From Macrostomum lignano (Eukaryota): a stretch of 64,000 bases of DNA. The notes below the pieces were generated by a model. The model did no database searches. It saw nothing but the letters and a program-made list of their open reading frames with translations, and was not told the DNA's origin. This document shows, in pieces, positions 1 to 64,000 of this stretch. Positions within the stretch are counted from its first letter, which is position 1, and each line of letters opens with the position of its first letter. Both the position numbers and the translations under genes were made by a program. Where the stretch lies: contig NIVC01000572.1 in assembly GCA_002269645.1 (NCBI GenBank), positions 323,669 through 387,668 of the forward strand, given 5' to 3'.

Positions 1-588
1 CACTTTTTCCCGAAAAAATACACTACGGAGATAGGAAGTTTTCATTTTTTCAGCACAAAAATTGTTATTGCGTTTGATAGGAGGCAGATCCAGTGTTCAT
101 CTTTTGATATGTTGTGCCTTTTTTATTGCTCTATCGGTATTTATAAAGCTTTTCGTTCAGAAAATTAGCTAGGATTCTATGTTAATTTTTTATTCTACGT
201 ATATTTCCTGGATCTAAAAATCACAAAAATGCATGACACAGCTCCAATATTTGGTTTTATGAACCTATTTTATCATCTCTGTAACAAATATTTGCTACAC
301 AGTCGGGTAAGAATGATAAAATAGACTCATGAAACCAAAGAGCCGAGCTGTGGCATTCTAATGTATTTCAAGCACAAGACACGCGAAAATATACGTAGAA
401 TAAAAAATTAACATAGAATCCCAATTTTCTGAACGAAAAGCTTTATAAATACCGATAGAGCAATAAAAAAGGCACAACATATCAAAAGATGAACACTGGA
501 TCTGCCTCCTATCAAACGCAATAACAATTTTTGTGCTGAAAAAATGAAAACTTCCTATCTCCGTAGTGTATTTTTTCGGGAAAAAGTG
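1..588. mobile_element. Foldback/MITE-like element with ~205-bp inverted repeats (left arm cut by the window start)
   Basis: 1-206 (cactttttcccgaaaaaatacactacggag...ctacgtatattt) is the near-perfect reverse complement of 387-588 (aaatatacgtag...ctccgtagtgtattttttcgggaaaaagtg), with a ~180-bp spacer. Confidence 0.8.
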
Positions 589-1500
589 CCTTCAAAACTT
601 TTCTAAGAAACGAGGTTTCCCGTCCTTCTACTTAAGTCGTCCTTGTGTAAAACTCGCCGCACAGATCCCATTCTATCGAAATAATATTAATATAAATACA
701 CTGACATATACTGGCCAAACAGGCTTCTCGCCTGAGCCAAACTTACTACTACTACTACCAAGAATTCACCGGGGCGGGGCGCATGGTCGTTATTGCACTC
801 TTTTGTAGCCATGTTTCGCTAAACTAGACCTGTCTGAATTTTGTATTAATAATTTTAATCTTCATTTCTCAGAGAGAAGAGAAGAGCCTAAATATTGCTT
901 TATGATTTTTTTCAATGGTTTCCTTGGGGTTGGAATTATTTGGTCCTAATGCCAATGGTTCTAATTGGGCTTATTATTAAGTCTAAGACAGTAGGCCCTA
1001 TATACAATATTAAGCTTATTATATTATAATCTCACAATATTAGACCTATACCATATTACTGATATTAGCCGCCCTTCCCAAAAAAGCTTGACAGAACATA
1101 TTATTATGCCCCCAAAAACCTAAATTTGCACCCTCTAAACTTGATTTTTCGCCTCCAAATGCCTCTTTTGCACCCCTTAGCTTGATTTTTCACCTCCTAA
1201 ATGCATTTTTGCACCCCTTAGCTTAAAATTGGCATCCTATATACTTGTATACTTGTATTGGTGCTCCAAACTTGGACCGCTCTCCCCAAAATGAAACTAG
1301 ATCCACCATTGCGTTGATTTATACTGGCTATTCACCATTGTCTTACTTTTTACTAAACATGCAACTTACACCTATGACCTAGGCCTATTTGTGTCTATAA
1401 AAAAAACCGTAAAACAAAAAGCAATGTAATTGTAAGTAAATATTAAGAGTAACTAGGCCTATGATTATCTTATTAAGTCTACAAATGCTTTATCATTTAA

Positions 1501-2080
1501 GGCAGACTTGCTTATCCCACCAAAGGAATAATTTCTGTCTTATTCCAACAGTACCGTGGGAATAATTTTCTGCTTATCTGCATGGCACAATGACAAGATA
1601 GCTGCCCTATCTTCTACAAAAGCCATGGGAATAATTTTTTCCCATAATATTGTTGAAGCAATGCAATAATCTAGGCCTATACAAAGAAATTGCGAATTTA
1701 CATAAATAGTAGAATTCTACAGAAGCAGCGATGGACTTTAATCGGAATCGGGATTAGACTTGGCTAAAAATTCAAATTATAAACAATTACTAGAGCAATT
1801 TACCTTAAATCATATGTCATAGGCCTAAATATAAAAAGTGTTTTTTGCATAAAAAGGCCATTAAATCTTTACTTCTATAAAATAAATGGTCAAGCAAAGT
1901 TATGTTGTTATACTGCACTTAAACCATAAGTACTAAACTAAATTATTCCCACGGCTTGTGTAAAAGATAGGGCAACTATCTTGTCAGTGTGCCATGGGGA
2001 TAAGAAGAAAATTATTCCCATAATACTGGTATTGTATCCACGGTATTGTATTCCTACAGTACCGTGGGGATAAGCACTGC
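1501..2080. mobile_element. MITE-like non-autonomous element with imperfect terminal and subterminal inverted repeats
   Basis: Left end ggcagacttgcttatcccac vs right end gtgggataagcactgcc. An inner inverted pair gacaagatagctgccctatctt / aagatagggcaactatcttgtc. A related fragment (gtgggataagcact) lies near 27710. Confidence 0.6.
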
Positions 2081-2599
2081 CATCGTTTAAATAGTATTGT
2101 CTAAGCCTATATTTTTGGGTAGGAATTTTTGTGACTTACCTTGGTTGGGCCTCTTGCTAACTAGCTAGATCAGCCAGGTTGGCTTGATATTGCGTATGTA
2201 TATAGACTAAATAGATTTAACTTCAAATAGACCTATGTCCTATGCCTATAACTATAATATATTTTGTATGGCATATTTTTGGCTAATATAGTTGCTGCAA
2301 AAAGTCTAATAACATTGTGCAAAAAAATTGGAAATTATTTCATGCCTCTGTCACTTTACTAGCAAAATTGAAACTCTTATTGCAGTTTTTACTAATTGTT
2401 TACTCATGCTTCATACTTAGTGAAATTTTCTAAAACTTATTTTTCAGTGCATTGTAATAAATCCATCATGTGTAAAGTTGTGAATTTACTTGGAAAAAAG
2501 TCTAGCACCACTACAGTTTCTATTCTATCAATTAGAGGCTAGTAAACTAGAGCAAGTCAGTTAATATGAAATTTATTTTGTACTTATAGTAGCACCTAT

Positions 2600-3707
2600 C
2601 ATCAATATTAATACCTTTTTTGGATGGCCCTTCAACCATAGAACCTCTGTGCAGCACTTTGGCATGTATTCCATCTGCCAAGAGCAAAGTTAAGGGCTGA
2701 TGCTCTCTCACTGTTGCTGCACTGCTTGCCACAGAGTGTCTAGGGAGTATGGGTGGTACTTGGCAATGTGCACCTTTATGACTTGCCACAAATTTTCTAT
2801 CGGTAAAAGGTTGGGTGACTGTCTAGGTCAATGTAGCACATAAATTCACCTCTTCTGCAACAGCTGCTTTACAATTTGTACTATATGGCAAGAGGCATTG
2901 CCTTGCTAGAAGATAATATTAGCCAGTTAAATGCTGTTGCACATATGGCAGCATCACTTGTAATAGCAGCTCATGATAATGCATACTATTGATGGCATTG
3001 TCGAGGCCGACAATTGGTCCAATGCCAGCAGTGCTGATGCAGCCCCAAATAATTATGGAGCCTCCACCTCAGTTGCAGTTTGGTTCAGAGCAAAGGGCTG
3101 CAGGCGCTCTCTTGTGTGCTAGCAAAGTTGCTGATATCTGTCGCAGTACAGGTGGTTTACTTTGCTCTTGTCAGAGAAGAGCACGAGATGCCACTGCTCC
3201 TGTGTCCTGCAGGTGCTCATGGCCCATTGCTGATAAATGCAACAGTTGCGCTCAGACATAAGTGGCTTTTTCACTGCGTAGCAGCTGGCCAGCCCAGTCT
3301 CCAGCAGTCGGTTGCAGACTGTCTACACCAAGATTTGGGGCAAGGGAATCTCGTCGTTGCGCGGGGATGACCAGAACAAAGCTGGCTGTTGGTGCTGCCA
3401 GTCATTGGAGCGTCCTGCTGACGGTGGATGCTGAAATTCACAAATCTCGGGCAATTTCATAGTGTCCATAACTTTCATCATGCCGTTGGACCATGCTTGG
3501 GCGCAACCTTGGGATTCACTCGGCCGTTTCTATTGGCAACACACACGTGTATGTCGCTATTGGACAGAATAGTAGTCACGTGACTGCTCTCAGCCAATAG
3601 CGACTTACATGTGTGTGTTGCCAATAGAAACGGCCGGGTGATTCCCAAGGTTGCGCGCGTATGCGTTGGACGATAAGATCTTGTAGCTGCACACTTAGTT
3701 CTGCCAT
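2600..3707 (-). pseudogene. Tc1/mariner transposase pseudogene (stops and frameshifts), interrupted by a MITE
   Basis: After removing the MITE at 3492-3663 and one TSD copy, the minus strand reads MAELSVQLQDLIVQRHDESYGHYEIARDL*ISASTVSRTL (paired-type HTH). Later frame-shifted blocks read WHLVLFSDKSK, GGGSIIIWGCISTAGIG and PNLLPIENLWQVIK, which are Tc1 DDE motifs. Confidence 0.85.
3492..3663. mobile_element. 172-bp palindromic MITE, hAT-type (8-bp TSD)
   Basis: TSD CGTTGGAC at 3484-3491 and 3664-3671. Long inverted arms gcgcaaccttgggattcactcggccgtttctattggcaacacacac / gtgtgtgttgccaatagaaacggccgggtgattcccaaggttgcgc. Ends are CAT...ATG. Confidence 0.9.
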
Positions 3708-3789
3708 GACTTGTTCAAAGGCAAAATTTCAATGAAAATGCTGCAGGGCAAAACATGTTCAAAACATGGTGTCCCATTGATCAAGCTTG

Positions 3790-5539
3790 GATAACTGCGT
3801 GATAGTGCTTACTGGTGGTGGCTCCAATTACAAGTTCAGCGTTCAATAGCTGGTTAGCTCGATCTTTGACTAAGGTGGCTAGGTCACGTAGTGATATAGT
3901 GTTCTCGACATCAGGATGGACAAAACACAACAGCAAGTCGCTGCAAAGTTCATCTAGACTGGCTGACAGTAGGTGTATTTGTGTTGATTCCCGCTGGAAA
4001 AGCTTTTGAATTTTCTAACATCTAAGTAGTGTCTCTTCCAGAAACTGCAGGCGTGCTACTCTTGCATTCTTTAGCATTCTTGATTCAAGCATTCTTGATT
4101 GAAGTAAGCTTCAATTTGCCAGTCGAGGTTGCTGGATTACCAAAAAATGCTTTCAGTGCCTCCCACTGTTCCAGCACATGCTGAACAACAGTCAGCACCT
4201 GCAGCCAACGAGTGTCTACTTGCCTAAGGAAAACGTGCTGAGCCAGTTTCATTGCTTCTTGGATCTGTATGTAAAGGAGAAAAATACAGAGACATGAATT
4301 TCACAATTCTACAAATTTCTGGATAGAACAATCTTTGCAATGTTTAAGTGGAAAGGGTATAAGGTATTACCTTTTGGAAATCATTGTGGCGATCTATGTA
4401 ACAAAAAATCTGTAAACATTGTCGAGTAGAGCCTCAACCTCACAATCTTCATCGAAGGCACGGACAGCGTACTGGACGCTATTATGTACATAATGTAGAC
4501 TGCATCCGCCAACATCGACAAGATGGGGCATTTCGGCACGCAACTTCGTCACGAGACCACCATGCGATCCTAAAAATAGCAGGAAAGCAGCTACTTGTAA
4601 CCTATAGTCTGCAACTCTGAATGTGAAATACAAATAAATTATGAAGATAATAAACTGGTATGTCTACTTGCCTCGCATGGCATCGCAAGAGTCGGTCATT
4701 ACTGACAATATTCAAATTATTTAATGTAAATATAATATTCAAATGGCAAATTATTGTCCTTCAAAACTTTTCACCAAAGCCTTCATGCCTTCAGCAGTTG
4801 CTTCCATCAGCTTCTCTGTGCCAATGTGCAACAGAAGAGCCTTCTGTTGCTCAGGGCAGAACATACGGCCAAAAATGACTAGCCACGACCGATCCCTTCG
4901 AGTCCCTTCATCCAGCAGGATAGAAAATGGTGCTGCTCTAAGCTAAGCTTCTGCATCATTAAACATTTTGCATAGAGGCTCAAAGCCTCACAGATCAGGT
5001 CGCTCGTCTTCTTTCTAGCTCGTACAGCGCTAGCATAGTTTTCAGCAATTTTACTGTCTGGCAACTGGGAAGGCGACAGGGGACAGGGATAACCTCCGCC
5101 AGCTCATCTGTGAACTGGAACGAGACATCCTTCTTTGCAATCAATGAACAAAATCGGAGACAAGCGGCCCCATTTGTTTGTCAGCATCCGGGTCTCTAGC
5201 AGATTCTTCATTATAGAAAAAAGATGTAGTTATCTTTTGGCTCTGTTACCCAAAATTCGACTGCTTGAGATGGTTCGTTGCTGATTTGTGCTTGGCACTG
5301 ATTACATGCTGGGAAATAACCACTGACTTTTGGCAACAGTAACAAAAAGCTTCGTCTAGCTTCCTGCCTTGGTGGTCAATAGCTTGCCGACACCATTGGC
5401 TTATCTCCAAGCCATTGCGATCATTCTCTTTCAGCCAGGCTTCAGAAAACTTAGTTTTGCGCTGAGCCTGAGTTGATGACGATGAACTTGAAGGCAAAGA
5501 AAAGCTCATGAATTTGCTTTTGGCTGAAATTAGAGGCAT
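3790..5539 (-). pseudogene. Intron-containing hAT-superfamily transposase pseudogene
   Basis: N-terminal zinc-finger-like block (KTKFSEAWL...WCR...AFCYCCQK...HVISAKH), then MDEGT, DSCDAMRG...GSHGGLVTKLR, CSLHYVHNS (CxxH) and VDTRWLQ. GT-AG introns near 4630-4680 and 4265-4370; frameshifts and stops. Confidence 0.75.
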
Positions 5540-5699
5540 TTGAAAGCTTAAAGCATGCAGTCTGAACTAAATACATGTGCAAGTGCAAGTTAATCCTTTA
5601 CATGTACGTTGTTGTTTCAACTACCGATTTTTTAAAAGTCAATAATGAGCATTAAAGACAAGAAAAAAGGTTCATAGTTTCATTTTTGAGCGCAGAAAT

Positions 5700-5860
5700 G
5701 ACCTCGTAGTAGCGCAGTTGAGCAAAAAAGTGGTCAAACTGCACCCGAGTGAACTACAGCAATGCAGAGTTAAGTGTCTTGCTTAGGACACAAATTGTTC
5801 CACGAGGGCCGAGAATTGAACCCCCAACCATTCAGCTATGAGCCCGACGCTCTAACCCCT
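5700..5860 (-). mobile_element. tRNA-derived SINE fragment
   Basis: Minus strand ggggttagagcgtcgggctcatagctgaatggttgggggttcaattctcgg carries a B-box-like GGTTCAATTC. It is followed by a ttgtgtcctaagcaagacactt core like that of many metazoan SINEs. Confidence 0.55.
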
Positions 5861-6051
5861 CTTTCATGATTCTTTCAGTATACAACTCACTCCAATCACT
5901 AAACTAGGCAGAACAATCATTTAATCAGTAGTGCAGTTACTCCTTTCCCAATGATATATGTACGTACCAACTGTGTCAAAACAATATACTGAATCATAAT
6001 CATATACTTAAATTTCTATCCTATGCATGTTAAATTCCAACATTCAAAGAA

Positions 6052-7739
6052 ATGTCCAATCCAATTGTATATTTTGATATTGACATTGATGGCAAGCCAG
6101 CTGGCCGCATAACATTTAAGCTCTATGCTGATATTGTGCCGAAAACTGCTGAGAATTTCCGCGCTCTCTGTACTGGAGAGAAGGGGATTGGTGAGTCAAT
6201 GACCTACATTCCATATGAATGACCTATATGCCAAATAAATGATCCGTTTTTTCATATGAATGACCCATATGCCAGATGAATGACTTATATGACAGGTAAA
6301 TGACCCATATGACAGGTGAAAGACCCATATCTCAGGTGGATGACCCATATCTCAGGTGAATGAACCATATGATAGGTGAATGACCCATATGACAGGTGAA
6401 TGACACATATGTCAGGTGAATGACCCATATCTCAGGTGAATGACCCATATCTCAGGTAAACGACCCATATCTCAGGTGAATGAACGATATGATAGGTGAA
6501 TGACCCATGTGATAAGTGAATGATCCATATGACAGGTGAATGACCCGTATCTCGGGTGAATGACCCGTATCTCGGGTGAATGACCCATATGACAGGTGAA
6601 TGACCCATATCTCAGGTGAATGAACCATATGATAGGTGAATGACCCATATGACAGGTGAATGACACATATGTCAGGTGAATGACCCATATCTCAGGTGAA
6701 TGACCCATATCTCAGGTAAACGACCCATATCTCAGGTGAATGAACGATATGATAGGTGAATGACCCATGTGATAAGTGAATGATCCATATGACAGGTGAA
6801 TGACCCGTATCTCGGGTGAATGACCCGTATCTCGGGTGAATGACCCGTATCTCGGGTGAATGACCCGTATCTCGGGTGAATGACCCATATGACAGGTGAA
6901 TGACCCATATCTCAGATGAATGACCCATATGACAGTTGAATGACCCATATGACAGGTGAATGACCCATATCTCAAGTGAATGACCCATATGACCGGTGAA
7001 TGACCCATATGACAGGTGAATGACCCATATCTCAGATGAATGACCCATATGACAGTTGAATGACCCATATGACAGGTGAATGACCCATATGACAGGTGAA
7101 TGACCCATATGACAGGTGAATGACCCATATGACCGGTGAATGACCCATATGACAGGTGAATGACCCATAAGACAGGTGAATGACCCATATGACAGGTGAA
7201 TGACCCATATGACAGGTGAATGACCCATATGACAGGTGAATGACCCATATCTCAGGTGAATGACCCATATGACAGGTGAATGACCATTCGCAATTCTCAA
7301 ATGGCAGGCTGACAGCTGCTCACACTTAGCAGAAAATCAGTCGCATTGAATCCCTTCAGGTGAAATCAGCGGCATGCCGCTGCACTACAAAGGCAGCAGC
7401 TTCCACCGGGTGATCCCGCAGTTCATGTGCCAGGGCGGCGACTTCACCCGCGGCAACGGCACCGGCGGCGAGTCCATCTACGGTGAGAAATTCCCCGACG
7501 AGAAATTCGCGATTAATCACAGCAAGCCGTTCCTGCTGTCTATGGCCAATGCCGGGCCGAACACGAACGGCAGCCAGTTCTTCATCACTACTGTCAGTAC
7601 TAGATGGCTGGATGGCAAGCACGTGGTATTTGGCGAAGTTGTCAGCGGTGAAGACGTGGTTAAACGCATGGAAAGTCTGGGGTCAGAGTCCGGTCGAACA
7701 TCTGCTTCGATTGTTATTGCTGACTGTGGACAGTTGTGA
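6052..7739 (+). CDS. Cytosolic single-domain cyclophilin (peptidyl-prolyl cis-trans isomerase, divergent-loop type), 172 aa; exons 6052-6190, 7360-7739
   Basis: Exon 1 [46 protein letters not shown] ends at G|gtgagt (phase 1); acceptor ccttcag| at 7359. Joined CDS is 519 nt. Active-site motifs [45 protein letters not shown] near 7806. Confidence 0.95.
6200..7285. repeat. 20-bp intronic minisatellite (tgacccatatgacaggtgaa and variants) with a 260-bp (13-mer) duplication
   Basis: Direct reading. The variant pattern starting tgaaccatatgatagg at 6361 recurs at 6621. Confidence 0.95.
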
Positions 7740-7946
7740 CTGTTTTGTGCAGCTGTGTCTGTTACAATTTGTGAATTTGTATCGGTTGGGACTAGTAATA
7801 GTGAAAATAAATCGGAATTATTCAATGTTTTGCATTTCGCGTTTTTTTAAAAACCAGTGTCCCGTTTTTTGTTTATTTTTATCGTTAAACATTAAATGCA
7901 GAGATTCAGGAGTGTAGCTAGGGACCTTTTATATGGGGGCGTTAGC

Positions 7947-8395
7947 GAGGAGCGCCAGCACCAAGGGGCGCCAGCACCAAGGGGCACCAGCACCAAGGGG
8001 CGCCAGCACCAAGGGGCGCCAGCACCAAGGGGCGCCAGCACCAAGGGGCGCCAGCACCAAAGGGCGCCAGCAGCAAGGGGCGCCAGCACCAAAGGGCGCC
8101 AGCACCAAATGGGGCGCCAGCACCAAAGCGCGCCAGCACCAAATGGGGCACCAGCACCAGGGGGCGCCAGCACCAAGGGGCGCCAGCACCAAATGGGGCG
8201 CCAGCACCAAATGGGGTGCCAGCACCAAATGGGGCGCCAGCACCAAATGGGGTGCCAGCACCAAATGGGGCGCCAGCACCAAATGGGGCGCCAGCACCAA
8301 AGCGCGCCAGCACCAAATGGGGCGCCAGCACTAAATGGGGCGCCAGCACCAAAGCGCGCCAGCACCAAATGGGGCGCCAGCACCAGGGGGCGCTA
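7947..8395. repeat. GC-rich 17-18-bp minisatellite (gcgccagcaccaagggg / gcgccagcaccaaatggg) between the cyclophilins, preceded by a TIR-like end at 7907
   Basis: Direct reading. caggagtgtagctaggg at 7907 resembles CAGGGGCG-type MITE termini. Confidence 0.9.
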
Positions 8396-8543
8396 GCAGA
8401 TTTAGAGACAACTTTAGCAACCATTTCTGCCTATACTAGCATATCTGCCCAAGCAGAAAATATTTTAAGCATATATGATAAGATTTCTATAGTTTGTTGA
8501 AATGAATCAGAAATCGTTAAAAAGGTATTGTTAATTATTGCAG

Positions 8544-9979
8544 GCCCTACCGTTTCGTTTGCTAAGCACCGCGGCCAATAAGGCTGGGCGGCCGCAGGTG
8601 TTCTTTGATGTTGCCGCCGATGGCAAATCGCTTGGCCGGGTTATTTTTAGTCTCTATTACGACAAGGTGCCGAAAACGGCCGAGAATTTTAGGGCACTGT
8701 GCGCTGGCGACAAGGGTGTTGGTAAGTGCTCATGTATCATGGAATGGATTGGTTCTGGGTGGTGACTGAGGCATCTGGGTGGTGACTGAGGCATCTGGGT
8801 GGTGACTGAGGCATCTGGGTGGTGACTGAGGCATCTGGGTGGTGACTGAGGCATCAGGTTAGTGACTGAGGCATCAGGTTGGTGACTGAGGCATCAAGTT
8901 AGTGACTGAGGCATCTGGGTGGTGACTGAGGCATCTGGGTGGTGACTGATGTATCTGGGTGGTGACTGAGGCATCAAGTTAGTGACTGAGGCATCTGGGT
9001 GGTGACTGATGCATCTGGGTGGTGACTGAGGCATCAGGTGGGTGACTGAGGCATCAGGTTTGTGACTGAGGCATCAGGTTGTGACTGAGGCATCTGGGTG
9101 GTGACTGATGCATCAGGTTGGTGACTGAGGCATCAGGTTGGTGACTGAGGCATAAAGTTGGTGACTGAGGCATCTGGGTAGTGACTGATGCATCAGGTTG
9201 GTGACTGAGGCATCAGTTTGGTGACTGATGCATCAGGTTGGTGACTGAAGCATCAGGTTGGTGACTGAGGCATCAGGTTGGTGACTGAGGCATCAGGTTG
9301 TGACTGAGGCATCAGGTTGTGACTGAGGCATCAGGTTGTGACTGAGGCATCAGGTTGTGACTGAGGCATCAGGTTGGTGACTGATGCATCAGGTTGGTGA
9401 CTGAGGCATCAGGTTGGTGACTGATGCATCAGGTTGGTGACTGATGCATATGAGTTGTGACTGAGGCATCAGTTTGTGACTGAGGCATCAGGTTGTGACT
9501 GATGCATATGAGTTGTGACTGAGGCATCAGTTTGTGACTGATGCATATGAGTTGTGACAGAAGTTTCTATTCTAAAAGAAGTTTCTCTTCAACCTTCAAC
9601 AGGAAAGAGCGGCATGCCGCTGCACTACAAAGGCAGCAGCTTCCACCGGGTGATCCCGCAGTTCATGTGCCAGGGCGGCGACTTCACCCACGGCAACGGC
9701 ACCGGCGGCGAGTCCATCTACGGCGAGAAATTCCCCGACGAGAATTTCTCCGTCCGTCACAGCAAGCCGTTCCTGCTGTCTATGGCCAATGCCGGGCCGA
9801 ACACGAACGGCAGCCAGTTCTTCATCACTACAGAGAAGACTCCATGGCTGGACGGCAAGCACGTGGTGTTTGGCGAGGTTGCCACAGGCGAAGACGTGGT
9901 TAAGGCTATTGAGAAGCTCGGTTCTCAGTCTGGTCGACCGGTTAAGAAAGTCACGATTGAGGACTGCGGCGAAGTGTAA
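8544..9979 (+). CDS. Second cyclophilin with a short basic N-terminal extension (probable mitochondrial cyclophilin D-like); exons 8544-8721, 9603-9979; start codon not in these exons
   Basis: Acceptor ttattgcag| at 8543, then [59 protein letters not shown] ending at G|gtaagt (phase 1, same intron position as gene 1). Acceptor caacag| at 9602. 555 nt in frame to TAA. Full PPIase motifs. Confidence 0.9.
8755..9557. repeat. 19-20-bp intronic minisatellite (ggtgactgaggcatctgggt / ggtgactgaggcatcaggtt)
   Basis: Direct reading. Confidence 0.95.
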
Positions 9980-10339
9980 AACAATGCCAGTCATCATTTT
10001 GCTGTTGATTAAACACTGAATTTAGACAAAATATACATCTAAGACAGCAAGCTATCTGTTTTTGGAAATCATGTTTGTTAAAAAAATTAATCATGTTAAT
10101 TTAATTCTGCTTTAAAAAGTTTTGTCTTTAGTATTTAAGGATAAAAGTGGACAGAGTTATAATTTACAAGTTATAAGAGGGACAGTTTAACATTATTCGT
10201 TTATCACTACGTGGAGTCTGCAGAAAGGTTGTGATACTCTTGTCTATAGATTCTGAACACATGCCCGAAATTCAACAATTTTTGCGAAGTCATTGGGAAA
10301 CGGAAAATTTCAGTTTTATTCGACTAGAAAGGGATTGTC

Positions 10340-10904
10340 TGTCTGCGGCGCTAAAATAAGTGCCTGCGGCGCCAAAATGAGTGCCTGAGGCGGCAAAATG
10401 AGTGGCTGAGGCGGCAAAATGAGTGCCTGTCTGCGGCGCCAAAATAAGTGTCTGCGGCGCCAAAATGAGTGCCTGCGGCGCCAAAATGAGTGCCTGCGGT
10501 GCCAAAATAAGTGCCTGTCTGCGGCGCCAAAATAAGTGTCTGCGGCGCCAAAATGAGTGCCTGCGGCGCCAAAATGAGTGCCTGCGGCGCCAAAATGAGT
10601 GCCTGCGGCGCCAAAATGAGTGCCTGAGGCGCCAAAATGAGTGCCTGCGGCGCCAAAAAAGGTGCCTGCAGCGCCAAAATGAGTGCCTGTCTGCGGCGCC
10701 AAAATAAGTGCTTGCAGCGCCAAAATGAGTGCCTGCGGCGCCAAAATGAGTGCCTGCGGCGCCAAAATGAGTGCCTGCGGCGCCAAAATGAGTGTCTGCG
10801 GCGCCAAAATGAGTGCTATGTGCATGTAGGAATTTTAGAAATCATATACATGTAGGATTCTTAGCTTTATCCCCCCCACTATAAAATCTATGGCGACGCC
10901 CCTG
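10340..10904. repeat. ~21-bp minisatellite (ctgcggcgccaaaatgagtgc) ending in a MITE-type terminus (ggcgacgcccctg)
   Basis: Tandem units 10340-10815; terminus cccccccactataaaatctatggcgacgcccctg at 10871-10904. Confidence 0.85.
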
Positions 10905-11733
10905 GGTTGTATATCAGAGAGGATTTCTATAGCAGAAATTTGTACAAGACCTTGAAATGAAATTTTGCAGGTATGCAAGCTACGAGCGTGTATTATGTAA
11001 ATTATGCTACAATTGTACATGGAGTCTGTGTATGCAGAAGTGGTTGCGGGCTTGTATCTATTGGCCCACACGACTTCATATACACGGCTAAAACTCAGAC
11101 TGCATCGATGGGGAAAAGAGAGAAAAAGCAGAAGAAGGAGCAGGTTGATGAGGTGGGGAGATTGGTACAATGAGCAGGTATAGCTGACTGCGCGGAGCGT
11201 GCGTACATTCTATAGGGAAGAATATAGATTTGGGAGGAGGAGACGACTGGAGAGGGATTATATAAGCGAGAGAGCAGCCCAAAGGACAGACAGGGACACA
11301 ATTGGCTGGAAGGCAAACTAATTGTACTTGCAACGCTGTAAAGTTAGCTGTAAAAAGGCTGCGTTGCATTAATGACTCATGCAGCGCTTCTACGAAGGAA
11401 TCCACATCAACTAGCTAGCTGCTAGCGTATTAAATAACGAGCTAAAAGGCTACACCTTTCTGCCTGCAGTCTGATTCAATTGTTCACATTGGACGCACAT
11501 TAGGCTAGTCAGACTGAACAAGGCTGAACAAATGCATGTAGTACTCAGCAGAAGCAGAAGCGACTATATTATCTTTCCTGCAGCTCTATTTATTTGCACA
11601 GAGGAAATAATTATAAAACTCAGAGGCAGAGAGAGACGACTCACTAAATATACACCCGAATAAGATAGATAGAACCGCGTGGACTCAAACAAACAGACTC
11701 AAACAGACAGTAAGTCCTAGCGATAGCACAATT

Positions 11734-13637
11734 ATGCATGCAATGCGATTAAAACGACCGTATTATCCGCTGCTAGCAGCTCTGGCAGCTGGCTGGCTCA
11801 TGGGTGCCCTGACTGTGCTGCTGCTACTGACTGAACGCGAGGTTGACCTGGTGCCACCTATGCCTGACGACGAGGCGGTCTGGCCCAGTCCAGCTATCGA
11901 TCCCGGGAACTTCAACTGCGACAACCGGCGCCGGAGGCCGCTGCAACCAACTGGCGACTTTGCCGCAGGGATGGCCTGGCAACGGATGCGTCAGAACGAC
12001 TCGATTTACTATTTCGAGCGACCGGGCAAGCTGCTGCCGATGCTGCGCCCGCTGTCCGAGAAGGAGGCCTCGGCCACCTACAGGGCCTCCGTGGCCAGGT
12101 CTTGGCTCGGCACCCAGACACTGGTGATCGCGGCCACTGTGAGAAATGGCATGCCTAACTTGGAGAACAGTTTGCAGAATATTGGCCGACTGCGGACTCT
12201 GTTCAGGCAGAGCTGGGTGCTGCTAGTTGAGAACGACTCTGATGATGGCACTAGAGAGAGGCTGCTGCGGCTGGCCAGGCTCGATCCCCGAGTCCGCGTG
12301 CTCGGTTGTGGCCAGCCTAACAGCAAATCGCCATGCCGAATGAACCAGAGATACCACAGCGGCTCGGCGCACAGGCCCGGCTCCAATATGGAGAGGACAA
12401 TTGAGGAAGAGGTGCTCTTCGCCTTGCCGCATCTTTTATCCCGTAGGGAAAGGGTTGGTGATAAAAGATTCTGGGGTTTTTCACTCTAGAGGATGTTGAG
12501 GTCGGTCTCTTGATGCTATGGTGTCTAGAGTGATGCTATAGTGTCTAGAGTGATGCTATGGTGTCTAGAGTGATGCTATAGTGTCTAGAGTGATGCTATG
12601 GTGTCTAGAGTGATGCTATAGTGTCTAGAGTGATGCTATGGTGTCTAGAGTGATGCTATGGTGTCTGGAGTGATGCTATGGTGTCTAGAGTGATGCTATG
12701 GTGTCTAGAGTGATGCTATGGTGTCTAGAGTGATGCTATGGTGTCTAGAGTGATGCTATGGTGTCTAGAGTGATGCTATGGTGTCTAGAGTGATGCTATG
12801 GTGTCTAGAGTGATGCTATGGTGTCTAGAGTGATGCTATGGTGTCTAGAGTGATGCTATGGTGTCTAGAGTGGTGCTATGGTGTCTAGAGTGATGCTATG
12901 GTGTCTAGAGTGATGATTCACGGTCTCTAAAAAGTTGATGTCTATAAAGGGATGCTAGGGTCTTTAGTTTAGAGTTTGATAGGGTCTCTGGAGGGATGCT
13001 AGGGTCTCCAAGCGATGCTAAGAGGGTCTTTAAATCTCTAAAACTGTACATGTATTACAGAGGTAAGAATTTTTGTATCCCGGTTTAGATCGATCGCGGC
13101 CTGATCATGTCCGTCCTGCGCAACGAGTACCTGAACCACGCGTACAAACACCTGGGCAGCAGTGCTGACTTTCTATTGATAATCGATCCAGATTTAGCCT
13201 GGCACAGCTGGAACCTCAACAGCATTCTGCAAGGTCTGTACTACTTCAAGACGCGGCCGAAGCTGCAGCAGATGTGCGCTAGCACGGTCAGCTTATACGA
13301 TGGCAAACTGTACGACCCTTGCACGATTAACTTCTACAACAACAAGCGCTACGGCGAGGACACAAAGTATCCCTACGTAGACATCGAAAAGTCCATCTTA
13401 AAAGGGCCAAGGGACCTGCCACCAGTCAAGACTGAGAGCTGTTTTCAAGCGTTCTCGTTCTACCGATTCTCTGTGCTGCAATCGCGGAGGCTGCAATACG
13501 AGAGGAGCCACGGCGAGTGGATGTGCGAGCACAACACCCTGTCCAGGCAACTGGACGAGGTGTACCTGGACCCGCAGATGCGACTTGGAGTGTCGGACAG
13601 TGCGAATTACTATGTCTTAAACAGGAATCTGTTTTAA
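11734..13637 (+). CDS. Type II membrane GT-A-fold glycosyltransferase (CAP59/GT69-like or GT2-like); exons ~11734-12411 and 13089-13637
   Basis: N-terminal TM anchor (LLAALAAGWLMGALTVLLLL), LVIAATVRN, VLLVENDSDDGT, LIMSVLRNEYL and a DxD-like LIIDPD. Acceptor tttag| at 13088 is in phase 0. The donor at 12412 (gtgctc) is weak, so the junction is tentative. Confidence 0.7.
12515..12915. repeat. 20-bp intronic minisatellite (gtgtctagagtgatgctatg)
   Basis: Direct reading, ~20 near-perfect copies. Confidence 0.95.
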
Positions 13638-14794
13638 GGCAGATCGGCTTTTCATTTGACAGATCTTGTAGATCTTGTCACTGTAAGAAATTTGTGTCTG
13701 GTCTGTACCTACCCACAGAATATTAAAAATAGACAAAGTAACCTGTTGTAAGCTGAGAGTGACTGAGTGAGTGGCCCCTGAGTGACTCCTTTCTTTTCTC
13801 TTCTTTCCTCTCTCACCTGGCCCGCCATTAGCTGGATTATTTATTTGGCCCTTGCTTGAAGTAAACATTTTGCCGAGCCCAGGCTTAAGTAAGGCGTAGT
13901 TCTGTTTCCTTTAGACACAGGCAGTCAAGGCAATTTGTCCGTCTTTTAATGAGTGACAAATGCAAAGCTACTGTAAAATGATTAATCGATTCAAAGGAAT
14001 CAAAAGTTCGAGAAATAGGATTCGCGTCGTGCCACGGCTAACAATTGTGCTTGACACGCTTGCTTCATTTAGAATTTGAAGTAACTTGCACTGAATGTAA
14101 CTCGTGTAGCTATATTTGTTATTGTAAATCTCTGCTTTTAATGCGCACTGCCCTATTTAAGAACGCAATGCTTCCTTGAGGAAATCTTTATCAAAACATT
14201 GAAGTAACTGGTAAGACTGCTATTTAATTTTTTGAGTTTCAATACTCACAATAAATTAATATTGATGGCTATTAGAAGTTTGAATTTAATAAGACAGGCC
14301 ATGTGAATACATTGCTAATAATAAACTGTATTCTGTATATACTGCAAAACAAATGATAATAACAATATGCAGACACAGCAAAGCAAAACAGCAGCACATG
14401 ATGAGCAGCAGTTTTAACAACTTAAAGTACTACTTAATAAAAAAGCAAAGCTCAATAAAGCATATCATAGAATAAAGATTAATTATTGCACCAACCACAG
14501 ATGCTAGAATACCTAAATGTCACTCAAAAATGCGCTAATCTTGTCTTTGTTTCAATACCAACAATCTACTATGGCTTTCTACAAGCAGACGCATTAAATT
14601 AGCGTATTCATCTTGCTTTACCCACTCTAGGCTGCATTAGGCTCGAAATCATTTAACAGAAATCAATTAAGGACTGAAGATTGGGCCTAGCTATCAAGAA
14701 AAAGGGGGTGGCGCTTGAGACACCAGCCAGACCGATAAATAATTGGGATTTTCTCTTGCAAGCGTGTCTGACATTGACCTCTTTTCTTACAGCT

Positions 14795-15065
14795 ATCTTA
14801 TTGGCTGAGCTAGATTGGGCCAGCCCCTAGACTGAGTTTCGTCCGTCTTGACTTCCCCTCTCTCCTTACTGCTCTCTCATTGGCTGAGCTAGATTGGGCC
14901 TGCCCCCCCTAGGCTGAGTTTCGTTCGTCTTGACTTCCCCTCTCTCCTAACTGCTCTCTCATTGGCTGAGCCAGATTGGGCCTGCCCCCTAGACTGAGTT
15001 TCGTCCGTCTTGACTTCTCCTCTCTCCTTACTGCTCTCTCATTGGCTGAGCTAGATTGGGCCTGC
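14795..15065. repeat. ~80-bp tandem repeat, ~3.3 copies, with ATTGG (CCAAT) boxes
   Basis: attggctgag recurs at ~14800, 14880, 14961 and 15040. Confidence 0.85.
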
Positions 15066-15559
15066 CGAAGCCTGAGACCACAAATCCGAAAGGAAAGATT
15101 TCTAGCTGACACATTGAATTTCTGCGCAGATAGACTACTGAAAAAGAGTAGACGCTCAAATTTTTACCAGATTAAATTGTGAGTGACCATATCCAGTTTA
15201 TTCTGGTTTCTCTGGCACCAAAGGAAGTACTTAATAAAGACAGGCGAAAATCAGCTATCAATAAAAAGTACACACAAAAAGAGCCAATACAACCATATGT
15301 TGAAAAATTTTCGGCTAATTCTTATGTAATGAAAATATTAAAGTGTCAAAAACTGCAAAACTATATTTATTATTATTACAAAGATGAGATTAAAAGCAGG
15401 CTGACAGCGACTGAAAAAATTAAATAAATAAACTAACACCGAGATTAAGGTAGGTTGAAGACAAGGATATGAACTATTAAGTGTAAATAAATAAGTCTAA
15501 TATAATCTGATCTGTATATTAGACATAAGTTTCTAGGGCATAGTGGATTTGGAGGCAAA

Positions 15560-16300
15560 TATGATGGGGGATTAATGGGGCGGGTGGATCAGATGGTGGA
15601 TTAAAGGAGGGGCGGATCAGATGGTGGATTAAAGGAGGGGCGGATCAGATGGTGGATTAAAGGGGGGCGGATCAGATGGTGGATTAAAGGGGGGCGGATC
15701 AGATGGTGGATTAAAGGGGGCGGATCAGATGATGGATTAAAGGGGGGCGGATCAGATGATGGATTAAAGGGGGCGGATCAGATGGTGGATTAAAGGGGGC
15801 GGATCAGATGGTGGATTAAAGGGGGGCGGATCAGATGGTGGATTAAAGGGGGGCGGATCAGATGGTGGATTAAAGGGGGCGGATCAGATGGTGGATTAAA
15901 GGGGGGCGGATTAGATGGTGATTGGTGGATTAAAGGGGCGGATCAGATGGTGGATTAAAGGGGGGCGGATCAGGTGGTGGATTAAGGGGGGGGGGCGGAT
16001 CAGATGGTGGATTAAAGGGGGGCGGATCAGATGGTGGATTAAAGGGGGGCAGATCAGATGGTGGATTAAAGGGGGGCGGATCAGATGGTGGATTAAAGGG
16101 GGGCGGATCAGATGGTGGATTAAAGGGGGCGGATTAGATGGTGATTGGTGGATTAAAGGGGCGGATCAGATGGTGGATTAAAGGGGGCGGATCAGGTGGT
16201 GGATTAAAGGGGGGCGGATCAGATGGTGGATTAAAGGGGGGCGGATCAGATGGTGGATTAAAGGGGGGCAGATCAGATGGTGGATTAAAGGAGGGCGGAT
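15560..16300. repeat. ~27-28-bp minisatellite (ggcggatcagatggtggattaaagggg)
   Basis: Direct reading. Confidence 0.95.
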
Positions 16301-16619
16301 CAAATCTCAGATTAGATAAGAAGGCGGACAGAAAATTGAAGCCAGGCCAGCAGCTGCAGAAAGGCGACTCTAATAAGCCAATAAAAATGAATTTATTAGA
16401 CAGAGAAAATTTCATGTCACATTAAGAAAACTATTCTTAACAGATAAAAACTGATAACAAACGAGCTGGCGTAATGCGAGTGAATTGCACAATAACTTGA
16501 TATAAACAAATAACAATAAAGATACGAAAGACATTAATAATAAGACATTAATGTAAAAACAACAGAGTTGCCAAGCAAACTGCAAACTAATCCAGTGACA
16601 TTTCTAGCAATCAATCACA

Positions 16620-19454
16620 CCAGCAGCTGACGGGTGAGCAGACTTTTCCTTTGTTCTCTAAACTGATCGCCCACCTCGAAATCTTCTCTGCTGACTGAGT
16701 CATCGCCAGATTGGTCAGCCGGAGATGAAGAAGGAAGCTGAGAAAATCGCTGCTGCTGCTGCTGCTGAGATGCCTCGTTTGAGCTGACGGATCTGCCAGT
16801 CGGGCCGAGCTGACATTCAAAGTTATTATCAAATGGCTCGTTAATGGGGATATTCGATGAGAACGGGATATCACTAAATAGGGATATTTAAGAATGAGAT
16901 ATCTGTAAATGGCAATATTTGAGGAGAATGGGATACATGTAAATAGGGATATTTGACAATGGGATACCGGTAAATAGGGATATTTGACAATGGGATATCG
17001 GTAAATAGGGATATTTGACAATGGGATATCGGTAAATAGGGATATTTGACAATGGGATATCGGTAAATAGGGATAATTTCAGAGAACGGGATATCGATAA
17101 AATGGGGATATTTGAGAATGGGATATCGGTAAATGAAGATATTTGAGAATGGGATATCAGTAAGTGGAGGATATTTGAGAATGGGATATCAGTAAGTGGA
17201 GGATATTTGAGAATGGGATATCGGTAAATGAAGATATTTGAGAATAGGATATCAGTAAGTGGGGGATATTTGAGAATAGGATATCAGTAAGTGGGGGATA
17301 TTTGAGAATGGGATATCAGTAAGTGGGGGATATTTGAGAATGAGATATCAGTAAGTGGGGGATATTTGAGAATGGGATATCAGTAAGTGGGGGATATTTG
17401 AGAATGGGATATCAGTAAGTGGGGGATATTTGAGAATGGGATATCAGTAAGTGGGGGATATTTGAGAATGGGATATCGGTAAATGGGGATATTTGAGAAT
17501 GGGATATCGGTAAATGGGGATATTTGAGAATAAGATATCAGTAAGTGGGGGATATTTGAGCAGAATAGGACATCCGAAAAATGCTCACAGTAAGTGAGTT
17601 ATAGCTAGCCGACTCGTCCAGTTCGCTGATTGAGCCAACACCGCCGCGGTTGCGCAGGGCTCGCAGGAACAAGCCGGCCACTTGGAAAACGTTCTTACCA
17701 ACGCAATGGTCACAGAGGACGCAGGCCAATAGCAGGCCCCAGCACAGTAGCACAGTTAGGCCACTGAGCGCTTGCAGAGCGGTAAGCAGCTGCCTTGGTT
17801 GCGGCTGAGTCCATGACACCGCCAGCGGCGGCAGAGCGACTGAGTGCAGCAGCAGACACAGCAGGCAGTGGCAGCGGTACATGCGCAGCTAATGGGGGGG
17901 GGACGAATTCGGGGCCATTGCGTACTTTGTTTTAATTCCACTAACAGCAGATGCCTAGCTGTCTTTGTTAGAAAATTTATATAAGAAAAAACTCACAGCA
18001 ATGGTTCTCGAGGTTCGCGCATAGCTCAAAGCCAAAATACTTAATAGTAACATCTGAAGAAGTAGAAGAGAAACAGATCGCAAAAAAGTTATTAGGCGAC
18101 TCTAGCGACTTTGGGGCGACTCTAGCGACTTGCGAGTTGCTGGATCGTAAGTAGCGAAAAATTCGTCATAGAGTGGTTGTGTTAGCGCTTACTCGCTTCT
18201 GCTAACTCAAGTAGACTAAATAGAGTTGTTTTCTAGAGTCACTGAATCGCAAAACTTCCGGGACCAATTTTGGTGCTCAAGCCCCCAATGAATGTGGAAT
18301 CACAAGAGAAGTTGAATTTGTGAGCGGCTTACTCCAAGTAACTCAAGACAATCCGAATAAGCGGGTCTTATTCAACCTACCAAAATTGCGCACCACAATG
18401 GGAAGCCAAAGGCGCCTGACACATCAAACGCTGACCAATTAACGTTCACTACAGTCGTATTAGCCTCACTAATCCGATTCAGTTCGTTAAAACTATTAGC
18501 CCGAATGGCAACGCTGGCAGACCAGAAGCTAAAGCCAATCAGAGCCAAACACAGCTGCATCCAGCCTAGCAATGGAGGCACCCGCGATCCAACCCGAGAC
18601 CCGATTATCAATAAGCTGTCATCGTCAATATCGCAGTCGCCGCTATTGCTGGAACTGCGCCATAGCCGGTATGGCTGGTGCGACGACTGCTGCTGAGATG
18701 GCAGCTCGTGAGCAGGCAAAAACAGGACATCCTCCGGCTGATGCTCCTGAAAATTCCAAATCTAAGAATCATATCCAGCCAAAACAGAATGCAAACAAAG
18801 GTGTAAAAGCACCTGCAAATTTTATAACCAAACTCAAGTTCTTTTTTTAATTCCTGATATTTAAAAAGGCTCAAGATTTTTGCATGTATTCTGAAATCTG
18901 AGGCCATAGTCAAACAAAAACTTGTTAATAGTTAGTAGGATAGAGGTAAACATAAAATGGAGTACAATCATGTAAAATTAGGATTTGAGGCAAACATTTG
19001 ATATTGTTGGCTGGGGTACCGCGCAGAATATCAGGCATTGGCAAACTCTGGCCTCTGTCTCTGACTCTCCCTAAGTCCCTTGGATCCATTGCAACTTTTG
19101 TCTTCTTTTCTGTTCCCTCTTCTCTCTCGTCCCTTGCCTCTCCTCTCTTTTCTCTCATCTCTCCTTTCTTCTCTTTTATCTCTTCTCAATTCTCTCTGCT
19201 CTCTTTACTCTCTCTCCCCTCTTCTCACTCCTCACTCTCCGCTCTCTCAACACTTCCCTAATCTCTCCTCTCTCCTTTCTACAATCATCTCTCTAATCTC
19301 GATCCTCTCTCCTATCTATTCTTTACCTATTTCGTCTCATCTCTTCTCTCTCATCTCTAATTTGTACTCTTCTATTTATCATCTCTCCTCTCTTCTATTC
19401 TCTCTACTTTCTCTTCTTTACTCTCTTATCTCTTAACTCTCTCGTCTCTACTCT

Positions 19455-19549
<95 letters not shown>

Positions 19550-20143
19550 ACTCTCCCATCTCTCGTCTGTTCACTCTTGTCTCTGCTCTCTTATCTCCCC
19601 TCTCTTATCTGTCATCTTTACTCTCTCTCTGTTCTCTCACCTCTCTCCTCTGTACTCTTTTCCCCCCTCTTTTGACTCCTCTCTTTCCTTTCTCCTTTCT
19701 TCTCTTCTCTTCCCTCTTCTATATTCCCTCCCTCTCGTGTCTCCTTTCTTCTCTCTCCACCCTCCTCTCTCCTCATTCAGTTCTCATCTTTCATTTATCA
19801 TCTCTCCTTACACCTCTCTCATCTCTACAACCTTATCTCTTCTTTCTTCCCCTCTCATCTCTCCTTTCACTTCTTTCCTCTCTCCCCTCTTCGCTCTCCC
19901 TCTTATCACATCTACTTTCTCCTCTCGCCCCTCTTTTCTTTATCCCTCCTCTCCCTCCCTTCTTCTCTCCCCCTTTTTCTCACTTTTCTCCTCCCTCTTC
20001 TTCCCGCCCCTCTCTCATCGTCCTCATCCCTTGTCTCTCCTATTATATTCTATCTTTTCTCTTATCCTTTTCTCGCCTCTCATTTCTTTTCTAATCGTCT
20101 ATTCTATTCCTCTTCTTTCCACTCTCACCTGCCCCTCAACCAT
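16620..20143 (-). CDS. Putative four-TM membrane protein, MS4A/CD20-like; proposed exons 20129-20143, 18381-18746, ~17590-17888, ~16620-16811
   Basis: Phase-0 junctions cag|gtgaga, ttttcag|, ttg|gtaggt, cattag|, act|gtgagc and tgtcag|. Hydrophobic segments LLGWMQLCLALIGFSFWSASVAI, AFGFPLWCAIL, CLLCLLLHSVALPPLAV and LQALSGLTVLLCWGLLLACVLC, then a polar tail ending RKSLLTRQLLV*. A small exon may be missing after TM2. Confidence 0.5.
16850..17560. repeat. ~30-32-bp intronic minisatellite (gggatatcagtaagtgggggatatttgagaat)
   Basis: Direct reading. Confidence 0.9.
19085..20120. repeat. CT-rich low-complexity tract including a (CT)n microsatellite at ~19463-19542
   Basis: Direct reading; lies in intron 1 of the putative membrane gene. 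Confidence 0.9.
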
Positions 20144-20849
20144 GAGCTGGATTCTTTGGAGGTCTGGAGGTAAAAAGTCTGACCATCCCTGCTTGGAAAG
20201 CCAGTTTGTGGGACGTAGTAACTCTCATGATTGTTCTCATGCTTTGATCATGCCATCTTTCTGGCCAATTCGCAATCCTGAAAGGAATTTGTGTATCTTC
20301 AGCCCCACTGCAGTCATCAGTCTAACAACCAAGGAAATACGCATTTCTTAGGCCATTTAAATTTTAAAGTACCTTTAAGAGAAACTTAAATTTTCCATGG
20401 TGTGACTAATTTAGTAGGATTTCATAAATTTCATAAATCGCTTTTTCATAAATCTTTCACTTTTACAAACCATGCTGGATTGGATTGCCTTGATTTGCCA
20501 TCCACTGATAAACTGCATGGCTGCTAAACGTAGCCTCTCCACTCGCGGGGTGCAGAGAAGGCTTTAAAAATTTATTCCAAAACACTGTACATTTGCTATG
20601 TACACTGAGCCCTATCGCCTGACCCTTTGTCTGAGCTGGGGGGATTCGGGGGAATGAGTGAGTGAGTGGCACAAACAACAAAAAGCAGACAAACTTCACA
20701 TGCTTACAGTTTCTGTTCTGATTGAGTTACAGAGTTGAAACTTTACATTAAGACAGAGACAGTCAATGAAAAATTGTGTCAAGTTTTAAGTCAATTGCTT
20801 TATGTGGACTAAACTTATGGAAGCTGAAAGTTAGTCAATTTTAAAACCC

Positions 20850-21315
20850 CTTTTACACATCTGGGCCCAGATCGGGAAAGAGGCAGGTGGGCAGAGGTTG
20901 GGGTGGCTGTCTTGTTGACAAAAACAGCCTACAGCGCTGTAAAGTGCACAGCGCTGTTCAAGATTAACTTTGAGACTCGACATTTTACACCATTGTGTCA
21001 AAATAGTTGAAAATTGTCCATGTCAAATTTGAAGAGGATTGGTGGAAGTGGAGCCGCACTATGGAGGATTTAGTGAAAAATTGCACATTTTGAGCAGTTT
21101 TTTGCACTTTTAGGTAGGAAGACTTAAGTTTAGGAAATTTTAAAGTAGCCTAAGACATTCTCCATAGTGAGTTTAGGGTGGGTGCATAATTAGTGCAATT
21201 TGGTTGAGCAGTTTGGGAGTCCATAGCGAATGAAATTATCCACAGATTGACAGACACACACACACACACACACACACAGATACACACAGAGTTTTGATTT
21301 TTATATGTAGAGATA
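20850..21315 (+). mobile_element. Possible non-autonomous Helitron/Helentron-like element
   Basis: 3' part caatttggttgagcagtttggga...cagacacacacaca...ttttatatgtagagat follows the general layout of HINE-type elements (microsatellite, then a TATA..GAT end). The 5' end is undefined. Confidence 0.35.
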
Positions 21316-24300
21316 AATAGATTTTATGACTTCTAATGACTACTAATCATTGCATAAAATATGACAAAAACAATATTGTTTTGTATTTTATCATATGGGT
21401 AGTTGTACTTGATATTGATATTGTTATAATAAATTTCTAATTAAGTTATTCTTAAGCATGTGAAATAATTTTGTGCATTTTTTGTATATGTATGCAATAC
21501 AAAATTGACCTATTTTAGGAAATAAAAAAAGAGACAAATAGAAAGAAATAGAAAAAAGAAATTGTTAAAGAAAACATAACAATAAGCAATAAAAAAAGGA
21601 AAAACCAAAATAGTTAGGCCTATGTAAACTATTGATAAACTAAGTCATTTTTATCTTAAAACTAAATAGCACAGCCAAACTATATACTAATTTTGTGCTA
21701 TTGTCTTTTTGTTGTTGATTTTCTTGACTTGAGAACCATCTGGCCAAAAAATTATTTATATGAATCCTATATACCTTAAAATCTTAGCAATTCTCCCTAA
21801 GCTTTGATATCTTAACAACTCCCCTAATAAGCCGTGGCTGTGGCATACAATAATTATAGTCATTTTAGCAACAATTTTTGGTAACATGTTTTTAAAAGAA
21901 GCAAAAATCACTCCAATGACAAAAATATTACCTTTTGGTAATAGCCATTGTGGCTTCAACTAAAAATTATCTTGCTAATCTTAAGTAAGTGATATGAAAC
22001 CTAAAATTGCAGAGGCTTGCTAAAATGGCATTAAGTGTCATTTTATTTAATTTTACTTATTTATTATTACAGAGTTGTGATCTTTTGTATTAGTTAAATT
22101 GGCCAATTTTTTGAGCATTTCTCCATGCTTATTTGGAAGGCATTTTGAATATATAATTCTTTTGATAGAATTTTTCAAGTATATAAATTATAAATCTTAA
22201 AATAACTATAAAGTACAAATATTATAAAGTGCCTTCTACCACAAAAATGACCAACTTATCCAAATCTTACATTTTTTATCAAAGGTAAACTGTCTGTCAT
22301 CCCTATTAGAATAAGTCTTCATTTTTGTATCTAGCATACCTAAGAAAATGTAATAGGTGCAAACTTGGGCAGATTTACATATGCATAGGCACATGCATAT
22401 CTAAAGAATAGATACATATGCATATCAGCATAATGTGCATCTGCATGCACATAAGCTAATGACCTATGTGCACAAATGAATATATGTGTATATAAGCAAT
22501 ATATTACCAATTATATTGATAATTTAGTTATTAATTAATTTTTTAACTATTAGTTTTAGGCTTACTAATAATAATGATGATAACAATCAATTATACTCGC
22601 CCTAATTGAGCCAGATATGCAGCTGACAGCTTAGCTATAGCTATTATATGGCAAATCTGAAGGCTGTATATAGTTATTTAGTCAAGGACTAAGGCTAGGA
22701 GTTGCTATACACTTTTAATTATCCTAGGCCTAGCTAATACTAATACTTTATAGCTAAGTGAACTGAAGCAATATAGAGTTAAGCATCATGCTCAAAGACA
22801 CTACTGTTTTAGTGGGATAGGATCCCAAATTGAATTTCCTAACTTTCAAGTTTAGGCCTAGGATTGTATAATAATATATGTTGGAAAGAAATCTGCAAAG
22901 CTAATAATTATGTATGCCAATAGACTTATATTGCATACAAGAATATAGCAAGACAAAAACAAAAACAACAACCTAAATTTTAAACTTGCAATGCAAACAT
23001 TAGGGCTTAAATATATGCAAAAATAGATTAATAAAAACTTTTTTATTAATCTATTATAAATCTATTATTAATTAATAAGAACTATTTTTGTAATATAATT
23101 AGGCCCATTTTTGTTACCAAGAAATACCAATTCAAGGCTTCTCTATATACTAATTTTTATACTAAGGTCCAATGGCTATCTTCTCGAAATGTTTGTTTAA
23201 TTCCAACCCCCAACCCCCCCCCCCCCCACCACCCTTGAATAGAGGACGAAATAATTCTGGAAATAACTAAACGAACAATTTGAGAAGATTGCCGGTCCAA
23301 TCATATGCCTAATGCTAGATCATTCTAATTTATATACTCATTTCTTGTGTATATATAGCCCTAATCCTTAGTTTGGTCTAGGTTATAAGCCCAATATTCT
23401 AACAAACTAGGCCTATTAAGCTAGGCCTACTAGGCTACTACATCTTACTTACAATGTACTTCAAGTAAGGTCTGCTTGATCTTTGTTAATTTTTTTTAAA
23501 TATTAAATTTCTTTACTGGCTTTAGAATAAAGCAATTTCCTAACCTTAATAGGCCTATATGCTATAGTTTGGAAGGCAACATGCTAGGATTTCCTGGCAT
23601 ACAACAATGGTCTTACTATTTTTCAGTATACATCACGGTATATCCCAACGTACAATCGTACATGACATAGTAGATATATTGAATCTGCATTTTTGAATTG
23701 GCGCACAAACCCAGCATACAAATGATGTCTTGTCATTTTTACAGCTTTAAACCTGGTATACACTAATAAATACACAATACAAACAATGACATATATATAC
23801 CTTATTAGTTTGGAAGGCAATATGTATAAACGGACGAGCACTTTGTAAGCTGTTGAAAAACCTGCGGATCTTGAACGATGCTCTTACAAGCGGAAAATAA
23901 ACAAAAAACTTTGTTGAATTTCTCATGGCGCACTAAAAAATGCCATACGACAAAAACTAGCAAACGTGATACCTATTATCGCTCTGATTTGTTTATATAG
24001 CTAATAATTAATATTTATGTTTCCGGTGTTTTTAATTCTTAAATACAAACGGTTTTGTGACAGTATAATTCGTAATTTCGTAGAAGCATCTGTATCGTAT
24101 TTCTTTATCTCACTTGCATACCGTACTACTAACTGTATTCTTTCATTTATTTTAACAATATTCCATACGTATTATTATCGCGCTTCTGTTACTGGCAAAT
24201 GCCTTATTTTTTGTAGCCTCGTATGTATTTATTCTATATTTGTATTTCATTCATATCGTTATTATTTCTCGTAAAGTACTTCCATCACTGACGTTATGGT

Positions 24301-25550
24301 ATTCTTGCACGATATATTTTATCGATTAATTTGTACATGTACATTGCACGTGGGGGGGGGCAATTGTCTGGGTTTTGGAGGGGTGTTGTTGTTATCTGTT
24401 TACCTACCAATTAATTAAGTGGCAAGTCACATTCCAAACTGCAAAGCGAGCGAGACACATTTTAGTACCACAATAGAACACGAGATTCTGTTTAAATATA
24501 TGCTTATACTGCAGTCAGCGGCCGCTCTCGCCCTTCCCTCCCTCGTTGCTTCGCTTCTCGCTCTAGGCCACAGATACTAGAACAACTAGTTCTAGTTCTA
24601 GTATCTGTTCTAGTTGTTCTAGTATCTGTGGTTCTGCCTCAGAGGAGGCAGCTGGGTCCTGGCGCACGTGATTCCCCATAAACACGAGCCCAGCGTACAA
24701 TGATAAAATCATTGCACTTTGGACTAAAGAAGGAAGAGGGCCCATCATATGACTAGCTCACATGACAGGGGGAAAAGGCCCACAAGTGAAATCACTCGTG
24801 CCCTTGAGACCGGAAAACAGGAAGGCACTCCAAATTTGGAGGTGCCTAACAGAGAACGAAACAGATCGAGGCACGCCCAGACCAATTGCTGTCTGGGCAC
24901 TGCAAAACGGGAACACGAGACAAAAGGGGCAAGCGAAAACAAACAGACAGACAGACAAACGGGCAAGGGACAGGCCAAAGGACAGGCAAGAAGGGACAGG
25001 CAACTGCCCAGCGGCAGACAGAAGCCTGGGGCGAGAGCGAGGTAAACAGCTGACTAGTGCGGCGTCTAACTAAACTAGCGACTCACTACACATGTACATT
25101 TTTACATACATGTAAGAAATTGTTTGTTTTGGTGTTACATGTAAATTAAAAACACATATTTTAGCTATCTACATGTACACTCCCAAGTTCCTACTAAAGT
25201 TAATAAGGCTAAAATAGGCTGTTCTTTGTTGCTGATTCTGTGGCAATTGTTTATCGATCCAGGCGTACTCATTTTAGTATATACAACATGTAAATTTACT
25301 GAGTTGTTTGTGCTTAGCGCAATAGCTAATGTTTGAGCCAACTCTGATTTACAGTACAGTATACGATCACCTGGCACTTCGACGCAAATTGAATAACTAT
25401 AGTCTGAAAAAGTACTGTTGCATGACCTTTATAGTCTGATTATAGTTATAGTTTTTAGATTTTTATTTATTAATATTTATTTTAACAGGCATCTACTTGT
25501 AACATATAACATTGTATATACTACATGTGATTGTAAGGACTGTGTTGTAA

Positions 25551-25662
25551 GGCTCATTCACACCGCCATCAAAAAGGCCAAATTTCGTGTGATCACTTGT
25601 ACACCAATTCAAATTTCATCCTTCTGCACAAATTGGTTGTGTGATGGCGGTGTGAACGGGGC
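25551..25662. mobile_element. ~112-bp MITE with PIF/Harbinger-like TIRs
   Basis: ggctcattcacaccgccatca vs tgatggcggtgtgaacggggc. A one-ended relative occurs at ~56090-56139. Confidence 0.6.
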
Positions 25663-25721
25663 TTTTTAGTGTGTTTTAATAAATCAGAAATAATCTCCAA
25701 TGGTAAATATTTAGTTGGCAA

Positions 25722-27026
25722 TTAGTGTTCCTCGTTAGCATTTTGACTCAACAGCAGCATAGTGTTGTACATCTCGCTAAAACAGCTGCTCAAGTCGCTG
25801 TCAGTAGTTGCAGATATCTCGCAGCCATATTGAAGCACTAGCAGCAAAATGCTCCTAGTATGGGAACAAGTGCTCAAAGTAAGCTCGATGCTAACAGCTT
25901 CCTTGAGGTGAGCCAATGCATCCTGTGTGAATTCGCCGGCCAAATTAACGGTTGCAGCACCCAGAAAAGTAAAAGCAGATGCGGTTAAAGGGCTGCCGGG
26001 AAAGTGTTCCTTTAAAGCAAACGCGCTTTTACTTAGAAAGACGCTGGCTTTCTCTAAACTCTTCATCAATTCTTCAGTAGAAACAGTTTGATTCAACGGC
26101 TGCTTCTTCAATCTAGCTGTCAGAGGACAGGTCTCTTCATACTCGCTGACTCCTTCGATGTAGTCAGAAAATGCAATGAAATAAATCTTGGAACGTTCGC
26201 TAATAAGGTCTGAGCAGTCGATGAGCTTGCGCGCTACAGCAATCAGTGCACGACTCTTTCGAGTCTGACGCAGTTCAACAAAGCAGGAGGCCATTCGTAG
26301 AATAACGACAATCGACTGGGTGCTTGGCACAATGTCCGAATCGCTGCGCCGAACCAATTTGTTATTACGCGTTCTACGCTCCAACGAGAAGTCTAGAAAC
26401 TGTGGCGCTTTCTCAAAAAATCTACGCCCGCCAACATCTTTTTGAGTAGCGCAGTTCAACATTAGCCTGGAGACGGACTCGCACATGAGGCCAGTCAGCT
26501 CCGGGGCCAGGGCTGGCCAAGAGTCGCCTAGGCGCAGCAGATATTTAGCAAGCCGGTAGGCACCCTCCGTCAGCCAAAGCCAAGCGAAGCTGCCCCGATG
26601 CGAGTCGCTGCACAAGGCCAGATGGGCCTCGTTAACTAAGAACAGAACGCTAGCGAATGCCATTCCTATTCTTTGTTCACCCTCTTCATCAATAAACTGA
26701 TTAGCCAATTGTCTGAAAGCAGCAATACGATCCAATTTGTCTACGGATTTGACAGATGACCAGAGTAGTTCTTCAGCTTGTTGGCCAATGAGTGCCAGAA
26801 ATTCGTTCTGCAGTTCGCAGGCGCTAGCCAGGTCGCTGCTGCAACGACGCCTGAGCTGCTCGTTTGCCAGAATGACCAGTGAGCAAGCTCTGGCAAACGG
26901 AGCCGCGTCACCACATGTAAATTTAAATGCGTTGTTTCTGGCTGTCCAAAACTCTGTATGATCCTGCTCGGGTACAAACCGCAACCAGGTACCCACTCGG
27001 ATGATGGGCTCTTGACCAGAGCTCAT
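25722..27026 (-). CDS. Array paralog P4: single TPR-like module only (434 aa), truncated copy
   Basis: Homologous to the first exons of P1-P3 (LFLVNEAHLAL, LVRRSDSDI, ELRQTRK, ETCPL, PLTASAFTFLG). It reads through to a stop where the other copies have a GT donor. Confidence 0.8.
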   Translation of the reverse strand: MSSGQEPIIRVGTWLRFVPEQDHTEFWTARNNAFKFTCGDAAPFARACSLVILANEQLRRRCSSDLASACELQNEFLALIGQQAEELLWSSVKSVDKLDRIAAFRQLANQFIDEEGEQRIGMAFASVLFLVNEAHLALCSDSHRGSFAWLWLTEGAYRLAKYLLRLGDSWPALAPELTGLMCESVSRLMLNCATQKDVGGRRFFEKAPQFLDFSLERRTRNNKLVRRSDSDIVPSTQSIVVILRMASCFVELRQTRKSRALIAVARKLIDCSDLISERSKIYFIAFSDYIEGVSEYEETCPLTARLKKQPLNQTVSTEELMKSLEKASVFLSKSAFALKEHFPGSPLTASAFTFLGAATVNLAGEFTQDALAHLKEAVSIELTLSTCSHTRSILLLVLQYGCEISATTDSDLSSCFSEMYNTMLLLSQNANEEH

Positions 27027-28437
27027 AGTTTCCGAGGCCTTAGTGACCGGCCTGCTGAAATTAATAGGGAGTTCGGCACAAGATCGACAAACAACCCATA
27101 TACAAAAGCTGCAGATCTTTTCTTCAACTGCATATCAAATCATTAGAAGCTGTCCGTATTTATCTTTTATAGTTCTATTTCTAAAACTTCTGAAACCCTA
27201 GATGTGGCTATTAGAAAAAATTGTTGAATTTCTCCTCGGCATTTCCCCACGGCAGCTTATTGAACTTTATTCAAATCTATATGATCACTCAGTCACGTCG
27301 GCAGCTAAGCGAAAATTAAAAATCAACCCTTTTAACGACGTGGAAGTGTTAACAAAGTACTTAATACTATTCAGTAGTTTATTCGGAAGATTCTTAAAAT
27401 AGTGAAAACAAAAAGACGGTTTTTTGCAAGGAAGATTTGTTTAGAATAAAAATATGGATATAACGACATATGACGAACATCCAAAAGGAAAAAAAACAAT
27501 AGTAGATTTTTGATTAGAATTGTAAATACAAAACTACATACAGCATGCTAATAAACTATATGTAAATACCAGATTCAGAAGGACCTCTAGGGTCCTTGAA
27601 CTAATTCATTTGAAGGTGCCGATCTATTCCAACAAAGCTGCCATGGGGACAAGCTGAAAATTATCGACACGGATCCGTGTTAATAAAATTGGAATTATCG
27701 ACACGCAGTGGGGATAAGCACTTCCCGCGTTTCAGGAAACGCGTTGACTTGAATCCTCAACAGGAAAGTTACAGTACGCTTGTATAGCTATTTGATATAA
27801 ATATGCATACAGGCGGGCATAAAATATTAAATATTAAAACAAAATGGTGATAAATCTAATCATGTTGGAATCATGAAGCATTTTTCAGAAAGTTAGGTGC
27901 AATAAAACGCGAGCTTGATGCAGCAAAGCTGACTTTTTAGGTTGATGCTTCGCATAAAAATGATGATCCACTAAGCCCTTCCTTAGGGCGCATAAATCCA
28001 TCATTATTTCATTTCGAGGTCATGCACTAAAGTACTGCACCGCTAAGGATCTTTTTGATATACAACCCTTTCTGTAACTCTATGAGTCACCATAGGCCAA
28101 ATAAGGAAGCACCAATTCTTGTTAAAAAAATACACATACACTGTACATGCATATATGTTTTTGGTCAAATAAAAAATGAGATTTTCCGATTTCCATTGAC
28201 TCCAAACTTTTTGAATTTCAGCCATGTGTTAAAATCGATAGACGAAAGAATCGTAGAGAAGATGCGAGCTTGAAAAATGGCCTGAACCATTGAAAGTAAG
28301 CCAGGCGTGTTTTATAGGCAACTTTTACATGCTGCTATTTTTTACAAGAACAGTTTTAGATAGCACACAAGCAGAAAAAAAGCAAATACGCTCAATATTT
28401 TTTCCGATAGATTGTTACTGAAAACGATGAATTATTA

Positions 28438-31400
28438 TCAACACTCTGTGTCTCTACCGTAACTGGCATCAATGAGTTGAGCCGGTTCGCACATCTGCAA
28501 CAGCTGCTCGTGATTAATTTGCAGTCTGCGAAGTATTTTCTGCTTGTCACGCGGCGCAGCCAGCGTGTACTCATTCAAACCATTGAGAAAGTCGTTCCGC
28601 CTAGGGATATTGTTAGACGTTCGCGTCATGCGACACTTTGGCACGCAGAGGTAGATCCATTCGCTATCGCAGACATTCTCGTGCGCGTTCCATAGCTTCA
28701 TCAGGTAGTGCGAGTAGCACATTATTTCAGTGTAGGTTGGCAGGTTATCTTCAGGATAAACTCGACCAAACATAGCCTCGCAGGTTTCTCTGAGATGCTG
28801 TTTGCCCTCCCAATCGATAATGGGATCTGGGAAGATGTAAGTAAACAGTAGAAGTAAAAGATGTAGGAGCGCATATTAATTTTAGCCAATGCCTTTCAAA
28901 AATATTCCAGAAACGCACCAACTAATCGCTCAGCAACGAACCGGTCGCCAAGTCGAATTTCCGTCCATATAGCGTCATCGCCTAGCAGCAGACTTCTTGT
29001 CTCTACAGAGCAATCTCTACTCATTTCTAAGATTGCCTGAAATCGGCACATTTGGGTTAAGAGAAACACTGAGCGTTCACGGCGCATCTGATGCTGTACA
29101 TCGAAACTGTGGGGTTACAATTCTCACTCTGTTCCTACTGCAGCTCAGAGCTTCTACCCTATAACAGCGGGTGAACTCAAGCTAGGCCTATTTTGCCCCT
29201 CGCTTACTGCGGCTACCTTAAAGGGTGATCGACATAAGCCACTTCATATGAATACTAACCAGGGCCAACTCCGCTTAACCTGCAGCACTGGCGGTGAATG
29301 CCCTAACAAAATTGGCTAGAGATCTTCGATTAATAAACCTATCAAAACAAATAGACAGCTTGACATCTTGAACTCACGTCAGCAGCAGTCACTATGCCAG
29401 ACCACTCGCTCTGGCGATCCGACGTTGCAAAGTACACAGCCAGCTTCCTCGCTACATCAATAGATCGCCAAGCCCAACAACTGGTTGCGCATCCGTTAGC
29501 AATCAGGTTGCGCTGGATTTTTAGGCAGGCCCTCAAGCAATTCAGCGCTTTCTCTTCCTGGTCCTCCAGCTGCATCATATTATAGTACATCACAGCTAGC
29601 AAAGCGTAGCAATCCCCAGTTAGAGGATGCAGCGGTTCCAACAGCTCCAAGACCCTTGACGCCCGACGAAGTTTAAGCACAGCGGCATTATACTGTGAAT
29701 AAGCCGTTTTTGTGAGATCTTTGACCGCGCTTTTGTAAAGAATGACTGCAGTGGATAAGTGTACACAGGCGTGCAACGGCGTATCTAGAAGTCCGGTAGA
29801 GGTGCACGAATCATAAGCTTCTTGGAACGGCGCCAGTCTACGCTTCGGCTTAGGCATGGGGAGAAGTTCTACATTCACATAATCCTGATTCAAATCCAAC
29901 ACTGTTGTACTGTTATCCGATGAGTTCATGAATTCATTGGTTGCACCGAGTGCATCGTCCAATATTGCGATTCTGTGTTCGACAAGAGCAAACACAGGGT
30001 CCGATAAATCATTGTCAGATTTTGGAAGCCAAGATTGTAGCGATTGACTCAAAGATTTGGCAGAACGCTTTATCTGCCCGCTGCGTAGCATCCTTTTTGG
30101 CAACAGTTCGTTGAGATCGACGCAAACCTCGGCGAGACTGCTGTCGAGTACCGCACCCAGGTGGAACCAGGCCGCGCTCGCCTCGAAAGCTCCGCGCAGC
30201 TCGTTGCTTAACTTTCTACTGTTATTCATCAGGCACCTGGCCGATCGCCAATTGTCAGACCAGAAACGCAGCAGGACTGAGTCGGTGAAAGAGTACCAGT
30301 TTTCCCTGATGTACCTACCAGTCTTTGGAGAGTTCACTGAGTAACCAACAGGTGAAGATCTATTCAGACGCCAATTTTTTCCCAACTGTAAGTCCAAAAG
30401 CACAAATTTTGCCTCATTTGCTTGCCAGAAAGCGCAGCAAACGGCTACGGCTTCTGCCATTTCTGCTACTTCGCCACGCTGTAATTTCCTGCGCAACTGA
30501 GATAGCTTGAAGCTGCTTTGTCTACTGATGTGCAAAGAGAATTTCTGCGAAAGAAGCTCTTGAACAGCATTTTGCTCCACGCCAGCAAGATCTATTGCAC
30601 ACCGAATCAGGTGGAACCTGGCAATAAATAGTCGACATAATATTGCAGCTAGAGCTGAGTCAGTTGCGATGCACTCTCGCAATCTTCGCCTAAAATAATC
30701 TAAACAGTCTTGTCTATAACAGTCGGTGAATCGGAGGTCAACAAGAGGAAGAGAAGGATTTTGGTGCTCAGCTGTCTCAGCTGCCTCCAGAGGTAGCAAA
30801 GATACAGTTGACGAAGAGCTCAGTCGATTCAGCTCAAAATCGACGTCAGACACACCTGCTATTGGATGCTCTTCTTTGGTCGCACTAAGGTCGTTATGAT
30901 GCAGAGATTTCTAAAGAAAAAAATTCGGCTAATCATTAGAATATTCCCATTTAACACTTTAACCGTAGATAATATTGAATGAGATACTAAGACTTACCAC
31001 GGAGCTGTGCAGCTCTTTCCATCGGAGTGCAATAGCGCTCTCATCGTTCTCAAACAATCCTGCAGCGACGCTAATTGTTTGCAACAAATAGCGCATCGTG
31101 TTACTCCTTTGCGATAGAGCCATCTCTACCTGAACTGCCTCTTGTAGATACGCGAGAGAAGTATCATTAAACTCCGCCGTTCTATTAGCTGTCACAATTC
31201 CAAGCATTGTAAGCGTTGACGCAAAAATAGTACTTTTAGAAAAGCTCTGTCTCAGCCGGTACGCGCTGCGAGTCAGCTTTTCCAAAGCGCTGTCGTATAG
31301 CTCTCTTAGCTCTCGGGCGTTTAAAATAACCGACCCAGCGTTCAGCTTGCTGTGCAAAGGACTTGTACGCTCGAAGTCATTGACACCATCAAAATAGTCA

Positions 31401-32239
31401 ATAAAAGCACTCAAGTAGTGCTTGGAAAGCTCGTCTAGAATTGTTGATTTGCCTAGCAGCAAACGGGCTTGACAAATCAGCGCAGTGCACTTATCCATCT
31501 GACGAAGCTCCAAAAAGCACGTGGCCATGCTAACAATAGCTACCATCGACTGCTCGTTCAACACAATTTCAGCATCGATTCTGCGAGTGAGACCTTTTCT
31601 AACCCGTCTCTCAATTGCAGCCTGAAAATGCGAGAAAGACTTCAACAAGTACTTGTGCGCGTAGACGTCTTTGACGCTGGCGCAGTTGAGCAGCAAGCTG
31701 CCAACGCTGAATCGAACGCACGCAGTCATTTCTGGTCCGATTTCTTTGCTTTGAAGGCAAATCTTGCCGAGTCTCTGGGCGCTTTCAACCAGCCAGAACC
31801 AGGCCCACGATCCCAGCTTCTTCGGATCGCGTAGGGCCATCTGACCTTCGTTTGCTATGAAAACGACAGTAACGAAATATAAAACTGATTTTTCTTCGTT
31901 AAAATTAAAATTTGCTAAATATTTGTTGAGTCGATCTGAGTACTTCTCGCTATCGCTGCAGGTAATGTAGCTCCAAAGATCTTTAATAGCATTTCGTCCC
32001 AATAAGTTCATAAACTTTTGTTGAATAGTTTTAGCGTCGCTGAGATTTTGCATTAGAAGGTAATGAAGGCCAAGCATCACGTGACATACAGCTTTCGGCA
32101 GAACTTGATGAGATCGATCCGAATTTTTCGGTTCTGAAGCTTCGACAAGCCTAAGACGCTCTCGCCAGTACTGAAGAGCTTCTTCCCGAGGCACGACCTG
32201 AAGCCAAATTCGCATTTCAACCGGCTCCTGATTCTGCAT
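28438..32239 (-). CDS. Array paralog P3: double TPR-like module plus conserved C-terminal domain, 1093 aa; exons 30998-32239, 29378-30910, 28919-29036, 28438-28826
   Basis: Junctions gtg|gtaagt..tttag|aaa, gac|gtgagt..ttcag|gca and g|gtgcgt..cccag|at (phases 0,0,1). Sum 3282 nt, open. TPR_12-like HPLTGDCYALLAVMYY...KALNCLRACLKIQ. Confidence 0.85.
29246..29300 (-). other. 5S rRNA-derived fragment (SINE3-like head) in an intron of P3
   Basis: Minus strand gttaagcggagttggccctggttagtattcatatg resembles the 5S internal control region gctaagcagggtcgggcctggttagtacttggatg. Confidence 0.5.
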
Positions 32240-33499
32240 TGTTCTTAGGGTCAGGGTAGCTAAATGTAGATTTTCTCAGTCTGAAGTAAACGAAATTGAG
32301 ATTCAGCTTTAATCTGTGATAGTTGAGAATACTATAGCAAACGTTGCTACCTAGACCAAATTCAAAAAGTAGCTATAGCTATTTTCCTAAAAATTCAAGA
32401 GCCCAAACCGGGTCTACAAAAGGATTATATTCCACGATAAATGTGTTTGAAACGTTTGTTCTTCCGAGAGTTCCACTGCTTTTTTTAATTGTAGGCAAAC
32501 CCGCCGAGCCTTATCTACTTACTCCAATTACTAACATTTCCTGGAGCCAAACTACTGGTAGTAGCGGAAAAGCAAAACTGCTTTATCCTTAACTGTAAAT
32601 TTTACCGATTCTGAACAATTAATGTAGACATAATTAAAACTCGTTGATTTTGGGAGACGCGTTAAAGTTTTCAAAACAGGTGTAACTAATAGAACTAATA
32701 CATATAACCGGCATAACTGCTTGAAAAAATCCCCTATCACAATAAATCAAGTAAACCCCTGAAGCTTTTAAACTATATATTATGCAGTCTATTGTTTAGG
32801 CGGTTTGAAATTAAAATCAGGAGTGAAGTCGGTAGCAAATAGGAAATATTTTCCATATTATTAGTGCATTAGATAAATAAACATATAGAAAGTTAACAGA
32901 GATCATTTTGAAGCCAAAAATGTACAGTAGAATAAAACAGATCAGCTGCAAGAAACAAAATATCGAACGAAGTGTTAGACAGAAAAATGTCAGGTTATTA
33001 AGTGGCAAACTATTCAGAGCAAACCTGTAAAAAGCTGTGCAGAGTAGCAAAACAATTTGTTACCTGATAAATCACTCAACTAGCCCAAATAGCTCGACAA
33101 AATACCTACTGAAAGTCGCTACCAGTAATGCTTTCAAACAGCTGTCAACGTTTTGTCGATTTCGATAAAACAAAATCAAACAAACAAAAAGATCATAGTT
33201 CAAACCGATTATGTACAATAATATTTGAGACCTTGGTGCTCTGTTATGCACTTAAATAAGAGTTAGGGAGATTAAAAAAACTGACAGTAAAATTTATGTA
33301 AAGAGCTCGTTCATACCACCATCAAATAAAACTTGTTCAGCTCACACGAATCCAGAAGTTTTGATTCAAAGGAAACAAAGAAAGAAAGTTAATCAACGAT
33401 TCGTGATAAAAAACGCGACTATTCAGCACAATAATAAAGCAACTAAAACCGAATCACATTTTGAATTCCATTTCAATCGCTTAAATAAAAAAGTGAAGT

Positions 33500-36400
33500 T
33501 TAAAAATTCGCAAATTTGTAGTGAAAGCGTTTAGCAAACTTGCATTCATTTAACAGCAGATTGTGATTCTGTTGTAGTCGGGTGAAAATTTTGTTTTTTT
33601 CCTTGACGCTTTGGCGTGAGTACTCGGAAATACCCAGCAAAAAGTGGTTTCGCACCACGTCAAGTTTTTCCAGCGGACAATCTCGATTGTCACCGTTGTG
33701 GCACAGCTCCCAGTGCTGACTAAACAGCTTGTTGAGGTAAGTAGCGTAGACTCTGATCTCGCCATCGCTTGGTAGACAGTCCTCTGGAAACTGGCGATCC
33801 CTAAACAGATTTGTGAGGCCTTTCATGCTGACAGTTCGCTTTTCTTCCCAGTCTACCAACGCATCTGTAACGTTGATTGATGTTTTTTTATAAACGAGGA
33901 AATCTTATTTGTCAATATAGCTAGATGGAATTAAAAATCCTAATTAAAAATCCATTCAATAATGAGAAAGTGTGTTCTAAACTGTGTTTTTACATTCAGG
34001 TAAACCAAGTCTCAAATACCAAATGGCTACACGTGCAAATTTACACTCACCTGATAGAGTTTCAGCCAACATAGTCTCGGAATTCGATGCATCGTCAATA
34101 TCGACTGGCATTTGACACATCAAAGTCTTTCGACCAAGAAGGGCCTGCCGAAGACAAATATGATTAAATGTACCGCGTCCAGAATATTTTTTAAAGATTG
34201 CATGCATAATAGTGAAAAACTTACAAACAATTTATCGAATATACTTTGCCATTCGCGTTCAATCAGCGCATCCTCATCATTCGTGTTTTGCCGCAACATA
34301 CGAAACTGCTCTCTGCAAATTCGAGCCACATCTAAACACTTCCATAGCCAGGGACTGGGCGATGCTTCCTTGACGATGAGATTGCTCTCAATCCTGGCAC
34401 ACTTTCTGAGACACTGAAGGCATCTAGATTCTTGCTCGTCAATCTGCATCTGACTGGAGTAGAGAACGCTTAAAACAGTGTAACAGTACGTCACTTTGAC
34501 ATCATCGCCGCAGATAAGCTCGAGAATTCTAGCAGCTTTCCTAAACTTTAAAATTGCAGCACTGAAACTGTCGTAATGAGGCTTAAACGGATTAACTTCC
34601 CCATAGCGTAATAGCTGAAGACCCGCTTGCATGTGCACCAAAGCGTGGGCCACTGTATCCATTAGACCTCTTTTTTGGCACAGGACGTAAGCCTCATCCA
34701 GTTGTTTCAGCTTGTCGGACGCCTGCGACGTGTCTATTATAAAGTCGAAAGTCTCTAGGATGCCAGTTGACTCTAAAAGGCTAGAGACGAGACCACCGTG
34801 AAGCCTGCGATTACGCCTCCCAGCTGATTGGTTCAGTAGACGATTCAACAATGCGGGAAAGTTCACGCACACAGAGTTTAAGTAACTCAATAAAGTCTCA
34901 ATTCCTGGGCCATTGTGACTTTTTTCTAAACGTTTTAATCGGTTTAGGTCTTGTAGCAAGTCAACTGTGGTTGTAATGAGTTTTTTATCGGTCTTGTAGC
35001 GATCATCGAATGCTACGACGTCATTTAGTCGGTAGAAGCCTTCTGCTAAATAATTTTCCAAGAAAATAAGAGCAGGAATTTCGTCAGATTTCCAGCTATT
35101 TCGGATCGCGTTGAACAAATCCTGACCGCGCCTGAAACATTCTTGAGCTCTTTTCCAATCGTTGCTTTTCTTGTTACTCAGCCGAAAACTATACAAAGCC
35201 CAAGAAACAAGCTGCGAAGCGAATGACTCATCGCCATCGTCCCAACGTTGCCGCACCTCTGCGGCGGACTTTTGCTGATAATATTCGAGCGCATTACCAA
35301 GAGCCAGCATGCCTTCATTGACAGTCCAGAATGCGACTACAAAGATCAATTCTCTGCAATGGCGTGGAAAAGATTCAGACATAGCTTTAAATGAAAAGCT
35401 TCCATTGGTTTCTAGCTTCAGACCAAATGCAAGAGAGATCAGGCGTGAGACTTTAGCTTGTCGGCATTCAGCTTTTCTCAAGAAATACGAGCGTAAATTA
35501 TGTCTTGAGAGAAATAGAAGGAAAACCAATCTGTGTAATATTTGGCTACGGTCCAGAATATTGTTTAATTCCTTCTTCCAGTAAGCTAAGCTTCCTTCGC
35601 GATATCCATCGGTGAACTCTCTTGCTTTGGCAACTACATTAAAGACACTATCGCTTTGACTGGACGCTTCAACATCGGTAGGAACGTCGACTTGAGATCG
35701 AATTGTTTCTGGTTCTCTTGTAGTAACGATCTAGAATTAGAATGTGATACTTACATTAGCTCTTACTGAAGTACCGGTATGCTATAAGTGAAAAAATTAA
35801 ATTTAAATCATTACCAAGAATAAAAATTATCAATGCTTACGGTAAAGTACAACTCTCGACACTTGTCTCGAGCAGCCTGCGTAGTTGCCAGCGTGGTACC
35901 TTGCTGCAAAATCTGGATCATATTTGCAGCCATAATAGTGTTGGTTTCGAATTTAGACTCTAGCGAAACAGCCTTCTCTAAATAATACAAACCGCCTTCA
36001 TGCTCCATTGTAAAGTCGGCTGCTTCGTTCACGCAAACAATGCCCATCAATGTGTACGCAGAAGCGGTAAGCCCAAGTTCGGAGATTTCTTCCGTTAAAT
36101 TTTTCAAACACTCGCGCAGGTGTTTCTTTGCACTTCTATATGCTTTCATAAGCTTTTCGCGGTCAAGTAAACGAGAACCCGCATTAAGTTTACTGGCTAG
36201 AGGACAAGTTTCCTCAAAATCAATTAGTCCGTTCAAGTACATGGCATAGGCAGTAAAGTAAGTCTTGCAAACGATTTCAGTATCTGCTGGTAACTTGTTG
36301 AGTTTAAGAGCCTGATCGATCAACTTTCGAGCCTTCGTAGTCTGACGAAGTTCAATAAAAATGGCCGCCAACTTTAGAATTCCTTCGATAGATTCATCGA

Positions 36401-37412
36401 CAACTCTAATATCCGAATCTAGCTTGCGAACTATTCTTGAATGTTTTCTAGGCTTCCAATTAATCATGGCTTCAAAACAAAGGAATGCTTTAGATAGATA
36501 CCAATGTTCAAAGGTACCCTGCTGCATTCCACAGCTAAAAAGAATGCTTCCAGTGGCGTGTCTGGATAGGTCGACAAAAACTTTGGACTCTTTGGGCGCT
36601 CTTCGAATATAATCAGTACACAGCCAGAAAAGAAACTTTGTTTTCTCTCTTAGTCTATGCGCTCGGACACTGGTCCGGTTAAAGAGCATTAAACGGCATT
36701 CGCCCACTATATAATGTAAAGTGATGAACTGAAGTGTGCAAGAATGCTCATGGGTCCACTCAAATGTCAGTTGACTCGACGCAGCCTTTGACTCTCCGCT
36801 TTTGTTGCTAGACTTAGGCTTGAAACATTCTTTTATAAGCTCTTCATACTTGTCTGCATATCTATTAGCCATAAGAAACTTTGCGCTAGCTTTCACACTG
36901 ATTCGCCGGTTTGTATTGTTTTCTTTGCTTTCAGTAACGATGCCTTCATGTTGCGAAAGTTGAGACGTTATAGCACCATTTCCTTCTCTATTGTCTTTAG
37001 GAAGCTTTGAAAAAGCTCGGGTATTATTTCCCTTATTCATACTGCCCTCGTCGATTACACCACCGCTGCATTCAGGGTCCGAATTCGGAGAGGCGGCGTG
37101 GTTAAGCGTGTCTGCAGCTTGTTTGCCAATTAAATTTTTGAACAAATTGAGGAATCTTTGACCTTCCGTTGCTTGATTCCTAAATAGATATTCGTTTCCC
37201 AAAAATACAAAGATAAAAGCCTTTGCAAAAAACCCAAATGTCTTTTCAGCATCTTCGTTCTTACATTCATCGACTCCAAGTAGTCCATCTCTTGTTTTCA
37301 GTTCATTGTAACGAGACTTTAAAAAGTCAAAATATTCCTCATTCGGGAAGAAGTTTAACAAGGGTGTCGGATTAGGCGGCTGTGGAAGAATCTCTAAGAC
37401 CGTCGCGTCCAT
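33500..37412 (-). CDS. Array paralog P2, 1178 aa; exons 35841-37412, 34225-35730, 34051-34144, 33500-33864
   Basis: Junctions acc|gtaagc..tctag|atc, ttt|gtaagt..ggcag|gcc and g|gtgagt..tacag|at (phases 0,0,1). Sum 3537 nt, open. Confidence 0.85.
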
Positions 37413-38127
37413 TCCAAATTAGCTTGGAACGAGCAAGACTTTACTCGCATCGAGCAGGCACCAGAGACCAGAGTCAACCCGCGCTTCTTCGGCGAGGGGC
37501 TTGTAAATTATTTATACAACACCGATTTAAAACTGAAAATTGAATTACAACAGGCTCGTTAGATTGAATACAAATATTTTAAACTTTTTTCCTACCTGTA
37601 TGGCACAGGATATTTATTACTATAAAAATCAAGCGGAATTTAAAAAGTATTATATATCCTATATACTAAAAATGAGTTGTCTGTGGGTAGGTAGGTAGGT
37701 AGGTATGCGATAGATTTCAGAAAAAATGGCTCAACAGATTTTCTTCAAACTTGCACCATTCGATCAGAAATTTTCCTGGGACGGTACATGCATCTTGGCT
37801 AAGAAATTGCTCAATGTTAAAGGGATTAAATATTCGAAAAACGTGCTTTTTTGCAAAGGTCAAGCAGCTCTTTCGACCTGAAATGCGTTGTAAGAATGCT
37901 AGAGAAAAAACTGACTGACTGAATTCCAATTGTGATAAGGATTGCATCACAACCAGTTGAAAACAGTGCCGAAGAAATGCACACAAAACTTGATTTAAAT
38001 TGCGTAACCACATTGCTAACTTAAATTGAGACTGATACTGGCTGACTGAGAAATTGATTATGTCATAAATTTTAACTCTAACCGATTTGCAATAAGAATT
38101 TAATTATAAGGGCCACAATTCAAGACA

Positions 38128-38195
38128 AGAGATAGCATAGATGCGAACAGACTGGACTGCTAATGCTGCGACCTGGGTTCGAATCTTAGTAGTGC
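38128..38195 (+). pseudogene. tRNA-like sequence (Ser-GCT-like anticodon loop), likely a SINE head or pseudogene
   Basis: A-box-like tagcatagatg, ct-gct-aa loop and B-box ggttcgaatc; no acceptor stem that pairs well. Confidence 0.45.
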
Positions 38196-38254
38196 AAAAA
38201 GATTTTTTTATTCAAAAATCTTAAAAACACAAAATGCTAAACACAAAAAAGCAC

Positions 38255-41200
38255 AATGTCAAACATTAAAGAGCCACCATGTCAAACATTAAAGAGCCAC
38301 CATGTCGACCATTAAAGAGCCACCATGTCGACCATTAAAGAGCCACCATGTCGAACATTAAAGAGCTACCATGTCGAACATTAAAGAGCCACCATGTCGA
38401 CCATTAAAGAGCCACCATGTCGAACATTAAAGAGCCACCATGTCCAACATACACATGACTCCATGTTGAACATTCAAGAGCTACCATGTCAAACATATAC
38501 ATGACGCCATGTCGAACATAAAAGAGCCACCATGTCGAACATTAAAAAGCCACCATGTCAAACATTAAAGAGCCACCATTTCAACCCTAAAAGAGCCACC
38601 ATGTCGAACATTAAAGAGCAACCAGGTCAAACATATACATGACTCCATGTCGAACATTGAAGAGCCACCATGTCGAACATTAAAGGGCCACCATGTCAAA
38701 TATTAAAGGGCCACCATGTCAAATATTAAAGAGCCACCATGTCAAACATTAAAGAGCCACCAGGTCAAACATGAAAGTGCCACCATGTCTAACATTAAAG
38801 AGCCACCATGGCAGACATATACATGACTCTATGTCGAACATTCAAGAGCTACCATGTCAAACATATACATGACTCCATGTCAAACATTAAAGAGACACTA
38901 TGTCAAACATTAAAGAGCCACCAGGTCAAACATGAAAGTGCCACCATGTAACACATTAAAGAGCCACCATGTCGAACATTTAAGAACCACCATGTCAAAC
39001 ATAAAATAGCCACCATGTGAAACATATACGTGACTTCATGTAAAACATTAAAGAGCTACCATATCAGACATATACATGACTCCATGTCAAACATATACGT
39101 GACTCCATGTTAGACATTAAAGAGCCACCATGTCGAACATTAAAGAGCCAACATGTTAAAAATACAAGAGCCACCATGTCAAACATATACATGACTCCAT
39201 GTCAAACATTGAAGAGACACCATGTCGAACATAAAAGAGCCACCATGCAAAACATTAAAGAGACACTATGTCTAACATTAAAGAGCCACCATGTCGAACA
39301 TTTAAGAGCCACCATGTCAAACATATACATGACTCCATGTTGAACATTCAAGAGCTACCATGTCAAACATATACATGACTCCATGTTGAACATTCAAGAG
39401 CTACCATGTCAAACATATACATGACGCCATGTCGAACATAAAAGAGCCACCATGTAAAACATATACGTGACTCCATGTCAAACATTGAAGAGCCACCATA
39501 TCGAACATAAAAGGGCCACCATGTCAAATATTAAAGAGCCACCATGTCAAACATTAAAGAGCCACCAGGTCAAACATGAAAGTGCCACCATGTCTAACAT
39601 TAAAGAGCCACCATGGCAGACATATACATGACTCTATGTCGAACATTCAAGAGCTACCATGTCAAACATATACATGACTCCATGTCAAACATTAAAGAGA
39701 CACTATGTCAAACATTAAAGAGCCACCAGGTCAAACATGAAAGTGCCACCATGTAACACATTAAAGAGCCACCATGTCGAACATTTAAGAACCACCATGT
39801 CAAACATAAAATAGCCACCATGTCAAACATATACATGACTCCATGTCAAACATTGAAGAGACACCATGTCGAACATAAAAGAGCCACCATGCAAAACATT
39901 AAAGAGACACTATGTCTAACATTAAAGAGCCACCATGCCGAACATTTAAGAGCCACCATGTCAAACATATACATGACGCCATGTCGAACATAAAAGAGCC
40001 ACCATGTAAAACATATACGTGACTCCATGTCAAACATTGAAGAGCCACCATATCGAACATAAAAGGGCCACCATGTCAAATATTAAAGAGCCACCATGTC
40101 AAACATTAAAGAGCCACCAGGTCAAACATAAAATACCCAACATGTGAAACATATACGTGACTCCATGTAAAACATTAAAGAGCTACCATATCAGGCATAT
40201 GCATGACTCCATGTCAAACATATACGTGACTCCATGTTAGACAATTAAGAGCCACCATTTCGAAAATTAAAGAGTCAACATGTTAAAAATACAAGAGCAT
40301 CCATGTCAAACATATACATGACGCCATGTCAAACATTGAAGAGACACCATGTCGAACATAAAAGAGCCACCATGCAAAACATAAAAGAGCCACCATGTCT
40401 AACATTAAAGAGCCACCATGTCAAACATATACATGACTCCATGTCAAACAGTAAAGAGACACTATGTCAAACATTAAAGAGCCACCATGTCGAACATTTA
40501 AGAGCCACCATGTCAAACATATACATGACTCCATGTTGAACATTCAAGAACTACCATGTCAAACATATACATGACGCCATGTCGAACATTAAAGAGCCAC
40601 CATGTCAAACATTATAGAGCCACTATGTCGAACATTTAAGAGCCACCATGTCAAACATATACATGACTCCATGTTGAACATTAAAGAGCCACCATGTCGA
40701 ACATTTAAGAGCTACCATGTGAAACATGTACATGACTCCATGTCGAACATTACAGAGCCACCATGTCAAAGATAAAAGAGCCACCATGTCAAACATAAAA
40801 GAGCCACCATGTCAAATATTAAAGAGCCACCAGGTCAAACATGAAAGTGCCACCATGTAAAACATTAAAGAGCCACCATGTCAAACATATACGTAACTCC
40901 ATGTCAAACATTGAAGAGACCCCATGTCAAACATTAAAGAGCCACCATGTCCAACATAAAAGAGTCACCATGTAAAACATATACGTAACTCCATGTCGAA
41001 CATTGAAGCGACACCATGTCGAACATAAAAGAGCCACCATGTCGAACATAAAAGAGCTACCATGTCAAACATTAAAGAGCCACCATGTCAAACATATAAG
41101 TGACTTTATGTCGAACATTAAAGAGCCACCATGTCTAACATTAAAAAGCCACCATGTCCAACATTAAAGAGCCACCATGTCAAAAAGTAAAGAGCCACCA

Positions 41201-41690
41201 TGTCTAACATTTAAGAGCCATCATGTCAAACATTAAAGAGCTACTTTGTCTAACATTAAAGAGCCACCATGTCAAACATTAAAGAGCCACCATGTCAAAC
41301 ATTAAAGAGCCACCATGTCAAACATAAAAGAGCCAACTTTTTGAACATTAAAGAGCCACCATGTCAAACATAATAGAGCCACCATGTCAAACATAATAGA
41401 GCCACCATGTCAAACATTAAAAAGCCACTTTGTAAAACATAGAAGAGCTCCCATGTCAAACATAGAAGAGCCCCCATGTCAAACATAGAAGAGCCCCCAT
41501 GTCAAACATAGAAGAGCCACCATGTCAGACATTGAAAAGCCACCGTATCAAACATAAAAGAGTTACCATGTACGAGCGTAGAACAAAAAAGAGCCACAAT
41601 GTATAACATAAAAGAGCCACAATGTAGAACATAAAAGAGCCACCCTGTTAAACATAAAAGATACACAATTTCAAACGTAAAAGTAAGCGA
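38255..41690. repeat. 3.4-kb satellite of 23-bp monomers (catgtcaaacattaaagagccac / catgtcaaacatatacatgactc) with higher-order duplications
   Basis: Period 23. Variant blocks recur at offsets 805 (35x23; 38705 vs 39510) and 644 (28x23; 39211 vs 39855). Confidence 0.95.
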
Positions 41691-41759
41691 ATTTTAAAGG
41701 AGCCGCTATAATGCTAAGGAAATTGTCGCACTAGCTACTTATTGTCTGGTGGATGCTTA

Positions 41760-42212
41760 CTATTTGGGGATGCTATCTATCTTGGGGATGCTTGCTATCT
41801 TGGGGATGCTTGCTATCTGGGGGATGCTTGCTATCTGGGGATGCTTGCTATCTGGGGATGCTTGCTATCTGGGGGATGCTTGCTATCTGAGGGATGCTTG
41901 CTATCTGGGGGATGCTTGCTATCTGGGGGATGCTTGCTATCTGAGGGATGCTTGCTATCTGGGGGATGCTTGCTCTCTGGGGGATGCTTGCTATCCGGGG
42001 GATGCTTGCTATCTGGGGGATGCTTGAAATCTGGGGATGCTTGCTATCTGAGGGATGCTTGCTATCTGGGGGATGCTTGCTATCTGGGGGACGCTTGCTA
42101 TCTGGGGGATGCTTGCTATCTTGGGGATGCCTGCTATCTGGGGATGCTTGCTATCTTGGGGATGCTTGCTATCTGGGGGATGCTTGCTATCTGGGGGATG
42201 CTTGCGGTCTTG
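41760..42212. repeat. 17-18-bp minisatellite (ggggatgcttgctatct)
   Basis: Direct reading. Confidence 0.95.
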
Positions 42213-42373
42213 GGATGATTTCTTTTTGCAATGCACTTCATTTGAGCAGTTTGTCTGTTGTCTTTTTGAAGGATTTTTGGCTGTTTTTTTGTTACTTGTA
42301 GAGAACAGAGATTCTATCCAGATATATAATATATAAAAATATTACTGAATTAGTACTTAACCAAGGTGCTAAA

Positions 42374-42602
42374 GCTACGCTAAGGCTACGCTAACGCTAC
42401 GCTAAGGCTACGCTAACGCTACGCTAACGCTACGCTAACGCTACGCTAACGCTACGCTAACGCTACGCTAACGCTACGCTAACGCTACGCTAACGCTACG
42501 CTAACGCTACGCTAACGCTACGCTAACGCTACGCTAACGCTACGCTAACGCTACGCTTACGCTACGCTAACGCTATGCTAACGCTACACAAACGCTACGC
42601 TC
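42374..42602. repeat. 11-bp tandem repeat (acgctaacgct)n
   Basis: Direct reading. Confidence 0.95.
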
Positions 42603-43672
42603 GTGGAACTCGTGTACTATCTGTCGAAAGAAATTATAAAAACAACGGAAAAGATCATGGTTTATTTTCGTTTCTCAAATTCAAATTCACATCCTAATGA
42701 GAGATAAAGTTTTTCAAAGCATTTGATTTACTGCGAGTCTGGCTATGTGATAATAAGTTTATACCGAAACTAACAATAATATAATATTGTTAAAAAAACT
42801 GCAAACGAAAACAAGAAGTTATAGTTTTAAAAATTAAAAGGCGATCGCTACGCTAACGGAAAAAGCATGAAGATGCAAAGATAAAACAATAATTTTCTTT
42901 CGAGTATTGAATACGAGTAGCTCCGATTAGCTCGTAGAGCTTAGGAAATATTTAAAATAATGAAGAGAAAAACAAGCTGAAAGCAGAAGCTGTTTAAATG
43001 GTTTTGATTAAAGCTATTGGCACATATTCAAATAAAACGCGTTTTTGACACATTGTATGGGTTGATAAAATGTACATGTACTTTTATTAATAGAGTACTA
43101 CACTCTATTCAACACAACACTGTTTAATGCAAAAGATACATGTAGGGACAAAAAACGAATCTGGACCTTCTAAATCCTACAATGCTTCGAACCCATTCAT
43201 AATGCTCATATGGCAAATTCAGTTTTCAGACCAAGAGCTTATGTCTTTGAAGACTAATGACACGGGAATTCCACTTTTTGTAATATCTTTCTCATACTTG
43301 CTTTACTTTCCTATGGGAAATTGTAACAGAAATGAGGGCAATTTTAAGGACCATTTCAAAAAGATGTGTAAAACACGTGTTAGAAAGAGTAGCTAGCTAA
43401 TTCGAAGGAATCAGCTGGTATAACTTGTAGCGAATGTGGCAGTCAACATTTAAAAATTTAATGAAGAACAGCCAAGTCAAAAGTAAAGAAACTATAACGC
43501 AATATAACAATATCAGCAACAAGTCTGCGATTTTTAGAGTGAGATTAAAAAACGGACGGAACCAAAATTAGCACCCAACAAGATTCACTAAGCTAGTAAA
43601 AACGTTCCATAAAAAAACTAAAGCGTCCTTTAAACTCGTAACCTTGCAGTTTATATTGTCTGCGTTCTATCG

Positions 43673-46600
43673 CTAGTAGGTAACATCATAATTTTCATGA
43701 AATTTGCGCGCTTTCGGGCAAAGCGTCACCAACGAATTGTGAACCTGCTGCAGCTGCTTGATGATGCTGATCTTAACTGTTGCAGTGCTCTCAGAATAGA
43801 TGTTCATGCCTCGAAGAAAGTCATTTCGCTTTACTAGGTTATTTCTCGAGAGATTGTCTAAAGTGCATGGATCTTCCCGTGTCTCCTGTTTGCTTTGTTC
43901 AGCTGTTCCAGTACTGCCCTGTTTGTGCCTTGCCATACGGCAACTGACCAAGTGACGGTCGAACAGCTTCATCAGATATCGAGCGTAGCATCGAACTTCA
44001 GTGTCAGAGGGCGGACTATCTTCGGGAAACTCTCGATCCCACATCATCACAGCGATAGCTTTGAGGCTCCGATTTCGCTTCTCCTCCCATTCGGTTAATG
44101 GATCTAGTAAAAAAACGAATACGTTGGTAAATTTACTTGCACATTCGTAAAATATAGCAACAGGTTAAAAAAGCACTATACTTGGGATATGTATACTCAG
44201 TTAGTCAATTTTGAGTAGTTTTAACAATACAACATTTTCATTGCATTCTCTCTACTTAAAATTGGAAGGTACAAGTAACCTAGCGTCATTAATCATTGTA
44301 TCTATAAGGAAAAGCGATGAAATAAAGACCAGCGCTTTCGATGGAAAATCTAAAAATACGAAAGGCTCAGACCAAGTTTTAACACAGGGCCCATACATAA
44401 ATTATACATACTAAAAAGCATGGGTTTGCTCACTAGCAAGCAAAGTAAATATAATTTTCAAGCACAACAAAGGTGAAAAAACCTACCAGTCAGTGCTTCA
44501 GTGAGAAGGTTTGAAGCACCCAAAGGAGAGGAACCAAAGTCTTGCAAGTAAAATAACGGCCTGTCTTTGTACAACGCAGTCTAAAATAGCGTAAAATCAG
44601 CAAATTAACTGAATGCACAAATGCGTGATTAAATAGCATGTAAAATATTACAGCACACATGAATTTAGTCCACAATTAATGTGAAAAAATAAGTAAAACA
44701 CATTTTTAGTATATGAAGAAGATATCTACGAACCTTAAACTTTTGACTCAACTCATTCCATGACTCGAGATCTACAGAGAATGAAGCACCATCGCGGTAG
44801 TTATTGGAAACTCGGTTTAGAAATTTTTGAAAGAACTGCACAATCTCTAAGCCTTTCCAAAGCCAAGGACTGGGTGATACGCCTTTCACTACCAAGCGCT
44901 TTTCCACGCTTAAACACTTCTTAAGACAGAGAAGGCACTGCGTCTGTTGATCGTCTAGCTGAGCGTGATATCGATACATATAGGCAAGAATTAAGTAGCA
45001 AAAAGCTGTTTTCACGTCGTTCGGACACAGTAGCTCGAGTATTCTGGCAGCCTGCCGAAACTTAAGAATGGCGCCACTTAAAGTGCCGTAGGGTGATTTA
45101 GTTGGGTCTCTAAATGCTTGAATAAATAGTTCAATACCCACGTGCATGTGAATGAGAGCATAGAGCTCCGTATCAACCAGCTCCGCTCTTTGACACAAAT
45201 CATACGCTTGTTGAAGAATTTTCAGCTTGCCAACGTAATGCGCAACGGTTAAAACAACATCTAAATTGCATTTATCAGCGGGCTTTTCTTCAGTCTTATT
45301 AAACTCATAAGGTAGCACTTCCAGCAGATCCAAAAGTCCATGGAAATTAACCTGAGCTTTATGCAAGCATAACATCAAGTCCGTAGCGGTCGAATCGACA
45401 GTACCAATGCTTCGCCCGACGTCTTTTGAATGCTTATCGACGTCTTTCAGCAACAAAGTCACAGAATGAATAAGTTTATAATTAATTTCGTAAATACTGT
45501 CCACGGAGAACATTCTATCCAGCTGGTAATAAGCGTTGGATAAATGTTCTTCTAGAAACACGAAAGCAATCCAATCAAGACCTTGTATGCTGGTTTCGTT
45601 TTTCTGGACAATTTCACTAACCAGATTTAAGGACTCGAAAGCCTCGAGCCAGGAGTTTTTCTGCGAAGCCAAGAAGCTCGTTACAACAGAACAAGCTCCT
45701 AAAAGATACGAAACAATCATTTTTCCGATCTGTTCTGACCATGAGTCCCTAAAGTCAGTTTTAACAAATGACGAAGCGTTCTTCTTCTGATGCTCCTCTG
45801 AGGCTTGCAGAATAAAAATAATGCCTTCGTTCACCAACCAAAGTGCAACTAGGAAGACCAACATTTTGTGATCTTTGGGGAACCTCAACTCGAAGTCCTC
45901 ATATGTAATTCTGGCTAAACGACAGACATCCAGCTTTATACCGAATCCAATATCCAGTAGGTGTGCAGTAGGGGGCGACCCAGTCCCGGGCCCGGGCCCG
46001 AAAAGTCGGGAATCCCGACCAAAATCGTGGCCCGACCCGGGCCCGGGCCCGACCCTAAAAAAGTCGGGAAATCGGGACAAGTCTTTTTTCCCTAAAGGCA
46101 CTAACCGCGTGCGAAAGAATAAAATTATTTTTCAACATATTCACACTAATTTACGTTTAATTCCAGCCCCAGGAAAATGCAACTGCAACTGCAACTGTCT
46201 GTGACCGTGAGTGTCAGCCACAGCAGTTTCCACTTTCCAGGAAGATCGGATTTTTTCCAGGAAGATAAAATTAAAACAGTTTTGCAATACTTTTTTGCAA
46301 TATTGATTCCACTTTACACGCTGCAGGCTGCAGCCTAAAAGCAAAAATATGATTCTTTAAAAAGTTGATTTGTCATTTTTAAGCTTTTGTAAATAACATT
46401 TCCTATTTACATTCCAAGAAGTACCTATTAAGGGCCAAGGCAACCATTTTTCCAAGAAGTTTGCTATCTATCAGTATCAGAGTTTGTAATCGTGTTCATA
46501 TTTGTATCGTATTCGTAGGTAGTCGTAGTCGTAGACTCATAGTATCGTATTCGTAATCATATTCGTTTAGGTGGGTAGGTGAGCAGGTAGGCAGGTATCA

Positions 46601-49349
46601 GCTAATTACTTGTATTTCCATTGTCTGTTTGCCTGTTCTGTTGAGACAGTTGAGTGTTGTGTTGTGTTGTCACTTCATTTGTGTTCTGCTCTGTTGTCTT
46701 GTCTTGTTGTCTTACTGAATACTGACTGTGTACATGGCTCTTTACATTGAAGCTATGTAAAGGAACTAAAAATTCAAATAAAAGAATCAATCAATTGATT
46801 TGGTTCTTACTTCCTTACTGCTTCCAATGCCAAGTGCCTTACACTTAATGCTTCAGCTTTTCTTCTTTTTGATTACTGCCACTGCCAGTGCCAGCCGCAC
46901 TGCCGCAGTGCCTGCTTGCCTACCTCACTGCCTGTTAGTGTCATTGTCACTGGCACACACACAGTACTTGTGCCACACAGGGACATTGAATTTGAACTAT
47001 TGAGTATATTGATATTTGAGTATTAAGTCTTTTAATGTAACTCTTATCTATTCTGAAGTCGTAACTAATGTATTAAATAATAATAATATTTATTATATTT
47101 ATATATTATTATATATTTAATGTATTTATATATTATAATATATTTGATGTTTATCATATATTTATTATACATTTAATATATTATATTAAATTTAAAAATT
47201 CATATATTTATTATATATTTAATAGTAATCCGCATATGCTAAAAGTATTAAGATTTATTATGATTTTTTTCCAATTATTGAGCTGTCCTAAAGATCTTGT
47301 CCCGAATTCCCGAGGCCCGACCCGGGCCCGAGTCCTCATTCCCGGGCCCGACCCGGGCCCGACTTTGGCCGTCCCGGTCGCCCCCTAGTGTGCAGCCTTC
47401 TCTTGTTGATGTTTTGCAGAAGACAAAGCTTGAGTATTCAAATAATGGCGAGTAATGCAGAGAATGCAAAACACCCTGACCGGAATGTCTTCGATGTCCT
47501 CATACTTGCGTACTAACTTCTTTAAATATGCAAGCGATTCTAGTCGGTAGCCATCCAAAAAGTCTTTCGAGTCTTTGATCGTACGTATTATAGTCATCCA
47601 TGCTGAGCCATCGCTTGAATCAACAGAAGACTCGAGATTGCTTTTCGGTACCATATCAGCTTGGAGATTTGAAGCGCTGCGCACATTGGAGCTCTCATCA
47701 GCAGGCTGTGTTCGTACGCTCTTCTCTAAAAATCTTCTTTTGATGGCTGAATTCTGAAGAATTTAAAGGAAAATGAAGTAGCATGTTACTAAGCAGGTGA
47801 ATAAACATGAAGTAATGAAAATAACTATTAAAAGGTATGCAAAACTTACAGCTCTGTTGTACAACTCCTTGCATTTTGCAGAGCTAGTCGAGTCAGAACG
47901 CAAATTAGCACCAACGTGAAGAAACTGCAACAAATATGTTGCCGTCACTGTTCCCGACTCCAATGCACACTCCAAATGTACAGCTTTCTCAAAGTTCTGA
48001 AGAGCCTCTTCCGAAAACGCACCAGCACTATTGACGAGAACTACAGACAGCATTGTGACAGCTGAAGCAGTGAGAGGATCACTTGCGTAGTTACTTCTCA
48101 AAACAGACGCGCTTTTCTCTAAGCATGACTTAGATAATTCGTACTTCTTTTTCAAAAAATCTCGATTAAGAGCTTTACTGCTGCAATCAAGACCACTCTT
48201 CAACGGGCATGTGTCCTCAAAGTGGCTTACTCCTTCGACATAGTTGGCGTAAGCTGTGAAGTAGGAGACAAAATCAACGCTTTTGTCTTGCAAGCGATTC
48301 AGAAGCTGCTTTCCTAGCTTAACCAGCGCCATACACTTTTGCGGCAGACGCAACTCTAACAAACAAGCAGCCATGTTCAGAATGGAAGTGATGGACCACC
48401 CATTAGGAATAATGTCTGAATCGATTCGTCGAATCAAGCTGGCCTTCTGAGGTCGCCGCTCGATTGCCCCGTCGGAATATTGGAATGCCTTTACGAGGAA
48501 CTTGTGCTCGTAAATTGTCTTCCTTTTAGCACAGTTAAACATCAGTCTGCTCATGGTTAACCTCAAAGAGTTTGCAAGACAAGGGTCGACTGCGACTGCC
48601 TTCTGACTGAAGTACTGAGTCGCCAACCAATGGGCAAATTGACAATAAGACAACCAATCTGGTTTTTCAGAAGTATCATCGTTCCAGAGTGCGATGTAGC
48701 ATTTACCTGCAACGTAATGCGCAGTGACAAATGTTATTGCGCTCTTGAAGCCCTGTTTATCATTGGCTTCCTCTGTTTCCGATTGTCTCTTTTGTCTTTC
48801 TTGCTGTTGATCAGTGGTTTTTGCCATGCTTGATTGATTGTTCTTTGGTTGTATGTCGCTTTCGCTCTTTGTCTCGGTTTTTTGCTTTCTTTGCTCATAT
48901 TCAAAGTGCTCAGAAGAAATTTTATCAAGGAACTCACTGTACTGAGAGATCATAACCAATTTATGTTCGCTGGGTGTTTTTAGTTTTCGCTTATTAGCGG
49001 GTTGATCCACACTCTCTTGATTTTCGCCGTGTTTTTCTTTCTCTACTGCTCCAGACTTTGCTTCGTGACCACTGTTTTCCATCGCTGAGTAGAGTAATTT
49101 AAACGCGTCACCCAATAAACTCTCAAACTCTTTCAAAAAGCGCTCTGTTTGAGCATTATTTTGCCGAACTTGATACTCATTTATCAGCATTACAGTGGAA
49201 AGAGATTTCTCGAGGAGTCCAGCATCTTTTGAATGATGAACGCGATTATACCTGTCTTTCCAGTACTGCAAGTTGAACGTATTCGCAAAATACTGAAGAA
49301 ACGCAGCCTCTCCATCTTTAATCAATCCTTGATTTAGTTCAGAAGCCAT
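43673..49349 (-). CDS. Array paralog P1, 1205 aa if the insertion is removed; exons 47850-49349, 47388-47753 + 44734-45960 (split by a hAT element), 44487-44580, 43673-44103
   Basis: Junctions gct|gtaagt..ttcag|aat, aag|gttcgt..tttag|act and g|gtaggt..actag|at (phases 0,0,1). Excising 45969-47387 and one TSD restores QQEKAAH-LLDIGFG in frame. Sum 3618 nt. Confidence 0.8.
45969..47387. mobile_element. 1419-bp non-autonomous hAT element inserted in exon 2 of P1
   Basis: TSD GTGTGCAG at 45961-45968 and 47388-47395; perfect 12-bp TIR TAGGGGGCGACC; subterminal CCCGGGCCCG repeats at both ends; AT-rich non-coding interior. Confidence 0.92.
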
Positions 49350-51612
49350 CAGCTTTGAAATAAGCTATGAAACCCCAAGTCGCCGATATAATTCTTGATC
49401 ACGAATTGAACGTCACGAATTAAACGTGAACCCAGTCAGAGACTGGTTTCAGAAATTTTTAAATGGAAGTTTCATCGATAAACAAAATCTGAAAGGAATA
49501 TAAAGAATAAGCCAGCTGTATGAAACATAATAAGCATCAAGCAGTATCATAGCCAGTAATCAAGTAATTTCCCGTTGCCTATCAAAAAACGCTAGGTATT
49601 TCATTTGTAGTGCATCGTTATTCATAAAATGCTACTGTAAGTAGACTAATGCAAACATGCGCAGCAAAACTTAGTGTGAATCAGGTTACTATTTGTAACG
49701 AAACTATGAAGCATGTTACTAATTATAATGGGAAGCTGTATCGTGTTACTATTTATAATGAAAAGAGGAATCATGTTACTATCTACAGTATATTGAAAAG
49801 AGTAAGCCCTTGTTGGAGTCTTTATAATTTTACTATTGAGAGCCTTGTTATTGCTGGCAGTTACTGTTCAGTTGATTTTAGAGTTATTGAATTGGAGACT
49901 CCCTATTCCTAAGGGATTGGATAAAATCTACGGACCGATTCCGATACTCTTAGAGGATTATTGATTTGATTCATTTTGGTACCCTAGAGTAACCGATAGG
50001 AGCACACGATTCCGATTCCGCTATTTCTAGAAGACGACGCCCTTTCTGGAGGACCTCGTCATTGTTATAGAGTTAAATTTGTCATTAGGGCCCATCTCTG
50101 ATATCTGCACTCGAGAAATATATCGAAGTCGACGGGTTAAATTGTTATGTTCATTAAAGTGCTCTCATATTCAGCCGACTTCAGGATTCAAGAAGACTAC
50201 TCCGGATCGGAGGAAGACTACAAGCTCTACAGACCCGCCCAACAAAGAAGAGGAGCCTGCACCAGTAAGTGCTCACTGAATTTTGTTCTCATGCTTGAAG
50301 TCTGGAAGTGGGAGTTCGTGCGTTTAGACACTAGACCTAATTCTCTCTCTATTTTCTCTCTCTCTATCTCCCTAGCCCTCTCTCTCTAGTGTGCTAAAGC
50401 GAACTCTTTACATACTAGGAAATAGCGCACAGAATATCCTTCGGCAAAAAACCTAAAATATACTATTGAAAAGTATCAATAAAATTATAGTGTGCAGGAA
50501 CTCTAACTGTGTGGGCAAGATTTTGGGACCCGATAGAATTGCGACCAAGGGATTTCGGAAGACGCTCCTTGCTAAGTTAAAAAACTACAAAAAACAAACA
50601 ATTTTTGAGAAGAGTTATGCCAGATATCAACTTTATTCGACGTTATTACAATTGTTATAGAATTAAAAACAAAAAAATGCTACATTACTGACTTTGGCAT
50701 TTACACTTCTAACTGTTCAAAATGATAAAAGTAAAAAAATCTGCAAAGCCTTAAAATCTTATTCATCATTGCTATCTAGGATTCGAGAAATTCCCGCAGT
50801 TCTAGTTTAAGAAAATCGTTATAGTACAATAGCTAAAATTACATGAATATAGTTAGCCTAAGCGTGTTGAAACGGTGAAACGCACGGAAGCCCGCCCGCT
50901 GAAATTTTCTATGGCTGACTTCAATAAATATAACAACTCGTACACATATTGGATGAAAATAGCCTGTATTTGGTTAATGTTATACCACCTAAAGCTGTTC
51001 GACTTTAAGAATATTCAATTCTCTGCGAAATGCTTATTTATCAGTTACTGTTTTTTCGATTCGCAAAATAAGGAGTTTTGACCATAGACAATTTCTTAGA
51101 TTTCATTTTTTTCGTTTTCCAGAGTGCTCATGTGCAAATTGTGTGCAAAGGCTAAGCTCCCCTATGACCCCGCTGTCTTCTGACTGCCATAGACATTTTC
51201 AGCGGGCCGTGAAACCGACTGAATGCATTGGAATAAATGGGATTTTACCATAGACAGTCTCAGCGGGCTGTGAAACGCGGTTTTTTGTTTATATTGGTAA
51301 ATTGTTGCCTTACAAAAGTATGCTTCCGCTAAATATAACTACGCATAGGAACATCAAAGACAAGTAATAAGAAATAAGGAGAAAAATCAAACCATACTGT
51401 AAAAACACCGCATAAAAGGGTAAATTGTTTAAAAGTAAAGTCAGATTATATTGCACACGAATCACGATGTTGGTACATAAAAAGACAAAAGAAAATAAAA
51501 TAAAATGTTTCAGCGATTTTTTTCTTTGTGACTAAAGGCATTCAGACGAAATCAAATAAGTATGTCACACAAAAATGAAGCCAAAAATCAGATAGAATGA
51601 ATGCAGAGTTTC

Positions 51613-51995
51613 TTAATAACCAACTTCATGATTTTCGTGGTAGTCCCTCGCTGCTGGGCAGTTTGACAACAATAAATTATGAACTTCTTGCAGCCGATTA
51701 AGAATTTTAATCTTCTCCTGTGCGTTGCTCTGAGAGTAAATATTAAGGCCTTGAAGAAAGTCGTTTCGCCTAACCTCTCCGCTCTGTCCAAACGAATTTG
51801 GAATTTGGCATTTACCGTATTTAGAGAAAAAGCAACTGTCGGAGTGACTGTTGAATAACTTCGTCAAGTATTGGGCGTAACAGCGGATCTCTGTGTCAGA
51901 TGGCGGACTGGCGATAGGAAATTCACGATCCCGCATTATCACTGCGATTGCTTTCAGGTTGCGAGATCGTTTCTCCTCCCAATCGGTGAGTGGAT
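51613..51995 (-). CDS. Orphan last exon (C-terminal domain) of array paralog P0
   Basis: Acceptor gcacag|at (phase 1), then DPLTDWEEKRSRNLKAIAV...RRNDFLQG...YHENHEVGY*. Clearly homologous to the last exons of P1-P3; upstream exons not found. Confidence 0.75.
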
Positions 51996-54238
51996 CTGTG
52001 CAAAAGTTTAAACAAAAACAGCTTATTGCAATATTAGCGTCAGATGCGCACAGAACAGCAGTAAAATAGCAATTTTTTAACATTGGCTGGTTAGCTGCCT
52101 AAAAAGCGTTAATTAATACTTTGTCGATCCAAGTCAGGGCGATAGATACGAATAAAAGATATATATTTATTCGCAATAAAATGAGGCGCCTAAAATTTTT
52201 AGCACAGCAGACGCAAGCTACCTTCCCTCGCTTTGACTCTGTGTATTTTTTGTTGTTTCTGCCCTTTGTGTACTACTACCAGTATGCTTTACACATATTT
52301 AACTAACTCGCGGTCTGCATTGTTGCCTTCCGAAAATGCTCATTTTAAGTCACGGGTTTCTTTAATTTTTATACACAGCATCCACACCTTTTCAAGTTCA
52401 ATTTGGCTTATATCATTTACGTTTAAGCCAACTTATTTCAGTTTTCTTTAAAAAATACACTGCTGTCCAACAGCCTTCTGACCCAGAAAAATGTATAGAC
52501 GATTGATTTTTCTCAAACCGCACTCTGCTGATTATACGAGCAATATTGCATAGGTCGTGTAAACGCATCCCAAGTCTTATGCTGACACAGCTGAATAAAC
52601 AGGAAATTTAATACTCATTTCAGCTACTGAAAAATATACGCACTAACTACTGAAAACTAGCTGAAATCACCGCTTCTGGGAATGCTTGCCATAGCTTGCC
52701 GTTATCTATGGTTTGACTGGGTGCTATACTGAGTGGCCTATCTAGTGTATATAAGATCGATGGTCTGGGCTGGCCAAATCCAAGTCTGGGCTTGCTTTTC
52801 AAGGCCGGACTACCCTAGACTCAGCTTTCTACATACGGCCATTGGTGTTAAAACAAAATTGCATGTGTAATGAGCAGCTCAGCCGCTGATTAGAGCACAT
52901 CAAAAGCTAAGCGACTATGTTGATTGTAATATTTCCAGAAATTCTGTGCATCAATTAGGGTTGGATTTACAACAAACGGAACGGTTTAAGATCCGTTTAG
53001 AACTTTCTGATTCGTACGACTTGCTTGCATTTTTAAAAAGATTCTGTTTAAATAAAACCCTAAAATAAACCGACCGATGGTAAACACCAACGCTAACATT
53101 TATGATTATGCAATTAGACCTAGGTATTATTTGCACGCTCTTCCATGTTAAGTAAAACTGATAGCAAGAGCAAATTTATCTATACTCGTCAAAGTTAATA
53201 GAGGTTATTTCGCTTCGTTTTACTTTTTTCAGCAACAATAACAGATAATACAGAATGGTCTTCAGTTATCTAAAATGATAAATTGAAAATTCGTACTTAT
53301 TAAAAAAATAAATGACTGAGAGTCATAAGCTTTACTTACCCGTTAAAGATTCAACCAAAAGTACATAATTAGTAATAGGGAAGGCGCCAAAGTCACTCAA
53401 ATAGTATATATTCTTCTTTCTGTTTACGGCAGTCTAAAATTCAATTTATATTAACATATACCCTGTGGGGAATTTCAGTGCGCCCAACAGTTCGCCGACG
53501 GCGGCGCCCCACTGGGGGCGACTGTGCGCCAAAGCGTACTGCTGGGTCTACGCCGCGCCGGCGCCCCGAGGGGTCCGGGGCGCAAGGTAGATTTTTTTCT
53601 GAAAAAATATGCTATTTACCTACTGTTAGTAGTATGTTAAGAGCATGCTGCAACAGAATCTTTTAAAGGAGGATTTTTTTCCAGCTTTGCGACCCTGCAG
53701 CTACTGGGCCAGTAGGCCTTGTATACTGCTAGGCATTGCACCAAATGCACTTTGTTTTTGTTGTAACTTCGTCCTGTTCTTGCTCGTTGTCATTTGAGAC
53801 AATTTGAGACGCACTAATTTGAAGAAAAAAATCGTATATATCAATTTATGCGTAATATATATATATAGAAATTTTCATTTCATTTTTACTTTAAGTAGCA
53901 TATATTATATTGCAACTGTTTTCATAGATCTTGAGCGACAATATATTGACAATATACAAAATAAAATACTATATTATTATTTCTACACTTTGGAGTTACA
54001 ATTATAACAATTTGCAAAAACAGTAAAACATTTACAGGAATTCGTAATCGAGTAACAGAAATATGAAATAACAGTAGAGTAATCCGAAGGGCAAAATACA
54101 GAATAGGTAAATGAAAATGAATAAACATGCAAGACAGCGAACATGGGACAAAGTTAAAATAATAATACACTGAGTCGAGTAATAATGGAGGAAAATCCAA
54201 AGACGGTTTTGATTGATTGGTTCTTCGCCTAAGGCGCC

Positions 54239-57200
54239 TTAGTCAGACGATGTACATGTATCTGGCTCATCTTCGGAAGACGAGATTCGCGGATGACGGG
54301 CTGCGCCATCTGTCTTTCGCCTTTTGTGGCTTCTGCTTGTTGATGAAGCAGAGGCGGCAGCAGGTGGCAGCCGTGGCGTTGACGACTGTGTCGCCCTGAC
54401 TGCAGAGGAAACTGCAGCAGCCTGCAGCCGCCGCCTTGGTGGCGGCAGAGGCGCAGCAGCAGCGGTGGTGGCGGCAACAGCATTCGGCGGCTGGGGGGCG
54501 GGGTGCGCTGGAGCCGTTTTTCGCCGATGGGATCGCTTTGACGCTCGGTCGTTCCCGCGCTTAAGCATGTCAATTACCGCATTCTTCACATCATCAAATT
54601 TTGGCCGTCCGTGGTCTTCAGACAGGCCGTATATGACAGTGATGGCATCTGTGGAAATTAAAGTTTGGGGGAACCTCGAATTGTCTAATTTGTATAGGTC
54701 TACAGGACATAAATGTATACTTCTACTTGATAATTCACCGTGAAGAAAGTACGAGTACAATGACCGGATGAGCGAATTAAAAGACATTCGCGATGACTAA
54801 TGTCAGCTAATGTGTTTACGTATTATAAGTGGCATAGGCTGCAGCATTTTACTTAGCTTGTAAGTCTTTACGAGTAAGTCTTCGTTCCTAGGTACTTTGA
54901 AATAAAACTCTTTTTTATTCGTTTCTTTTAATCTCTTTTAATATAAATTTCTCCCTCTCTCTTTTTGTACATGATGACAGGGATGACGGGTATGAAGACA
55001 GGCGGAAATGAAGGAAGAGACAACACCATTCTTACCTTGAAATCTCGGACAAAAGACACTCTGAAATGCCATCTGGCTTTCCGTTAGGACCGTCTCTACT
55101 CCGGCGCCTCGGGCTCTGTCTGGCAAATGTTGGCCATTGTAATTTACAACTGCCTGAATTTGGTCAGAGAGGGTGCAATCCAGCATCGCCCTGAGTGTCT
55201 GCTGCCATGACTCCCGCCGACAGAGTCGCAGTAGAAGCCTCTGGAGTGAATAATTGCGAATAATACTTTGTGAAGGAGTAAAGAATTATATTGCGAATGA
55301 ATCGGAATGATTGATCAATCATAATACTTTAGGACTGTGAAAAAAGATAAAACATTAATTCCTTAATTCTATACTATTGTAAAGAGCGACTTGGAATTTA
55401 TTGGTATGGGAAACTAAGCTTATACTTATTGCTTTTCCCTGTACTGAATTGTATAATTCTTCACTTCTATTAACAAAATTGACAATGTATACTACTACAA
55501 GTACTTCATTCCAAGTTCATCCAAAACGATACTATCAAAGAAGACATAAATTGAAAACTTACCAGCGATGTCAAATGCTCTGCGGGCATCTCGACTACAA
55601 AGTCGACATATTGCTGCCAACTTGAAATGGGCCAGAAGTTGGTCTCCGGCGCAGCCTGTGGGTCCAATGCTGCAGTGAGCCGCATCACTTCTGCCCGCAA
55701 ACCCGTCAATTCATTAATTAAACGATTAATTAATGCCTCCTGGTGGACATGTCGCACCTCGGACTCGCGCAACACGGTCAGCAGAACGAACAGCAGGCCC
55801 TGACTGCTGTCAATACGATCAGGAATTGCCCGCTGAAATTGGTCTCGCAGTGATCGTATCGCATAGGGCCACTGACAGCGGTCTCCAGCTGACTCAATGA
55901 AAACTTCCGAGGTTGCAGCAGCGGAAGTGATGGCAGCGGAGGAGGTGATAGCAGCGGCGGAGGTGATGGCAGCGGTCGAGGTGATGACAGCGGCAGACGT
56001 GATGGTACCGGCCTTCGGCACAGTGGAATCATCCACTCGATGCAAGCGCCTCGGTCGAGGCGTTGGTGGCTGGAATGGTAGTGATCCTTTGTGTGATCAA
56101 ACGAAAATTGGCCTTATTTGATGGCGGTGTGAATGAGCCTTTAATATGGCGCCCCTCAGATGAAAAAATAACAACATAACAAATAGACGTACTGGCTCAT
56201 CCATTGCCATCGTCGCGTCTTCGGGCTCCTCTTCGATGTCCTCTGGCTAAATAAGACGGGGTAAGTGAGTGGTGGTGTTGGATTGATTAGGTAAATTTAC
56301 CCTCTCCGATCATCTCGATTCTCTACCCTCTACATATGATCATTTGTCCACCCTTTATGACCTCTCTCTACCTCTCTCTCCATGATATGATTGACCAAGA
56401 GGAGACTAAGAGGAGTGAAAATTAGTTAAGGAGTGACACCAGCTGAGTAAGTTAGAAAAGACTAATAAACTTACTGACTGATTCACCGACTGCGTCGCGT
56501 TCTCAGAGTGATTCCCAGGGACAGGGTGGTCAATGAGTCGCAGAGGTGGTGGCGCCGAATCCGCATCGTCCTCCCCCACTTCGTGGTCCTCTGGCTGAAT
56601 CAGACGGCAGACAGGGGTGATTAAGATTTGGATTAAATGCAGCTTGTTTCGAAAATGTGACGGAAGGACTGACTGACTGCAGGAGTGACATTTTAGTGAC
56701 AGAAGGAGTGACACAGGGTGAAGGAGTGTGTGTGGTTAAAAAATGAAAAACTTACTGGCTCATTCACCGTCTCAACCTCGTTGGGTGGCGACATTGGAAG
56801 CAATTGGGCGGCTGTGTGTGCCACGTCAGCTAATTTAAATGTAGCATTCCCTTCGGCTTCGCTCACAGCCTGAGCCTCAAAAAAGGCTTCGGTGTCTGAT
56901 GCGGAGCCTGTTTCAATATCCTGTGGAACGAAATGACGAATACTTGTTGCGAATAATGTGTGTTTGTCTTTTGTAGCGGATTTAAACATTTGCTCGCCCA
57001 ATACACAGTTATATACTATAGATTGTAGAGTCATATAGACTATAGGACATAAGTTAATGAGAACTGTACTCCGTACTGCCGAACACTATACTGAGAATAG
57101 AATCCCGAATGTTGGCCCGTTGAACGTTTACCTGCGTTTGATAAGTGCGTCTTGCTACTCTGGCGTCGGCTTCAGTGAAAACTCTTGGTTGCAGCTTTTC

Positions 57201-57679
57201 GAGGATCAGGCCGAGTCGTTGCTTTTTCGCCACGAGTTTCCGGATATAGCGGATGCTAATCGACTCGTCTGACAGAATAACCTTTCGGGGAAGTCGTGAA
57301 GGTGACGTAGTTATATAAATCAAATGTAAGTGTGAACTGTCAGTGCAGATTTTATTTAGTCCATTCTAATCCATTCTATTTTGTTTATCTTTCTTTATAG
57401 AAATGGCACGTCACATATCGGTGGACAGTCCCATTATAAAGACAAGGGTCATTAAAGGTCAAGCCAAAGAATCACATTTATAACATAACTTACTTGCAAA
57501 ATCACTGCCGTGTAGGAGCGCCCTTCGTAAGTCACGCTGCAGCTCCACATATCCGTGGACTGCCTGTGATTGAGCCATTCGACCTCCGTTAGCGAAGCTA
57601 AATGTGCAGGCAGCTGTATGCTTTCACAATCGACCTCAATTACTTGTCTATCTTCTCTAAAGATAATCACAAACTTCAT
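54239..57679 (-). CDS. Accessory (TnpA-like, DUF4806/BEN-like C-terminus) gene of the EnSpm element; exons 57494-57679, 57132-57281, 56756-56920, 56487-56594, 56193-56246, 55563-56069, ~55100-55240, 54239-~54796
   Basis: The first six exons all have GT/AG ends, lengths divisible by 3 and open frames. C-terminal WPISSWQQY...LRAMLDCTLSDQIQAVVNYNG...F pattern. The last junction is uncertain. Confidence 0.7.
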
Positions 57680-57962
57680 GGTTCGGAATAATCAGATATC
57701 GGTTTAGCAGAGTGGCATGGGTTCAGCGCCACATGAAGGGCACAATTGAATTGTATATAAAATTCTTCATCGCCCACCCCCTTTCCATTGACTCCTCTGA
57801 GCCAATAGGATTCTTCGGAGAGAATTCTTTAGCAGAACCCCACACTCACCCGGGTCCTCCTATTAGAGGTGCCCGAATGAAACTCGACCTTCGATAAAAA
57901 TTAATTCTGTAAATTCAGTAAATTCAATAATTAATAATTAAAGTAAATTCATTCCATAAACA

Positions 57963-60241
57963 ATGAAAATCAGCAAAGCTAAAAGCACAAGAAAAACAGC
58001 AGACAGAAACCTTAGACATCTACTTCAAAACCCCAGACATCAGGGTAGCCTACTTTCGAGCCAAGAGCCAATTGGAGTTTCCGACACAAGAAGCGGACTC
58101 GGAAGCGAAGGAGGTGCTGCATCAATTGAGGGGCCACACTGCTGTGAGTAGTTTACGTCCGTTCACACTGACTGTGATGGTTATCACTCGCCCCTATTTC
58201 CGTTTTAGCTTCTTGGGGCTACACACTCGCTTTCACAATTCTGATCTCTCTACCCTCTATGACCTCTTTCTACCCTCTCTTATCCCTTTCTACCCTCTAT
58301 GTATGATCATATCGCTACCATCTATATGATTTCTCTATCTACCACTCTGCCACTCTATTCACTCTCACTTACGTCAATATTTCATAAATATACTTTTCGA
58401 CAGGTGGACTTTCTGATGACCACGTTGAAACATATGGAGAACTTGAGTCCGTCTGCAGTGAGTCCAGTGAAGAAGCGGAGGAGGACAGCGCGACGAATGC
58501 CGGTGTGGTGGCGGACAATCGCCCACTCGAAGAGCAATTGGAGGATGTATTCGTTTTATTGAGGACCGTACACGGGGCTTCTCGAAGAGCGGTCGAATTT
58601 CTTATTCGTGAACTGCACCGCCTACGATTGATTGCGCCTATGTCGGTCAGCCGCATTGAAACCATCATTAAAAGGACGGAACCCCTGACTGAGCTGCTGC
58701 CCATGGGCGCAGGGAAGTTCCGCTACGTGTCAGTTCTGAACAATCTACAGGAACTGCATAAAAGAGATTTGCTGCAGCTGAAACCAGAACGTCTTCGACT
58801 CGAAGGAGACAATAGGGTTTACGAGTTCACTGGTGTCGTAAATTGCGACGGCCTTCCGCTATACAACTCCAGCTCCTTTGGAATGTGGCCAATTCTCATG
58901 ACGATTCCACAGGCTTTTCCCAAACCGTTCCCGGTGGCGATTTGGGTTGGTGTAGGCAAACCTCCTCTGGAGGATTTTCTGCAAGAGTTCTGTGCCGAAG
59001 TGGAGCAATTTCTCTCCGGGCCCGTCAAAATTGCTGACGCAGTCAGTGTCACTCTGTCCGAGCTGCTTTTTGTTTGTGACACACCAGCACGGTCATTCAT
59101 AATGCGGACATTAGGACACACCTCCTACCACGGTTGCACTTACTGCAGAGCCACGGGTCCGCGCGTGGACAACAGGGTGACCTACTCAACTACAGTAGGG
59201 GAGCGAAGGTGTGGAATACTGTTCCGAACGAAGGCCGAGAACTGTATGGATTACGAGCGAACACACAAGGTGTCGCCCCTTCTTTATCTGCCACGCGTGG
59301 ACTTCGTTACATCGTTCCCCATTGACTACCAGCACGCCGTCTGTCTTGGGGTGGTCCGGAAGCTGATGCACTTCTATTTTCCGGTATCTGCACGACACCG
59401 AGTCAACCATCCGCAGAGACAACTTTCCGACTTTATTGCCGACATTTCCTGCTATACACCTTCGAATTTCCAGAGGAGGCCGCGGCGGATCGACAAAAAC
59501 CTGAGCCACTTTAAGGCTACTGAATTCAGGCAGTTTGTGCTTTACATCGGACCCATCCTATTCAAGAACTTTTTACCTACTAGACTGTATAAGAACTTCC
59601 TTCTGCTGCACTTCGCCATCTACACCTACTCGACGCCGAGACTGTCTCACCGATGGGAACACGCCAAGAGCTGCATCGAGGTTTTCGTTCAGCAGCTGGC
59701 CGAGTATTTTGGCCAAAAGTCAATATCATTCAATGTGCACGTCCTATTGCACTTGCATGACTTTGTCACGCGTCTAGGTAGCCTGAACAGCTTCTCAACG
59801 TTTCCGTTTGAGAATTACCTCGGCATTGTGAAGCGTAAGGTGAAAGTGACTCGCCATGTCGCTTCTCACGCAGTCAAGCAGGTTCTGCAGGTGCGACACG
59901 TGCAAATGATGCGTGGAACGACTATCCTCTCTCCTCCACCGTTAAAATTTACTCCCACGAGAGGCGACAACTGCTGCATTGTGGGACGGCGGTGCATGCT
60001 GATTGAAGCAACGTCTGACAGTGGCACAGTGACTGGAAAGGTACTACGTCCAGTAGAAGATCTGTACTCCTATCCCTACAGCTCTTTGACATTGGAGATT
60101 GGATTGTACCGCCTCACACCGGAAGATATCTCCGGCAAGCCCGAAAGGAAGTGCTGGTGCATTCCGAAGCAGCCAGACGCTGCGCGTGCCTGCCAGGTGT
60201 TCTATGTTGTGCCACTGACGGGTGAGGACATGGAAAACTAA
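57963..60241 (+). CDS. EnSpm/CACTA (CMC superfamily) transposase, 672 aa; exons 57963-58143, 58404-60241
   Basis: Phase-1 junction t|gtgagt..cgacag|gt; 2019 nt open. Motifs VNCDGLPLYNSS...WPI, CDTPARSF...GHTSYHGCTYC, IDYQHAVCLGV, FKATEFRQFVLY, FNVHVLLHL and STFPFENYLG. Confidence 0.9.
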
Positions 60242-61562
60242 GTGGATGCATGAATAAACAATTTTTTAACTTTGTTCCTGAATGAAACTTTTACTGCTGA
60301 ATGGATGTATTGTGATTTTATCTATTTTGCTCAAGAAAGTCTGCTCTTTGAAATGAATTTAGTTTGAAACACTGTCGGACCTTGCTCCAAATCCGTTAAG
60401 AATTAATATACTTTTGTGTATCATAACTTTTTTAAGTCACATATTTTCGTTTTTATCACCAAGTTTCTACCTAAGAAACTGCCAAGAATTCTAACCAAAG
60501 AACTAACCCGCTTGGAATGCTAGCCCCAAGCATTCCATGATCAATTCGCATCACACCCACGACCCAACCCTCCCCGCTCCGCTACGAGTAAAATGTAGTT
60601 TTGTTTGTGATGAACCATGGCTGATGAACCAGCCATGGAAATCTAGACCTAGAAGTCTATGCATGTCTAGATTCTAGATCTAGATCTAGATTTATATGTC
60701 TAGATAGACATAGCAGCTGCATGCTAAACTTAGAATCCAATGAACCAGCCCACACCCTCTGGTGCTCTCTATCTCTATACTGTGGGTGTTCTTCAATGTG
60801 TTGTACAATTTTGAAGCAAGATCGGTGTCTATAATTTTTTATTCCTTCCTTTAGTGTCGAACAAATGAACAAAAGCTTGGCTTTGATAAATAGAGAAAAA
60901 CAGTGGTCCTTTCCTCAAAAGTGGGCGAATTCTTTTCTATACAATTCTTGCTATGCAATCTTCTATTATTTTCAAGGGGATCATTTTTGAAAGCCTCTTT
61001 CAGACATTTGCAGGCTTTGTCTAGGAGCCATATGGTCTGTGACAAACAAAGCAAGGAATCCACTAGGAAATAAGACCCGCATAAAAATTTAAGGGAGTTG
61101 TCTCCTTACCATTTCACCCCGAGGAATCTGTCCTGTATGTCACAGTTGTTTATAAGTTTGCTTGCGGTAAAATCTTGGAATAAAAAGAACCGTAAAAATC
61201 CATGCATTTCTCCATAACTTCTCTTTCCTGTTTGCCCATTCATTTTAGTATGATACCCTCATCATTGTCATGTCCCCTTCAATACTCGTATTTTTTTCAT
61301 ACCCGTATTCGAATCCCTTTGAATCTTTGCGAAGCGGGGCCCGCTTCAAAATAAATGGCCGATGTGGCCTGGCATGAACCCCAGACCAATGATATATTTT
61401 TCTGCACTATTTTTTAGTGTTTTTGTTTTGTCATGTTTTGTCATGTTAATGTTTTCAGCCCGTAACTTTGTAATAAAGCTTATTCATTTTGGCTCTCCCG
61501 GAATTTATATGGGTGCCATTGGCACTCATTTTGGCTAAATGAATTACAAACTACTATAAACA

Positions 61563-61706
61563 ATAAAGTGTCAATGCAGAAAAGTTTTTTATTTCTTCAT
61601 AGATTCCAGCGATTCATGTCTCATTCTCTAGAAGACATCTTTATCTGTACAATGAGACTTTAACTTTTGAAATCCGTCAAGTAAAAAACTTTTTGCATTG
61701 ACACTT
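61563..61706. repeat. Short inverted-repeat pair (possible MITE remnant)
   Basis: aaagtgtcaatgcagaaaagttttt (~61565) vs aaaaactttttgcattgacacttt (~61684). Confidence 0.5.
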
Positions 61707-64000
61707 TTCGATGTCGCTTTGTAGAAACTGTTTTTTTTCAATACGTCAAACTAATTTGCTCCTAACTTAAACACTGCGGCTTTGAATCCTGTCACCTTCA
61801 AGTGAGATGTGAGTAATTTATTCAGCTTTCCAAAGAGACCAGATTTAAGAAAATCGGATTTGCCAATTTTAACTTATTGAGCCTTATGTGAAGGCTCTAC
61901 ATTCTCGCTGCCCATCTGCTGTGTGTAAATGTGGAAATTCAACCGGCCTGACTTGGTCCGAAAAAGAGGAAAAAAAGAGGGAGTGTCACTTCCAGTTCCA
62001 GGTCTCTAGTATTCCTTGGCCAGTCAGAGCTCCATGGGCCAGCCATCTGGCAGTCAAAAATATTCATGGTTTATCCCTCCTAAGAAATATACTGGCATGT
62101 TGGCTGTCTTTTTCGTACTGTGTTCCTTTGTTCGCGCTTCCTCGATCAGTTCATACCCCTCTCTCTCACCAACCGCAGTGAGGCCATAGCGAACAGAGTA
62201 TACGTTCATATGAGTAAGCGAGTGATTGAAAATGGACTAGGAAAAATGGGAGCAAAAAACTTGCGCCTTCTCTGAGTAGGTTCAGTCAAGGACTTCTAAA
62301 CATAGCACCTGGACTGGAAGCATGCAAGGAGGCACCCTGCTCCTTGCTATGCTATGTTTAGAAGTCCTTGTTCAGTGTTCCAAAAATGGACTTGGAGCCG
62401 GAGGCCCTTCCACTCTCCCGCAGAATAAAACTAGGCATGCTCTGTGTTCTGAGCTGGCTTGTTCACACACACTTGAACGCACACACATATGTACACCCCT
62501 TCATCGTCTTTCTTTTATTCCTATCTCTTAAAATATCCACGGAAATGTACTGATTATAACAGAAATCTCAATATGCTGCGCGAGCAGTTTCATATCTCCA
62601 GACAAAATAGTCCACTCACACCCCGTGTACAATGAGTAATTTTAGAGAGGTTTGAAAGTAAGGAAAATGGTAACCTCTGCACGGTTTGACCATGCACAAA
62701 CCAAGGAATAATACTAGACTCAGACTGCGCGTGTATGGTGAAAAATAGGCGCTTTTTTCCCCAATAGGAAATGGCACCCCTGTAGAGCACACCAAGGTGA
62801 AGACAGACAGGTGGAGCATTAGTTGAGTTGGCGTTTCAATTTCTCGAAACTTCAGTTCCCGAAAGACAGTGCAAGTGCTGGTGCAAGCTTTCGTCAAAGT
62901 GAAGTTTCGAGACAGTGAAATCACAATAAAGTGAAAGAAAGTGCTGCCCTGTGCTGCACTTTCGGAGAAGTGAGTTTCGAAGTGAAAGTAATGACAACTT
63001 TTACGGCTCTCGATTTTCGACACGAGCATCAAATAAATTAAAAACTCAAGACAGTCCTTTCAGAACCAGAACAAGATTCGAATTTCCTAACAAGCTGCTC
63101 AAACTTAATGTTTGGATTGATTAGCTGTTCTGGAATTTAGCTGTGCCACACTGCGCATGTCTGACTTGTCCCTGAACTCTTCACTGCAAAAAATATGTAG
63201 CCAAAAATGTGGCCGATTGGGGGCCGAAATAGGGACACTTCCGGCACCTGGAAGTGGCCGAAAGTAAAGTGACTGAAAATATTCAATATTCGATACCGAG
63301 CCAGCAGGTACGTTTTGTTCGACTTTCGAGTGTGGTGGACGACTTTAGTCCACTTGGAGTGGCCAATTATGAAAAATGTGCTTTTCCGAAAATTACATTT
63401 TGTCATCAGGTCCGATGTCCAATCGATTATTAGCTTCGTTACGTTCGGCCACTAGTGGCCAGAAGGTGCCCGAAATCGGGACACTTTCGGCCTATGCGGT
63501 GAGCAGGCATTTAGTGAAATGCATGAATAAGGTTGCTCTTCATGTAAATAAGAATGAAAAACCTGCAAAATATCTTTCACACACAGAAGACCCGGGAGTG
63601 GCAGCATGTTAGGTCGATCAGCAATAATTGTACTAAGTTTCTTGTGAGCTAATGGAACTTAATTTATGCAAGCATTTGCCTTTTCGCACCTCATGCACTT
63701 CACATAGGCAAATTTAAATAGCAAACGACGCAGATTTCATGTTTAATTGTAAACATTTTTACCTACTGGCATGCAGGAAATACAAAAATACAACAATAAG
63801 GCCCATTTAAGAAGGGAGCGGAAAGCCCGGACCAAAATTATCGATCGTGTGGGGGTGGGCTCTGGGTGCCATTTTTCTCTTTTCACCCTACATGTGCAGT
63901 CTGGTATTATTTCTTGGTCTGTGGCTGCCTCCTGCCTCTGACAGAGAAGCCTTTGTTCGCAACCCAACCCCCCAAACCCTCATGCTTTAGACTGGTTTTT

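What the first reader, a model, noticed from the sequence alone, without database searches (positions are those of the whole stretch)
7740..8721. Cyclophilin 2 may take its start codon from a spliced leader, forming a two-gene cyclophilin operon
Seen: a clear acceptor (ttattgcag|, 8543) is followed in phase 0 by [13 protein letters not shown], a presequence-like peptide, with no ATG. Gene 1's AATAAA (~7806) and a U-rich tract (~7865) lie only ~250 bp upstream once the ~500-bp repeat insert is discounted. Established: flatworm SL RNAs end in AUG, which can act as initiator Met, and SL trans-splicing resolves polycistrons. Inference: SL-AUG gives [14 protein letters not shown]..., so trans-splicing would create the mitochondrial presequence. 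Alternative: a cis mini-exon MQRFRS at 7896-7913 with a weak donor (gtagct).
Basis: partly seen in the sequence, partly recalled or inferred. Interest (0 to 1): 0.7.

Follow-up and report, generated by a model that had tools for sequence, protein, structure and literature searches.

The report
Cyclophilin gene started by spliced leader
In the flatworm Macrostomum lignano, the second of two tandem cyclophilin genes has no start codon of its own and almost certainly gets its AUG from the trans-spliced leader RNA; this mechanism is already known in flatworms, so the case is tidy but ordinary.

Summary
The window is Macrostomum lignano scaffold NIVC01000572.1, a flatworm whose 35-nt spliced leader (SL) ends in ATG.

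- **Start codon from the SL: supported.**
  - Cyclophilin 2 (8544-8721 + 9603-9979) opens directly after TTATTGCAG|, which fits the published trans-splice acceptor motif. It has an in-frame TAA 9 nt upstream and no in-frame ATG before codon 63.
  - GenBank protein PAA80639.1 starts at exactly this base and is flagged partial. That is what the published SL-read-based annotation pipeline would produce.
  - Two other assembly copies read ATG instead of CAG at the junction. I read this as an imprint of SL-bearing RNA-seq reads, because the assembly was polished with RNA-seq. Two other cyclophilin junctions show the same overwriting.
- **Rival start rejected.** All five candidate cis mini-exons, MQRFRS included, have poor donors.
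- **Operon: plausible, not shown.** The pair meets the published operational criterion (353 nt stop-to-acceptor after removing the 451-bp minisatellite). Co-transcription is not demonstrated.
- **Mitochondrial presequence: plausible on composition only.**

The mechanism is already documented in flatworms, so this is a new example, not a new kind.

The parts
6025..6029 (+). GCATG, identical to the last 5 nt of the SL, abutting the 5' end of cyclophilin 1 (junction 6029|6030). Probable trans-splice site whose acceptor was overwritten in this assembly copy.
   Evidence: L002, L003 and L004 read cctattTTCAG|TTAAATTCC at the same place, and all 4 changed bases equal the SL bases. The assembly was polished with RNA-seq.
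6052..6190 (+). Cyclophilin 1, exon 1, with its own ATG. The GenBank CDS PAA80638.1 starts at 6040 and is flagged partial.
6191..7359 (+). Cyclophilin 1 intron (phase 1, GTGAGT...TTCAG), filled by a 20-nt minisatellite at 6198-7285.
7360..7739 (+). Cyclophilin 1, exon 2, including the TGA stop.
7806..7811 (+). AATAAA poly(A) signal of cyclophilin 1, conserved in all assembly copies.
7865..7881 (+). T-rich tract downstream of the poly(A) signal. Its role is unknown; likening it to the nematode Ur element is an analogy only.
7948..8398 (+). Intergenic 16-17-nt minisatellite (AGGGGCGCCAGCACCAA, 26.8 copies). Present in every copy, with variable copy number.
8532..8534 (+). In-frame TAA 9 nt upstream of the exon. 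It excludes any unspliced upstream start.
8535..8543 (+). Trans-splice acceptor TTATTGCAG. TTGCAG fits the published motif [T/C]TNCAG.
8544..8721 (+). Cyclophilin 2, first coding exon. No ATG; the SL AUG would be in frame, giving [23 protein letters not shown]...
   Evidence: identical to PAA80639.1, partial. The exon is 100% identical in 5 assembly copies.
8722..9602 (+). Cyclophilin 2 intron (phase 1, GTAAGT...AACAG), with a 20-nt minisatellite at 8757-9546.
9603..9979 (+). Cyclophilin 2, exon 2, including the TAA stop. Partly homogenised with exon 2 of gene 1.

Best explanation
Cyclophilin 2 is an SL trans-spliced gene of Macrostomum lignano.

- **Mechanism.** Its pre-mRNA is cut at the acceptor TTATTGCAG| (8543) and joined to the 35-nt spliced leader. 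The leader's last three bases, AUG, then sit directly in front of GCC (8544), in frame and in a strong context (G at -3, G at +4). They serve as the initiator codon.
- **Product.** The result is a 185-aa divergent-loop cyclophilin. Its first 15-17 residues ([17 protein letters not shown]) are basic, acid-free and moderately amphiphilic. This is probably a short mitochondrial presequence that the neighbouring paralogue lacks.
- **Gene arrangement.** The gene lies 804 nt downstream of cyclophilin 1 on the same strand (353 nt once the minisatellite is removed). The two are plausibly transcribed as one precursor that polyadenylation and trans-splicing resolve.

Shown: the sequence anatomy, the species and its SL, the annotated CDS boundary, and the ATG imprint in other copies. 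Inferred: actual use of the SL AUG, co-transcription, and mitochondrial import.
For: 1. **Species.** The gene product is identical to M. lignano PAA80639.1, and the window equals NIVC01000572.1 base for base.
2. **SL and acceptor motif.** The SL ends in ATG and the trans-splice acceptor motif is [T/C]TNCAG (PMC8629364). The Macrostomum genome paper itself calls the SL's final ATG a translation start codon (PMC10468722).
3. **Annotation boundary.** The annotation pipeline cuts transcripts at peaks of SL-trimmed reads and then runs TransDecoder (PMC5730564). A 5'-partial CDS starting at 8544, with an in-frame TAA at 8532, requires a transcript 5' end at 8542-8544. The same boundary is annotated on two other scaffolds.
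4. **No alternative start.** There is no in-frame ATG before codon 63. The Pfam and PDB matches to the cyclophilin domain start at residue 16-23.
5. **Poor rival donors.** All five ATG-containing cis mini-exon candidates have donors GTTTTT, GTGTAG, GTAGCT, GTTAGC or GTTTGT. The real donors here are GTGAGT and GTAAGT.
6. **ATG imprint.** Copies L002 and L003 read ttattgATG|GCC where the window and L004 read ttattgCAG|GCC. At three cyclophilin junctions, 10 of 10 changed bases equal the SL base with no length change at two junctions (the third also differs by one T in a T-run). The assembly was Pilon-polished with RNA-seq. This points to reads carrying ...AUG|GCCCUACC.
7. **Precedent.** SL-AUG initiation is experimentally established in flatworms (Cheng et al. 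2006, as cited in PMC9851317 and PMC3510090).
8. **Operon criterion.** The published criterion is a repeat-adjusted distance under 1 kb. Here it is 353 nt.
9. **N-terminal composition.** The first 19 residues have 3 K/R, 0 D/E and 7 A/L, with maximum muH 0.61, versus 0.42 and 3 acidic residues in gene 1.
Against: - **No transcript read.** I could read no SL-exon transcript directly. No M. lignano transcript is held in the searchable collections.
- **Weak points in two arguments.** 'Partial' alone is not proof, because gene 1 is also flagged partial although it has an ATG. The imprint argument depends on my inference about polishing.
- **Operon.** The 145-bp AT-rich segment 8399-8543 could hold a promoter of its own. 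Most trans-spliced M. lignano genes are not in operons.
- **Presequence.** It is very short. Its amphiphilicity is not exceptional (681 of 5000 shuffles do as well). No targeting predictor was available.
- **Orthology.** The protein is a divergent-loop cyclophilin, not an orthologue of vertebrate PPIF.
Confidence: 0.8

Rival explanations
1. The SL AUG is used, but the gene is monocistronic. Cyclophilin 2 has its own promoter in the AT-rich 145 bp between the minisatellite and the acceptor, or within the repeat, and a short outron. The pair is then a tandem duplicate, not an operon.
For: About 60% of trans-spliced M. lignano genes are not assigned to operons, and the operon call is a distance threshold only. 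TATA-like strings (catatatgataag, 8470-8482) lie about 65 nt upstream of the acceptor. No read-through evidence was obtained.
Against: The repeat-adjusted spacing of 353 nt falls inside the published operon class. The TATA-like string is disrupted by a 4-bp indel in L002 and L003.
Confidence: 0.4
2. A cis-spliced upstream mini-exon supplies the ATG, for example MQRFRS at 7896-7913.
For: Five ATG-started open stretches end at a phase-0 GT between 7740 and 8543. The MQRFRS stretch is present in all copies.
Against: None of the donors fits GT[G/A]AG. Two candidates start inside the gene 1 3' UTR, next to its poly(A) signal. The annotated CDS begins at the acceptor with nothing upstream.
Confidence: 0.04
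3. The main product is a two-domain fusion. A donor inside the last exon of gene 1 (ATT|GTTATT, 7713|7714) is cis-spliced to the same acceptor, as in UniRef A0A1I8GH40 (348 aa).
For: A deposited model from the earlier ML2 assembly joins ...GRTSASI|ALPFRLL.... Acceptors shared between cis- and trans-splicing are reported in parasitic flatworms.
Against: The donor GTTATT is poor. The later transcript-boundary-based annotation splits the genes. The model looks like a predictor bridging two homologous domains. At most it is a minor isoform. If real, it would itself prove co-transcription.
Confidence: 0.05
4. The ATG in copies L002 and L003 is real DNA. Within one genome the same start codon would then be either encoded (ATG) or outsourced to the SL (CAG acceptor). 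The two states are interconvertible through AAG, which is still an AG acceptor.
For: Two scaffolds carry ATG and two carry CAG, with an otherwise identical exon. The path ATG-AAG-CAG keeps a start codon at every step (inference).
Against: The same kind of overwriting, with the SL's own bases, occurs at two other junctions where it creates no useful codon; length is unchanged at one of them, and the other also differs by one T in a T-run. RNA-seq was used for polishing. A real RNA-templated event would be expected to change length.
Confidence: 0.1

Closest known systems
Flatworm SL 3'-terminal AUG used as initiator methionine (Cheng, Cohen, Ndegwa & Davis 2006, J Biol Chem 281:733; 'slORFs' of PMC9851317; Echinococcus EST survey PMC3510090)
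   Same: The SL ends in AUG. The acceptor sits at the first codon of the ORF. The SL AUG is needed for an N-terminus that covers the conserved domain.
   Different: Those data are from Schistosoma and Echinococcus. For M. lignano I found only a remark that the final ATG is a start codon (PMC10468722), with no gene-level description. This cyclophilin is not mentioned in any held paper.
M. lignano operons with repeat-filled spacers (Ustyantsev & Berezikov 2021, PMC8629364; transcriptional units of Wudarski et al. 2017, PMC5730564)
   Same: Same-strand neighbours, a trans-spliced downstream gene, a spacer inflated by a tandem repeat, and an adjusted distance under 1 kb.
   Different: Membership here is by the distance rule only. 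The 353-nt adjusted spacer is longer than the ~100-nt mode. The two genes are paralogues from a tandem duplication, which is not typical of operons.
Echinococcus granulosus thioredoxin glutathione reductase: trans-spliced mRNAs encoding mitochondrial and cytosolic variants (Agorio et al. 2003, cited in PMC12582326 and PMC2873472)
   Same: A flatworm case where SL trans-splicing and the choice of 5' end decide whether a mitochondrial leader peptide is made.
   Different: There, one gene gives two variants through alternative transcription starts. Here, two tandem genes appear to divide the roles, and the presequence is only predicted.
Divergent-loop cyclophilins (C. elegans CYP-3, PDB 1dyw; plant cyclophilins) and mitochondrial cyclophilin PPIF/CypD
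   Same: PF00160 domain, with an ungapped match to 1dyw and 2mc9 that includes the KSGxPLHY loop. An N-terminal extension as in mitochondrial forms.
   Different: It is not an orthologue of vertebrate PPIF, which lacks the loop. The extension is much shorter than my recollection of about 29 aa for the PPIF presequence (from memory, not checked here).

Membership tests
SL-AUG-initiated ORF (flatworm slORF) | The organism has SL trans-splicing with an SL ending in AUG. | tested here: met
   The window is M. lignano. The SL sequence is published.
SL-AUG-initiated ORF (flatworm slORF) | An AG acceptor of trans-splice type lies immediately 5' of the first coding base. | tested here: met
   TTATTGCAG|GCC at 8535-8544. 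It fits [T/C]TNCAG.
SL-AUG-initiated ORF (flatworm slORF) | The SL AUG is in frame with the main ORF, and no genomic in-frame AUG can give the conserved N-terminus. | tested here: met
   TAA at 8532; first Met at codon 63; the domain starts at about residue 16.
SL-AUG-initiated ORF (flatworm slORF) | SL-bearing transcripts are observed at this junction. | tested here: inconclusive
   Indirect only. The annotated 5'-partial CDS boundary comes from an SL-read-based pipeline. An ATG imprint is present in copies L002 and L003. No read could be inspected.
SL-AUG-initiated ORF (flatworm slORF) | Translation starts at the SL AUG. | not testable with these tools
   Needs ribosome profiling, N-terminal proteomics or a reporter.
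Flatworm operon (polycistronic transcription unit) | Same-strand adjacent genes with a trans-spliced downstream gene, at a repeat-adjusted distance under 1 kb. | tested here: met
   804 nt raw, 353 nt adjusted. Criterion from PMC8629364.
Flatworm operon (polycistronic transcription unit) | A precursor RNA spanning both genes. | not testable with these tools
   No RNA data were accessible. The fused model A0A1I8GH40 is only a weak hint.
Cyclophilin-type PPIase (PF00160) | A full-length domain match above the curated cut-off. | tested here: met
   170.4 bits against a cut-off of 21.7, residues 23-183. PDB matches reach E = 8e-82.
Mitochondrial cyclophilin | A cleavable N-terminal matrix-targeting presequence. 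| tested here: inconclusive
   Net charge +3, no acidic residue, rich in A/L/S/T, an R-x-L|S motif, muH 0.61. It is only about 15 aa long, and the shuffle test is not significant. TargetP and MitoFates were not available.
Mitochondrial cyclophilin | Orthology to PPIF/CypD. | tested here: not met
   It carries the divergent loop that is missing from PPIF and CypA (gapped alignment lengths). Its closest relative is the cytosolic-type neighbour, gene 1.

The most novel reading that the evidence does not exclude
The ATG-versus-CAG difference between homeologous copies is real DNA, not a polishing imprint. In one genome the same initiator codon would then be either hard-wired or outsourced to the spliced leader, through an ATG-AAG-CAG path that never loses a start codon. 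SL addition would also decide whether a recently duplicated cyclophilin acquires a mitochondrial presequence.
Probability: 0.1. Interest if true: 0.6.

Novelty: new member of a known kind. Interest (0 to 1): 0.3.

Why it matters
- **For the gene.** It turns a GenBank entry flagged 'partial' into a complete 185-aa protein. It also suggests which of the tandem cyclophilins is the organellar one in a regeneration model that can be made transgenic.
- **For annotators.** It is a clear example of why SL-terminal ATGs must be considered when calling CDS starts in flatworms.
- **For users of Mlig_3_7.** The by-product may be more useful than the gene. The assembly appears to carry SL-derived base changes that erase AG acceptors at trans-splice sites of highly expressed genes. 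This would bias motif and splice-site statistics: only 9,551 of 21,754 trans-splice sites showed the acceptor motif in PMC8629364. The link between those two facts is my inference.

Tried and rejected
- **Rfam scan of the window** and **tRNA scan**: nothing found.
- **SL RNA gene.** The full SL is absent from the four loci searched (L001, which equals window 1-19979, and L002-L004), and no SL-3'-end match in the whole window belongs to an SL RNA gene.
- **SL resemblance of the acceptor.** TAATTATTGCAG upstream of 8544 looks like the SL 3' end AATTTATTGCATG. The ungapped search with up to 3 mismatches does not pick it up, and window-wide matches are at chance level (13 found, 13.5 expected). 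I treat it as acceptor-like composition.
- **Direct transcript evidence.**
  - The 90% cluster holds only six GenBank/UniProt models, none starting MALPF.
  - The metagenome scan for the exon 5' end found nothing.
  - The gene identifiers are absent from the held papers and supplements.
- **A possible second case.** 'ctgcATG|GCTGCTAAACG' at 20517 stops after 16 codons and is not a gene.
- **SL-suffix enrichment.** TGCATG is only mildly enriched in the window (41 found, 26.8±5 expected), so it cannot be used alone to map trans-splice sites.
- **Gene 3 (11734).** Its start region differs between copies in an SL-like way, but with length changes. This does not fit the overwrite pattern, and I left it unresolved.

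Full report
**What is in the sequence**

The region holds two tandem cyclophilin genes on the + strand. Each has one phase-1 intron at the same position.
- Gene 1 is 6052-6190 + 7360-7739. It encodes 172 aa and has its own ATG.
- Gene 2 is 8544-8721 + 9603-9979. It encodes 184 codons and has no ATG.

The acceptor ttattgcag ends at 8543. Upstream, the frame reads TAA (8532-8534), TTA, TTG, CAG. The first in-frame Met is codon 63. The Pfam and PDB matches to the cyclophilin fold begin at about residue 16-23, so a start at Met63 could not give a folded enzyme.

- AATAAA at 7806-7811.
- The T-rich tract at 7865-7881.
- The 451-bp minisatellite at 7948-8398.
- The MQRFRS|gtagct stretch at 7896-7913.

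**Whose genome it is**

The gene 2 product is identical over all 184 residues to GenBank PAA80639.1 (BOX15_Mlig001778g7, 'partial') of Macrostomum lignano. The first 19,979 bases of the window match scaffold NIVC01000572.1 of assembly GCA_002269645.1 (Mlig_3_7) exactly.

M. lignano has a single 35-nt spliced leader, CGGTCTCTTACTGCGAAGACTCAATTTATTGCATG. About 30% of its genes are trans-spliced. The enriched motif at trans-splice acceptors is [T/C]TNCAG (PMC8629364). TTGCAG at 8538-8543 fits that motif.

**Why the SL AUG is the start codon**

The Mlig_3_7 annotation was made in three steps (PMC5730564):
- SL-bearing RNA-seq reads were trimmed and mapped.
- Transcriptional units were cut at the resulting peaks (the TBONE pipeline).
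- ORFs were called with TransDecoder.

A 5'-partial ORF that begins at 8544 while an in-frame stop lies at 8532 can only arise if the transcript model begins at 8542-8544. That is exactly at the AG| boundary. The same boundary is annotated on two further scaffolds (PAA47629.1/PAA70350.1).

With the SL attached, the mRNA reads ...UUGCAUG|GCC. This has G at -3 and G at +4 and gives [14 protein letters not shown]....

The rival cis mini-exons were enumerated. Five ATG-started open stretches end on a phase-0 GT. Their donors are GTTTTT, GTGTAG, GTAGCT, GTTAGC and GTTTGT. The two real donors in this locus are GTGAGT and GTAAGT, and the species consensus is GT[G/A]AG.

**An unexpected second line of evidence**

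The exon is 100% identical in five assembly copies. Immediately upstream of it:
- The window and L004 read ttattgCAG|.
- L002 and L003 read ttattgATG|.

Taken at face value, this is a DNA-encoded Met at the very position of the SL AUG. However, the same kind of change occurs at two other cyclophilin 5' junctions:
- Gene 1 reads cctatGCATG|TTAAATT in the window and cctattTTCAG|TTAAATT in three other scaffolds.
- The unlinked Mlig001299 cyclophilin reads acaTGCATG|AATAG in L005 and L006 and acaTTGCAG|AATAG in L007.

Across the three junctions, 10 of 10 changed bases within the last six positions equal the SL base at that position. At the gene 2 and Mlig001299 junctions there is no length change; at the gene 1 junction the copies also differ by one T in a T-run.

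[quoted passage not shown] Position-by-position overwriting of the last 2-5 outron bases by SL bases is what short, unclipped SL tails on abundant RNA-seq reads would produce. A true RNA-templated conversion at these sites would be expected to insert a base, giving ATTGCATG from ATTGCAG.

I therefore read the ATG in L002 and L003 as an imprint of reads carrying ...AUG|GCCCUACC. This is an inference, at about 0.9. Either way it supports the junction. It also indicates that gene 1 is trans-spliced at 6029|6030. There the SL AUG is out of frame and opens a 16-codon uORF that overlaps the ATG at 6052.

**Operon**

Ustyantsev & Berezikov subtract repeats from intergenic distances. They call two same-strand genes an operon if the adjusted distance is under 1 kb and the second gene is trans-spliced. 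The mode between trans-spliced genes is about 100 bp.

Here the distance is 804 nt raw and 353 nt adjusted, so the pair qualifies. This is an operational call only:
- I saw no precursor RNA.
- The 145-bp AT-rich segment before the acceptor could hold a promoter.
- The older fused gene model A0A1I8GH40 uses a poor GTTATT donor.

I put co-transcription at about 0.55.

**Presequence**

The first 19 residues have 3 K/R, no D/E and 7 A/L. They contain an R-L-L|S motif of the R-3 type and have a maximum helical moment of 0.61. Gene 1 has 3 acidic residues and a moment of 0.42.

The extension is short, about 15-17 aa before the first strand of the fold. In addition, 14% of shuffles reach the same moment. 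It does not look like an ER signal, because an Arg interrupts the hydrophobic run (my reading of the sequence).

The protein carries the divergent loop KSGMPLHY, like C. elegans CYP-3 (1dyw). It is therefore not a PPIF orthologue. If it is mitochondrial, that function arose through a lineage-specific tandem duplication. I put mitochondrial targeting at about 0.55.

**Comparison with what is known**

- Use of the flatworm SL AUG as initiator was shown experimentally by Cheng et al. 2006. It was found to be needed for dozens of Schistosoma cDNAs and for many Echinococcus transcripts (PMC9851317 and PMC3510090).
- All reported flatworm SLs end in ATG (PMC12582326).
- The Macrostomum genome paper explicitly treats the final ATG as a start codon that complicates annotation (PMC10468722).
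- Operons with repeat-inflated spacers are described for this species.

No held paper mentions this gene.

**Verdict**

This is a correct and careful reading by the first stage. It is a new example of a known mechanism and is already implicit in a deposited 'partial' gene model. Interest is 0.3. The most useful new point is the likely SL imprint in the assembly.

Noticed in passing
window 6025-6029; L002/L003 5998-6000; L005/L006 about 2409-2414 (versus L007): Some copies in the Mlig_3_7 assembly carry the last 2-5 bases of the spliced leader in place of the AG acceptor at trans-splice junctions. The change keeps length at two of the three junctions, and 10 of 10 changed bases match the SL. 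This is probably an imprint of RNA-seq reads used for Pilon polishing. It would erase acceptors and create false ATGs elsewhere in this assembly.
   Followed up: partly
window 7360-7739 versus 9603-9979: The second exons of the two paralogues share identical runs of 82, 33 and 75 nt (86% identity overall). The first-exon cores are only 67% identical. The unusual Met in SGMPLHY is shared by both genes on this scaffold, and Lys is shared by both on L003. This suggests gene conversion between the tandem copies, or cross-mapped polishing reads.
   Followed up: partly
window 6198-7285, 7948-8398, 8757-9546, 10343-10816: Both introns and both flanking spacers are each filled by a different 16-21-nt minisatellite. 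The unit in the gene 1 intron repeats a donor-like CAG|GTGAAT about 50 times. The unit in the gene 2 intron (GGTTGGTGACTGA) resembles the exon 1 donor region. The real splice sites must be chosen among many decoys.
   Followed up: no
L004 3747-10900 (NIVC01001597.1): A tandem duplication of about 4.8 kb covers gene 1 plus exon 1 of gene 2. It underlies the odd 202-aa model PAA66031.1, whose first 36 residues are exon 1 read in another frame. It is either a real duplication or an assembly error.
   Followed up: partly
window 7713|7714 to 8543|8544: UniRef A0A1I8GH40 (348 aa, from the earlier ML2 annotation) fuses the two cyclophilins. It splices from a weak GTTATT donor inside the last exon of gene 1 to the same acceptor. 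If any such reads exist, they would prove co-transcription.
   Followed up: no
window 8595-8600: An in-frame internal CAG|GTG precedes [11 protein letters not shown] addition there would give a presequence-less MVFFD... isoform. The context is GC-rich and does not fit the acceptor motif.
   Followed up: no
window 11734-11742 versus L002-L004: The next gene downstream (408 aa) has three extra codons (ATGCATGCA) on this scaffold. Its upstream sequence, CAATTATGCATG, resembles the SL 3' end, but with length differences from the other copies. Unresolved.
   Followed up: partly
window about 5700-5860, minus strand: By eye, this stretch looks tRNA-derived: it has a B-box-like GGTTCAATTCTCGGCCC on the minus strand. 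It may be a SINE. ARAGORN calls no tRNA here.
   Followed up: no

What the first reader, a model, noticed from the sequence alone, without database searches (positions are those of the whole stretch)
25722..51995. Tandem array of highly diverged ~1100-1200 aa TPR-like proteins with an unassigned conserved C-terminal domain (candidate novel gene family/system)
Seen: eleven minus-strand ORFs of 111-533 aa, plus the split 5' part of P1 exon 2, resolve into repeats of one 4-exon gene. I verified canonical GT/AG junctions and identical phases (0,0,1) in P1, P2 and P3 (1205, 1178, 1093 aa); the small third exon is 94, 94 and 118 nt. The paralogs keep full open frames despite deep amino-acid divergence and large indels. 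Introns are only ~85-380 nt and minisatellite-free, unlike the neighbouring genes. Birth-and-death signs are present: TE-disrupted P1, truncated P4 and orphan P0. Established: TPR/alpha-solenoid repeats are ligand-binding scaffolds, and clustered, fast-diverging, birth-and-death families are typical of immune or recognition genes. Inference: a lineage-specific sensor (variable solenoids) plus effector (conserved tail) family; I recognise no named family.
Basis: partly seen in the sequence, partly recalled or inferred. Interest (0 to 1): 0.88.

Follow-up and report, generated by a model that had tools for sequence, protein, structure and literature searches.

The report
Flatworm-only tandem TPR-like gene family

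Summary
On the minus strand of 25.7-53.4 kb lie three full four-exon genes: P1 (1205 aa), P2 (1178 aa) and P3 (1093 aa). All introns are GT..AG, the phases are 0,0,1, and exon 3 is 94, 94 and 118 nt. There is also an exon-1-only relic (P4) and the 3' end of a further gene (P0).

The DNA is from Macrostomum lignano. GenBank proteins built from an RNA-seq-guided annotation use the same splice junctions.

New here:
- The exon-1 and exon-2 modules are homologous to each other, so the protein is a two-module TPR-like solenoid plus a roughly 130-aa helical bundle with invariant His and Cys residues.
- A profile search of 1.84 billion proteins finds only M. lignano paralogues.
- The tail domain has no sequence or fold match.
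- Two genomic copies differ by a transposon insertion, a frameshift and a nonsense codon. Even so, dN/dS is 0.18-0.37, which indicates purifying rather than diversifying selection.
- The tail is only slightly better conserved than the solenoids (38% versus 27-30% identity).

Verdict: a species- or genus-restricted, uncharacterised TPR-like family evolving by tandem duplication and gene loss. It is most likely a protein-binding scaffold. The sensor-plus-effector immune reading is unsupported. Interest is moderate to low.

The parts
43673..49349 (-). P1: four-exon gene of 1205 aa once the transposon is removed. Exons are 49349-47850, 47753-47388 + 45960-44734, 44580-44487 and 44103-43673. Exon 2 is interrupted by a transposon in this copy.
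   Evidence: The junctions are identical to those in GenBank proteins P0002 and P0009.
45969..47387 (.). 1419-bp non-autonomous DNA transposon inside P1 exon 2. It has 12-bp perfect terminal inverted repeats (TAGGGGGCGACC), GC-rich subterminal inverted repeats and an 8-bp target-site duplication (CTGCACAC at 45961-45968 and 47388-47395). These features are hAT-like. It is absent from the collinear contig of GCA_002269645.1.
33500..37412 (-). P2: intact four-exon gene of 1178 aa. Exons are 37412-35841, 35730-34225, 34144-34051 and 33864-33500.
   Evidence: Residues 296-1178 match the GenBank protein BOX15_Mlig034560g1 (P0001) across all three junctions.
28438..32239 (-). P3: intact four-exon gene of 1093 aa. 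Exons are 32239-30998, 30910-29378, 29036-28919 and 28826-28438.
   Evidence: The junctions match P0003, P0005 and P0006. dN/dS against the second copy is 0.37.
25722..27026 (-). P4: single-module relic of 434 aa, homologous to exon 1 only. The former splice donor is lost and a stop follows 11 codons later. No exons 2-4 lie downstream. The ORF is kept in both genomic copies (8 nonsynonymous against 13 synonymous differences).
   Evidence: No P4-type protein is annotated in any database searched.
51613..53433 (-). P0: the 3' end of a further paralogue. Exon 3 is 53433-53340 (94 nt, with intact TTTTAG acceptor and GTAAGT donor). Exon 4 is 51995-51613. Exons 1-2 were not found in 53.4-64 kb.
43676..44101 (-). 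C-terminal domain, shown for P1. The equivalent regions are P2 33503-33862, P3 28441-28824 and P0 51616-51995. It is a helical bundle of roughly 130 aa. Invariant residues are P26, P31, E35, Y39, Y42, L43, H50, C54, C79, F95, L96, G98, Y102, L117, Q118, H121 and C128.
37651..42325 (.). Insertion of about 4.7 kb in the P1-P2 spacer. It carries 46-bp (x74), 18-bp and 11-bp tandem arrays and is absent from the collinear contig L001. It is not part of the genes but explains the one long spacer.

Best explanation
The region is part of a tandem array of a gene family known so far only from Macrostomum lignano.

Shown:
- Each gene encodes an all-alpha protein of about 1100-1200 aa.
- The protein has two homologous TPR-like solenoid modules of about 450-500 aa, one per large exon, so it arose by an ancient internal duplication.
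- After the modules come a short, poorly conserved linker (exon 3) and a C-terminal helical bundle of about 130 aa (exon 4).

Inferred:
- The protein is probably intracellular. This rests only on reading the N-termini, which show no obvious signal peptide or membrane segment; no prediction tool was run.
- The two solenoids most likely act as protein- or peptide-binding scaffolds.
- The variable N-terminal part of each module and the disordered inserts probably set partner specificity.
- The C-terminal bundle probably binds a metal such as zinc through invariant His and Cys residues (H-x3-C ... C ... H-x6-C). It would then serve as a constant docking or oligomerisation module.

The family evolves by tandem duplication, segmental gene conversion between neighbours, and loss. 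It does so in a recently polyploid genome that holds two or three copies of the whole array. Individual copies carry disabling lesions while the family as a whole stays under purifying selection.

Species and transcript support:
- P0001 is 100% identical over 883 aa and is named M. lignano.
- The GenBank annotation derives from a genome-guided RNA-seq transcriptome (PMC5730564).
- Annotated proteins share all my junctions.

Domain architecture:
- hhalign of the exon-1 module against the exon-2 module gives probability 92%, E 5.7e-7 over 335 columns.
- The AlphaFold model is all-helical. Residues 220-530 have pLDDT 70-89.
- Foldseek returns CTR9, IFT-A, KLC1, LGN, OGT, Rap and IFIT5 TPR solenoids.
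- TPR_12 scores above its cut-off in paralogue P0011.

C-terminal domain:
- The model has pLDDT 74 and pTM 0.67, and 17 residues are invariant, including 2 His and 3 Cys.

Taxonomic restriction:
- Eight hits, all M. lignano, among 1.84 billion representatives.

Selection and turnover:
- Purifying selection is seen between copies.
- Lesions differ between copies: a transposon here, and a 7-bp frameshift plus a GGA-to-TGA change in the other contig.
- P1 and P1' show mosaic identity of 17-42%, then 77-100%, then 22-55% along their length.
- Consecutive GenBank accessions PAA83347-PAA83350 suggest that four further family members sit side by side on another contig.
Against: - No experiment or expression data bear on function.
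- The scaffold role is inferred from the fold class only.
- The window's own P1-P3 do not reach any Pfam TPR threshold.
- Foldseek TM-scores are low and the full-length model is poor: mean pLDDT is 55, and residues 671-871 are below 45.
- Loss-of-function alleles in two of three genes on the other contig could mean the family is decaying.
- 'Only in M. lignano' may reflect the absence of other Macrostomum proteomes from the databases.
Confidence: 0.6

Rival explanations
1. This is the first reader's idea: an innate-immune or conflict-type receptor family. Variable TPR solenoids would sense ligands and the conserved C-terminal domain would be an effector, for example a HEPN-like RNase.
For: - The layout is a tandem array with deep divergence, indels, gene conversion and presence/absence of disabled alleles.
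- The module is IFIT-sized, and IFIT5 is among the Foldseek hits at E 0.025.
- The C-domain is a helical bundle. A HEPN toxin (8yuf_A) is its fourth Foldseek hit. An R-x4-H motif, RLQxxH, sits in the long helix preceding the short C-terminal one in 4 of 6 paralogues, and the His is invariant.
Against: - The HEPN hit is not significant (E 1.9, probability 0.23).
- The Arg is replaced by Gln in P1 and by Met in P0012.
- No Pfam or PADLOC HEPN hit, or any other effector hit, was found.
- No NACHT, NB-ARC, death-fold or TIR domain is present.
- dN/dS between copies is 0.18-0.69 in every segment.
- The tail is barely more conserved than the solenoids.
Confidence: 0.12
2. The genes are a rapidly evolving reproduction-related family (testis, ovary or prostate), like many taxonomically restricted Macrostomum genes.
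For: Published work reports that reproduction-related genes in Macrostomum evolve fast and often lack homologues (PMC7336406 and PMC8662610, seen). This family is taxonomically restricted and fast-diverging.
Against: - None of the six family gene ids searched was found in the supplementary lists held for PMC7336406. Those files were truncated when stored, so this is weak evidence.
- By eye the N-termini show no signal peptide, so a secreted seminal-fluid role is unlikely.
Confidence: 0.13
3. The array is largely a decaying set of redundant copies with little present function. It would be tolerated because the neopolyploid genome carries several copies.
For: - There is a transposon in P1 here.
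- The other contig has a frameshift in P1 and a nonsense codon in P2.
- P4 is truncated and P0 lacks its 5' exons within the window.
- P3 and P4 are not called as genes on contig L001.
Against: - Each lesion is private to one copy, and the other copy is intact at that site.
- ORFs of 1093-1205 aa are otherwise free of stops.
- dN/dS is below 0.4, with synonymous divergence about equal to intron divergence.
- Transcript-based annotations exist for P1, P2, P3 and three further types.
Confidence: 0.1

Closest known systems
TPR / TPR-like alpha-solenoid scaffold proteins (Pfam clan TPR, for example the KLC1 and LGN/Pins TPR domains, CTR9, and IFT-A TTC21/IFT139)
   Same: - The repeats are all-alpha helical hairpins.
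- One canonical TPR_12 match lies in the conserved part of module 1 of paralogue P0011.
- Foldseek's best PDB matches are all of this class.
   Different: - There is no sequence homology to any of them: the profile search of PDB found nothing.
- The window's own proteins fall below all Pfam TPR cut-offs.
- The two-module architecture with a unique C-terminal bundle is not that of any named TPR protein.
IFIT proteins (interferon-induced proteins with tetratricopeptide repeats)
   Same: - Both are clustered, tandemly duplicated, fast-diverging TPR-only proteins. The IFIT side of this comparison is from my own knowledge, not tested here.
- Each module here is about the size I recall for an IFIT (about 450-500 aa).
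- IFIT5 appears among the fold hits (rank 48, E 0.025).
   Different: - The fold hit is no better than for any other TPR protein.
- There is no sequence similarity.
- Each protein here has two modules plus an extra domain.
- There is no evidence of RNA binding or of induction.
HEPN-domain proteins (Rx4-6H RNases found in conflict systems)
   Same: - The C-domain is a small up-down helical bundle.
- An RLQxxH motif in its last long helix is present in 4 of 6 paralogues.
- A HEPN toxin is among the top, non-significant, fold hits.
   Different: - The Arg is not conserved.
- The fold match has E 1.9.
- No HMM match was found.
- The invariant His may instead be a metal ligand, together with three invariant Cys.
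Automatic UniProt names given to fragments of the P3 orthologue: 'CHAT domain-containing protein' (A0A1I8GMU4) and 'Cohesin loading complex subunit SCC4 homolog' (A0A1I8G597)
   Same: Both names point to TPR-rich families (TTC28-like and MAU2), in line with a TPR-like fold.
   Different: Scanning these very sequences against Pfam gives no CHAT, MAU2 or any other significant hit. The names are not supported.

Membership tests
TPR repeat superfamily (Pfam clan CL0020) | Match to a TPR Pfam model at or above its gathering score | tested here: inconclusive
   The window's P1-P3 reach at best 16.6 bits (TPR_14) against a cut-off of 23.5. Paralogue P0011 scores 31.4 bits on TPR_12 against a cut-off of 30.1, in the homologous conserved block.
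TPR repeat superfamily (Pfam clan CL0020) | Solenoid of antiparallel helical hairpins of about 34-40 residues, structurally superposable on solved TPR domains | tested here: met
   The AlphaFold model has about 13 helices in residues 221-529 at pLDDT 70-89. Foldseek hits to KLC1, LGN, OGT and Rap TPR domains have probability 0.97-1.00, E 5e-3 to 2e-2 and TM (target) 0.24-0.51. The match is weak but consistent.
HEPN RNase superfamily | Conserved Rx4-6H catalytic motif | tested here: not met
   RLQxxH is present in P2, P3, P0 and P0011. P1 has QLQQVH and P0012 has MLQENH. Only the His is invariant.
HEPN RNase superfamily | Significant sequence or fold match to a HEPN family | tested here: not met
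   Pfam and PADLOC gave no hit at E up to 10. The Foldseek hit 8yuf_A has E 1.9 and probability 0.23.
STAND/NLR-type immune receptors (NACHT or NB-ARC plus repeats) | A central P-loop NTPase domain | tested here: not met
   No NACHT, NB-ARC or AAA hit in any of 13 family proteins. The only related item is a chance-level NCH2 hit at E 0.07-0.1.
CHAT-domain / TTC28-like proteins | A caspase-like CHAT domain (PF12770) | tested here: not met
   No CHAT hit in P0005 or in any paralogue.
IFIT family | Sequence homology to IFIT proteins, and an RNA 5'-end binding pocket | tested here: not met
   No IFIT appears among the HMMER hits in PDB or in the 1.84-billion-protein library. The fold hit to IFIT5 is generic. 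RNA binding cannot be tested with these tools.
hAT-superfamily non-autonomous transposon (the insert in P1) | 8-bp target-site duplication and short terminal inverted repeats | tested here: met
   The 8-bp duplication is CTGCACAC and the 12-bp perfect terminal repeats are as listed. It has no transposase ORF. Superfamily assignment from duplication length alone is provisional.

The most novel reading that the evidence does not exclude
The family is a flatworm-invented intracellular surveillance system. Paired, diversifying TPR solenoids would recognise foreign or selfish-element molecules. The invariant His/Cys helical bundle, a fold with no PDB relative, would be a new effector or signalling module, possibly a degenerate HEPN-like RNase or a zinc-dependent oligomerisation switch.
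Probability: 0.1. Interest if true: 0.65.

Novelty: new member of a known kind. Interest (0 to 1): 0.3.

Why it matters
If the family has a defined role, it would show how a taxonomically restricted, multi-copy scaffold family is born, duplicated internally and in tandem, homogenised by gene conversion and pruned in a recently polyploid animal genome.

The C-terminal bundle could also define a new domain family.

As it stands, this is one of many unannotated lineage-specific families in M. lignano. Its main practical value is a corrected set of gene models: full-length P1, P2 and P3, where GenBank has N-terminally truncated or chimeric models.

Tried and rejected
- **Pfam.** Scans of all exons and of 10 database paralogues gave nothing beyond weak TPR hits.
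- **PDB sequence searches.** Profiles of the full length and of the C-domain gave zero hits.
- **PADLOC and permissive Pfam on the C-domain.** Nothing relevant.
- **Word-indexed protein search.** Three runs with P2, the 8-sequence alignment and the C-domain alignment returned only P0001 or nothing. This tool also failed to return known family members that are in its collection, so its negatives are weak. The exhaustive HMMER search is the informative one.
- **Expression evidence.** The ids of six of the annotated family genes were not in any searchable paper text. They were also absent from the held supplements of three M. lignano RNA-seq papers, and a fourth paper had no held supplements. The orthogroup table that could have shown other Macrostomum species is truncated in storage.
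- **Upstream regions of P1-P4.** They share no detectable similarity, so there is no evidence of a conserved promoter block.
- **The 52-64 kb region.** It has no long direct or inverted repeats, so I could not show that a single transposon separates P0 from its missing exons.
- **The 578-aa ORF at 58505-60241.** No Pfam or PDB match.
- **RNA genes.** No tRNA or Rfam hit in the window.
- **Rejected: a housekeeping single-copy family.** There are no homologues outside the species.
- **Rejected: a transposon- or virus-encoded array.** Intron positions and phases are conserved, there are no terminal repeats, and the genes are spaced 1.3-2.3 kb apart.


Full report
**1. What is in the sequence**

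I rebuilt the genes from splice-site context.

| Gene | Exons (minus strand) | Product |
|---|---|---|
| P1 | 49349-47850, 47753-47388 + 45960-44734, 44580-44487, 44103-43673 | 1205 aa |
| P2 | 37412-35841, 35730-34225, 34144-34051, 33864-33500 | 1178 aa |
| P3 | 32239-30998, 30910-29378, 29036-28919, 28826-28438 | 1093 aa |

- Every intron is GT..AG and 80-383 nt long.
- Phases are 0,0,1 in all three genes.
- Exon 3 is 94, 94 and 118 nt.

tblastn of the three proteins against the window finds every module of every copy at E 1e-12 to 1e-67 and 26-38% identity. It finds nothing outside 25.7-53.4 kb.

**2. Lesions and fragments**

*P1.* Exon 2 is split by a 1419-bp element at 45969-47387.
- It has perfect 12-bp terminal inverted repeats (2 matches in the window against 0.08 expected).
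- It has GC-rich subterminal inverted repeats.
- It has an 8-bp target-site duplication, CTGCACAC.
- Deleting the element and one copy of the duplication restores the reading frame.

*P4 (27026-25722).* It matches exon 1 only. The donor site is gone and a stop follows 11 codons after the old junction. Unrelated sequence lies downstream.

Besides exon 4 (51995-51613), a 94-nt exon 3 with intact TTTTAG acceptor and GTAAGT donor sits at 53433-53340. P0 is therefore the 3' end of a further gene. Its exons 1-2 are not present in the remaining 10.5 kb of the window.

**3. Origin and transcript support**

P2 is 100% identical over 883 aa to GenBank BOX15_Mlig034560g1 of Macrostomum lignano. That protein's contig (NIVC01001597.1, locus L001) is collinear with window 24.6-52.6 kb at 93-99.8% identity.

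The GenBank annotation of that assembly was made from a genome-guided RNA-seq transcriptome using StringTie/TACO plus a de novo assembly (PMC5730564). The annotated proteins carry the same exon junctions that I derived:
- P0001 for P2.
- P0002 and P0009 for P1.
- P0003, P0005 and P0006 for P3.

The junctions therefore have indirect transcript support. The database models are N-terminally truncated or chimeric. The window gives cleaner full-length models.

**4. Family size and range**

A HMMER profile of P1-P3 was scored against 1.84 billion representative proteins. It gave eight hits, all below 1e-30 and all from M. lignano.

They add three more paralogue types:
- P1' (P0004 and P0010).
- A 1094-aa type (P0011).
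- A 1083-aa type (P0012).

Four of these proteins have consecutive accessions (PAA83347-PAA83350) on one 616-kb contig. I infer that the array continues upstream of P1 with at least three more genes, and that P0 is probably the tail of the P1' gene.

No P4-type protein is annotated anywhere. Other Macrostomum species are not represented in these protein libraries. 'M. lignano only' therefore means 'absent from all other sampled phyla and flatworm orders', not 'species-specific'.

**5. Protein anatomy**

*Two homologous modules.* Profile-profile comparison shows that the exon-1 module and the exon-2 module are homologous: probability 92%, E 5.7e-7, 335 aligned columns. Neither resembles the exon-4 domain. 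The protein is thus two tandem modules, a linker and a tail.

*Full-length model.* The AlphaFold model of P2, built on an 8-sequence alignment, is entirely helical.
- Confidence is good only for residues 220-530 (pLDDT 70-89).
- It is moderate for residues 880-1000 and for the tail.
- Mean pLDDT is 55.

*Fold matches.* Foldseek against the PDB returns only TPR-type solenoids: CTR9, IFT-A, KLC1, LGN, OGT, Rap and IFIT5. E-values are 1e-5 to 3e-2 and TM-scores are low.

*Sequence support.* One paralogue passes Pfam's TPR_12 threshold in the conserved block of module 1. The window's own proteins do not reach any TPR cut-off. 'TPR-like' is therefore a fair description.

*C-terminal domain.* Modelled alone it gives pLDDT 74 and pTM 0.67, as a bundle of four main helices plus two short ones. 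It has no significant PDB neighbour; the best E is 1.5. It has no Pfam, PADLOC or PDB sequence match.

Seventeen positions are invariant across six paralogues that share 25-60% identity. They include H50, C54, C79, H121 and C128. I read this pattern as a probable structural metal site. That is an inference and was not tested.

An R-x4-H motif reminiscent of HEPN RNases is present in only four of six copies.

**6. Evolutionary signals**

Mean pairwise identity among five full-length paralogues:

| Region | Mean identity |
|---|---|
| Module 1 | 30% |
| Module 2 | 27% |
| Exon 3 linker | 18% |
| C-terminal tail | 38% |

The 3' half of each module is as conserved as the tail. The 'variable sensor, constant effector' picture is therefore overstated.

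Between the window and L001:
- P3 has dS 0.070 and dN 0.026, a ratio of 0.37.
- Segment values range from 0.19 (linker plus tail) to 0.69.
- Intron divergence is about 0.047, similar to dS.
- P4 has a ratio of 0.18, from 8 nonsynonymous and 13 synonymous changes.
- P1 and P2 differ too little to test.

This is purifying selection of moderate strength.

The two copies nonetheless carry different disabling lesions:
- The transposon in P1 is here only. In L001 the flanks abut with a single copy of the target-site duplication.
- L001 has a 7-bp insertion in P1 exon 1.
- L001 has a GGA-to-TGA change at P2 codon 295. This explains why the GenBank protein starts at the next Met.

P1 and P1' show mosaic identity: 17-42% over residues 1-200, 77-100% over 200-680, and 22-55% over 680-880. 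This indicates gene conversion or segment-specific divergence.

M. lignano is a recent polyploid with three subgenomes and a highly redundant assembly (PMC5730564; PMC10733133). That makes copy-specific decay unsurprising.

**7. Interpretation**

The structural and evolutionary description is well supported. Function is inferred.

I favour an intracellular protein-binding scaffold or adaptor with a metal-stabilised constant tail (confidence about 0.6 for the whole statement).

The immune sensor-effector idea remains possible but has no positive evidence. I place it at about 0.1. A reproduction-related role and a mostly decaying array are at a similar level.

**8. Novelty**

The sequences are already public as hypothetical proteins, and the fold class is known. 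What is new:
- The recognition of the family and its array.
- The two-module architecture.
- The unmatched C-terminal domain.
- The allele-specific lesions.

Taxonomically restricted families are common in this genome, so a specialist would be only mildly interested without functional data.

Noticed in passing
window 37651-42325: An insertion of about 4.7 kb, relative to the GCA_002269645.1 contig, lies in the P1-P2 spacer. It contains a 46-bp minisatellite (about 74 copies, 38252-41683), an 18-bp array (41745-42205) and an 11-bp array (42368-42601). A short stretch near 38150-38185 looks tRNA-like to the eye, but ARAGORN and Rfam report nothing.
   Followed up: partly
window 7374-7739 and 9554-9979 (+): Two tandem cyclophilin-type peptidyl-prolyl isomerase exons (Pfam Pro_isomerase, E 1e-36 and 4e-40). 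They are surrounded by several minisatellite arrays of 16-88-bp units between 6.2 and 17.6 kb.
   Followed up: partly
window 58505-60241 (+): A 578-aa ORF with no Pfam or PDB match. From memory, its Cys/His-rich motifs and an 'FPFENYLG' motif resemble transposase-associated domains of CACTA/KDZ-type elements. It lies in the GC-richer 53.5-64 kb block, where P0's missing exons would be expected.
   Followed up: partly
L001 3227-4733 and 9116-10687 (the other assembly's copies of P1 and P2): The published contig carries a 7-bp insertion (CGAGCCC) in P1 exon 1 and a nonsense codon at P2 codon 295. The GenBank models are accordingly truncated (P0001, P0002) or chimeric. P0009 joins a P1'-type exon 1 from further upstream to P1 exons 2-4.
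   Followed up: yes
window 19117-19904: A long, imperfect CT-rich microsatellite of about 790 bp, with a strong GC- and AT-skew switch between 16-18 kb and 18-20 kb.
   Followed up: no
window 11734-13637 (+): Two ORFs of 251 and 176 aa. They may be exons of one gene. Neither has a Pfam hit at E 0.01.
   Followed up: partly

What the first reader, a model, noticed from the sequence alone, without database searches (positions are those of the whole stretch)
43673..44103. Conserved ~125-aa exon-encoded C-terminal domain of unknown function (four copies)
Seen in 51613-51995, 43673-44103, 33500-33864 and 28438-28826: consensus D.l.dWE.K...R.FP....PsdtE...Ya.YL.KLf..H...C-[variable loop]-RNdFL.G...Y....K..I...LQ..H..Ll..C..A. 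By eye it is more conserved than the solenoids, with invariant H-x3-C and H-x6-C pairs, and it always enters at a phase-1 acceptor. Inference: a helical-bundle effector or metal-binding module that could be exon-shuffled.
Basis: partly seen in the sequence, partly recalled or inferred. Interest (0 to 1): 0.7.

Follow-up and report, generated by a model that had tools for sequence, protein, structure and literature searches.

The report
Flatworm-only helical tail domain
The four repeats are real: each is the last exon of one of four neighbouring, related genes of the flatworm Macrostomum lignano, and it encodes a conserved helical tail of about 125 amino acids that matches no known protein domain and whose function is still unknown.

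Summary
Four minus-strand terminal exons (44103-43673, 51995-51613, 33864-33500, 28826-28438) encode a 121-143 aa domain with 30 invariant columns. Each is entered through a phase-1 intron. The window is Macrostomum lignano contig NIVC01000572.1. The exons end four tandem paralogues (A, D, B, C) of about 1,100-1,200 aa, all-helical, TPR-like, with no Pfam match.

A profile of the domain searched against 1.84 billion representative proteins found only four, all M. lignano members of this family with the same architecture. Pfam, NCBIfam, PADLOC and PDB sequence searches gave nothing. AlphaFold2 gives a moderately confident helical bundle (pLDDT 73). Foldseek finds no match better than E=1.5.

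Copies on other contigs of the assembly show purifying selection on the domain (pN/pS 0.22, against 0.40 for the solenoid).

H51, C55, C80 and C129 stay invariant. The second His is Gln in one duplicate copy. The His/Cys spacings follow the conserved face of the helices. Metal binding is therefore possible but untested.

Exon shuffling is not supported, and nothing indicates a catalytic effector. The most likely reading is a lineage-restricted, non-catalytic docking module at the end of a fast-evolving scaffold family. Interest is modest.

The parts
43673..44103 (-). Gene A, exon 4 (last exon). It encodes a 143-aa copy of the tail domain, with a 17-aa insert in the variable loop. The range includes the stop codon.
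51613..51995 (-). Gene D, exon 4. It encodes a 127-aa copy of the tail domain. The range includes the stop codon.
33500..33864 (-). Gene B, exon 4. It encodes a 121-aa copy of the tail domain. The range includes the stop codon.
28438..28826 (-). Gene C, exon 4. It encodes a 129-aa copy of the tail domain. The range includes the stop codon.
44487..44580 (-). Gene A, exon 3. A 94-nt, poorly conserved linker that ends in phase 1. In the full-length model of the paralogue gene B, the first helix of the tail domain starts in this exon.
53341..53434 (-). Gene D, exon 3 (94 nt), with an intact AG acceptor and GT donor.
34051..34144 (-). Gene B, exon 3 (94 nt).
28919..29036 (-). Gene C, exon 3 (118 nt).
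35841..37412 (-). Gene B, exon 1 (524 codons), alpha-solenoid. The four-exon model gives 1178 aa, the same length as the annotated protein PAA80642.1 (P0007).
34225..35730 (-). Gene B, exon 2 (502 codons), alpha-solenoid.
30998..32239 (-). Gene C, exon 1 (414 codons).
29378..30910 (-). Gene C, exon 2 (511 codons).
47850..49349 (-). Gene A, exon 1 (500 codons).
47388..47753 (-). Gene A, exon 2, the part upstream of the transposon insertion (122 codons).
44734..45960 (-). Gene A, exon 2, the part downstream of the transposon insertion (409 codons).
45969..47387 (.). A hAT-like non-autonomous transposon that interrupts exon 2 of gene A. Its terminal inverted repeats read TAGGGGGCGACC, and its 8-bp target duplication is CTGCACAC. 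It is absent from the other genome copies of the locus.
25722..27026 (-). A fifth paralogue (E) that consists of an exon-1-like ORF only. No exon 2-4 was found downstream of it.

Best explanation
The ~125-aa unit is the C-terminal helical-bundle tail of a family of large (about 1,100-1,200 aa), intracellular, all-helical, TPR-like solenoid proteins. So far the family is seen only in Macrostomum lignano.

Four full paralogues (A, D, B, C) and one exon-1-only copy lie in tandem. Each full gene has two large solenoid exons, a short linker exon, and this terminal exon.

The most likely role is a non-catalytic docking or oligomerisation module. It would be the constant end of the protein, contacting a shared partner or another family member, while the long solenoid diverges faster and supplies the binding surface.

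The conserved His and Cys residues sit on the core-facing stripe of two long helices. They are either ordinary core residues or ligands of one structural metal ion (His-Cys3).

Shown: the copies, the gene structure, restriction to this species in the databases searched, the helical prediction, and purifying selection.

Inferred: the intracellular location, the docking role, and any metal site.
For: - Four copies with 30 invariant columns.
- Identical exon architecture and a phase-1 last intron in A, B, C and D. Gene D is complete on contig NIVC01001597.
- The profile search of 1.84 billion representative proteins returns only 4 proteins, all M. lignano and all with the domain at the extreme C-terminus.
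- No hit in Pfam, NCBIfam, PADLOC or PDB sequences.
- The AF2 model is all-helical, with pLDDT 73 and pTM 0.67. The same helix pattern appears in the full-length model.
- No Foldseek match below E=1.5 in PDB or BFVD.
- Comparison with the duplicated genome copies gives 20.5 synonymous against 17.5 non-synonymous changes in the tail exon. That is pN/pS 0.22, P=1.5e-5 against neutrality. The solenoid gives 0.40.
- Invariant residues of the two long helices cluster on one face (R=0.62, P=0.016 and R=0.70, P=0.038). H51, C55 and H122 lie on that face.
- There is no N-terminal hydrophobic signal sequence in the three N-termini read (by eye).
- The full-length model matches only TPR-type solenoids, and weakly.
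Against: - No partner, expression pattern or phenotype is known, so the docking role is inferred from architecture alone.
- The difference in constraint between tail and solenoid is not significant (Fisher P=0.17).
- Two solenoid blocks are as conserved as the tail.
- The alignment is shallow: four paralogues of one species. Both the AF2 model and the list of invariant residues are therefore provisional.
- The full-length model is poor (pLDDT 43). Whether the tail folds on its own or packs onto the solenoid is not settled.
Confidence: 0.5

Rival explanations
1. The tail is a structural zinc (or other metal) module. H51 and C55 on the long helix, C80 just after the variable loop, and C129 (with or without H122) on the last helices would hold one ion that clamps the bundle and closes the variable loop. 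This would refine the best explanation, not replace it.
For: - H51, C55, C80 and C129 are invariant in all 8 distinct sequences.
- The spacing is H-x3-C-x7-C in three paralogues. The fourth has a 17-aa insert between the two Cys residues.
- The protein looks intracellular, so disulfides are unlikely.
- H51 and C55 point to the same side as the conserved core stripe.
Against: - H122 is Gln in P0001, an otherwise intact copy.
- i/i+4 and i/i+7 spacings are expected for any residues on one helix face.
- Invariant Cys residues are also found in solenoid helices: C875, C940, C964, C968.
- C80 lies in a low-confidence part of the model, with pLDDT about 52-59.
- No known zinc-finger or RING model matches.
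- Model coordinates could not be inspected, so ligand geometry is untested.
Confidence: 0.25
2. The tail is not an autonomous domain. It is simply the last few helical hairpins (a capping unit) of the TPR-like solenoid that happen to lie on their own exon.
For: - The whole protein is predicted to be helix-turn-helix throughout.
- The first helix of the tail spans the exon 3/4 junction in the full-length model.
- Conservation of the tail equals that of two solenoid blocks.
- Foldseek hits for the tail are generic helical bundles.
Against: - The isolated tail gives a compact model with pTM 0.67.
- A poorly conserved linker, about 17-20% identical and of variable length (exon 3), separates it from the solenoid.
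- hhalign finds no similarity between the tail and exon 1 (probability 0.3%).
- No TPR model matches the tail.
Confidence: 0.15
3. The tail is a HEPN-like RNase domain (a four-helix bundle with an R-x4-H motif). It would act as the effector of a TPR sensor, as in many conflict systems.
For: - R-L-Q-x-x-H (R-x4-H) is present in copies D, B and C.
- A HEPN toxin (8yuf) is among the Foldseek hits, with TM 0.37-0.40.
- The gene cluster evolves fast, with partial copies and a disrupted member.
Against: - The Arg is Gln in copy A and the His is Gln in P0001, so neither residue is invariant.
- The Foldseek E-value is 2.6 and the probability 0.18, no better than for cytochrome b562 or the FAT domain.
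- No HEPN model in Pfam or PADLOC matches, even at E<=1.
Confidence: 0.05
4. The tail is a mobile, exon-shuffled module that is also attached to unrelated proteins.
For: It occupies its own exon, bounded by a phase-1 intron.
Against: - Every protein that matches the profile has the same solenoid in front of it.
- The seemingly orphan copy D has its exons 1-2 directly upstream on two other contigs.
- As a terminal exon it needs no phase symmetry, so the phase says nothing about shuffling.
Confidence: 0.03

Closest known systems
TPR-like alpha-solenoid scaffold proteins (Pfam clan CL0020), for example CTR9, Ski3, NASP, LGN/Pins and the Rap proteins
   Same: The body of the protein is predicted to be all helix-turn-helix. 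Its low-confidence model hits only proteins of this kind. One repeat gives sub-threshold TPR_14/TPR_2 hits.
   Different: No TPR model reaches its gathering score. A profile of the family finds nothing among PDB sequences. None of these proteins has a tail resembling this one.
Rapsyn and TTC3-type proteins (TPR array followed by a C-terminal Cys/His zinc-binding RING); recalled from general knowledge, not fetched
   Same: The architecture is a TPR-like array followed by a small C-terminal module with conserved Cys and His.
   Different: A RING needs eight ligands in a cross-brace and is not a helical bundle. Here only four or five Cys/His residues are conserved, they lie on long helices, and no RING or zinc-finger model matches.
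HEPN domain (R-x4-6-H four-helix-bundle RNases)
   Same: It is similar in size and is helical. Three of the four paralogues carry R-x4-H. There is a weak Foldseek hit to a HEPN toxin.
   Different: The motif residues are not invariant. There is no profile hit. The structural match is at noise level.
Separase, CHAT-domain proteins and SCC4/MAU2 (the names UniProt gives automatically to some family members)
   Same: All have long helical repeat regions.
   Different: No CHAT, peptidase C50 or MAU2 Pfam model matches any member, even at E<=1. The tail is all-helical and far too small for a caspase-like fold.

Membership tests
TPR / TPR-like solenoid (body of the protein, not the tail) | Repeated 34-residue helix-turn-helix units that are recognised by TPR profile models. 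| tested here: inconclusive
   Only sub-threshold hits were found: TPR_14 at 16.6 bits against a cut-off of 23.5, and TPR_2 at 14.7 against 27. The secondary structure is all helical hairpins. Foldseek hits are all TPR-type, but the model has pLDDT 43.
HEPN | A conserved R-x4-6-H motif at the start of the last core helix. | tested here: not met
   R117 is Gln in copy A, and H122 is Gln in P0001.
HEPN | A match to HEPN profiles, or a clear match to the four-helix HEPN fold. | tested here: not met
   There is no Pfam or PADLOC hit at E<=1. Foldseek to 8yuf gives E=2.6 and TM 0.37-0.40.
RING / zinc-finger modules | A defined set of Cys/His ligands with family-specific spacing (eight for a RING) that is recognised by profile models. 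| tested here: not met
   Only H51, C55, C80 and C129 are invariant. No zinc-finger model matches.
Metal-binding helical bundle (generic) | Ligand side chains that converge in space, and metal found in the purified protein. | not testable with these tools
Only the helix-face position of H51, C55 and H122 could be computed.
CHAT / separase (clan CD peptidases) | A caspase-like alpha/beta fold with a His-Cys catalytic dyad, and a match to PF12770 or Peptidase_C50. | tested here: not met
   No Pfam hit in six family members. No strand is predicted anywhere in the protein.
Death-fold domains (DD, CARD, DED, PYD) | A six-helix Greek-key bundle of about 90 aa that is recognisable by fold comparison. 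| tested here: not met
   No death-fold entry appears among the first 50 of the 145 Foldseek PDB matches. There is no Pfam hit.
Exon-shuffled mobile module | The same domain in at least two unrelated architectures. | tested here: not met
   All four representative hits, and all genomic copies, share one architecture.

The most novel reading that the evidence does not exclude
The tail is a previously undescribed His-Cys3 metal-clamped helical fold. It would serve as the constant signalling or effector end of a flatworm-specific, rapidly diversifying family of TPR-like sensors, for example in innate immunity or in conflict with transposons. The variable solenoids would do the recognition.
Probability: 0.1. 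Interest if true: 0.6.

Novelty: new variant of a known kind. Interest (0 to 1): 0.3.

Why it matters
If the tail folds as predicted, it is a new domain family with no detectable relative among about 15 billion proteins. It marks a tandem gene family that is duplicating, converting and losing members in a model flatworm.

M. lignano supports RNAi and transgenesis, so the function of such a taxonomically restricted family can be tested directly.

As things stand, it is one of many orphan domains in a flatworm genome. It has no link to a known process, so its immediate importance is limited.

Tried and rejected
1. Word-indexed homologue searches with the domain alignment, with full-length gene B and with the family alignment returned only gene B's own database entry or nothing. 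They were uninformative beyond showing that there are no close relatives.
2. Pfam, NCBIfam, PADLOC and PDB sequence searches of the tail gave only noise: COP9_hel_rpt, API5, saposin, CbtA, AcrVA1 and ornithine aminotransferase, all with E>0.02.
3. Foldseek of the tail model against PDB and BFVD gave no hit below E=1.5.
4. A weak tblastn hit between the tail and exon 1 of gene B (PADTEIVC...YAMYL, E=0.13) suggested an internal duplication. hhalign rejected this with probability 0.3%.
5. The full-length AF2 model has pLDDT 43. Its Foldseek hits say only 'TPR-like'.
6. The UniProt names Separase, CHAT and SCC4 for family members are not backed by any Pfam hit.
7. A literature search for the gene identifiers found no paper.
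8. The HEPN idea was rejected on motif variability.
9. Copy D at first looked like an orphan exon, which would have favoured shuffling. Other contigs show its exons 1-2 directly upstream.

Full report

The stated interval 43673-44103 is open on the minus strand. It translates to DPLTEWEEKR...FHENYDVTY.

- 51996-51616, E=1e-45, 51% identity.
- 33865-33512, E=3e-24, 37% identity.
- 28827-28459, E=3e-18, 30% identity.

Nothing else in the window scores below E=0.1.

The invariant residues include H51, C55, C80, H122 and C129 (copy A numbering).

**2. Gene structure**

Reading the minus strand and checking frames gives the same four-exon structure for each gene:
- A large exon 1 of 414-524 codons, ending in phase 0.
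- A large exon 2 of 502-532 codons, ending in phase 0.
- A small, poorly conserved exon 3 of 94 or 118 nt.
- The terminal exon studied here.

All junctions are GT/AG.

My model of gene B gives 1178 aa, the length of the annotated protein P0007. Gene C gives 1093 aa.

Gene A is interrupted within exon 2 by a 1.4-kb transposon (see section 8).

Copy D has only exons 3 and 4 inside the collinear part of the window. On contigs NIVC01001597 and NIVC01000421 its exons 1 and 2 lie directly upstream. It is therefore a normal fourth member of the family and not an orphan exon.

A fifth copy (E, 27026-25722) has only an exon-1-like ORF.

**3. Source organism**

The proteins found by the profile search are Macrostomum lignano hypothetical proteins (PAA83347, PAA66034 and others).

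Locus L004, from NIVC01000572.1 of assembly GCA_002269645.1, is 100% identical to window 47412-23500.

The same locus is present on at least three more contigs at 92-99.8% identity. This fits the neopolyploid genome of this species (PMC10733133).

**4. How widespread is the domain?**

A profile of the four copies was searched with HMMER against 1.84 billion representative proteins. It found four proteins at E<=0.001, all with E<1e-50. All four are M. lignano members of this family, with the domain at the extreme C-terminus.

Word-indexed searches found nothing more.

Within the collections available here, the domain is restricted to this species and to one architecture. Exon shuffling is therefore not supported.

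**5. What is the domain?**

No family in Pfam, NCBIfam or PADLOC matches it, and no PDB sequence does.

AlphaFold2 with the four-sequence alignment gives an all-helical model with pLDDT 73.2 and pTM 0.67. The helices are 2-10, 14-23, 34-64, 83-86, 93-103, 108-128 and 130-138. The loop at 64-82, which varies in length between copies, is disordered.

Foldseek finds no match below E=1.5 in PDB or BFVD. The best hits are generic helical bundles with TM<=0.4: cytochrome b562, the FBXL5 hemerythrin domain, a HEPN toxin and the FAT domain.

hhalign finds no relation between the tail and exon 1.

The rest of the protein is also predicted to be entirely helical. Its low-confidence model (pLDDT 43) hits only TPR-type solenoids such as CTR9, Ski3, Rap, NASP, APC subunits and LGN. 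Only sub-threshold TPR profile hits occur.

The UniProt names of some members (Separase, CHAT domain-containing, SCC4 homologue) have no Pfam support.

**6. Constraint**

Among the paralogues (omitting the A-D pair, which shows gene conversion), the tail exon has a mean pairwise column identity of 0.38. Exons 1, 2 and 3 have 0.25, 0.26 and 0.17.

Two solenoid blocks are as conserved as the tail: gene B residues about 281-520 and 861-1000.

I compared the window with the duplicated genome copies:

| Region | Synonymous changes | Non-synonymous changes | pN/pS | P against neutrality |
|---|---|---|---|---|
| Tail exons | 20.5 | 17.5 | 0.22 | 1.5e-5 |
| Solenoid exons | 141 | 203 | 0.40 | 6e-16 |

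The difference between the two regions is not significant (Fisher P=0.17).

The tail is therefore a functional, constrained coding sequence. It is at least as constrained as the rest of the protein.

**7. The His/Cys pattern**

Across 8 distinct sequences, H51, C55, C80 and C129 are invariant. H122 is Gln in P0001, an otherwise intact duplicate of gene A.

The invariant residues of helices 34-64 and 108-128 cluster on one helix face (P=0.016 and 0.038). H51, C55 and H122 lie on that face. The x3 and x6 spacings are therefore what helical periodicity alone predicts.

Invariant Cys residues also occur in solenoid helices.

A His-Cys3 metal site remains possible. Three paralogues share H-x3-C-x7-C, and the protein lacks a signal peptide. 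It could not be tested here, because model coordinates cannot be inspected.

The R-x4-H motif, which recalls HEPN, is present in three paralogues only, and both of its residues vary.

**8. Dynamics of the cluster (context)**

- Gene A in the window carries a hAT-like element. It has terminal inverted repeats (TAGGGGGCGACC) and an 8-bp target duplication, and it creates an in-frame stop. The empty site is seen on three other contigs.
- Genes A and D are 92% identical over part of exons 1-2 but 76-78% identical elsewhere. This points to gene conversion.
- One copy of gene C has a compensated frameshift.
- The window differs from other copies by a 3.4-kb minisatellite, and by a non-collinear segment of at least 10.5 kb that starts in intron 2 of gene D.

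The family is evolving quickly and tolerates the loss of members.

**9. Verdict**

It is partly unsupported: there is no sign of exon shuffling and no evidence of an effector activity.

My best reading, at confidence about 0.5, is a lineage-restricted, non-catalytic docking or oligomerisation tail of a TPR-like scaffold family. It may be stabilised by one metal ion.

It is an orphan domain of modest interest. The steps that would settle its role are orthologue searches in other Macrostomum species, metal analysis and a structure of the recombinant tail, and RNAi in the worm.

Noticed in passing
window 45969-47387 (target duplication at 47395-47388 and 45968-45961): A 1.4-kb hAT-like non-autonomous transposon sits inside exon 2 of gene A. 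It has terminal inverted repeats (TAGGGGGCGACC), GGGCCCG-rich subterminal repeats and an 8-bp target duplication (CTGCACAC). It puts a TAG stop codon right after ...EKAAH. The uninterrupted site is present on three other contigs of the same assembly, so the insertion is recent and specific to this copy.
   Followed up: yes
window 37668-42324: A 46-bp minisatellite (38252-41683, 74 copies) and an 18-bp array (41745-42205) lie between genes A and B. The whole 4.6-kb segment is replaced by about 30 bp on contig NIVC01001597.
   Followed up: partly
window 53461-64000: This segment is not collinear with the other copies of the locus, where exons 1-2 of gene D lie directly upstream of exon 3. It is an insertion or rearrangement of at least 10.5 kb in intron 2 of gene D. 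It holds a 578-aa ORF (58505-60241, + strand) that looks transposase-like by eye but has no Pfam hit. The far end lies outside the window.
   Followed up: partly
L002 4686-6259 against 12068-13645 (window gene A, about 48765-47388): Genes A and D are 92% identical at the DNA level over the 3' half of exon 1 and the start of exon 2, but only 76-78% identical elsewhere. This mosaic points to gene conversion between the tandem paralogues. The annotated protein P0005 (PAA66035) is a chimaera: it joins the start of gene D to the rest of gene A.
   Followed up: partly
window 25722-27026 (minus strand): A fifth paralogue consists of an exon-1-like ORF only (434 aa). No exon 2-4 was detected downstream. 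It may be a truncated copy or a short family member.
   Followed up: partly
window 7374-7739 and 9554-9979 (+ strand): Two cyclophilin-type peptidyl-prolyl isomerase exons (Pfam Pro_isomerase, E=1e-36 and 4e-40) form a tandem pair. Minisatellites surround them.
   Followed up: no
window 6198-17560: A dense run of minisatellites with periods of 16-88 bp occupies 6198-7285, 7948-8398, 8757-9546, 10339-10816, 12511-12915, 14778-15066, 15563-16302 and 16843-17560. They create many spurious long ORFs.
   Followed up: no
L001 14693-14703 (gene C exon 1 on contig NIVC01001597): A 1-bp deletion is compensated by a 1-bp insertion 9 nt later, relative to the window copy. The frame is kept.
   Followed up: no
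window genes A and C; L004: On the window's own contig, only gene B appears among the genes called for L004 (window 47412-23500). Genes A and C have no model in that stretch. UniProt's automatic names for family members (Separase, CHAT domain-containing protein, SCC4 homologue) have no Pfam support.
   Followed up: partly
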